Below the pieces are notes generated by a model, which made no database searches, was not told where the DNA came from, and saw nothing but the letters and a program-made list of their open reading frames with translations. 38,331 bases of DNA from Pedobacter sp. (lineage in GTDB: Bacteria; Bacteroidota; Bacteroidia; Sphingobacteriales; Sphingobacteriaceae), in contig JBAZCD010000001.1 in assembly GCA_041671205.1 (NCBI GenBank), positions 1 through 38,331 on the forward strand, read 5' to 3'. A program made the position numbers and the translations under genes. Every line of letters starts with the position of its first letter. The first letter of the stretch is position 1. Below, in pieces: positions 1 through 38,331 of the stretch.

Positions 1-1
1 C

Positions 2-97
2 GGGATTGAGAGGTTTATCGCGTGGGTTTTAGGCAGAGACAGAATACAGGATATGATTTTATACCCAAGATTAAAAAATATCATTTGCATTCCATAA
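2..97 (+). CDS. 3' end (partial) of a class IIb aminoacyl-tRNA synthetase-like protein (AsnRS/AspRS/AsnA-like)
   Basis: Frame 2 reads GIERFIAWVLGRDRIQDMILYPRLKNIICIP*, matching class II aaRS motif 3 (GxER..W..G...I.D.I.(F/Y)PR). Not in the ORF track because the window edge truncates it. Confidence 0.75.
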   Translation, partial: GIERFIAWVLGRDRIQDMILYPRLKNIICIP

Positions 98-299
98 GCA
101 TCTGTATTTGTTCTGAATCACTCTAAAAAAGTAAAATGTTATTAGGATACGATACGTAAATGTATTGTGTAAATCTATAAAGCAAGTTATTTAAAACTGA
201 ATTTAAGATTGATAACAACAATAACGTTTAGATACTCGGTCTTGGGTTGTTAGTTAAGGCTGGTATATATCTCGTATCCTTAGGTTATGTTCCATTTTT

Positions 300-316
300 G
301 CTCCCCCGCGAGGATT
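300..316 (-). repeat. Displaced copy of the tRNA-Asn 3' end (att scar)
   Basis: GCTCCCCCGCGAGGATT is identical to 33739-33755 (T-loop to discriminator base of the tRNA). Confidence 0.9.
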
Positions 317-415
317 TCCGACTCATTCCTTCACTGGACTGCCGCCTTCGGCGTCTGGCTCCTCATCCACTTGGTGAAGTTACTGGGTTTATGACTTCTT
401 TTCCATCCAAGTACG

Positions 416-934
416 TCAGTCGTTCTTGAATTGCAGAATGGTGCCACTACTTATTTTATATTGTTGGTAATTACCATTTTCAGGTTCACCGTTAAAATAA
501 ACTTGTGTCCAAATTCCCACTCCCGCATGGGTAACAACAAGTACATTTTTGTTTTGATAATCATTTAGGATAAAATCCCAAAATTGTTTCAAACGGTCTT
601 TAAAAAAGGGAAGTGGCTCAATACCATATCGTGTTTCGTTTGGATCATTGAAGTCGACTATTCCTTTTGGATTAATTTTACCTTCTAATTCACCATTACA
701 TCTTTCTTTTAGACGTTCTTCAATAATAATTTTGCCTGGATAAATTATTTGGCAAGTTTTTAAGGCGCGTTTTAATGGACTTGAAAAAACAGCATCAAAT
801 TTAATTCCTGATAATTGTATAACGATATCTTTGGCTTGCTGTATTCCTGTTTCGTTAAGTTCAATATCAGTTTGTCCTTGATTTCTTCCTTCTAGATTCC
901 AATCAGTTTGTCCGTGTCTTACTAAATAAATCAT
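416..934 (-). CDS. Histidine phosphatase (phosphoglycerate mutase family)
   Basis: IYLVRHGQTDWN, SSPLKRA and VVTHAG motifs. Confidence 0.92.
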   Translation of the reverse strand: MIYLVRHGQTDWNLEGRNQGQTDIELNETGIQQAKDIVIQLSGIKFDAVFSSPLKRALKTCQIIYPGKIIIEERLKERCNGELEGKINPKGIVDFNDPNETRYGIEPLPFFKDRLKQFWDFILNDYQNKNVLVVTHAGVGIWTQVYFNGEPENGNYQQYKISSGTILQFKND

Positions 935-1134
935 AGTTATTTTTTTAATACAAATACATATAAAACAATTGGTTTAAATATTCTATTTGGTTTTTGAAAA
1001 ATATCAATTATTCTTTTTATTTGAAAAATAATATCTTAAAGCCGGTACTTACCGTCTTTTTTGCTTGGCTCCCCCGGGTGGAGACAACACGTATCAGGGA
1101 ATGGATTAATCGCTATCTATTAACCAATCAATTA

Positions 1135-1428
1135 TTATTCTTGGATAATTGGTCTTTGGGCAATTACAACTATTGATTCAACCTGTTCACCAGGCATAGA
1201 CAGGGCAATTACACTCCGAATCTCCAAGTCTAGGTTACAAATAAATGACAGTCCAGAAGCGATATCTTCCCCACACATGTTAGAAGTCCTTTTACCTGTA
1301 AAAGGGTCTTCATGATGGCCAGTTGTTTCTAAGAGAAATATATTGCCTGGATATTGGGTTAAGTTAAACCTATGATTGCCTGATACTTGTTCACCTTCGG
1401 GCAAACGAGGGAAAAATTCTCTTGTCAT
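1135..1428 (-). CDS. Hypothetical protein
   Basis: 97-aa ATG ORF on the same strand as its neighbours; no motif recognised. Confidence 0.5.
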   Translation of the reverse strand: MTREFFPRLPEGEQVSGNHRFNLTQYPGNIFLLETTGHHEDPFTGKRTSNMCGEDIASGLSFICNLDLEIRSVIALSMPGEQVESIVVIAQRPIIQE

Positions 1429-1525
1429 ATATATTTATTATATCAAACAGTATCGCTTTAAAGTATGAAATGGCGGATGGGAGTCTATTAATTTACCAGT
1501 GGCGAGACATATGACTGACTTAAGG

Positions 1526-2338
1526 TTATTTGTATACTTCTGCCTCGGCCTTTGTAGTACATTCCTTTGAATAATTTGCCATTATTGCGACTCTTTGATC
1601 TTCAGTGATATTAAAATTACTCAAATGTGACTTTCTTTCATTAATACAGTCATTGTATATTTTGGCATATAACTCTTGTCTTTTAATATTTTGATCAATC
1701 TCCTCTACTTTAGCCTGTAACTTCTCGATTTCTTCCATATTTTCCTGAGGGACAGAAGCAGCGGTGGGTCCGATTTTTATTCTTTTAATATATATAGCTG
1801 GTGATGGTTTCGCAGTCGGAGTTGGCTGCATTATAATTTTGATATCTTGGATGGTAGCTTGCACTTCTTGAATTCGAGCATCGTTTGAAGCTAGTAGAGA
1901 TAACTGTTGGAGTGCTTCGGAATAGTTTTTGTTATGGTATGCGTCCATGCCTAGTTCATAGTGATTATCCGACCTTATCATTACTTGGGCTTTGTTTATT
2001 TTTGATTCTAAATCGCTATTTTTAAAACTTTTATGAATTCTTTCTGGAAGCCAGAATTTCTTGGCCGTTAGATATTCTTCAAGCGCGGAGGTATATTTGT
2101 TGTTCTTGTATTCCTTGTCCCCGTATTGTTCGTGTTTTTTTGAATAGGCCAGGGTAACACCCGAAGCTATGGCTATTAAGACAAGTATGATCACCAGTAT
2201 TTGCATGATTCTTGGTCTGAATAGATTAGATATTGAAATTCTGTACTTTATAGCTGTATTTTCGCCTATTTTTCCGCCACAATATTTACAATAAATGCTA
2301 GTACTTGATACTTTCTTACCGCAAAACGCACAAAACAT
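1526..2338 (-). CDS. Zinc-ribbon, single-TM, TPR-like helical protein
   Basis: N-terminal CxxCG...CxxCG, hydrophobic ILVIILVLIAIASGV, TPR-like 'GDKEYKNNKYTSALEEY' and 'HYELGMDAYHNKNYSEAL', Pro/Thr linker. Confidence 0.75.
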   Translation of the reverse strand: MFCAFCGKKVSSTSIYCKYCGGKIGENTAIKYRISISNLFRPRIMQILVIILVLIAIASGVTLAYSKKHEQYGDKEYKNNKYTSALEEYLTAKKFWLPERIHKSFKNSDLESKINKAQVMIRSDNHYELGMDAYHNKNYSEALQQLSLLASNDARIQEVQATIQDIKIIMQPTPTAKPSPAIYIKRIKIGPTAASVPQENMEEIEKLQAKVEEIDQNIKRQELYAKIYNDCINERKSHLSNFNITEDQRVAIMANYSKECTTKAEAEVYK

Positions 2339-2343
2339 AAGAC

Positions 2344-2580
2344 TTATTTTTCCTTTTTTAATTGATTTAATATTCGGGCTCCCCTAGCGTAACCGACTTT
2401 GAATCTTCGCTGAATTAGTGAGGCAGATATTTCATTACCTTCTTTGGCATATTTTTTGACATCTTCTAGGATTTCGTCATCTTCCCGATATTCAGTAAAA
2501 TTACATACAAGAAAATTCTCAATTCGTTTTAATCGTTTTTCTATACGGACAAGAATGGTTTGAACATTTTCATCTTTCAT
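2344..2580 (-). CDS. Stand-alone FtsK gamma (winged-helix) domain protein
   Basis: ISASLIQRRFKVGYARGARILNQL matches the FtsK-gamma signature S.S.LQRR..IGY.RAAR; no motor domain. Confidence 0.85.
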   Translation of the reverse strand: MKDENVQTILVRIEKRLKRIENFLVCNFTEYREDDEILEDVKKYAKEGNEISASLIQRRFKVGYARGARILNQLKKEK

Positions 2581-2619
2581 ATTTTCTTTTTAAACTTTTA
2601 ATTCAGAAATTATATTTTC

Positions 2620-3042
2620 CTATAGATTCTCTATAGATTTTTCTATGTCCTTTGTACTAGGGTAATAGGCCCAAATTGGCATAAAATCCCATTGTTGACC
2701 ATTATTGTCCCAACTTCGACAAAAAACATATCTAGGAGTATTTAAATACTCTGAGGCGAAATAGCACGTTAGATTCCTAGTAAAGATATATCCTCCGTTA
2801 TCAAAGAAGATTTGCGTATTTTTATTATCTACCAATTTCACATTTAGTTTATAGCAATCATCATTGGAATAATACGGAACTTTACAAACTTGTATTGTGT
2901 CTGTCCCTTTCCAAAAAGGCTTTTTCTCACCATTTATATAGTTGCTATAAATTCTGTTTGCCACCCAACAAAAAAGAATAATATAGATGATAAATTTAAG
3001 CATTCGCATTTTTAATGCTTTTATATAACCAATATCCTCCAT
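2620..3042 (-). CDS. Membrane-anchored or secreted Cys-containing hypothetical protein (true start probably ~3003-3009)
   Basis: Hydrophobic N-terminal segment FIIYIILFCWVA followed by four spaced Cys. Confidence 0.65.
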   Translation of the reverse strand: MEDIGYIKALKMRMLKFIIYIILFCWVANRIYSNYINGEKKPFWKGTDTIQVCKVPYYSNDDCYKLNVKLVDNKNTQIFFDNGGYIFTRNLTCYFASEYLNTPRYVFCRSWDNNGQQWDFMPIWAYYPSTKDIEKSIENL

Positions 3043-3409
3043 AGGCCATTATGGGAAGAATGAGGGGGGAGGCTCCACTATCCTCCGCGTTTTTGTTTGA
3101 GGCAATCCCGTCTGTAGGGGTAGGTGTGTTTCTGACAAAGAAAGGGGTACTTGAGGGAGGATTGTTGTCTTGATGAACTATAGGGTTTGTTATTTTCCTG
3201 GGCGGTATAGCTATTTCCTTTTTAACTGGTCTTTGAGCACATTCAGGGTAATAAGGTAGACAAGTCGCCGATAATCCGGTTCCGTCACAACAGCTACAAC
3301 CACACACCCCCTTATGGTGGGAGCAACAACCGGAACGGGCTTCAATTCCATAAACAGGAAAACTTAAGAATATTACAAAAAGTAAAATAAATGCGATAAA
3401 TATTTTCAT
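2996..3409 (-). CDS. Secreted Cys-rich protein with C-terminal TM
   Basis: Signal peptide, RSGCCSHHKGVCGCSCCDG motif, Pro/Thr-rich linker, terminal hydrophobic segment. Confidence 0.75.
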   Translation of the reverse strand: MKIFIAFILLFVIFLSFPVYGIEARSGCCSHHKGVCGCSCCDGTGLSATCLPYYPECAQRPVKKEIAIPPRKITNPIVHQDNNPPSSTPFFVRNTPTPTDGIASNKNAEDSGASPLILPIMAYGGYWLYKSIKNANA

Positions 3410-3528
3410 CTTGATTTTCTGACTTTTTCAATCTTAGATAATTCAATTTCCCAAATCGAATCGTCGTCTTCGGCATGACAAGTCCATTTGTTTTTGGAAT
3501 CCATATCACAATATTCAAATTAAAGGAA

Positions 3529-4065
3529 CTATTGGCTATCCAGCGCAGTTTGGAGAAGGGCTTTATTATATGAATTAGTTTTTTTTGTTTCGTCAATTGC
3601 TGAACGGTCTAAAAGTTGGTCAATAATTTCCAGGTCTAAATCCGAATTAACTTTATCAATTAGATTAATAGCCAAAGACATGTCGTTTTCTGATGCGGAA
3701 TCGGAGGCTAGGGCAATGTATGCTTTCCCCAACGAAATTTCGTCGTTTCCAAGTTTAACTAGCTGTGATCTTCCTTCTTTGCACGACAATGATACTATTT
3801 CCCAATCATATGTATAGTTTTCACAATCTAGTTTGCTTGATAGATCGAGAATGTCTTGACCATCAGAAGACATGTCTGAGCCTAATTTATCATATGAAAC
3901 TAAATCGTCTTTGTTAATATTTTCTACATACTGTTCAGCTTGTTGTTGCGACATACCTGTGTCCTTTGAAAAGTTCTTGGCAATGTCTGCTTTGCTAAGG
4001 CTGAAAACTGTACCGCCAATAACTAGTGTAATTACTCCTGTGATAATTCCACCTTTATTTGCCAT
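3529..4065 (-). CDS. Membrane-anchored hypothetical protein
   Basis: N-terminal TM GGIITGVITLVIGGTVF, acidic helical body. Confidence 0.7.
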   Translation of the reverse strand: MANKGGIITGVITLVIGGTVFSLSKADIAKNFSKDTGMSQQQAEQYVENINKDDLVSYDKLGSDMSSDGQDILDLSSKLDCENYTYDWEIVSLSCKEGRSQLVKLGNDEISLGKAYIALASDSASENDMSLAINLIDKVNSDLDLEIIDQLLDRSAIDETKKTNSYNKALLQTALDSQ

Positions 4066-4106
4066 ATAGTTCGATTTTAATTTTTAATATAAATGATATT
4101 TGTTAT

Positions 4107-4781
4107 CTATTTCCCTGATAAAATTCTGACTGACTTATTGCCCATAAATAATCTAAGAATTGGATTTTTTAGTCTATCTTGTGTTGGATGAAAAACCGTA
4201 AGCACCTCCATACTTTCTCTGGAAAAAGATTCTGCCGTATCAGCCTCCCAATCTAAAACATTCCAATACCACGTGTCGCATGTATTCAAATCTTCATTAC
4301 TTAAATTTGATGTTTCATAACAGTTAGCTAGTTTTTGTTCTGCAATTTTTTCATATTTTGAAATCATGCTGTTTGCATATCTAATACTAGATGTATAGTA
4401 ACTATGGACTTTTATCTGTACTTCTTGGTTTAGCTGGGCAACGTATTGCAGAGGTTCTGTTGACTGTGTCCATAAATCATTTGTATATAAATAGAAGTTG
4501 TGGAAAACGTTGGGTTTATCTTTTTTAACAATGTGCTCGCTATTAAACTTACTAATGTTATTTGCGTGTAGCATATTTAACATTATTTCATTTTCGATGG
4601 CCTCGAGAATTCTTTGCTTCTGTATTAATTCCTGAACTTGAACTGTAACCATGTTTACAAGTAAGCTGAATATGGCCCCAATTAGCAAACCACTCAAAAA
4701 CCCATCTATTTTTAGTTTCCTAAGTGGGGAAAAAATAACAAGTGGCGCTGAAAAGACTGCTTTTAAATTAAGCTTTGACAT
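4107..4781 (-). CDS. Single-TM hypothetical protein
   Basis: TM GFLSGLLIGAIFSLLV followed by a helical region. Confidence 0.7.
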   Translation of the reverse strand: MSKLNLKAVFSAPLVIFSPLRKLKIDGFLSGLLIGAIFSLLVNMVTVQVQELIQKQRILEAIENEIMLNMLHANNISKFNSEHIVKKDKPNVFHNFYLYTNDLWTQSTEPLQYVAQLNQEVQIKVHSYYTSSIRYANSMISKYEKIAEQKLANCYETSNLSNEDLNTCDTWYWNVLDWEADTAESFSRESMEVLTVFHPTQDRLKNPILRLFMGNKSVRILSGK

Positions 4782-5070
4782 TTATCTTTAATGGAGATAC
4801 TGCAATAAAAATTAATATTGAGCTTATTAAGTGAATAGAAACCAAACTTTGTTTTATTAAAAAAACTGGGGCTAGGGGGTCAAATAACATTCCTATAGCC
4901 GCAAAAACCAATACCAAGCCATGCACCATAGGTTTATGGAATATGGCAATATAAAGCAAAACGATAAAAATTACCAACCTTAAGAGTAGATAAAAACTAT
5001 AAGGCCAAAAAGTAGGGATAGCTAACAAAAGTAATATTCCATAACCAACGATAATACTTTTCATCTTCAT
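4768..5070 (-). CDS. Small integral membrane protein (DUF6804-like)
   Basis: About four TMs; 'PYSFYLLLRLVIF' and 'LFDPLAPVFL' resemble DUF6804. Confidence 0.65.
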   Translation of the reverse strand: MKMKSIIVGYGILLLLAIPTFWPYSFYLLLRLVIFIVLLYIAIFHKPMVHGLVLVFAAIGMLFDPLAPVFLIKQSLVSIHLISSILIFIAVSPLKINVKA

Positions 5071-5113
5071 TTAATCTCCTGTTGTTCAAATTATATACCT
5101 TTGGTAGTTTTTA

Positions 5114-5425
5114 TTACATCAATCCCTCATATCTCTGTTTCTGGTATTTAAGACCACAACATCTTCTACAACCTATATGATTGTGGATCTCAAAGAGAAT
5201 TCCTACTCGCTTGGAACATTCGGTACATACAAACCAATATCTTTCTCCGTACCTTGTCTTGGAGGTAGTTAGTTTAATCGGTTGGCCACAAACTTCTATT
5301 TGAGACTCTATTAGTTTCTGTTTGAGTTGTTTTATAGCTTGACGGACAAAATCATTGATATTAATTTTCCGACTCCACTCTACAACTCTAGAATCTCCTA
5401 AATCATTTGGCTTTATTGGTTTCAT
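5114..5425 (-). CDS. Zn-binding mobile-element protein
   Basis: RYGERYWFVCTECSKRV...GCRRCCGLKY..Q pattern of the type seen in integrated elements. Confidence 0.7.
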   Translation of the reverse strand: MKPIKPNDLGDSRVVEWSRKININDFVRQAIKQLKQKLIESQIEVCGQPIKLTTSKTRYGERYWFVCTECSKRVGILFEIHNHIGCRRCCGLKYQKQRYEGLM

Positions 5426-5570
5426 TGACTTGAACTAGCTGGTTTTGGCCAACAACGGCAGTGTCCGTTTTAATTTTTAACTGTAGGGGTGGCTGTTTAA
5501 AGGATCGAAGAGTCTGGATTGAAGCCAGAAAATGACGATTGGCGCGGTCTAGTTCCTTACTTAATAGCGA
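5403..5570 (-). pseudogene. Headless 3' gene fragment
   Basis: Open frame ...SKELDRANRHFLASIQTLRSFKQPPLQLKIKTDTAVVGQNQLVQVNETNKAK* with no start codon; overlaps the start of 5114-5425 and is cut at the DUF4145 gene end. Confidence 0.5.
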
Positions 5571-6276
5571 CTTTTAAAACCTTTTTATCGTCGGCAATTT
5601 TTTTAATCTCAGTAAGACGCTGCTTTCTCTCGTATCGATTTATATACCATTCCTCAATTAGTAATTCTATCAACCCGATTAATTTTGTTGCCTCTTCCGG
5701 CTCAACATCAATAATTACATTCACATCTAATTCCATATGCGCACCAATGTTTCCTACCTCGCGAACAGCATCAATTGCTGCCCAAACATCAGGATCAACT
5801 AAATCTTTTATTGCTTCAATCTCATTCTTTAGGGTCCATAATCCTTTATAATCTTGCGGCTTTTTTACTCCCCAAAAATCCCTAATCATTCCTTGAAGGG
5901 CTCTTCGTGAGAGGGTAGCTGAGGCTTTGGGGCTATCTTCTTTAATTTTGCATGATTCTTCATAGTCCTCAATTATTGCACTGGGCACAATATCCTTGGG
6001 GTAAATTTTCGCTTCCGAATCAGGAATAAGATGCCAAAAATGTGTTATGTTTTCCGTTTGAATTCTTCTACCTGATTCGCTAAGCCTCACCTCAAGTAAC
6101 CCCAATGTAAATGTAATTTTTTTACAAGCTGGGTTCGGGCACACGATAAACCTACCCATAACAGATTTATACCCATCAACACTTCGCACGTAATTCTCAC
6201 CCCTAACATCGTCAATATCATGATCCCCAATCGTTGATGGATGTTTGCAAAACGGACAAGTCCAATTTTGTCTCAT
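5557..6276 (-). CDS. DUF4145 (HEPN-like) domain protein with N-terminal Zn ribbon
   Basis: CPFC...CPNPAC; DYEES...SPKASATLSRRALQGMIRD; REVGNIGAH (RxxxNxxxH). Confidence 0.88.
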   Translation of the reverse strand: MRQNWTCPFCKHPSTIGDHDIDDVRGENYVRSVDGYKSVMGRFIVCPNPACKKITFTLGLLEVRLSESGRRIQTENITHFWHLIPDSEAKIYPKDIVPSAIIEDYEESCKIKEDSPKASATLSRRALQGMIRDFWGVKKPQDYKGLWTLKNEIEAIKDLVDPDVWAAIDAVREVGNIGAHMELDVNVIIDVEPEEATKLIGLIELLIEEWYINRYERKQRLTEIKKIADDKKVLKVAIK

Positions 6277-6325
6277 TATATTAAAAATATTAAAATCCTT
6301 TAATTTGGTATATTAAGCACCAACA

Positions 6326-6438
6326 GGCTCCCCCGCGAGGATTTCCCACAAGGGGACTAGGTACTTCGTACCGTCGCTTCTCATCCTCGGATAAATAATT
6401 AAAAAAGACGGCAAGAACCGTCTTTTTTAATTAGCTCC
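6326..6438. mobile_element. Empty tRNA-linked mini-unit U2 (~110 bp)
   Basis: GGCTCCCCCGCGAGGATT (18-nt tRNA 3' copy), a structured motif, a 16-bp inverted repeat, then the GCTCC core. Confidence 0.7.
6396..6433. terminator. Bidirectional intrinsic terminator-like hairpin
   Basis: TAATTAAAAAAGACGG / CCGTCTTTTTTAATTA, a perfect 16-bp inverted repeat with A/T tracts, abutting the att core. Confidence 0.8.
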
Positions 6439-6644
6439 CCAGACCAGCAGATGTTCCTGCTGTGCTCCTAGATAAAGAGGTTATGTCTCAAGTAAAGAAT
6501 CAGTTAGAGATGATAAAAGATGTAGAGGAAAATAAAGTCGTTAGTGACGATTCAAACATGGAGGTAATCAACTATGAAGCCAAACGAACTGTACGCTCTA
6601 AGAACAAGGGGCAAAAAGTACATCAGCCAGCAGCAACTTGCTAA
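6435..6644 (+). other. Orphan in-frame tail, probable native C-terminus of the element C integrase
   Basis: Open for 69 codons from the core CTC codon (LPRPADVPAVLLDKEV...AATC*), immediately preceded by TAG; same frame relative to the core as all three LSRs. Confidence 0.6.
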
Positions 6645-6759
6645 CTTGAGCGGGTATACTCGGGAATACATTTCTTATATCGAAACTGGTAAGGCCAAAC
6701 CCTCAAAAAGATGTTGGAAGACTCTGATAGATGCATTACTCGTGTCAAACTCAACTTAA
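6574..6759 (+). CDS. XRE-family HTH regulator
   Basis: ISQQQLANLSGYTREYISYIETGKAKPS; SD GGAGGT upstream. Confidence 0.85.
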   Translation: MKPNELYALRTRGKKYISQQQLANLSGYTREYISYIETGKAKPSKRCWKTLIDALLVSNST

Positions 6760-6821
6760 TAGATATTTTAATATCCTTATTTGAAGGAGGAAGAATAAAA
6801 ATATTCTTTAGTCAAAACTAC

Positions 6822-7253
6822 CTATAAGATTGAAGGGATTAATATAAAAGATAATAAAACCATGATACCTATCAGCACAATAACAACAATTGGTTTTATA
6901 TACCAAGGGCTTTTTACAAGTAATGGGGTAAATATAAAAATTGAAAGCAAGGGGACAATTAATGCGCCTATAGCTACCGCAACAATAAGTCTTTTTTCTC
7001 GGGCTTTGCTATCTTCGGCTAGTTGTACACTTATTTGACTTTGCTGTTCATCAGCGCGTTTTTTAACATCAGCCTTCTGCTCTGGTGATAGTTCTCTGCG
7101 CTGTCTTGTTTGGGCTAAATAGTTGTTGTTTTCATTTAAACTAGCCGCTTTTGCTTCTATTTTGTCTTTTGATAAAGCTTCAATATTTGCAAATAAAGTT
7201 AATAAGAGTACAAAAGAGAAAGTTAATTTTAGTATTTTTTTCAATGTTTTCAC
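6822..7253 (-). CDS. Membrane protein
   Basis: Signal-like N-terminus, charged helix, two C-terminal TMs. Confidence 0.65.
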   Translation of the reverse strand: MKTLKKILKLTFSFVLLLTLFANIEALSKDKIEAKAASLNENNNYLAQTRQRRELSPEQKADVKKRADEQQSQISVQLAEDSKAREKRLIVAVAIGALIVPLLSIFIFTPLLVKSPWYIKPIVVIVLIGIMVLLSFILIPSIL

Positions 7254-7307
7254 TCTTTTATTCTACTAAAAACAGGAAAATTTTACTAATTCGGCGAGTA
7301 GCCAATT

Positions 7308-7883
7308 TTAAACGCCAAATGTTTTAACATCGTTATCATCGAGAAAAACCCAGCGTTCGAGAAGTTTGGCAAAACGGTCACCTCTCCAATCATCCCCCTG
7401 ATTCTCGCTCCAGTTTTCCCAGGCACTTCCTGTATGTGGGCAGTCAGACCGTAAACCCTCGGTAATTTCTTTAAACGTATCAAAGGCATTTTCTGCCGCC
7501 ATTCCCAAAAAGATGAAATAAGGAGCATTGAGAAGTCCTCTGATAGAACATTCAACATTTTGATAAAGCTCAACGCTCCATGGACGGGCTTTCTTCTCTT
7601 TTTTCATCCTTTCCACGATTGTTTTTAGTGTATTCCTTGCAGTTTGTTCGGACTGATATGGATTTATTGCAACACTAACCATGTCAGGCAGACGAGACAT
7701 AATAGCAGCCAGGTCACTTGGCATTGGTTTATCCGTAAAATATTTTTGCCTTTGTTCTTCAACATATCTTTTTCTATCTTCCTTGGCAGCAGTAAACAAT
7801 GCTTTTAGACGATTTCCATCAAGAAGTTTAAAATAGGGAGTTCTACCAATCTCGTATATATTTTCCTCATTGTTCATAAGCAT
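7308..7883 (-). CDS. Hypothetical protein
   Basis: 191-aa ORF tightly following 7891-8271. Confidence 0.65.
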   Translation of the reverse strand: MLMNNEENIYEIGRTPYFKLLDGNRLKALFTAAKEDRKRYVEEQRQKYFTDKPMPSDLAAIMSRLPDMVSVAINPYQSEQTARNTLKTIVERMKKEKKARPWSVELYQNVECSIRGLLNAPYFIFLGMAAENAFDTFKEITEGLRSDCPHTGSAWENWSENQGDDWRGDRFAKLLERWVFLDDNDVKTFGV

Positions 7884-7890
7884 TTTACTA

Positions 7891-8271
7891 TCAACGGATA
7901 AAGAAGTTGAAAGAAAAGATTGCTGTTAGCCATAAAACGACATAAAACAGGTAAAACAATATTCGTACTGGAAATATTCTTAGTATACGGTGTCTACTGA
8001 GCCACCTATCCATTATTGCAAACACAATCATCATTAAAATAGTAATAATAACCGTCCTAACAATACCCACAACATCATAATCGTATGTTCCTGATGCACG
8101 AGCTTTCCTTATGGCTTCTTCCCCTATTCTGTTGGCATAATCCTGAGCCTCTTTTGCTTTTTCTGGCGATAGAGCAAAAATATGTGTTGGTAAAAAAATA
8201 CTTGCACCAGCCACAAAAGTAGTAAGCATAATAACTAAATTTATAACTTTGCTTTTTGACTGCTGTATCAT
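7891..8271 (-). CDS. Membrane protein
   Basis: Signal peptide (..IFA), LSPEKAKEAQDYA helix, two C-terminal TMs; same layout as 6822-7253. Confidence 0.7.
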   Translation of the reverse strand: MIQQSKSKVINLVIMLTTFVAGASIFLPTHIFALSPEKAKEAQDYANRIGEEAIRKARASGTYDYDVVGIVRTVIITILMMIVFAIMDRWLSRHRILRIFPVRILFYLFYVVLWLTAIFSFNFFIR

Positions 8272-8368
8272 ATATTTTTTACTCTTATTATTATAATCTC
8301 ATGAACCACCTTGAGGACATTATCATTTATGACATGGAATTGAGTCGAAACCACACCAGCGATAAAAC

Positions 8369-11335
8369 TTAATGTTTTTTCCATAATTCCATATCATCAA
8401 AATACTTGGCGTTTCTTGATATTAGCTTCCCAAATATCCTTTCGACGTTCATATCGCTTTGTGGAAGGGTTTTAAGGTGTTCTACGGCTACATCTAAGTC
8501 ATTTGCTATTAAAGCTCGCTTAGGATAATCAACTAGAAATTCCAACCATTTAAGAAACTCCTTATCGCCTTCTTTTTCTGCTACTAATCTAAGAATTTTA
8601 CCATTATAGAAAAACGGCCACCAGCTCATTTCTTGCCAAGTATCGTTGTTAAAATTCTTCTTAAAATATGGTTTTTCTTTTCTCAAACATTTTTTCCATA
8701 GTGTTAAACACTCCTTGGGCTTCTTCTCAACATTATCTTCAATGAAATGATATGTATCTTCAAAAACATCATGAGAATACTTTTTAGCTAGAACTAGCAT
8801 ATAGCTATAAGAAATAGCAAAACCCGTTTCATAGTTTATTCCACCCTCTTGCGGCAATCTCCAAAATTGCCATGCAAAACCTGCTCTAATTGAGTCTGAG
8901 CCGTTTAAAAGCATGTTATTAAGTAATTCTTTAAAAGGTTTTGCATTAAATTTATTAAGCTGTATCCAAAAATTTTCACCATACAAAGCTTTATATTCGA
9001 CACCCTTAAACGCTTCTTTTCTGAACTCAGCATAAAAGACAAAAAGAGGAGAAACCTCACTTATTACATCGGATAATATATCTTTCTCTTTGCCTTTATC
9101 CTCCCTGTTTGGAAACTGTAGTTGGTTATAAGTTTTAAGAACATGCATTGCCTGCTCGTCTAATAAGCTCCTCATATATGTAAACACCCTAGCCAAATTT
9201 TTCATTACGGCGTATAGTTTTTGATTTTCTTGATTATCTAGCATAGAGAAGGCAATCTGTTCAATTCTCTCGGATTGCTCAAATGTCATAAAACGTTGTT
9301 TGGATTCTGGTAATACAGAATGCCTTGTTCGAGCAAGTCCTATTAGGGGAACACAAGCCTGAAGTCTAACGTAATAATTGCCATCCTTGGTTAATTTTTC
9401 TACCAAATCAATAACTGTATCCAAATACTGTTGTCCACCTATAACTGTAAATTGATGCAGAACCCAAGCACACCAACCTCTTATGGTATCGATACTCATA
9501 TCATCTTCTCCATTAAGTACATGTAGATGCCTGTTAAACTCTCCTTTGGCATCCTCCTTGTCATTAGCTCCTTTTTTAGAAGGGTCACTGTCGTCAATGA
9601 ATTTTTCGACCATCCACAGCGCTTCTTCAAATCTCTTTTTTTTCGCTAACTTTTCTGCAAATTTTATTAATGATTCCCTTGCTTGGTTAAATGTAACTTT
9701 CTTTTCAACTTCTTGTATAGTTAAGTCCTTTAATTTCGACTTTAAAAATTCATTGAATACTATAACTAATAGCTCCTCATTTTCTTCAGGAAGGCTGTTA
9801 ACGCTATCACAAACAACTATTTGTTGATTATCAGTCAAGCGAGGCAAACTCCAGATGTCATTTAAAATCTGTAATCCAACACTGGTTCTTTTCTCCAATA
9901 TCTTTGTTAGACCTTTTGCTACATCCCAAGCCTCAAAAGTATCAAGTTTCTTTTTAAATTCTTCGCTGGAAACATATTCTTTGAAACTAGATAATCCATC
10001 TTCGAAAGTTTCCTCGTTGTCGAGAAGCTTCCAGGTATTTTCCGTTACCATGAAACCTGCAACATCTTGCCTTTTTCTGTACTCCCTATTTTTTGGCCAA
10101 GAAGATACTATCTTCACTGCCTCCTTATTACCTTTTTGGGCTAAATCGGATGCAATTCTTTCAACAAAGACGTTCGCCGGTAATCCCTTGTAAGGTTTGC
10201 ATTCTAATTGAGCCTTTACTAAAGACCATCTTTTATCATCACTTAACTTAAGGGCGTTGTTGTAGATAGCCAGAAAAATAATTTCAGTTTTATGCGGAAT
10301 ACCATTTCTCATACGAATAAAGTCTTTAAGAATTTCCTGAGCTTCTTCAGCGTGTTCTCCCTCTTTGTATTCTCTTAATAAAAGAGATAACGAAGCCCTA
10401 TTTAAGAAATCTGGGTGCGCACTATCAACATTCTCTCCTTTTCTAGTAATACATTTTTCTATAATAAACTCCCACGCCTTACTATGATTTTCCTGATAAT
10501 AACGTTCCAGAGAGGGAGCTAAAGACATTGTGACGAAGTGTCTATCTTCAATAGAATAATCACTACCAGATTGGGATATGCCGCTACCCATCAACTCCCA
10601 ACCGTTCCAATTGTCTTTGTACCATCTGTGCTTCTTGTATTGATTGATAAGCAACCCAACAACCTTACGAAAATTACTCTCAAAATCGCTATCTATGTAT
10701 TCCTTCAATATTTGAAATGCCTCTGGAGCCGCAAAATGTGAGTATTTCCCATCATCACTCACCAGGTCAAGATGCTTATCGAGTAAGACGAGAACTTCTT
10801 CAATTTTCTTCTTCTCATCCCTTTTGAGATAGATTGCAAATATATCTCTTAGTAAGCTTAAAATAGCTTTTCTTTCTCTTTCAAAATCTCTCTTCGTGTC
10901 AAGATTCCTATACGAATCCTCTCTAAGAACCAATATATGTTTGACGAAGTCTAAAACCAGGCCGATTGAGCCGGGATACTTTCCGAGTATTTCTTGAACG
11001 ATTTCAATTGACTCATGCTGAAACAAATCATCTCGCATTTCTTTATCCAACTCGTCGTAATGAGTCTGCAAAAACCCAAGAATGTACTCATAGGAACTAT
11101 CAGTGATATTTGCTCGAAATACTTTATAAAGTCGAAATGGTCTATTTTCTTTAAATAAGATTTCCCAAAGAAAATTTAACTCCTCAAATTTATCAACCTT
11201 TTCTGGAAGTTTATGAACAAAATACCATCCTAATTCATCATTCGCTAGAGCTTTAGTAATAAAGTCTCTATTTCCACTGAAGTCCTGACTTTTAATAATT
11301 CTATTTATTTCCTTTAATTGGGTTTGTTTATTCAT
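8369..11335 (-). CDS. Large all-helical (HEAT/ARM-like) protein, candidate defence sensor
   Basis: 988 aa, amphipathic helices, 'LTKDGNYYVRLQA' HEAT-like segment, no P-loop seen; ATGA-coupled to the upstream nuclease. Confidence 0.75.
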   Translation of the reverse strand: MNKQTQLKEINRIIKSQDFSGNRDFITKALANDELGWYFVHKLPEKVDKFEELNFLWEILFKENRPFRLYKVFRANITDSSYEYILGFLQTHYDELDKEMRDDLFQHESIEIVQEILGKYPGSIGLVLDFVKHILVLREDSYRNLDTKRDFERERKAILSLLRDIFAIYLKRDEKKKIEEVLVLLDKHLDLVSDDGKYSHFAAPEAFQILKEYIDSDFESNFRKVVGLLINQYKKHRWYKDNWNGWELMGSGISQSGSDYSIEDRHFVTMSLAPSLERYYQENHSKAWEFIIEKCITRKGENVDSAHPDFLNRASLSLLLREYKEGEHAEEAQEILKDFIRMRNGIPHKTEIIFLAIYNNALKLSDDKRWSLVKAQLECKPYKGLPANVFVERIASDLAQKGNKEAVKIVSSWPKNREYRKRQDVAGFMVTENTWKLLDNEETFEDGLSSFKEYVSSEEFKKKLDTFEAWDVAKGLTKILEKRTSVGLQILNDIWSLPRLTDNQQIVVCDSVNSLPEENEELLVIVFNEFLKSKLKDLTIQEVEKKVTFNQARESLIKFAEKLAKKKRFEEALWMVEKFIDDSDPSKKGANDKEDAKGEFNRHLHVLNGEDDMSIDTIRGWCAWVLHQFTVIGGQQYLDTVIDLVEKLTKDGNYYVRLQACVPLIGLARTRHSVLPESKQRFMTFEQSERIEQIAFSMLDNQENQKLYAVMKNLARVFTYMRSLLDEQAMHVLKTYNQLQFPNREDKGKEKDILSDVISEVSPLFVFYAEFRKEAFKGVEYKALYGENFWIQLNKFNAKPFKELLNNMLLNGSDSIRAGFAWQFWRLPQEGGINYETGFAISYSYMLVLAKKYSHDVFEDTYHFIEDNVEKKPKECLTLWKKCLRKEKPYFKKNFNNDTWQEMSWWPFFYNGKILRLVAEKEGDKEFLKWLEFLVDYPKRALIANDLDVAVEHLKTLPQSDMNVERIFGKLISRNAKYFDDMELWKKH

Positions 11336-11952
11336 ACTGATACTTCTTCATTTTCAACTGAAATAATTGACTGTTCTCCTGGGCTTACCACTTCCACCTT
11401 CTTAGTGTTACTCATTGCATGGTATCTATCACAGAAATCTAAAAATGTTTCACAGTTAAATTCATAAAAATTAGGTGTTGTTTTGTTACTTTCATTTCTG
11501 TTAAAACTGTCGATTAGTTTGTTAATTAAACCGCATAATCTATCTCCATCTACAATTTCTACTACTGGGGTTGTTTTCCCGGCAAATTCTTCAACTATAC
11601 TAATCGCCCCTGACGTGATGTCAAAACTTGTCATAATTATTAAACCCTTTAATTTAATTTTGTCAGTTAAATACTCTGGGTCTGTTATTGGTACTCCCAC
11701 AGCTTCTTCAATTTGAATTCTAACCTCCGATGAAAATACTTCCTTACTGATTGTTTTAGCTTTAAGCAAAATACCTTTATGAACCAATTCTCCAAAGTCA
11801 TTTTCTTTTTTATAAAGAACGTCTTTCCCTCTTTCATTAGTACCATGCCAGTCCCTTATACAAGTTGCACCGAAAGCTTTCATAAGAGGAATAATAATTT
11901 TTATTCTTAAATCGTCCTCTTGCAATAATTGGAGTTGTTGTTTAATGTCCAT
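11332..11952 (-). CDS. Mrr-like PD-(D/E)xK restriction endonuclease domain protein
   Basis: EDDLR..IIPL..FG...WHGTNERGKD...GILLKAK...QIEEA...IIMTS...IVDG; start reassigned to ATG 11952. Confidence 0.75.
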   Translation of the reverse strand: MDIKQQLQLLQEDDLRIKIIIPLMKAFGATCIRDWHGTNERGKDVLYKKENDFGELVHKGILLKAKTISKEVFSSEVRIQIEEAVGVPITDPEYLTDKIKLKGLIIMTSFDITSGAISIVEEFAGKTTPVVEIVDGDRLCGLINKLIDSFNRNESNKTTPNFYEFNCETFLDFCDRYHAMSNTKKVEVVSPGEQSIISVENEEVSV

Positions 11953-12124
11953 GATTGAATACGATTTTTCTAATATCTTCCATGCGATAACGACGGTCTC
12001 CAACACCACGTCTGGAACCAATTCTTACAGCCTTTAATCGGCCTTCTTTGTCCCATCGACGGAGAGTTTGCTCATTTACCTTGAGTATTTGTGCAGTTTG
12101 TTTTAGAGTCAGAAGTTCTTCCAT
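11942..12124 (-). CDS. MerR/excisionase-like HTH (HTH_17)
   Basis: LLTLKQTAQILKVNEQTLRRWDKEGRLKAVRIG..GDRRY; start reassigned to ATG 12124. Confidence 0.88.
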   Translation of the reverse strand: MEELLTLKQTAQILKVNEQTLRRWDKEGRLKAVRIGSRRGVGDRRYRMEDIRKIVFNHGH

Positions 12125-12234
12125 ATTTTCATTGCCTGAATTGAGTTTAATTATACTTAATTGCTTGTGGTTATGAAAGTGTCTAAGAACATCCAAGACA
12201 AAATATTGATGTGGTTTGATATCTAATAATATTG

Positions 12235-12263
12235 TTGACTCAATAAGTTAGTTTTGTTAAGCT
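12235..12263 (+). promoter_or_regulatory. Sigma70-like promoter
   Basis: TTGACT-17-TAAGCT. Confidence 0.55.
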
Positions 12264-12316
12264 GAATTTAGCTTTGAAAGAAGCCGAGTAAAAGTTTGAG
12301 TTTAAGTACCCTTTAC

Positions 12317-12348
12317 GGGAGTAGAAGTTTTGACTACTCCCTTTTTTT
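12317..12348 (+). terminator. Intrinsic terminator/attenuator in leader
   Basis: GGGAGTAG / CTACTCCC stem followed by T7. Confidence 0.75.
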
Positions 12349-12439
12349 GTGGTCAAAACTAAGTTTTAGGTAACGGAAGCCCTCAAGGGAAAGCCTCCAA
12401 GGTCAAGTTAGATTTTCTAGCTTAACTAAGGAGGTTTTA

Positions 12440-13129
12440 ATGTATCTACCTAAAACTAAACAAGAACTTGAAAAGGCTTATCAAAAATATGGCAGTACAC
12501 GGGCGGTTGCTCGTGTTTTCGGATGCAGTCAAACACACGTTGTTGGTTGGCTTCGCAAATTTGGAATCAAGGCAATTCCTCCTCTTCTCCATACAATCGG
12601 TGGCAATACTGGCAAGGGTCGTTTGGCCGAGTTATACGTCGAAGGACACCCATACTTTGTAAATAGATTTAAGGATTCCCTACAAGACGATGGAGATAAA
12701 AGTCCAATTGACGGTTTTCTCGATACTAAAAAGGTCAATGTAAAGTCGAGTCATTGGAAAAGGCCTTGTTTCACTCTAAAAGAAAAGGTTCACCGTTGCG
12801 ACTTATACATTTGTGCTTGGTATGTAGACAAGATAAGTAGGGTGATTCCTAGAGAGATATGGATAATCCCCTCTAAAGAAGCCCCTCTGTCTCATATTTC
12901 CTGCGGTATTAGAAACAAAGACAAATATGGTAAGTATCGACTATCGCTCGTCAGCAATAAAAAAGATGAACTAACTTACAACCGTAAATTCGGTAAAAAA
13001 TACTCAAGATTTCTTCCAAGACAAAAGGCGGCCTGCAATTCAAGTAGGCCGTCTTTTTTGTTGGAAAAAAGTAGCGACAGGGGGTTTGAATCTTATGATG
13101 TCGCCTCACAGATAAGCATAAGAGCTTAG
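12440..13129 (+). CDS. HTH plus PD-(D/E)xK nuclease-like protein (homing-endonuclease-like)
   Basis: HTH STRAVARVFGCSQTHVVGWLRKFG; GKGRLAEL...PIDG....VNVKSS; strong SD AAGGAGG. Confidence 0.7.
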   Translation: MYLPKTKQELEKAYQKYGSTRAVARVFGCSQTHVVGWLRKFGIKAIPPLLHTIGGNTGKGRLAELYVEGHPYFVNRFKDSLQDDGDKSPIDGFLDTKKVNVKSSHWKRPCFTLKEKVHRCDLYICAWYVDKISRVIPREIWIIPSKEAPLSHISCGIRNKDKYGKYRLSLVSNKKDELTYNRKFGKKYSRFLPRQKAACNSSRPSFLLEKSSDRGFESYDVASQISIRA

Positions 13130-13452
13130 GCCTGATGTCTTCGGCAGCATCCGAGGGGTCGACGGAATTGGAGCTTAAGTACAAAATGGAGACAGCTACT
13201 CGTCCTTACCAAGTCGTCTCCCTCTAGAGGAAACTCTAGACCATAGGGAAAGGTGCAAGTAGTCCGAGAGACAACGGAAAACACTACTCATAGAATAATA
13301 CCTTCTCGCACGGGGGTACTAACCTCTCTATGGTCTCTAGAATTAGCATAGGGCTTGTGAAACACTCCCAAGGCTGGAGTGTTAAATATTTTGAGAAAAT
13401 TCAAATTTTTAGGGGGGTTGTCGGGGGGAATATGAGGGTTAAGAGCAAGACT

Positions 13453-13662
13453 CTAAACCAATTCAACATTAAGAATTTCATTAAGCATTTTTTGCTCTAC
13501 TCTGAAAATGCTTGGCTCTTTTTCAATAAACCAGCGTTTTTTACTCCCTGGTAAGAGGTAATAATCAATCTCTCCATTGCAAGCTCTCCTCCATACAGTA
13601 GTTCGAGATAACTTTTTCTTACGGGCATAATTTTGAGTGTTTATTAAAGTAATTTTTGCCAT
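13453..13662 (-). CDS. Small Xis-like HTH protein
   Basis: NYARKKKLSRTTVWRRACNGEI. Confidence 0.6.
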   Translation of the reverse strand: MAKITLINTQNYARKKKLSRTTVWRRACNGEIDYYLLPGSKKRWFIEKEPSIFRVEQKMLNEILNVELV

Positions 13663-14166
13663 TATATCCTTTTCGTCGATATCGACTGAATTGAATAATC
13701 AATTATTATATTCAACTAAATTCTATCATTTATAGGATTTTATTAGAACTATTGTTAATAGTAAATAGGATATGCTAGACACAACTAAGACCCTCCATGA
13801 ATCAACCTCACATTATTTGTTGGTTTATCTTTTGAAACATAGGTGGGGGGCACTTCTTAACTAGTTATTTAGCCCGTTATTAAGGCACTATGAATGTATT
13901 TGAACACTATTTTGCTGCACCTGTTTTTTGTAGATATTTCAAACCAACAAGACAATGAATCGTATCGAAAATGACAGATTGTATTCTTTGTAAAATTTAG
14001 GAGAATGAAGGTAGTTATAGGTCTTATAACCTATTGACTTTATATGAATAACTGTTGTAAACTTTTTTACAAGAGAATAATATTCTCTCTCGAAATAAAA
14101 CGAAAAAGAAATAAGTGGATGTGCCATTTTTGGCCTCCACTTTTTTGCGTTTATAAGGAGGTCTTT

Positions 14167-14418
14167 ATGGATGACATAGAAGATAAGCTCGATTTATTGG
14201 CAGCGAAACTTGCCGAGTTGATGCTCTCTCAACTTGGTTTCAAGTTCATTCCTGAGGTATCACTAGTAACCTACCGACTGTTCACCGTGATAGATGGTTA
14301 CGAAAGCATAAGTTTTAGCTTGAGTAAGAGTCTTGAGTCTTATTATCAGTTTGAGCCTCTTAATTCAAAGGCAAGAAAGGAGTTATATGAGTACCAACAA
14401 TTCAACTGTACCTGCTGA
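14167..14418 (+). CDS. Small protein preceding and overlapping the integrase (possible accessory factor)
   Basis: SD AAGGAGGT then ATG 14167 (MDDIEDKLDLLAAKLAEL...). Confidence 0.55.
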   Translation: MDDIEDKLDLLAAKLAELMLSQLGFKFIPEVSLVTYRLFTVIDGYESISFSLSKSLESYYQFEPLNSKARKELYEYQQFNCTC

Positions 14419-15973
14419 GTTTACCAAGACAGCTGTTATTTATTGCAGAGTATCTGACCCAGGCCAGGTAAGTGGTTTCTCGCTTGATGTCCAACGTGAG
14501 CTTTGCGAAAAATGGGCATTGGAGAATCAACATAAAGTAGTTGGCATCTTTACAGATGGTGGTAAATCTGGGACTAAGACTGTAGGAAGACAAGCACTTG
14601 AGGACTTGTTGATACGATGCCAGGAAGAACATATTGACACAATGTTGGTCATTGATACGGACAGGCTGGCTCGTGAAGAAAAAGACCATTTCATAATCAA
14701 GGCTGCACTTAAAAAGTTTGGGACAAGGTTAGTTGCTGTCAATCAGCCGATGATTGACGACTCACCAGAGGGACAATTGTTTGAAACCTTGCTTGCTGCA
14801 ATAAATGCATTCTATAGTCGTCTTCTGGGAAGAAAAGTTAGGAAAAGTCTAGAGAAAAAGTTTTGGGATGGGAATTGGCCAGGATGGGCACCGCTTGGCT
14901 ACAAGAACTACAACATCGGTACTGAAGACAAACCAAACCGTATTGTGATTGTGGATGAGGAGAAGGCTCAATTTGTCACCGAACTATTTAATTTGTATTC
15001 TACTGGCCAATACACTTTGGATAAGTTAGCTGATTCGATGTATCTCGAAGGTTTCCGTTCAAAGAATGGAGGTAAGGTCTATCGAAGTGTAATTCATTCT
15101 ATGCTGAGAAATCCTTTTTATATCGGAGAGTTGCACTATCGAGAAATGATAAATCCCAACGGACAACACCAACCACTTACTACCAGAGCAATATTTAATA
15201 CATGCCAAAGAATGCTTGAAGTTCACAACAGGTTTGCCTGTCGAAAAAGACGCTATCGCTGGCTATATAACGGCATGGTCTTTTGCGGAACTTGTGGCTC
15301 ACGGATGTATGCTGAGTTTCAACACAAGAAGCGACACGCTTACTATCATTGCAATACCCGCAAACATTGCCGAGAGCCGTTTGTAGAATTGAACGATTTA
15401 CATGATAAGGTGGCAGAGGAATTTCATAAAATTCAACTCCCAAAGCGGTTTGTGAATCGGGTTATGTCAAAGGCTCAGGAATTGGTTAGTCAAACCAAAG
15501 GTAATGCAGATAGCCAAAAGGTGGCTTTGGAGAATGCTATTCTTCAGTTAAAGAACAAGAAGGCCAAGCTCCTGGAGGTGTTACTGAACCAAACAATTGA
15601 TAACAATACTTTCCAAGATAAAGACGCTGACTTTAATATCCAGATAAAGGCACTAGAGGACAGAATGTCGGATATTGAGGCAAATAATCTTATTGATTAC
15701 AACCTAGTCGAAAATGTCATGAGTTTGGCTTCAAATATCTACTACACCTATACTCATTCAAATTTCGACGCCAAAAGGTTGTATCTGAAGTTATTCTTTG
15801 AGAAGTTTACAATACAGGGCAGAAACATTGTGGAGGCAGAACCATCACCACTTTTTAAGGCATTACTAGACACAAATTGTCGAGTAACGCCGAACTGGCT
15901 CCACCTTATAGAAAGCGAGAGAACATACTTCCTCTCTGAAACCCAACCTACTTATTTGTTTTTACCAGCTTAA
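14387..15973 (+). CDS. Large serine recombinase (element C integrase)
   Basis: IYCRVS, DRLAR, APLGY, NPFYIG, CGTCG...YYHC, coiled coil; SD AAGGAG before ATG 14387; crosses the att core at 15898. Confidence 0.95.
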   Translation: MSTNNSTVPAEFTKTAVIYCRVSDPGQVSGFSLDVQRELCEKWALENQHKVVGIFTDGGKSGTKTVGRQALEDLLIRCQEEHIDTMLVIDTDRLAREEKDHFIIKAALKKFGTRLVAVNQPMIDDSPEGQLFETLLAAINAFYSRLLGRKVRKSLEKKFWDGNWPGWAPLGYKNYNIGTEDKPNRIVIVDEEKAQFVTELFNLYSTGQYTLDKLADSMYLEGFRSKNGGKVYRSVIHSMLRNPFYIGELHYREMINPNGQHQPLTTRAIFNTCQRMLEVHNRFACRKRRYRWLYNGMVFCGTCGSRMYAEFQHKKRHAYYHCNTRKHCREPFVELNDLHDKVAEEFHKIQLPKRFVNRVMSKAQELVSQTKGNADSQKVALENAILQLKNKKAKLLEVLLNQTIDNNTFQDKDADFNIQIKALEDRMSDIEANNLIDYNLVENVMSLASNIYYTYTHSNFDAKRLYLKLFFEKFTIQGRNIVEAEPSPLFKALLDTNCRVTPNWLHLIESERTYFLSETQPTYLFLPA

Positions 15974-15975
15974 AT

Positions 15976-16578
15976 ATGATTACCAACTACGAAAATGATT
16001 TCACAAAAGACCAAGTAACCGATAAGCTCTATAAAACCATCATTAAAGAGCTTCGAACTAACTCTGACGGAACAATAAAGAACGATACGGGTAGAAAACG
16101 AGAGCTACCGCGCGAAACGTTACATAATTATCTCTTTTTCCTCTCCATGACTGGCGAGTATGTATCCTCGGCTGAAAGTGCTGGCTTACCAGAGAAAAGA
16201 CGGCGAAAATATATGACTGAATCGGAAACATTTCGCGCTGTGTCTAGCCTGGCAAAGAGCAACGTCTCCTTGCGGTCAAGAATGGCAGTGGCGCAAGCAA
16301 TAATGGGTAGAAAGCCTAGTTACTACAAGTTAATCCATCCAGTTACTAAACAACCTACATACATAGAGCTGAGAGAGGTTCCATCAAACGTAAACGCGGC
16401 CATGTGGTGGCTTGAAAAAGTAGATAAAATCGGTGTTGTGGAAGAACAGGAAATACCGAAACTTGGTGCACCGAGAAACGAAGAAGAAGCAGAACTATTA
16501 GAGATGATTATGAATAAACACTACGATTACGTTAAAAAGAAAGAACAAGAAGCCGCACAGAGTAAAAGGATTGTTTAA
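15976..16578 (+). CDS. Terminase small subunit-like protein
   Basis: HTH (SSAESAGL..RRRKY....TF) followed by helices and NVNAAMWWLEK, typical of TerS oligomerisation regions. Confidence 0.55.
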   Translation: MITNYENDFTKDQVTDKLYKTIIKELRTNSDGTIKNDTGRKRELPRETLHNYLFFLSMTGEYVSSAESAGLPEKRRRKYMTESETFRAVSSLAKSNVSLRSRMAVAQAIMGRKPSYYKLIHPVTKQPTYIELREVPSNVNAAMWWLEKVDKIGVVEEQEIPKLGAPRNEEEAELLEMIMNKHYDYVKKKEQEAAQSKRIV

Positions 16579-16603
16579 AAGTTCTATAATAGACATAGCT
16601 TAT

Positions 16604-17242
16604 ATGAAGAAAAAAACATCGAGAAAAAACACACTTATTACAATTTTTATTGTTGTAATACTGGTTGCGGCCTTTTCCTTTATTGCTTACAAGAGTTGGC
16701 AGGAAAAATTTACAGCGCCAAGAAAAGATGCTCCATTGGTGCAATTTCGCATTGGGAAAGATACATCCTTAACGGCTGTTATTGGCAATCTGTATTACTA
16801 CGGATTTATACGAGACGAGAAAGCCTTCAAATACGCCCTAGAACACTCTAAAGACCCTACCACAGGCCTAGAAGGCGCACTAAAGATAAACAATAACACG
16901 GTTGATACCCAGGCAATTTACAAAATTTCCCAGACCATGGACGCTTGGCAACTAGCCCAAGTATTGCTAAATAAGGGAACTTTTTCAGATTGTAGTCATG
17001 GTTGCCCTGAAAGTATTTTTGACCCAGAATTATTGCCAGGCGGGAATCTTGCCCCTACTATTGCAGAAAAATACGAATGGGTAAAAACATACGAAGATTG
17101 TATTAAAGCAATCGGACGCGATGGCGGGCAGTTATCGTCCGAACAGTATCATCAAAGAACGGGAATTAGAAAGTGTGTGAGTCCAGACGCGCGCGAATTT
17201 ACAGAGGGTAAAGAAGGTTGGGTAAAAGCTATTGGAGGGTGA
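16604..17242 (+). CDS. Membrane-anchored protein with MltG/YceG N-terminal-like domain
   Basis: TM, then FRIGKDTSLTAVIGNL...GFI....AF and YKISQTMDAWQLAQVL; lacks the catalytic YceG C-terminal domain and has a Cys-rich tail instead. Confidence 0.65.
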   Translation: MKKKTSRKNTLITIFIVVILVAAFSFIAYKSWQEKFTAPRKDAPLVQFRIGKDTSLTAVIGNLYYYGFIRDEKAFKYALEHSKDPTTGLEGALKINNNTVDTQAIYKISQTMDAWQLAQVLLNKGTFSDCSHGCPESIFDPELLPGGNLAPTIAEKYEWVKTYEDCIKAIGRDGGQLSSEQYHQRTGIRKCVSPDAREFTEGKEGWVKAIGG

Positions 17243-17258
17243 TAATGAAATTAATCTT

Positions 17259-18983
17259 TCAGCTTTTCCAATTGGGGAATAGCGGGTCTTGTCTGGTAAG
17301 CTCTATTACGACATTTTTAGAAGGATCGAAGGAAAACTCTTCTTTTAACTCTTCATAATTAAAGTCATCTTTATTAACTGTAGCAATATATTGAAACGTA
17401 GCTGGGTTTAATCCATTAAGGTAATTTAATGTTTTAATCGAACTATCTTTGTCTACACTTCCAAATATTAAATTGTCGTGGATAATACACCCAAGATTAT
17501 TTTTTGTAGTGTATTCGTTTTCGAGAATCGAAAGATCGTAAATAACAGACTGCATTTGATTAACTCCCTTGCTTCCTTGACCCTGGATATATATGTTGAA
17601 TTGAAAATAGCTTTTCGCTTTAAAAATATTTTTTGCATTAAAACTAAAATCACACTCACTACTACCCATAATTGCTTGATGGATACCTGTAAATGTTTTT
17701 TTAAACGACTCTTCAATCTTTTGTATTTCAGCTTTACGCTTACTGATTTTAGCTACCAATTCGGTAAACACTGTTTTTGATTCTTCCTTGATTTTTTCTT
17801 GACGATCAAACATCTTAATATTTGATGTATGGTCTTCTAGTTGGGAAAATTTATCCTTAAATAATTGGAAGTTCTTAACCATGTTATTACTTGTTGTGTC
17901 GAGCATTATTTTATAATTTTTAGAAATTCTATCCTGTTTTTCGTCAATTTGTTTTTGTAGAGCAACTAACTCAATTTCAAGAGCGCTTTTTTTCTCTTTC
18001 AATAACTCGTTCTTGAACTCAACAACTTGATTTCTAAACTGTTTCAACTCTTCCAAATCTTTTTTAATAAAATCTCCTAAGCCCTGTTTATACTTGTTGT
18101 AAACCAATTTTAAATCTTCATCATCTACATAAAAATCTTCGCCAAAAAAACTAGTTAAGTCAGAAACTTCTAGCAATTGAAGCTCTTGTTGCTTCTTTTG
18201 CATGATTAGTTTATTTAATTCTTGTTCTTCTTTGTTAATATCTGAATTGCTTGATTGTAGGTTTTCGACTGCCTCAGAATATGAAAGTTCCCCTTCAATG
18301 CTTTTTACTTCCGTTTCGAACTGATTTTGTATCGCTCTAAGTTTTTTTATATCTAAGTCTTTTGCGCTTAATTCTTGGTTAAGTTTTCTAATTGCACCTT
18401 GCGCCACAGAATATTCTTCAAATGCTTTTTTAATACCACCAAGGACTTCAACTGGTAAGTCAAAAAAATAAAAGTGTATCTTTAACAAATCTGAATAATT
18501 GGCTTTGTAAAATTCTGCAAATTTCTTATATGAGTAATCTTCTTCTTTTATCATGAAGGATATATAGTCTCTCGCAGAAATAGGTGTATTTGTAAAACCT
18601 AATATCTTATTAAGAATTTCTTTAGCATCATCAAATGAATATTCGATAAAATCTTCGCCATCCTCCTTAATACGAATTTTGCCTCGCTTGTTTCTAGAAA
18701 AAATAAAGTCTTTATCGTTAAATCGAAAATGTAAGTTTACATAAGAATCTTTATGCAGATATTCATCATTTACGGATGGGACTCTGCTGTAATAAGAACC
18801 TTTTAATAAACAAAAGTTTATAAGTTCGATCACTAAACTCTTTCCTACCCCGTTTTGTTTTCTTGAAGATATTGTTCCATCAGGATTTATTGATTTTTCA
18901 CCACAAATAAGGTTAATACCAGCATTAAAACTGACTTCCTTAAAAGCACCATCGTCAGAATAGAGTTTAATTAATTTAAGCAT
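17259..18983 (-). CDS. lmuB: SMC/Rad50-like ABC ATPase with DUF2326 (Lamassu LmuB-like)
   Basis: Walker A NGVGKS, long coiled coil, GSKG signature, IIHD Walker B, QYIAT...L....LF terminus. Confidence 0.88.
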   Translation of the reverse strand: MLKLIKLYSDDGAFKEVSFNAGINLICGEKSINPDGTISSRKQNGVGKSLVIELINFCLLKGSYYSRVPSVNDEYLHKDSYVNLHFRFNDKDFIFSRNKRGKIRIKEDGEDFIEYSFDDAKEILNKILGFTNTPISARDYISFMIKEEDYSYKKFAEFYKANYSDLLKIHFYFFDLPVEVLGGIKKAFEEYSVAQGAIRKLNQELSAKDLDIKKLRAIQNQFETEVKSIEGELSYSEAVENLQSSNSDINKEEQELNKLIMQKKQQELQLLEVSDLTSFFGEDFYVDDEDLKLVYNKYKQGLGDFIKKDLEELKQFRNQVVEFKNELLKEKKSALEIELVALQKQIDEKQDRISKNYKIMLDTTSNNMVKNFQLFKDKFSQLEDHTSNIKMFDRQEKIKEESKTVFTELVAKISKRKAEIQKIEESFKKTFTGIHQAIMGSSECDFSFNAKNIFKAKSYFQFNIYIQGQGSKGVNQMQSVIYDLSILENEYTTKNNLGCIIHDNLIFGSVDKDSSIKTLNYLNGLNPATFQYIATVNKDDFNYEELKEEFSFDPSKNVVIELTRQDPLFPNWKS

Positions 18984-19224
18984 ATTTAAGTTTTACAAAA
19001 GGCTTTTGAAAGTCTATTAAATCAGTCGCACATAAGAACATAAGAGCGTATATAACTTGTTTTGCATTACATGTTGGATTTAAATCTTTCATCATTTTAG
19101 TAATCTGAAAAATACTCATTTCTTTCCGTTGTTTGTTAGAAGATATTTTTTTTAGGATTAAATAACCCAAATAGATCGAGCTGTTTCTCACTAAGTTATT
19201 TTTTTCGAACAATTTTATATTCAT
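18976..19224 (-). CDS. lmuC: ABC three-component middle component (LmuC-like)
   Basis: 82 aa; SSIYLGYLILK...ALMFL..TDLI; overlaps both neighbours. Confidence 0.8.
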   Translation of the reverse strand: MNIKLFEKNNLVRNSSIYLGYLILKKISSNKQRKEMSIFQITKMMKDLNPTCNAKQVIYALMFLCATDLIDFQKPFVKLKYA

Positions 19225-20201
19225 ATTTTATTTACGTTGCTTGGATTCGGAAAAACGTAGCATTGATACAGTTGATAATACAAAAAGTATTGTATCTCTG
19301 TTTCTGAAACAAAATTAATTTGAAAATCCTCTATCATTTTTTTTGTAAGATTTTCCACTGCTTTTACTGGATCGCCACTCGTTGCGAGTAAGGCTTTTCT
19401 ACTTTCAAGTTTTAGATATTCCTTAACTTTTATCTGCGCTTCTTCTGCAAACCCGCTTTGTATTAATTCATACATTGTCTCACGTCTAGAATCAAATATC
19501 TCTCGATATGTTTCTTTAATAAAATCCCAGTAGGCTTGGAATCGTTGCTTTTTTACGTTTAAGTCAGAATTATCTTCTTCTACGGCGGACTGGCTTTCAC
19601 TTGCACCTACAGGCGTTTGAGATAAAGCTTGAAATAAGTCCTTAAATATCACCGCTTCGACCGTTTGATTGTTCTCTTTCAAAAATTTATTCACAGGTTC
19701 AAGAGAGGCATTAATAAGCGTCTTTATTTCATTAACAACAAAGTCTCCTTTCCCTGTAATCTCCTTATACAGATCGTTTAAGGTTAGAATGTCTTTGTCT
19801 TTATCAAAATTATATTTTCCGTTTGTATTAAATGGTTTAAAGTTTGGTCTCTGAACTGCAATAATAAGCACTCTTAGTTGGTGGAATTTATCGTGCAGAC
19901 AATGCGTTTCAAATCTACCTATTGTTTTGATAATTTTATCTCTTGTATCGGTAGAGGTGACTTGAATGGCTAGTTTTGAGTCTTCATCTCCTAAATCAAC
20001 ACCTGGAAAATTCTGATCGTCGCAGGTATTTAGATTTACAAGGTTAACGCTATAAGTTTTGTTAAGTATTTTGCAGAAAAAATCTTCAAGGAACACATTA
20101 ACATCTTGGAGATTAACGGAATTTGAAAGCTTTACATAGGCGTAAACCATCGTAAAACCAAGTTGAACCGATTTACTAGACATCTCCGACGCAAGTAGCA
20201 T
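19221..20201 (-). CDS. lmuA: SMEK-domain nuclease-like effector with ABC-3C C-terminal domain (LmuA-like)
   Basis: EDFF..ILN..Y..NLVNLN...NFPGVDLGD....AIQVTS....KI..T; C-terminal YQCYVF; start reassigned to ATG 20201. Confidence 0.85.
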   Translation of the reverse strand: MLLASEMSSKSVQLGFTMVYAYVKLSNSVNLQDVNVFLEDFFCKILNKTYSVNLVNLNTCDDQNFPGVDLGDEDSKLAIQVTSTDTRDKIIKTIGRFETHCLHDKFHQLRVLIIAVQRPNFKPFNTNGKYNFDKDKDILTLNDLYKEITGKGDFVVNEIKTLINASLEPVNKFLKENNQTVEAVIFKDLFQALSQTPVGASESQSAVEEDNSDLNVKKQRFQAYWDFIKETYREIFDSRRETMYELIQSGFAEEAQIKVKEYLKLESRKALLATSGDPVKAVENLTKKMIEDFQINFVSETEIQYFLYYQLYQCYVFPNPSNVNKI

Positions 20202-20222
20202 AAATTCATTATATATAAATGG

Positions 20223-20235
20223 AGACAAAAAGTCT
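20223..20235. promoter_or_regulatory. C-box-like operator upstream of lmuA
   Basis: AGACAAAAAGTCT (GAC-N5-GTC), about 22 nt upstream of ATG 20201, with minus-strand TATAAT at 20208-20213. Confidence 0.55.
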
Positions 20236-20444
20236 TAGAAAGGTAACAGTTTCCCAGCATCAATTTTCAGAGCTTTTGCCAACCGCTCTAAGTTGATGAG
20301 TGAAGGATTTCTTAATCCTCGCTCTATCTGGCCTATATAGGTGAAGTGCATACCAGCTTTATCTGCTAGTTCTTCCTGCGTCCACCCTTTCGCTTCTCTT
20401 AGTTGCCTAAGATGTTTTCCGAACTGGATACGTATATCTGACAT
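20235..20444 (-). CDS. XRE HTH regulator resembling R-M controller (C) proteins
   Basis: FGKHLRQLREAKGWTQEELADKAGMHFTYIGQIERGLRNPSLINLERLAKAL; tandem C-box upstream. Confidence 0.88.
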   Translation of the reverse strand: MSDIRIQFGKHLRQLREAKGWTQEELADKAGMHFTYIGQIERGLRNPSLINLERLAKALKIDAGKLLPF

Positions 20445-20466
20445 GCTTTAATCATGTAGAAATAGA

Positions 20467-20492
20467 GACTATGTATCCAGAGACGATGAGTC
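20467..20492 (-). promoter_or_regulatory. Tandem C-box (OL/OR) operator
   Basis: Minus strand GACT-CAT-CGTC-TCTG-GATA-CAT-AGTC, matching GACT-N3-AGTC-N4-GACT-N3-AGTC, 22 nt upstream of the C-like gene. Confidence 0.75.
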
Positions 20493-20511
20493 TCATTTGT
20501 GATATAATGAT

Positions 20512-20522
20512 GACGATAAGTC
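20512..20522. promoter_or_regulatory. C-box-like operator on divergent promoter
   Basis: GACGATAAGTC just downstream of TATAAT (20503-20508); identical to 22044-22054. Confidence 0.65.
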
Positions 20523-20535
20523 CTAATCATAATTT

Positions 20536-20826
20536 ATGAATAACATTTTACTTAAAACAAGATGTACCAAAGGCTCTCTAGTTGTCTACGATGACAAAGT
20601 GGCTATAGAAATGAGTATGTTAGGCACCCATAAGACGAATTCAATGCCTTACAGTCGCATTACAGGGGTCGAGGTAAACACAAAGATGGCAAAGATACCC
20701 ATACTTTCAAAAGGTGCGGCCACAGTAAAAATATACGGTCAAGGCAATCAAATACTCGAAGCCGACTTTGTAACAGTGGACGACGCTATAAAGGCAGAGG
20801 AACTCATAAATTCGAGACTTCAATGA
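20536..20826 (+). CDS. Small PH-like domain protein
   Basis: GSLVVYDDKVAI...SMPYSRITGVE, a beta-rich pattern with a terminal helix. Confidence 0.65.
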   Translation: MNNILLKTRCTKGSLVVYDDKVAIEMSMLGTHKTNSMPYSRITGVEVNTKMAKIPILSKGAATVKIYGQGNQILEADFVTVDDAIKAEELINSRLQ

Positions 20827-20828
20827 CG

Positions 20829-20844
20829 TGCGCCATATGGCGCA
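20829..20844. repeat. 16-bp palindrome, copy 1
   Basis: TGCGCCATATGGCGCA (perfect). Confidence 0.8.
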
Positions 20845-21020
20845 TTTTCCCGATTCAACGGCCCATTCTTGACTTTTATCTTTTGGTTATTTATTATAAA
20901 TATATGTTGCATGTTTGAGGTTTATCTTCAAACATCTTAGCCCGCAAGAGATTGTTCTCTATGCGCGATATTAACTGCTAGACCGACGATTACGGCTAGC
21001 GGTTTTTTTATTGCGCAAAT

Positions 21021-21236
21021 ATGGATATTGAGAACAATTTATACCAAAACCATACCCATCTCCCAGAGTCCACTACTCGGCTGTCTCCTTCTGCGATTAA
21101 AGATTTCCAACTGATTTATTTCAAAGAATTTAAAAAAACTATTTCAACAAACGAAGCTGAACGTCTAGGCATGAAATTACTTAGGCTATTCGCCGTTGTC
21201 TATAAACCGATTAGAAAGGATGAATATGCAAAATAG
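21021..21236 (+). CDS. Small helical mobile-element protein
   Basis: LSPSAIKDFQLIYFKEF...ISTNEA...G.KLLRLF..VYKP; first gene of the core operon. Confidence 0.7.
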   Translation: MDIENNLYQNHTHLPESTTRLSPSAIKDFQLIYFKEFKKTISTNEAERLGMKLLRLFAVVYKPIRKDEYAK

Positions 21237-21456
21237 CTACAGAGTAAAAGATTTATATATTGCCGCGTACCTTTATAGCGAAGGGCTAGAGTTAGGCAAT
21301 GTCGAAAAAATCGGTAAAGTTTGCTGGTTTTCTTTCGTCAATAAAGACAAGTGCGAAAAATTAACTAATCTATATTGGAAAAACCAAGCAATTTCAAAGA
21401 TTAAATCATTTACGGATGCTATTCGAACACTTAAAGACTTGATTTATTCAAGTTGA
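21226..21456 (+). CDS. DUF5659-like protein
   Basis: YRVKDLYIAAYL...G...WFSF...AIRTLKDLIY; SD AAGGA before the ATG. Confidence 0.7.
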   Translation: MQNSYRVKDLYIAAYLYSEGLELGNVEKIGKVCWFSFVNKDKCEKLTNLYWKNQAISKIKSFTDAIRTLKDLIYSS

Positions 21457-21459
21457 AAG

Positions 21460-21475
21460 TGCGCCATGTGGCGCA
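21460..21475. repeat. 16-bp palindrome, copy 2
   Basis: TGCGCCATGTGGCGCA, one mismatch to copy 1. Confidence 0.8.
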
Positions 21476-21478
21476 AAT

Positions 21479-21925
21479 ATGAATATGGAAATGAAAAAAA
21501 TTGGCGAAACGATTCCTAATGCCCTTGACCGTATTAAAGAAAGGGCAATAGCAAACAAGGGGTACGAATGTGAAGGTTTCTACTTCACTGTTAATTATAT
21601 GACTGCCAGAGGCGGTTATATTAAACAAATCGGCCCAAGAGCATTTGGGGTATTCGCTGTTATTAGAACATTTATGAATAAAGATAAAATCTCATTCCCA
21701 GAACTTAAAACAATTAGAACCTTAACAGGGCTAAACATTGGAACTATTCGAAAAGACATAAGTATTCTTGAAAAATATGGTTGGTTAAGAAAAATAGTTA
21801 AAAGAAACAATAAGGGGCAATACGAAGTATCCCATTACTTGATTTTACAAACTGATTTAGTAAGAGGCACAGGAAACCCTTCTTATAGAAAGAAGCCAAT
21901 ATCAAGATTTAACAATGGATTATAG
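21479..21925 (+). CDS. Winged-helix (HTH_36) replication-initiator-like protein
   Basis: SFPELKTIRTLTGLNIGTIRKDISILEKYGWL...R...G.Y.VSHY. Confidence 0.7.
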   Translation: MNMEMKKIGETIPNALDRIKERAIANKGYECEGFYFTVNYMTARGGYIKQIGPRAFGVFAVIRTFMNKDKISFPELKTIRTLTGLNIGTIRKDISILEKYGWLRKIVKRNNKGQYEVSHYLILQTDLVRGTGNPSYRKKPISRFNNGL

Positions 21926-22041
21926 CCTGAACCACTGTTAAACGACCATAGCGGCTAATTAACATATAAGAGATATTAATAAAATAAAGAATTATTAAAA
22001 AGAATAATTGAAATTAAATTACATGAAGACCATAATAAATG

Positions 22042-22056
22042 AAGACGATAAGTCTT
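22042..22056. promoter_or_regulatory. C-box-like operator upstream of the integrase
   Basis: AAGACGATAAGTCTT, ending 6 nt before ATG 22063. Confidence 0.65.
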
Positions 22057-22062
22057 ATATAT

Positions 22063-23838
22063 ATGAATAAATACTTTATATATTGCAGAAAATCATCGGA
22101 ACAAGAAGACAGACAAATGTTGTCTCTCGAATCGCAAGAAAGAGAACTGCGTAAAGTTGCAGAAGAAAGCAGATTGCATGTTGTCGCAATTTATAAGGAA
22201 TCTGGTAGCGCCCACGTAATCGGCCGTAATTATTTCAATGAAATGTTACGTAGAATCGAAAATGGTGAAGCCAATGGACTTATTGTCTGGGATGAATCAA
22301 GGATTGCTAGAAATTCTTTAGATGGTGGAAAAGTAATATATATGATTGACCTGGGTGAAATAGTAGAAATAAGAAAACCCGGGAAAATATATGTAAATTC
22401 TCCTGACGACAAGAGTTGGTTAGCTCTTTGCTTCATGATGTCAAAAAAGGAATCTGACGACAAGGGTAGAAACGTCAAAAACGCTCTTAAAACAAAAGCT
22501 GAAAAGGGCTATTTACCGAGTGGTGCAAAAGCTGGCTACATGAATGATAAATATGCTGAGAAAGGAAATAAGAAACTATTTCCTGACCCTGAAAGGTTCC
22601 CTCTCATTCGCAAGGTTTGGGATGTGATGCTAATGGGGACTTGCAGTCCGATGCAAGCCATTAGAGCGCTGAACGACTGGGGGTACAGAACGCCGAAACA
22701 TAAAAAAATCGGCGGTAAACCTATGACAAGAAGTCAAATATATAAAACTTTAACCGACCCATTTTACTATGGAGAATTCGAATACCCTGAAAAAAGCGGT
22801 AATTGGTACAAAGGCAAATATACGCCAATGATTACAAAAGAAGAATTTGATAGAGTGCAAATATACTTAGGAAATAAAGGACGACCACGACCCAAAACCC
22901 ACGAATTTGATTACACTGGTCTACTTCAATGTGGTGAATGTGGCGCGATGATAACAGCGGAAGAAAAGTATCAGGTAATTTGCTCGCATTGTAAATATAA
23001 ATTCGCCTCTCTCAATAAAGTAGCCTGCCCCCATTGTCAAACCTTGATAACGGACATGGAAAATCCGACTCGACTGCATTACATTTACTACCATTGCACC
23101 AAGAGAAAAAAAGGAAAGTGTAATCAAAAAGGAATCAGAATTGAAAAGTTCGAAAAACAATTTGATACCTTACTCGAAAGAATCCAAATATCAGAAGGCT
23201 TCAAGAATTGGGCGGTTAAATACCTCAATGAATTGACAGATATCGAAACCGAAGACAGAAATGCCATCTTAAAGTCACAGCAAGCCGCCTATGACGACTG
23301 TGTGCGACGCAATGATAATCTTTTACAGTTAAAAATATCGCCACAAAATACAAATGGAGAGCTTTTGTCTGATGATGAATTTAAAGGCCAGAAGGACGCA
23401 TTGATTAAAGAGAAGACGTCTCTATTAGAGAAACTTGAAGGGACTGACAACAGAATCAATCAATGGGTCGAGCTTACAGAAAAAACCTTTAACTTCGCTT
23501 GCTATGCTCGGCATTGGTTTGCTAAAGGCGACAGAGATGCTAAAAAGCAAATCTTAATGGGCGTCGGTTCGAACTTAACGTTAAAAGACGGAATTGTGCG
23601 TGTCGACCTGCAAAAACCGTTAAACTTTATTGAAATGGCTAAAAGCGAAGTGGCAGAAATTCTACCAATGTTCGAACCTGAAAAAAAGGGCTATACAACG
23701 GCACAAATAGAGGCTTTGTATGCCAAAAATCCAACTCTGCTCCCCTTGGTAAACGCATTTAAGAACCGAGAAATAGAGTTTGGATTTAGCTTACAGAACA
23801 TCCAAACAGTCTTTGAAACTTTTCAGTTAGCTATCTAA
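22063..23838 (+). CDS. Large serine recombinase (element B integrase)
   Basis: IYCRKSSE, SRIARN, DPFYYG, CGECG...YYHC with an extra CxxC/CxxC insert; crosses the att core at 23739. Confidence 0.95.
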   Translation: MNKYFIYCRKSSEQEDRQMLSLESQERELRKVAEESRLHVVAIYKESGSAHVIGRNYFNEMLRRIENGEANGLIVWDESRIARNSLDGGKVIYMIDLGEIVEIRKPGKIYVNSPDDKSWLALCFMMSKKESDDKGRNVKNALKTKAEKGYLPSGAKAGYMNDKYAEKGNKKLFPDPERFPLIRKVWDVMLMGTCSPMQAIRALNDWGYRTPKHKKIGGKPMTRSQIYKTLTDPFYYGEFEYPEKSGNWYKGKYTPMITKEEFDRVQIYLGNKGRPRPKTHEFDYTGLLQCGECGAMITAEEKYQVICSHCKYKFASLNKVACPHCQTLITDMENPTRLHYIYYHCTKRKKGKCNQKGIRIEKFEKQFDTLLERIQISEGFKNWAVKYLNELTDIETEDRNAILKSQQAAYDDCVRRNDNLLQLKISPQNTNGELLSDDEFKGQKDALIKEKTSLLEKLEGTDNRINQWVELTEKTFNFACYARHWFAKGDRDAKKQILMGVGSNLTLKDGIVRVDLQKPLNFIEMAKSEVAEILPMFEPEKKGYTTAQIEALYAKNPTLLPLVNAFKNREIEFGFSLQNIQTVFETFQLAI

Positions 23839-23839
23839 G

Positions 23840-24025
23840 TTAATAGAAAGAAAGGGTTGAAGTATTTTGCCACTTACCAGCCGTGGTTACTTCTTTTGCT
23901 TGAACTCTAGGTACAAAGGGTGCAACTTCTTGGAGCATTTTTTCATAACTAATCTTAGCTTCGTCAAATCGTTTTGACTGGCTTGCACTCATCTTGGGCT
24001 TAGTCTGACGATTAGTTTTTTTCAT
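23840..24025 (-). CDS. Small basic protein downstream of the protease
   Basis: 61-aa ATG ORF 17 nt after the protease stop. Confidence 0.55.
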   Translation of the reverse strand: MKKTNRQTKPKMSASQSKRFDEAKISYEKMLQEVAPFVPRVQAKEVTTAGKWQNTSTLSFY

Positions 24026-24042
24026 ATAAATACAGTCTACTC

Positions 24043-24930
24043 TTATTGTATATTAACTGCGTAAGAAAATTGACTACTTTCAACACATTTAGCTACTTGA
24101 GCAGATACAAAAGTATTTAATCTGACATACAACTCATAAGAAGTTTTCCAGACCTTACTATTTAAGGCAAGTTTATCAACAATTAGACCGCAACTTTCTG
24201 CTTTTTCTCTATCAATAAGTCTGCCGTGTGATTTTGTTTCTTCTGGTGTTAAAAACACTTTAATCTTTGTTTTAATGTTAGCTTCTGTTTCGGCTGACAT
24301 CATACCTGTTTTTAATGCTCTAATAGCAATATCTTCCGACAAAGAAATAGCATCTTCAAAGTCTTTAATTTCTCTTGCGTCATATCTTTGCAACTGTTGT
24401 AAATATGGCTGTAGATTACCTTTTTCTTTAGTAGCCAAATCAAACAATTCCTTATAGCTTGCAACAACGTTGCAGAGTGAAAACCTCTTCTCTCTCCCGT
24501 CTTCGGCAATGGATAGCTGTGGGTCTATCGGTCCCAACTCCGAAGCGGGACCCATAAACACCTTACTTGCTCCAAAACTTACCATAGTTGCCGCAGATTT
24601 TGCTTTACCTGGAACTATGACCCAATACTCACCCGTACCACTATATTTTCTACATAAGTTAATTATTCTTTCAGCCGCTAAACCGCTTCCGCCAGGGGAA
24701 CTAAGAAGTAACGCAAACCCTCTTTGCAAATTCATTGTTTGCAGTATTGCCTCAAGCATATCTGCGTCATCATCGCTCAAAATAACGGGGTATTTGAAGC
24801 TAGTAAACAAAGAAACAACTGGTCTACCAACGGCTTTTTCCAACTTACTTATTATCACTTTTCTGGTTTCGTGAGATTGCCCCCTTTCATCAATTACTTG
24901 TCCTATCACTGGTTTCTGCGGATTTGCCAT
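24043..24930 (-). CDS. ClpP/crotonase-class serine protease (SDH_sah-like)
   Basis: LLLSSPGG...AAE; VPGKAKSAATM; MG..SELGPIDPQ; SHGRLI. Confidence 0.88.
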   Translation of the reverse strand: MANPQKPVIGQVIDERGQSHETRKVIISKLEKAVGRPVVSLFTSFKYPVILSDDDADMLEAILQTMNLQRGFALLLSSPGGSGLAAERIINLCRKYSGTGEYWVIVPGKAKSAATMVSFGASKVFMGPASELGPIDPQLSIAEDGREKRFSLCNVVASYKELFDLATKEKGNLQPYLQQLQRYDAREIKDFEDAISLSEDIAIRALKTGMMSAETEANIKTKIKVFLTPEETKSHGRLIDREKAESCGLIVDKLALNSKVWKTSYELYVRLNTFVSAQVAKCVESSQFSYAVNIQ

Positions 24931-24997
24931 AAGCGTATTGTATCAAAAATTGATAAAATACGATAAACAAACATAAGTATTGAAGATGTAATGAACT

Positions 24998-25588
24998 ATG
25001 TCAAAATTATCAGATAAAAAACTAACAATAGCTGACCTAAAAAACGTAAAGGATTTCACGCCTGCACAGAAAGAGCAGGTAACTAATTTTGCAAAAAGTA
25101 TATCTAAGCTAGTTGATGGTATCCAATCACCAGCGAAGATAATGGCAAACCTTTACCAAGACCCACTAAAGAATATAGATATGTCTTGGGTTGCTGACGA
25201 AAGTAGGCGGAAAGCAGAAGAAGCCCGTCTCAGACGGTTACAGCTAGAAAAATTAGAACGAGAAATGGCAATAGATATGACACTACCAACTTATGACATT
25301 GTGGACTGCCTAATTAGCTTTCGTGGTAAGAAAATCCAAATACCACCAGATACCGACCAAGAAATGCTTTGTAAAGTCGTCTTGCGAAACAAAAACGCTA
25401 TGTCTAGGCGTTGGAATTGGGACGAAATAATTGAAGCTTGGGGCGATGTTCCAGAGAAAGATGACTGGCGTAAAGTCTACAACGCTGGCAGAGGCATAAA
25501 CGAGCAAGTTGAAAAAAAGACAACAATCAGCAATTTTCTTATTGTCAAAACGAAAACATTACAGTTGAACCCCGATTTTCTCCAATAA
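24998..25588 (+). CDS. Hypothetical protein with C-terminal winged-helix-like domain
   Basis: WNWDEIIEAW...RKVYNAGRGINEQV...LQLNP. Confidence 0.7.
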   Translation: MSKLSDKKLTIADLKNVKDFTPAQKEQVTNFAKSISKLVDGIQSPAKIMANLYQDPLKNIDMSWVADESRRKAEEARLRRLQLEKLEREMAIDMTLPTYDIVDCLISFRGKKIQIPPDTDQEMLCKVVLRNKNAMSRRWNWDEIIEAWGDVPEKDDWRKVYNAGRGINEQVEKKTTISNFLIVKTKTLQLNPDFLQ

Positions 25589-25770
25589 AAGTTAGCTAAC
25601 TTTAGCTAAATCCCTGTTTTATATCCTATCGGTAATGAGTACCGAAAATGTAACGACAAGTAAACAGGGATACGCCCTTTCCTCAGATGAACTCAGCAAA
25701 TTGACTGAGTTTTTTTCGTTGCTCATCAAGATTGACAGAAAGAACAAAAACAGAAAGGAGGTGTTAAAAA

Positions 25771-25914
25771 ATGCAAGTTCAAAAACCAATGGATGAACTA
25801 GATAAATGGTTGGTCGAAAAACTCAGAGAAGTCTTTGAGCAAATGTATAGAAAACAGTTATCAGAAGCAATTAAACGTGGTATTAAAGCCAAAAAGTTGC
25901 AGAAAAAACTATGA
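25771..25914 (+). CDS. 47-aa protein resembling serine recombinase helix E
   Basis: MQVQKPMDELDKWLVEKLREVFEQMYRKQLSEAIKRGIKAKKLQKKL; SD AAGGAGGTG; ATGA overlap with the next gene; below the ORF-track cutoff. Confidence 0.75.
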   Translation: MQVQKPMDELDKWLVEKLREVFEQMYRKQLSEAIKRGIKAKKLQKKL

Positions 25915-26129
25915 AAATCAAAGCATTCCGAAAACTAGTAAGTCGAGAGCAAGCTTATCAAATCATTATCAACGACAAAATTAGCGACATTTGCCACGCT
26001 CGCAATACAGATACGCTCGAAGAGTTGCTTATGTTTGGCTGGGTTTCTTTGGAAAAGTGGTCGGACAAAGAACTCGAGGAATACATAACTGAGTTACTTA
26101 TTGAAAACCAACCTAACGGGAAAATATGA
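25911..26129 (+). CDS. Hypothetical acidic protein
   Basis: ATGA-coupled on both sides. Confidence 0.7.
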   Translation: MKIKAFRKLVSREQAYQIIINDKISDICHARNTDTLEELLMFGWVSLEKWSDKELEEYITELLIENQPNGKI

Positions 26130-26422
26130 AAGCCATATTAAGCGAAGTCCAAATAACACCCATTAAAGCCCAAGACGGCTTAGTAGGTTTTGCGAGCTTC
26201 GTTTATAACAACAGCTTTTATTTTGGGTCAATCGGTATCTATACCAGACCGCAAGGTGGGTATCGATTGACCTACCCCACTCGGAAGGGCGCGAACGGTA
26301 ATTTTAATATCTTTCATCCGATTAATCGAGAAGTGGCAGAAGAAATTGAAAAAGTAATTATTTCCAAGTTTGAAGATGTAACGAAAATGTATGTTGGACA
26401 CAATAGTATTAACACTAAGTAA
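26126..26422 (+). CDS. SpoVG-like nucleic-acid-binding protein
   Basis: SEVQI.P....GLVGFAS......F....I...YP.RK......IFHPINRE....IE. Confidence 0.8.
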   Translation: MKAILSEVQITPIKAQDGLVGFASFVYNNSFYFGSIGIYTRPQGGYRLTYPTRKGANGNFNIFHPINREVAEEIEKVIISKFEDVTKMYVGHNSINTK

Positions 26423-27554
26423 AAGTATGTTTGTAATTTACGAACCAGATAGGTTTGAACCATCGGCAAAGCTCATTTTGGACGAGAAGTCGTCTTTGGG
26501 TGGTCGTGGGTATACACCAGCTAAACAGAACCCCACTAGCCGAGAATTAAAGAACGGTTACTACAAGCCACGACTTACTCTCACAAACCGTTACAATCAC
26601 ACAGGGAGACGAGAAGCCAGCTTAAAAATCGAGCTCTCTTTACCCAAACTTCTTTTTGGAAATAACTTTGATGAACTAACCCAAAACGACTTTACGCCAG
26701 TTGTCACACTCTTGAAATCAAGGCTAAGAGAAATGGGTGTGTTGGTTTTTACCCAAGTTTTAGAAAATGCCCCTGTTTCAGCCATTCACTATTCAAAAAA
26801 TATCCCACTTACGGATGGAACAACTCCTCATTACCTCATAAGCAAAATTAAAGAGGCTAATATCTCGCTTGCACTTGATGTAAACCAAACCGATTACCGC
26901 AACGACGGTCATAGCTATAAATGGCACAGCAATTCGTATGAAGTAGCTTTTTATGACAAGCTCAAAGACCTTGAAATGGCTAACAAAAGCGAGAAACGGG
27001 CAATAGAGAACGATAACGCCCTACAGCTCAATCTTTTTGGAACATTCAAAGAAAGAAAACGGATAGAGGTAATGCGAATGGAAATAAGACTAAACAAACG
27101 CCAGAAAATAGGACAACTTTTTCGTACACTTGGTATCCAATCTGAATTGACCCTAAAAAACCTTTTTAACCCTATAATCGCTCAACAGGTGTTACTTCAT
27201 TACCTAGACGAAATTGAAAGTAAACGGCTACCCCTATTCGATTACAAACCGACGAGCCCTAAGTCATTATTGGCTGACCTCGTAATCAATAACCCAAATA
27301 TAGGAATACGCAAAACAATGCAACTCTATGGTTTAAGACAAGTTTTTAACGATACAACCCCTCGTGAACTAAGAAATATGTTCAGCAAGTATGGTCAACG
27401 AAGCTGGTATAGGCTTATTGCAGAAGCAAAAACAGTAAGGCTACCAGCTACAAAAAGCCCTCTCGGGATAGTCCGTGAACATTTGACACGCTTTGAACCA
27501 TTAAAACTAGTTGATTTTCAAGGTACAATGTTAAATAATGATAAATATAACTAA
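26391..27554 (+). CDS. Rolling-circle replication initiator/relaxase-like protein (Rep_trans, gene II/X type)
   Basis: MLDTI...IELSLPKLLFGNN...VSAIHYSKN...AFYDK...MRMEIRL. Confidence 0.75.
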   Translation: MLDTIVLTLSKSMFVIYEPDRFEPSAKLILDEKSSLGGRGYTPAKQNPTSRELKNGYYKPRLTLTNRYNHTGRREASLKIELSLPKLLFGNNFDELTQNDFTPVVTLLKSRLREMGVLVFTQVLENAPVSAIHYSKNIPLTDGTTPHYLISKIKEANISLALDVNQTDYRNDGHSYKWHSNSYEVAFYDKLKDLEMANKSEKRAIENDNALQLNLFGTFKERKRIEVMRMEIRLNKRQKIGQLFRTLGIQSELTLKNLFNPIIAQQVLLHYLDEIESKRLPLFDYKPTSPKSLLADLVINNPNIGIRKTMQLYGLRQVFNDTTPRELRNMFSKYGQRSWYRLIAEAKTVRLPATKSPLGIVREHLTRFEPLKLVDFQGTMLNNDKYN

Positions 27555-27555
27555 T

Positions 27556-27729
27556 ATGACACAAGAGCAGTATTACTCTATCGAAGAAGTCGCCAAAACA
27601 TTAAAGGTTGCCTATCTGACTGTTTACCGATGGATACAAGCTAAACGCCTCGTAGCCCTGAAGGCTGGCAAGCAATACCGAATAAAAAAAGCAGATTTAG
27701 ATACCTTTTTAAGGGTTCACAAAAAGTAA
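27556..27729 (+). CDS. Excisionase-like HTH (HTH_17)
   Basis: YYSIEEVAKTLKVAYLTVYRWIQAKRLVALKAGKQYRI. Confidence 0.88.
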   Translation: MTQEQYYSIEEVAKTLKVAYLTVYRWIQAKRLVALKAGKQYRIKKADLDTFLRVHKK

Positions 27730-30700
27730 TGAATATGAAAAACCAAGAGCCAAAAGAAAAAAATGGTTTGAACTTCATAAAAGAAATTGCTAAATACTTT
27801 ATGGATTTCCTAGAAACGGATTTCCATAAGCATCGACTTCCGCGTCGAGCTATCAAGTTTAGGAACAATGATAATTTACTTATCGGATTAAATCTTCAAA
27901 AGTACCCTTCATTCAGCAACTTGGCATCAAAACTCATCAGTAAAGGCTTTGAAAAAGATATTTTGAGTAAAGTCGGAAAAGGAGTCTATAAAACAAATCT
28001 TCCCAAGAACTTACTCGATTTAATCAAGCTCCAAGTAGGCAAGATAAGCAATGCAGAAATTAACGCCATTACTGAAAAGGTCGCCAGTGAAATAGAAAAA
28101 GCGGGCACTTTATACGCAAAAGAATACGATGTAGCACTTACTAACTCGGTAGAAGAAGCCACAAAAATTATACGCAGCGAACTCGTTCACCCGTTTGTAG
28201 AAAGCATCGAAAAACCCCTACAAAATCTTAATCTCGGCGACGAAGATAACGTATACCTGATTGAAGAAGAGCTAACATCGGTAATCCTTCGTTTGTTAGA
28301 GAACAAGATTTCAGAAGTATTAAATCTCATCATAGCTCAGGAAAAAGTTAACCTTACTAAAGAGCTCAAGTCGGTCTTTATACCACAGGATGTGAAGGGC
28401 AATCTCGCCTCGTTTTTTGAAAACCTCCAAGTGGCTGACTTGTTTCTGGAATTATTTGAAATGGAGCGCAACAAAACTATTTTAGATAAGCAGGACTTTT
28501 ATCTTTATTTTGGTGATATATCTTTCAACAACAATAAATACCCGATTTTTTACATCCCCTTTGCTACAACAAGGGATGGAGATACTCTAAATATAGAGTT
28601 TGATTCACAGGTGTACATAAACAAAAAAGCGCTTGAGTTTATCGTACAAGAACACAATATACAAAAAGGGACAAAGGGCAGTTTACAGACAATATCAGAG
28701 CGCATTGTATATTTGTCTCAACATCAGGATGATTTCCCCCAAATCATCAATGGCATATTAAATGAACTCACTCATTTTTTTGAACTTGAAGGGACAGTTG
28801 GCTTCTCAAATGGTGAACCTACAATCGCTCGAGGTGCATCTGTACGGATTTCTAATAGTAGTTATATCTGCTTATTTGATAAGTCCGACGAGGCATTGGT
28901 TAATGACTACGAAGAAATTTTGCAACAATTAACTCAAGAGGGTGGTGACCTTGCTGAAATCTTCAATAAACTGATAGACGACTTTATTAGAAACAACCCA
29001 GAACCGTCTAACCCAGAAGTTGAGAGTGAATGGGACAACACTGAGACACCAGACAGGCTTGTATATCCAAGTCCAATCCCGCTTAATAGTGAACAGCGCC
29101 AAATCTTGTCTGCTATTCGTAAAGATGGTTGTAATTATCTGGTAGTTTCAGGACCACCAGGAACAGGAAAAAGTCATACCATCACCGCCATCATCTTCGA
29201 TGCAATCTTGAAAAATCAGTCGGTATTGGTACTTTCTGATAAAAAGGAGGCGTTGGATGTTGTCGAAGATAAGATTACACAGACAATGAATAAAGTTCGC
29301 TACGATAAGAACTTTCAAAATCCTATTTTAAGACTTGGCAAAACTGGCAATACTTATAATTCAATTCTCGCTCAAAGTGCTATTGAAGGTATTAAAACAC
29401 ATCATCGCGCTGTAAAAAAAGACTACGACTCGATAGAAGAAACTATTACAAAGTCTGGCAACTCTTTAAGAGAAGACATTGAAGCAGAGATTGTCGCCTA
29501 CAGTGATATTAACATCAAAGAAATTCACGAGTTTTTTGATTTAGAGCTTTACTTTAACGAAAAGGATTTAATCTTCGACCTTGACGAATTGGCACAACAA
29601 AATGAAGCAGCCATTGAACTTGGGGAATTACGAAGCTCTCTACAACAAATTAAGGGCACATTTACTTCTAATGAAACACTGAAGCTATTTGAGCTTCTTG
29701 CAGTAAATCCTAAGAGCATAAAAACTCTCGATGATTACGAAAGCCTTTTGCAGTTCTTGGTAATGGCGCTCGAAGGCGTGCAAAAAGTAAAAACGTCTTT
29801 CTCTAACAAAGTTACTACCATAAATAAATTTACACAACTTACTTCAAAAGACTTGCAGGAGCTAGAACACTTCATTCAAGAGTATTCAAAACTAAAGCTT
29901 TGGGCAATCGGTTATCTCTTCACCAAAAAACAGGCAGAAGAATTAGATGTCAGTTTCAAGAAAAAACTTATCCATACCACATTCTCCAATCCTCACGACC
30001 AGCTCCAAGAACTCAAAGACGTATACGAAGTGTTTAGTTTTGCTCAAAAACTTGGCGACGAGATAAACGAAAAAAGTAAAAGGGCTTTTGACTACATTAC
30101 GCTTGCTCACAAGCTTCTTACCGATGAAACGCTAACACAAACAGTCGAGACACTCATCGCTTTGAACGGAGACGTCGAGTATCTCAAGGAGATTATTGGG
30201 AAATACCCGAAGACAGCTGGAAAGATTGGTATCAACATCGACCAATTCGCCACAATAATAAGCAACCGAGTTATAGATACTGTTGAATTAGAGTTTGATA
30301 AGCAAATAAGGTATTTGAACTTAGACCAAAAAGTAAGCAGAGATTTTTCAAATATCCACGAGTTAAATTATGCAGCTCGTATGAAGCAGATAGAAGATTT
30401 AGTTACTACTCAAGCAACATATCTTCTTGACGGTCGGTTAATAGATTTCTACGAACATAATCGTAGTGATGCCCAAACGTTGCGGAACATCATTAAAAAT
30501 AAACAAAGATTTCCAAGAGACGAGTTTAAGAAGCTGAAGGAAGCGTTTCCGTGTATTTTGGCAGGCATTCGAGATTACGCAGAGTATATCCCATTAGAGC
30601 CAGAACTATTTGATTTAGTAGTGATTGATGAAGCATCACAAGTAAGCATAGCGCAAGCTTTTCCTGCTCTCTTGCGGGCAAAAAAGGTGTTAATTCTTGG

Positions 30701-32288
30701 AGATAAAAAACAGTTTAGCAACATTAAAGCAGCGCAAGCACGCGGTGATACCAACCGTGAATACCTCAATGGATTGAATGCTAGTTTTAGGGCTAACATT
30801 TCCACGGATGCAATAAAGCTAGAGAGACTTCATAAGTTCAACATTAAAACATCTATTCTCGAATTCTTTGAGTTCATCAGTAACTACAATATCCAGTTAC
30901 TAAAGCATTTTAGAGGCTATAAGGAAATCATTTCATATTCAAATAAATACTTCTACCAAGATAGTTTGCAGGTAATGAAAATTCGCGGAAAGTCCATAGA
31001 CGAAGTTATTAAATTCTCATATGTTAAAACCACTTCAGCCGATGAACTTTATCCGAATACCAATGTTAAGGAAGTTGAATTTATTATCTCAGAACTTAAA
31101 CGATTAAAGGATGAAGATAAAGCAATAAGTGTTGGCATCATTACACCACACACAAACCAACAGAAGTTATTGGTAGAAATGATAGGAAAAATGCCAGAGT
31201 GGGATTATTTCCAAGATAAATTACAACTCAAGATAATGACATTCGATACGTGTCAAGGTGAAGAGCGCGACACCATCTACTACTCAATGGTAGCGTCCCC
31301 TGACAGCGACAAACTTTGGGGCGTGTTCATTAAAGACTTGAGCAATGTTGACATTGAAGAGGATGGACAGATAAAAGCACAACGTTTGAATGTGGGATTT
31401 AGCCGTGCCAAAGAGTGCGTTCATTTCGTGTTGAGTAAGCCCCTTGAGGATTTTGCAGGCTCTGCTGGAGAGGCGTTGAGACATTACAAATATATGTTAG
31501 GTGAAGCTAGAAAAGAACACGACGTTTCAGAGGTTGATGAAAAGTCCAAGATGGAACCAGAAGTTCTGAATTGGTTTTATCAAACTAAATTCTGGAAAGA
31601 GCATAAAGACTCTATTGAATTTATGCCTCAGTTTGAAATAGGAAAATATCTCAAACAGTTAGACCGAACATATACCCATCCAGCCTACAAGGTTGATTTT
31701 CTTCTCATATATACCGACGAACGACACAAAGAACACAAAATCATTATCGAATATGATGGTTTTAGAGAACACTTCAAAGAGGTAGATGAAGTAAATGAGT
31801 TCAACTATAAGAATTATTATTCTGACGATGACGTATATCGTCAGAAAGTATTAGAAAGCTATGGCTATAAGTTTTTACGAATTAATAAGTTCAATAGCGG
31901 AAAAAATCCGATAGCTAGTATTGACGATAGAATTGGAAACTTACTAAAAAAACCAGAAAGCGCTAATTCTCTTCTCGAAAACATACACGGCACGATTGAG
32001 GGTCTGCAAAACGGCGAAATGAAAGAATGTCCGAAATGCAAAGAAGTAAGAGAGTACAAAGATTTTAGAGACCCAGATTTAATTACTGGATATGGGCGAT
32101 TTTGTTGCCATTGCAAGGGCTATACGTTGGTTGAAAAGCCTGCGAGTAATAATACTCAAGAAAGCCCCGCTTTGAATGATAAGAACTGTCCACGATGTAG
32201 CTCCCCTATGGTTTTAAGAAATGGTCGTAGGGGTAAGTTTTATGGTTGTTCAAAGTTTCCCTACTGTAAAGGAACAAGAAATTACTAA
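27729..32288 (+). CDS. SF1 (UPF1/DNA2-like) helicase with C-terminal Vsr/REase-like nuclease and Zn ribbons; probable anti-phage protein
   Basis: LNSEQ, GPPGTGKS, IDEASQ, GDKKQ, HFR, TPHTNQ, QGEERD, RLNVGFSRAK; YKVDF...IEYDG; CPRC..PMVLR.GR.GKFYGCS.FP.C topoisomerase-type Zn finger. Confidence 0.9.
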   Translation: MNMKNQEPKEKNGLNFIKEIAKYFMDFLETDFHKHRLPRRAIKFRNNDNLLIGLNLQKYPSFSNLASKLISKGFEKDILSKVGKGVYKTNLPKNLLDLIKLQVGKISNAEINAITEKVASEIEKAGTLYAKEYDVALTNSVEEATKIIRSELVHPFVESIEKPLQNLNLGDEDNVYLIEEELTSVILRLLENKISEVLNLIIAQEKVNLTKELKSVFIPQDVKGNLASFFENLQVADLFLELFEMERNKTILDKQDFYLYFGDISFNNNKYPIFYIPFATTRDGDTLNIEFDSQVYINKKALEFIVQEHNIQKGTKGSLQTISERIVYLSQHQDDFPQIINGILNELTHFFELEGTVGFSNGEPTIARGASVRISNSSYICLFDKSDEALVNDYEEILQQLTQEGGDLAEIFNKLIDDFIRNNPEPSNPEVESEWDNTETPDRLVYPSPIPLNSEQRQILSAIRKDGCNYLVVSGPPGTGKSHTITAIIFDAILKNQSVLVLSDKKEALDVVEDKITQTMNKVRYDKNFQNPILRLGKTGNTYNSILAQSAIEGIKTHHRAVKKDYDSIEETITKSGNSLREDIEAEIVAYSDINIKEIHEFFDLELYFNEKDLIFDLDELAQQNEAAIELGELRSSLQQIKGTFTSNETLKLFELLAVNPKSIKTLDDYESLLQFLVMALEGVQKVKTSFSNKVTTINKFTQLTSKDLQELEHFIQEYSKLKLWAIGYLFTKKQAEELDVSFKKKLIHTTFSNPHDQLQELKDVYEVFSFAQKLGDEINEKSKRAFDYITLAHKLLTDETLTQTVETLIALNGDVEYLKEIIGKYPKTAGKIGINIDQFATIISNRVIDTVELEFDKQIRYLNLDQKVSRDFSNIHELNYAARMKQIEDLVTTQATYLLDGRLIDFYEHNRSDAQTLRNIIKNKQRFPRDEFKKLKEAFPCILAGIRDYAEYIPLEPELFDLVVIDEASQVSIAQAFPALLRAKKVLILGDKKQFSNIKAAQARGDTNREYLNGLNASFRANISTDAIKLERLHKFNIKTSILEFFEFISNYNIQLLKHFRGYKEIISYSNKYFYQDSLQVMKIRGKSIDEVIKFSYVKTTSADELYPNTNVKEVEFIISELKRLKDEDKAISVGIITPHTNQQKLLVEMIGKMPEWDYFQDKLQLKIMTFDTCQGEERDTIYYSMVASPDSDKLWGVFIKDLSNVDIEEDGQIKAQRLNVGFSRAKECVHFVLSKPLEDFAGSAGEALRHYKYMLGEARKEHDVSEVDEKSKMEPEVLNWFYQTKFWKEHKDSIEFMPQFEIGKYLKQLDRTYTHPAYKVDFLLIYTDERHKEHKIIIEYDGFREHFKEVDEVNEFNYKNYYSDDDVYRQKVLESYGYKFLRINKFNSGKNPIASIDDRIGNLLKKPESANSLLENIHGTIEGLQNGEMKECPKCKEVREYKDFRDPDLITGYGRFCCHCKGYTLVEKPASNNTQESPALNDKNCPRCSSPMVLRNGRRGKFYGCSKFPYCKGTRNY

Positions 32289-32290
32289 TA

Positions 32291-33790
32291 ATGAAAGCAA
32301 TAATCTTAGCTAGAGTATCAGATAAAAAGAAACAGGACTCAAATGAGGCTCAGGTTCTTCGTGTATCTGATTACATAAAACATAAAGATTTAACGGTATG
32401 GAAAACTTACGAGATAGAAGAGTCCTCGACTAAGGGCGACAGAGAGAAATTCCAAATGGTTGTAGCAGAAATTGAGCAATCAAGCGAACCTATCGCTCTT
32501 GTTGTCGATACAGTTGATAGGCTTCAAAGAAGTTTCAAGGAGTCCGTACAGTTGGACGACCTACGAAAAGCTGGAAAACTCGAAATACATTTTTACAGGG
32601 AAAGTCTGGTAATCAACCAAAATTCAAATAGCTCAGACTTATTACGTTGGGATATGGCGGTAATGTTCGCTAGAAGCTACGTTCTTCAACTAAGTGATAA
32701 CGTCAAAAGGAAACAAGAACAAATGTTAAGAAGTGGTATATACCCAAGCCGACCACCTTGCGGTTATAAGCGAGTGCCTATTGCCAAGGATAAAACAGAA
32801 ATAGTTATTGATGACTATGCGTCAAAAATAGTTCAAAAAGCCTACGAATGGTACGCAACAAGTAGTTTCTCAATGGACTTGCTACGCAAAAAGCTAAAGG
32901 AAGAATACGGGGTCAACTGGTCAAAAGGCTTTACTGACAAGGTATTAAAAGACGATTTTTACTACGGTCTTATGACTTGGAACAAAGATAAGTCAAACGA
33001 AAAAACGTATCCGCACAATTACACACATATAATTGAGAAATCTTTATTTGACCAAGTACAGAAAATAAAGGCAGGCTTCAACAAAAAACCCTTTAAGTAT
33101 GCAGGCAAGTCATATATTTACCGAGGATTGCTACGATGCGGTCATTGTGGGCTAGCTGTAACCCCAGAGAAACACAAAGGACACGTTTACTACCATTGCA
33201 CCCAATACAATGGCAAACACGGGGCTGACTGGCTAAGAGAGGAAACTATAACCGAACAGATAGGCAATGTTTTTAAGAGGCTACAAGTCCCTGACTATAT
33301 TTTGGAACAAATAGTCAATGCTCTACAAATCAGCCACGAAGGTAAAACCGATTTTAGAGAGACACAATATAAGCAACTAACAGAAGAGCACGAGATATAC
33401 ACCAAACGCCTCGAAAAAATCTACATTGATAGATTAGACGGGCGTATTACTGACGATGAGTATGACAAGTTCTATCAGTCATTCCGTGAGAAAGTAGCTG
33501 AGATAGATACCCGACTTAGTATTCTTCAAGATGCTGACGACAACTACTACATCACGGCTAGATACCTGTTAGAGCTGGCAAATCGGGCTTATGAGCTTTT
33601 CAAAAGTTCAGAAGTTGAAGAAAGAAGGCAGTTAATCAAGCTCGTACTATCGAACCTTAGGGTAGAAGACAAATTAGTCCGATACGATGCGATAAAACCA
33701 TTCGACACAATCTTAAATTATGCCGAACGTCAAGCTTGGCTCCCCCGCGAGGATTCGAACCTCGAACCGACCGCTTACAGGGATCCCTAA
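32291..33790 (+). CDS. Large serine recombinase (element A integrase); C-terminus read from tRNA/intron antisense
   Basis: ILARVS, VDRLQR, PPCGY, FYYG, CGHCG...YYHC; ends WLPREDSNLEPTAYRDP. Confidence 0.95.
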   Translation: MKAIILARVSDKKKQDSNEAQVLRVSDYIKHKDLTVWKTYEIEESSTKGDREKFQMVVAEIEQSSEPIALVVDTVDRLQRSFKESVQLDDLRKAGKLEIHFYRESLVINQNSNSSDLLRWDMAVMFARSYVLQLSDNVKRKQEQMLRSGIYPSRPPCGYKRVPIAKDKTEIVIDDYASKIVQKAYEWYATSSFSMDLLRKKLKEEYGVNWSKGFTDKVLKDDFYYGLMTWNKDKSNEKTYPHNYTHIIEKSLFDQVQKIKAGFNKKPFKYAGKSYIYRGLLRCGHCGLAVTPEKHKGHVYYHCTQYNGKHGADWLREETITEQIGNVFKRLQVPDYILEQIVNALQISHEGKTDFRETQYKQLTEEHEIYTKRLEKIYIDRLDGRITDDEYDKFYQSFREKVAEIDTRLSILQDADDNYYITARYLLELANRAYELFKSSEVEERRQLIKLVLSNLRVEDKLVRYDAIKPFDTILNYAERQAWLPREDSNLEPTAYRDP

Positions 33791-34068
33791 TTTTCACTAG
33801 GGCCTGGACTATCTTATATCCCGCAGCTGCGGGACCCGGAGGCTTGACGGCAAGTCAAACTTGCCAAGGTGTACTCACCTAGTCTCTGCACCTTGAACGT
33901 ACAATCCGCCAGAGCGGATGTTACGTCCCTCGGCTCAGGGTTATCGTGTCCCGACGTAAAGTCGGGGTTTAGACTTCCTTGAATTCTTCCGGTTTTTCAA
34001 CTCCGATTACTCGGAGAAGCTGCGATTTTAGTTCACAGGCGGGCACTCTACCATTGAGTTACAGGGGA
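33737..34068 (-). tRNA. tRNA-Asn(GUU), intron-containing; exons 34035-34068 and 33737-33777
   Basis: Spliced sequence: TCCCCTG TA ACTC AATGGTA GAGT G CCCGC CTGT|TAA GCGGT CGGTT CGAGG TTCGAAT CCTCG CGGGGGA G CCA; full cloverleaf, anticodon GTT. Confidence 0.95.
33778..34034 (-). ncRNA. Group I self-splicing intron (257 nt) within the anticodon, position 35/36
   Basis: Exon ends in U and intron ends in G; P1 CTGT/GCAG with U-G pair; P AATTCAAGGAA, Q AACCCTGAGC, R GCAGAGACTA, S AAGATAGTCC; no ORF. Confidence 0.92.
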
Positions 34069-34213
34069 ACGTAAAATTTTTCGAAGAAAAATTAACGTTC
34101 CTGTTGGGACGCTTCGAAAAATTTTCGTAGTATAGATTTAAAAAGTGCTGGATAGAATTATAACATTGGATGGGCACGTTTTTAAGCTTGTGGCTTGATG
34201 TTAAAATACTCGG

Positions 34214-34699
34214 ATGAAGCTAATATTAGTCCGCCACGGGGAGTCGCAATTAAATGCCGGTAAGGTAAGCGAAAGAAACGACCTGACCGAAAGAGGCCGG
34301 GAACAGGCAAAAAAGGCGGCTAAATACCTGATGGACGAAAACATTGATCAGATTTTTTGCTCTAATACAGAAAGATGCATTCAAACACTGGACGAAATAC
34401 TTAAAAACCGGACGGAGGCAATGGGAATAAGCTTTAGCAAACTACTATCGCCCCGAAGGAAGGTGGAAAATCTGGAAGGGCTGAAACGCCGGATTTACCG
34501 GTTCATAGAAGATTTAAAAATCGAATTTGAGAGGGAAACGGTGGTAATTATTGCCCACCAGTGGTCTATTCGGATGATGATGTTCCTACTGACCGGAGAG
34601 AACGTTAACGTAGAAAACGGATCGGTGACGATATTGAATATTAACGGCGAAAACATCAGTAAGATCGTGGTAAATGAAACAGCTAGAGAACGGGATTGA
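34214..34699 (+). CDS. Histidine phosphatase family protein
   Basis: LILVRHGES, L...G..QA, RCIQT, IIAH. Confidence 0.88.
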   Translation: MKLILVRHGESQLNAGKVSERNDLTERGREQAKKAAKYLMDENIDQIFCSNTERCIQTLDEILKNRTEAMGISFSKLLSPRRKVENLEGLKRRIYRFIEDLKIEFERETVVIIAHQWSIRMMMFLLTGENVNVENGSVTILNINGENISKIVVNETARERD

Positions 34700-34710
34700 A
34701 ACAGAAAACG

Positions 34711-34751
34711 TGAATAAATCCTAATTTCTAAACTCTAAATCCTAAATAAAT
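34711..34751. repeat. Heptamer-periodic AT-rich repeat, copy 1
   Basis: 38/41 identical to 37046-37086; CTAAAT-type units at 7-nt spacing. Confidence 0.75.
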
Positions 34752-34993
34752 TCCGATTTTCTCGAACAAAGGTGGATCTCTCCAGAGGCGGGCAGGCAGC
34801 CTTTGGCTGAAATTATCAAATTTTCAAAACTTCATTAAGAAATCCCTCACCAACTCTCCCTTTGATGAAAGGGAGAGCACTAGTAAAAATTATTTAAAAA
34901 ATAATAAATAATAGGTTACTTAGGGGGCATAAGCTTTGGAGCCAGGGACAATTATTTTGCTTTTAAATAGGACCACTGATAATATGGATTAAT

Positions 34994-35395
34994 ATGACAT
35001 TCAAACTACCCAAAAGACTTGATGACCAAAAACAAATAGATATTTTTGAAAAATACCAGGCAAGCTTGCCGGAATTGGACAAAATTTACGGCGAGCACGT
35101 AGGGAATGAGATTGAAATTATGAGGTCGCCAGAAGGTGAGAATATCTTGGTTGCTTATTGGACGAACTTTTATGATGGGATTGTTCCGGAAACTGACGCA
35201 GTTTTAATTAATGTGGAAGTACACGGTAAAGAAGATGAGTTTGATACTTATGCAATCGATCACCAGGCCTTAATGACATTACTTAAAGACAATGTTGAAG
35301 TACTGACCACGTCAATGAACTTGTTTGTGATAAAAGGGGTAACTTCGGCAGAACTTAAAGAGAAAATCCTTCAGAATAGCCAAAAGTTTGAGTAA
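34994..35395 (+). CDS. Hypothetical protein
   Basis: 133-aa acidic ATG ORF. Confidence 0.7.
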   Translation: MTFKLPKRLDDQKQIDIFEKYQASLPELDKIYGEHVGNEIEIMRSPEGENILVAYWTNFYDGIVPETDAVLINVEVHGKEDEFDTYAIDHQALMTLLKDNVEVLTTSMNLFVIKGVTSAELKEKILQNSQKFE

Positions 35396-35489
35396 AAAAT
35401 AACAAAACGCTGTCGGTGTTGGTAAGCTTTCCTTACGTTTTTGGACTGGATGTTTGACATTGTGGACTGGTAATGTTATATTTTCTTAC

Positions 35490-36332
35490 ATGATGATGGA
35501 TAAATTTAAAACGGCTTTGGCCAAAAAGGTAAGGGGTTTGAGAAAAAATCTGGGGTTTTCGCAGGAAGAGATAGCTAAGAAAATGAATCTTCACCGGCCA
35601 ACAATTTCGCAGATAGAGAGTGGGGAAAGAGAAATTTCGGCTGAAGAATTGGTTAAACTGGCAATGATCTTCGGAGTTACGATAGATGAGTTGACAACGG
35701 CAATAACAGAAGAAGACCAGAAGCCGGAGCCGAAGCAAGAAGGCGATAAAGTAATCACATTTTTCCGGCACGGAGAAGCCATTGACGATATTTACGACCA
35801 ATACGGGGGCTGGGCTGACCCGGAAATGTCACCCAAGGGGGTAAGCAAAGCTTACCAAATCGCCACTAACTTGTGCCGCCAGGGAGAAAAATACCAAATA
35901 ATTTTTTGCTCTCCGCTGAAACGAGCCAGGATTTTTGCTGAAATTATGGGCAGAGAGATGAAGGCGGAAGTAAAGGTGATGCAGTATCTTAAGGAGCGAA
36001 ACACTTATGGCTTACTAAGCGGGATTAATAAAACAGTGGCTAAGAAAAGGTTCCCGGAACTGGTGACTGATTACGAACAAGGAAAATATGTGTTGGGATC
36101 GGAAAGAAAAGATGACTTTGAATCACGGATTCCCTTAATATTTGAATACCTGAAAAGGCAGGATGTTAAAAATATTGGCTGTATTACTCATGGAAAAGTC
36201 CTGGCGGCAGTTATTGGCCAGATGCTGAAAATGAAACCAAAAAGCCTGGAAGAAGGAGCGATGCTCAAAGTAGGGATGGATGACAAAAGCAATTATTATA
36301 TTCAATCAGAGGGAATTGCCTTTGATAAATAA
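35490..36332 (+). CDS. XRE HTH-histidine phosphatase fusion
   Basis: SQEEIAKKMNLHRPTISQIESGER; FFRHGE; SPLKRA; ITHG. Confidence 0.9.
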   Translation: MMMDKFKTALAKKVRGLRKNLGFSQEEIAKKMNLHRPTISQIESGEREISAEELVKLAMIFGVTIDELTTAITEEDQKPEPKQEGDKVITFFRHGEAIDDIYDQYGGWADPEMSPKGVSKAYQIATNLCRQGEKYQIIFCSPLKRARIFAEIMGREMKAEVKVMQYLKERNTYGLLSGINKTVAKKRFPELVTDYEQGKYVLGSERKDDFESRIPLIFEYLKRQDVKNIGCITHGKVLAAVIGQMLKMKPKSLEEGAMLKVGMDDKSNYYIQSEGIAFDK

Positions 36333-36334
36333 TT

Positions 36335-36967
36335 ATGAAAATATACTTTGTCCGACACGGTGAAAGCTTTGACGATGTTTATAACGAATATGGATCGTGG
36401 TCGGAAAGAGAATTAACACCCCAGGGGATAAAAACGGCTTTTAATATTGCAGAAAAATTAAAAAAGATCGGATTAAAATGGGATGTTATCTTGGCCTCCC
36501 CACTGAAAAGAGCCTGGCAAACGGGTGAAATTATAGCTAATGAGCTAAATTTGCCCATGCTGGATGATCCTTACCTTAAAGAACGAAATACATACGGATT
36601 GCTAACCGGGGTCAACAAGGATTTGGCAATTGAAGAATACCCGGAGATGAACGCAGCCTTCCTGGAAGGAAGATACATTGTGGGATCGGAGCGATACCCG
36701 GATTTTGTAGCCAGGATAAAAGCCTGGATAAAAGCGGTGAAAATAATGAAATATCAGAATATTATTTGCGCAACTCATGGACATGTTATTACGGCTTTGG
36801 TGGAGGAATTATTTGGTGTTACCAGAAACAGCGTCGGTAACGGGAGTATTTTGGGAATCGAATTGGATAAGAAAAATAAAAAAATAATTTTTGCGGACGG
36901 GATAACTTTTACCAGAGACGAGAATGTGGGACGGGGGGTAGCGTTGAGGAAATTTAAGGTGGATTGA
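36335..36967 (+). CDS. Histidine phosphatase family protein
   Basis: YFVRHGES, SPLKRA, ATHG; shares YLKERNTYGLL with the upstream gene. Confidence 0.92.
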   Translation: MKIYFVRHGESFDDVYNEYGSWSERELTPQGIKTAFNIAEKLKKIGLKWDVILASPLKRAWQTGEIIANELNLPMLDDPYLKERNTYGLLTGVNKDLAIEEYPEMNAAFLEGRYIVGSERYPDFVARIKAWIKAVKIMKYQNIICATHGHVITALVEELFGVTRNSVGNGSILGIELDKKNKKIIFADGITFTRDENVGRGVALRKFKVD

Positions 36968-37005
36968 GATTGCTTCTCCCGACATAAAGTCGGAATCGCA
37001 ATGAC
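36966..37005. repeat. REP-like palindromic element
   Basis: GAGATTGCTTC...TCGCAATGAC with an internal CCGAC-ATAAA-GTCGG hairpin. Confidence 0.65.
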
Positions 37006-37045
37006 ATAGGGTGGAATTGATTTATGATTTATGAAATATGATTCA

Positions 37046-37086
37046 TGAATAAATACTAATTTCTAAATTCTAAATACTAAATAAAT
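37046..37086. repeat. Heptamer-periodic AT-rich repeat, copy 2
   Basis: 38/41 identical to 34711-34751; periodicity extends on both sides. Confidence 0.75.
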
Positions 37087-37171
37087 CCAAATTCCAAAAT
37101 TCAAATTTCAAAACTAAAAAATACTAAACATGGAACCTATGGGACAGAAAGGACAAATGTGGCGGATGTGC

Positions 37172-37201
37172 TTATTCTAAATAATCCTGCAACTTTTTAC
37201 G
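37172..37201 (-). repeat. Synonymously recoded duplicate of the rpoD 3' end
   Basis: CGT AAA AAG TTG CAG GAT TAT TTA GAA TAA = RKKLQDYLE*, the same peptide as the rpoD end (AGG AAG AAA TTG CAG GAC TAC TTA GAA TAG). Confidence 0.85.
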
Positions 37202-37231
37202 CCCACCTACGCAAAGCTTCGGCGGGTAAAC

Positions 37232-38317
37232 CTATTCTAAGTAGTCCTGCAATTTCTTCCTTCTTGAAGGGTGCCTTAACTTACGTAAAGCCTTCGCTTC
37301 GATTTGGCGGATGCGCTCGCGGGTGACATTGAAAATCTTGCCAACTTCCTCGAGAGTTTTGGGCGTCTCCCCCATCAGGCCAAAACGGAGAGACAAAACT
37401 TTGGATTCGCGTTCATCGAGAGAATTTAAAACTTCTTCGATAGATTCACGCAAAAGCTCCTTGGAGGTTTCGTCGTAAGGGGAAGGCTGGGTGGTATCTT
37501 CGATAAAATCACCCAAAAACGAATCCTCGTCGTCGCCTACCGGAGTGGCCAGCGATGTAGTATCTTGAGAGATACGGTAGATTTCTTCAACTTTGTCGAC
37601 CGATATTTCGCATTCTTTGGCAATTTGCTCGGTGGTAGGCTCGTGACCTAAGCGCTGGGTTAAGGCCCGGGTGGCTTTGTAGACTTTGTTGATAGTTTCG
37701 ACCATGTGGACAGGAATACGGATAGTTTTGGCCTGATCGGCGATAGCCCGGGTGATAGCCTGACGGATCCACCAGGTGGCGTAGGTAGAAAATTTGAAAC
37801 CGCGCTTCCAGTCGAACTTTTCGACCGCCCGCATTAAACCCTGATTGCCTTCCTGGACTAAATCCAAAAATGACAAACCGCGGCCGATATATTTTTTGGC
37901 GATGGAAACCACTAACCTTAAATTGGCGTTTATTAGAGCCTCGCGGGACTTGCTGGAGCCTTTTTCGATTTCCTGGGCCAGCCTAACTTCGTCGGCAAAG
38001 ACCAGAAGATTGATTTTGCCGATTTCTTTGAGATACATGCGGACGGAATCAACGGTGCCTTTTTGGGACAGAAGTGCCAGAAGATCGGCACTATTGATAC
38101 GCGCCTTTTCGGCTTCAAGAGCTTCTTTGGACTCTACCTTGTCGAAAACATCTACCCCTTTGGCGAAAAGATAATCAAAGATATCGTCGATAACTTCAAT
38201 ATTTTTTTCGGGCTCGGGAAAATGGTTTAAAATTTCTTCGTTGGTAAGGTAATGAAGCTTTTTGGCCTGACTGACCAGTGACTGTTTGATTTTGGGGATA
38301 TTGATGGGAACAGGCAT
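37232..38317 (-). CDS. rpoD: RNA polymerase primary sigma factor (sigma70)
   Basis: [70 protein letters not shown]. Confidence 0.97.
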
Positions 38318-38331
38318 TAGTAATTCAATTT

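Follow-up and report, generated by a model that had tools for sequence, protein, structure and literature searches.

Divergent serine integrases stacked at one tRNA-Asn gene read through their own crossover and exchange conserved C-terminal tails, possible degradation tags

The DNA analyzed here (the window; 38,331 nucleotides, contig JBAZCD010000001.1) is filed under Pedobacter sp. and was probably mis-binned, its host being an ultra-small bacterium, a Patescibacterium of the Microgenomates type. Relatives of the bin (G000) were uninformative, with distant matches in 2 of 60. At this locus, one tRNA gene is the stacking site of three unrelated mobile DNA islands, A, B and C, and the following features were delimited:

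300–1067, strand not applicable: segment from the second 17-bp copy of the tRNA 3' end (300–316) to the core at 1068 that carries a histidine phosphatase gene and is probably an insertion of the T-loop type
1068–6326, strand not applicable: element E, putative cargo island that lacks an integrase and has on its right a vestigial att arm
1069–1176, forward strand: 35-aa open frame right of the core, a true orphan
6327–6433, strand not applicable: 107-bp mini-element, consisting of a displaced 17-bp tRNA 3' end and a long terminator-like hairpin
6434–15897, strand not applicable: element C, 9.5 kb
6435–6644, forward strand: T6-like tail, 69 aa, probable native tail of C by the C-locus profile, now fused to nothing
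14387–15973, forward strand: integrase C, 528 aa including T4; possible upstream TTG at 14333
15898–23738, strand not applicable: element B, 7.8 kb
15899–15973, forward strand: tail T4, 24 aa, native tail of B as judged from close B far ends, now fused to integrase C
22039–23838, forward strand: integrase B, 599 aa including T1
23739–33738, strand not applicable: element A, 10.0 kb, ends placed from homologs
23740–23838, forward strand: tail T1, 32 aa, native tail of A as judged from A-type far ends, now fused to integrase B
32291–33790, forward strand: integrase A, 499 aa, the last 16 (33740–33790) being tRNA antisense
33739–33743, forward strand: core at the tRNA/A junction, with the crossover within its first 4 bases
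33737–34068, reverse strand: target tRNA-Asn(GTT), found by ARAGORN with introns

The first-pass annotation had rightly placed the islands at a shared tRNA site, which could now be identified as a tRNA-Asn(GTT) gene interrupted by an intron of ~257 nt in the anticodon loop. No tRNA was reported at the locus by ARAGORN without the intron search, nor by Rfam at gathering level. The intron scored 37 bits (E 4e-8) against the group I model RF00028, which is below the gathering score, and is hence only group I-like. The tRNA 3' end, as far as the T-loop, recurs in two 17-bp copies at 300 and 6327; they had been missed previously, and because of them the stretch 1068–6434 was divided into two pieces.

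Element A contains tail T1, an SDH-type protease, SpoVG, a 387-aa hypothetical protein, a defence-like helicase of 1519 aa and integrase A. Element B contains tail T4, SMEK/DUF2326 (Lamassu-like) defence genes, an HTH_36 replication-initiator-like gene and integrase B; small HTH genes were observed within element C. No recombinase was detected with Pfam among the ORFs of element E, the right arm of which resembles the C-terminal arm of a large serine recombinase (LSR) when read as protein, and no further resolvase was present among the 37 ORFs scanned in this way. The mini-element has a second copy, with different flanks, in runs X1 and X2, and no homolog among the fetched loci.

Integrases A, B and C are complete LSRs with Resolvase, Recombinase and Zn-ribbon domains (Pfam) and the zinc-ribbon/coiled-coil architecture, and they are as divergent as originally described, with pairwise identities of 20–23%. 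A Foldseek search with the integrase body returned LSRs, including Bxb1, phiC31 and 4KIS, as best matches, while a sequence search of the PDB matched the catalytic domains alone. All three enzymes cross a 4–5-bp core at the 3' tip of tRNA-Asn. The motif GCTCC occurs at 1068, 6434, 15898, 23739 and 33739 with CTC as an in-frame Leu codon, and the tails that follow measure 35, 69, 24, 32 and 16 aa, all as first reported. Taken alone, the window is weak evidence, since GCTCC is frequent in it (23 occurrences vs. 14 expected) and open frames are common by chance (random frames stay open for 24, 32, 35 and 69 codons in 32, 25, 23 and 12.5% of cases); the case therefore rests on homologs.

The minimum shared by 30 end-pairs was four bases, corresponding to tRNA positions 71–74, a very short att identity as is usual for LSRs. 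The GC at the core was invariant in 57 of 63 rows covering several tRNAs, and a scan for the dyad symmetry that LSR attP sites have about a central dinucleotide gave no clear peak around the crossover. By sequence comparison, the reading frame at the crossover is identical across all clades. Relatives of A showed breakpoints at the core, mostly onto tRNA-Asn, and homologous loci agreed with the proposal that attP lies inside the 3' end of each integrase gene, so that the native tail is stranded at the far end of the element. Neither a circle junction, which the first-pass annotation had suggested looking for, nor an empty-site joint was seen in the contigs of four runs; terminal repeats were absent from 71 metagenome contigs, and viral contigs contained no relative of T1 or of A. 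The end of one X1 contig coincides exactly with 33739, which is no more than a weak hint.

The far-end tail matched the integrase clade wherever it was detected (A, 11/11; B, 7/7; C, 4/4), with no tail detected at about half of the loci. A loci (at least 56%) comprised 21 rows, with a tail in 11 and none in 10; a far-end tail was found in 7 of 10 rows for B loci (at least 55%) and in 4 of 6 for C loci (at least 45%), and T3 in 7 of 16 distant C loci. In metagenomes, T1 lay at the far end of all eight A loci with a detected tail (8 of 21 rows overall), and T4 was near-identical at the far ends of two close B loci (L077 and L078). Because far-end tails match the integrase clade, the tail at 23740 was assigned to A, that at 15899 to B and that at 6435 to C; integrase C thus carries B's tail, B carries A's and A carries that of the tRNA, as had been supposed. 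The assignment at 6435 is the most likely one and has weaker evidence than those of T1 and T4: a T6 profile from three C-locus far ends ranked this tail 5th of 6118 (E 0.004), behind four C-locus tails, and the T5 and T6 profiles were built from the same loci that they score. Its classification as T3 was rejected at 1.6 bits, and T6 fits instead. Of the two tails once regarded as orphans, only that at 1069, for which no homolog was found, has kept this status.

Fused tails, on the other hand, were mixed, with T1, T2 and T3 each found on A, B and C bodies; among 150 T1 matches, the preceding fragment was A-like in 15, B-like in 6 and C-like in 9. Close homologs of B and C bearing the same tails as here, which the initial reading had named as evidence against it, were a minority such as tail swapping predicts: a 23740-type tail was present in 3 of 118 other parsed B homologs, and of 111 other C homologs one clustered with the tail at 15899, most of both ending in tRNA antisense. 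These comparisons indicate that tails belong to the element on their right, rather than to the body to which they are fused. About 60–80% of database entries of these integrases end in tRNA antisense and others in the tail of a neighbour; mining recombinases from integrated copies therefore yields the wrong C-terminus.

Selection on T1 was assessed in copies found by DNA alone (n = 11). The pN/pS ratio was 0.15 in codons 11–30, beyond the att arm, vs. 1.4 and 2.4 in the other frames, which are closed, and pairwise values were 0.08–0.20 for T1 vs. 0.17–0.33 for the integrase body. Tails have no conserved start codon, and one T1 copy (L071) is frameshifted. In LSRs, the recombinase binding arm is expected to overlap the first ~10 tail codons. 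This overlap, like the frequency with which frames of such lengths stay open by chance, would suit a tail without any protein role, conserved as attP-arm DNA and open merely to provide a stop codon. However, pN/pS is lowest past codon 10, DNA identity drops to background where the conserved peptide ends, and a C-terminal residue bias (below) is seen in several unrelated families. Conservation of att-arm DNA only was rejected on pN/pS, and this reading, already largely refuted, is very improbable. The substitution pattern instead indicates that tails are under purifying selection at the protein level, as the first-pass annotation required.

Such selection might also be expected if the tail were a structural or directionality module, with a conserved amphipathic core that docks on the cognate integrase at its coiled coil or zinc domain and favours attP × attB synapsis. 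The circle form would then integrate, and the tail-less form would excise or be weak, as for Mx8 IntP/IntX. We regard this as a real though doubtful possibility, compatible with the degron model presented below. Clade-specific tails, a conserved core of 25–30 residues and selection as strong as on the body speak for it, as do helices predicted at 483–488 and 498–510 in a natural A-family protein with T1 and the lowered activity of Mx8 after a tail swap (PMC4701971). Nevertheless, tails of different clades are unrelated to each other and range from 12 to 61 aa (12–24 aa even within T4), AlphaFold pLDDT was below 50 in the tail (where the alignment is shallow) vs. near 90 in the body, and the integrase body alone matches solved LSR folds. 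The suggestion that the C-terminus senses three states (excised, proximal and displaced), and that swapped tails produce a distinct, selected output, appears unlikely. The three sequence states do exist and are common, and the frame is kept among 20%-identical enzymes; however, relatives inserted at tRNAs for Gln, Glu, Asp, Trp and His, which would not encounter each other, have this register too, so inheritance explains it, and nothing indicates that foreign tails act differently from native ones.

The composition of the tail ends would suit degradation tags. Ala was the last residue in 32 of 126 native tails, compared to 11 of 351 host ORFs and 5 of 214 tRNA-tailed integrases; further comparisons gave 13/59 vs. 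173/3740 random core-anchored ORFs and, for held-out T1, 20/128 vs. 6/128 in an interior control. Overall, 22–25% of tails ended in Ala vs. 3–5% in controls, a bias seen in several unrelated families, for which p-values are overstated because kin tails are not independent. The last three residues were uncharged in 79% of native tails vs. 39% and 41% in the two controls. No enrichment was found for T6 (n = 4), and T1 ends of the first set had Ala in only 2 of 22. Host tmRNA tags mostly end in aromatic/Ala motifs, with Ala last in 22 of 28, and the likeness of the tails to them is partial (median profile score −3.8 for tails, +8.9 for tags and −7.7 for background). In a survey of five incomplete genomes of hosts other than the present one, tmRNA was found in 5/5, Lon in 5/5 and FtsH in 4/5, while ClpX and ClpP were found in 0/5 each. 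ClpXP was accordingly rejected as the tail protease for these five hosts, which leaves Lon or FtsH as candidates. Further, T1 has a conserved core of 30 codons upstream of its variable end, which a pure terminal degron would not need.

The degron model, to which we assign roughly even chances, is that each gene runs through its own crossover, that integration replaces the conserved tail, 12–60 residues long, by tRNA antisense or by that of the next island, and that these tails are C-terminal degradation tags. In the best version of the model, excised and displaced integrases would bear the degron, and the enzyme beside the tRNA would have lost it. The arrival order would have been E, the mini-element, C, B and then A, each new island having used the intact tRNA as its entry point and moved the earlier ones outward. 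The integrase encoded by the circle would carry the tag and be short-lived, which would limit re-integration after excision; the tRNA-proximal enzyme, having lost the tag, would be stable and able to excise; and the displaced one would be re-tagged by the newcomer's tail and kept low. The catalytic fold should survive in every state, as the crossover is predicted to fall after the end of the integrase body. Should every tail be a degron, the excised enzyme would not differ in function from the displaced one, leaving two states, with the cascade as a by-product of the shared crossover register.

More tentatively, the att site may be a proteolytic switch in widespread tRNA-targeting serine integrases, unrelated tails having converged on tags for the ClpXP-less (Lon/FtsH) tmRNA pathway of Patescibacteria. 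With the reading frame in common, each newcomer would attach its tag to the integrase of the displaced island, and only the most recent island would have a stable, excision-ready enzyme. Arrival order would then decide which island can leave, and defence-island arrays would grow as a ratchet. This offers a testable rule for the way in which direction may be controlled by serine integrases that cut their own genes and for the build-up of tandem defence-island arrays at one tRNA, and it hints that Microgenomates have long tmRNA tags and a tag turnover based on Lon/FtsH.

The basic layout is already published. No paper on this Patescibacteria integrase family was found in the open-access literature covered, and the available portion of the tycheposon preprint makes no mention of attP or C-termini. 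In mycobacteriophage BPs (PMC3694055), the position of attP lets integration remove a C-terminal degron from the repressor, and Int is also tagged; there, attP lies in the repressor gene, the protease is of the ClpXP type and the tag is proven, whereas here the cores lie in integrase genes, the five surveyed hosts lack detectable ClpXP and the tag is inferred from composition. Mx8 IntP/IntX and the archaeal suicidal SSV-type integrases (PMC4701971, PMC8371274) likewise have attP inside the integrase gene, tRNA targets and an enzyme altered by integration, the integrated form being inactive or much weaker, and chimeric integrases have been proposed for them among co-resident elements. They are, however, tyrosine rather than serine recombinases. 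Integration removes 112 residues in Mx8 and severs SSV types before the catalytic domain, whereas the present enzymes have a complete fold and exchange only a short appendage behind it. Streptococcal ICE serine integrases at rumA (PMC4701971) also have att inside the integrase gene and exchange the C-terminus on integration, but with a protein-coding target, frame changes and, in the part available, no tandem cascade described.

The closest precedent is that of the Dehalococcoides ssrA islands (McMurdie 2011, PMC3146451), which anticipated the concept that the first-pass annotation had thought undescribed. There, the 3' end of the gene for the serine integrase DsiB invariably overlaps attL, and the gene stops within the neighbouring island or within ssrA antisense; the authors speculated that full function of DsiB requires either the circle or an upstream position next to a neighbour that provides the 3' fragment. 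Both systems form tandem arrays at one structural-RNA gene, with the integrase 3' end overlapping att, its stop in the neighbour and integrase-less islands present. They differ in the target (tmRNA with a 20-bp repeat and T-loop insertion, vs. the tip of tRNA-Asn with a 4–5-bp core at positions 71–74) and in the machinery, the DsiB islands having one integrase family and a six-gene module with a second small recombinase, DsiA, in contrast with the lack of a further resolvase here. DsiB tails were reported as divergent, in the accessible text without tail families, a selection test or a degron proposal, whereas here 20–23%-identical enzymes exchange conserved tails, which lets the 2011 speculation be recast as specific constructs with native, tRNA-derived or swapped tails, each of known ownership.

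All five GCTCC cores that the first-pass annotation had claimed, together with the open in-frame tails to their right, were verified on the window sequence; taken alone, such cores and tails are close to chance expectation. The ORFs of integrases A (32291-33790), B (22039-23838) and C (14387-15973) encode large serine recombinases (LSRs) with a mutual identity of 20-23%. Their insertion target is tRNA-Asn(GTT) at c[33737,34068], which went undetected in the window by ARAGORN at default settings and was recovered with introns allowed, with an intron of ~257 nt in the anticodon. This intron is group I-like (E 4e-8 against the group I model, under the gathering score), and the core corresponds to tRNA positions 70-74 read on the antisense strand. 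Because two 17-bp repeats of the tRNA 3' end, previously overlooked, were found at 300 and 6327, the array order could be extended, from left to right:

Flank, then a small segment starting at 300
From 1068: element E, integrase-less
6327-6433: mini-element of 107 bp
From 6434: element C
From 15898: element B
From 23739: element A, ending at the tRNA core, 33739

The insertions 300-1067 and 6327-6433 are bounded by the 17-bp tRNA copies, which extend to the T-loop, and share a similar A-rich hairpin arm at their start. A further copy of the mini-element with different flanks was present in sequencing runs X1 and X2. Behind integrases in loci L028, L189, L204, L210 and L211 there seem to be cassettes of a similar kind. 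At the position of the tRNA-Asn intron, many related loci carry insertions of 180-650 nt. The intron-bearing tRNAs of related loci were often wrongly labelled by ARAGORN as Thr, Tyr or Val. With regard to cargo, defence-like genes encode SMEK and DUF2326 (17259-20228, Lamassu/PDC-M68-like), a 1519-aa helicase (27729-32288, Mokosh/PDC-S37-like) and DUF4145 (5557-6276, PD-T7-4-like). In element C, overlapping genes of 229 and 988 aa (8369-12021, minus strand) gave no Pfam or PADLOC matches; the former looks nuclease-like by eye. Four histidine-phosphatase genes, one fused to an HTH domain, flank the array (416-934, 34214-36967).

Across 66 genomic loci from relatives of A, the break occurred at the core in an identical register, joining tRNA-Asn in close relatives and Gln, Glu, Asp, Trp, His or Ser tRNAs in distant ones. 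Only four bases were common to 30 end-pairs, and GC was invariant in 57 of 63 rows. Among the best 120 homologs per enzyme, a tRNA-antisense C-terminus, assigned by a regular expression that overlooked a few tRNA-type C tails, was found in 94/118 (A), 98/119 (B) and 67/112 (C) parsed proteins, the B and C sets including the window's own protein. Longer fused tails clustered into families, of which T1 (the 23740 tail), T2 and T3 were each found on A, B and C bodies; close B relatives carried T3 (two), T1 (two) and T6 (one). The T1 profile matched 179 proteins; among the 150 matches listed, T1 was preceded by fragments resembling A (15), B (6) or C (9), by unrelated sequence (72) or by fewer than 15 residues (44), and four were repeat proteins.

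Tail ownership was surveyed at the far ends of 66 A loci and of 40 B and C regions. Among A relatives of at least 56% identity, T1 was the sole family seen, in 11 of 21 rows; six of the remaining rows were tail-less despite at least 8 kb of flank and four had a short flank. Close A relatives in metagenomes (71 of 80 loci readable, at least three duplicating genome loci) likewise showed T1 in 8/21 rows and no other family. Seven of ten B relatives (≥55%) ended in a tail of the 15899 family (T4) and three in none, and distant C relatives in T3 (7/16). The T1 and T3 profiles were made from proteins external to the surveyed loci; since those for T5 and T6 derive from the same loci, the counts of T6 in C relatives of at least 45% (4/6) and of T5 in 48 rows of distant A relatives (11, beside two T1 and one T2) are partly circular. 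Of the two tails previously called orphans, that at 1069 remains so, its homolog search being empty, while that at 6435, absent from the T6 profile's inputs, scored as T6 (E 0.004, rank 5 of 6118), giving modest support to its belonging to integrase C. Homologs keeping the tails seen here on B and C, which the first-pass annotation had counted against a newcomer's tail being donated to the displaced integrase, do exist (3 of 118 other B, with T1, and 1 of 111 other C, which clusters with the 15899 tail), at an overall rate no higher than tandem arrays would give.

The tails are also conserved as protein: in 11 T1 copies collected by blastn alone, pN/pS at codons 11-30 was 0.15, whereas the two remaining frames gave 1.4 and 2.4. 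Pairwise values were 0.08-0.20 within the T1 tail, compared with 0.17-0.33 over the final 100 codons of the body. For T4, T5 and T6, with 4-8 copies ascertained as protein, pN/pS was 0.31, 0.49 and 0.39. Past approximately base 90, T1 copies are no more alike in DNA than background, and one copy (L071) carries a frameshift. As no start codon is conserved among its copies, T1 is producible solely as a fusion.

The AlphaFold model of a natural A-family protein with T1 matched solved LSRs, with a body confident to approximately residue 480 and a helical, low-confidence tail, so the fold should survive a tail swap. Compared with window 32291-33738, mosaic integrases in loci L010, L011, L014, L020, L023 and L064 were 33-40% identical over the first 160 residues and mostly 73-87% in the DNA-binding parts, which suggests an exchanged catalytic domain with target and tail retained.

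Native tails ended in Ala in 32/126 cases (host ORFs, 11/351; tRNA-tailed integrases, 5/214), and their last three residues were uncharged in 79% (39% and 41%, respectively), while their interiors had a background-like composition. Terminal Ala also occurred in 22% of 59 locus tails vs. 4.6% of 3740 random core-anchored ORFs. In 128 held-out T1 ends, some possibly cut by contig ends, Ala was the last residue in 20 vs. 6 eight residues upstream, lay within the final three in 47 vs. 9, and these were uncharged in 99 vs. 70. Five Microgenomates genomes contained tmRNA (5/5), Lon (5/5) and FtsH (4/5), with no ClpX or ClpP above the cut-off. ARAGORN called 28 tmRNA tags in 34 loci (L072-L076, L117-L145), 22 with terminal Ala; these tags are variable and often long (some 27-32 residues), with aromatic/Ala motifs at the end. 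Likeness of tails to them is partial (median tag-profile score -3.8 vs. +8.9 for tags and -7.7 for background) and is not seen for T6. In Mycoplasma, a long tmRNA tag is used together with Lon. Acidic C-termini are disfavoured by Lon and ClpXP, and hydrophobic motifs are preferred by Lon (PMC11986505, in part). Our preferred reading, to which we give even chances, is that the tails act as C-terminal degrons. They might instead, or in addition, serve as a docking or directionality module, which we consider less likely; neither excision nor circles were observed in contigs of four runs or in the 71 readable metagenome loci.

No contig in the 3.2-Mb bin that contains the window is longer than it. 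Relatives of this bin mostly measure 2-5 Mb, and the bin also holds an intron-less tRNA-Asn and a second sigma-70. The window RpoD shared 75% identity with its counterpart in a Shapirobacteria locus, against 43% with the bin's other sigma-70, and named homologs were mostly from Patescibacteria. The window is thus probably a Microgenomates contig mis-binned with another group.

The tandem tail-swap architecture is well supported as real, and its basic layout was already known. The literature search returned no papers on this Patescibacteria tRNA-Asn serine-integrase family, and the excerpts obtained of PMC12884075 and of the tycheposon preprint do not contain the architecture. As far as the excerpts of the cited papers go, DsiB in tandem ssrA islands has the same layout, with speculated completion by the neighbouring island (McMurdie 2011, PMC3146451); streptococcal rumA ICEs exchange a serine-integrase C-terminus with a frame change, and a C-terminal swap in Mx8 reduces activity (both PMC4701971); and integration of BPs strips a degron from its repressor (PMC3694055). 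Archaeal suicidal integrases, however, are of the tyrosine type (PMC8371274, in part), whereas the window enzymes are serine recombinases, and DsiB tails were called divergent (McMurdie 2011, in part), in contrast to the tail families under selection described here. The contribution of the window is a cascade of three steps linking unrelated enzymes, the owner of each tail having been traced, and evidence for selection acting on integrase tails.
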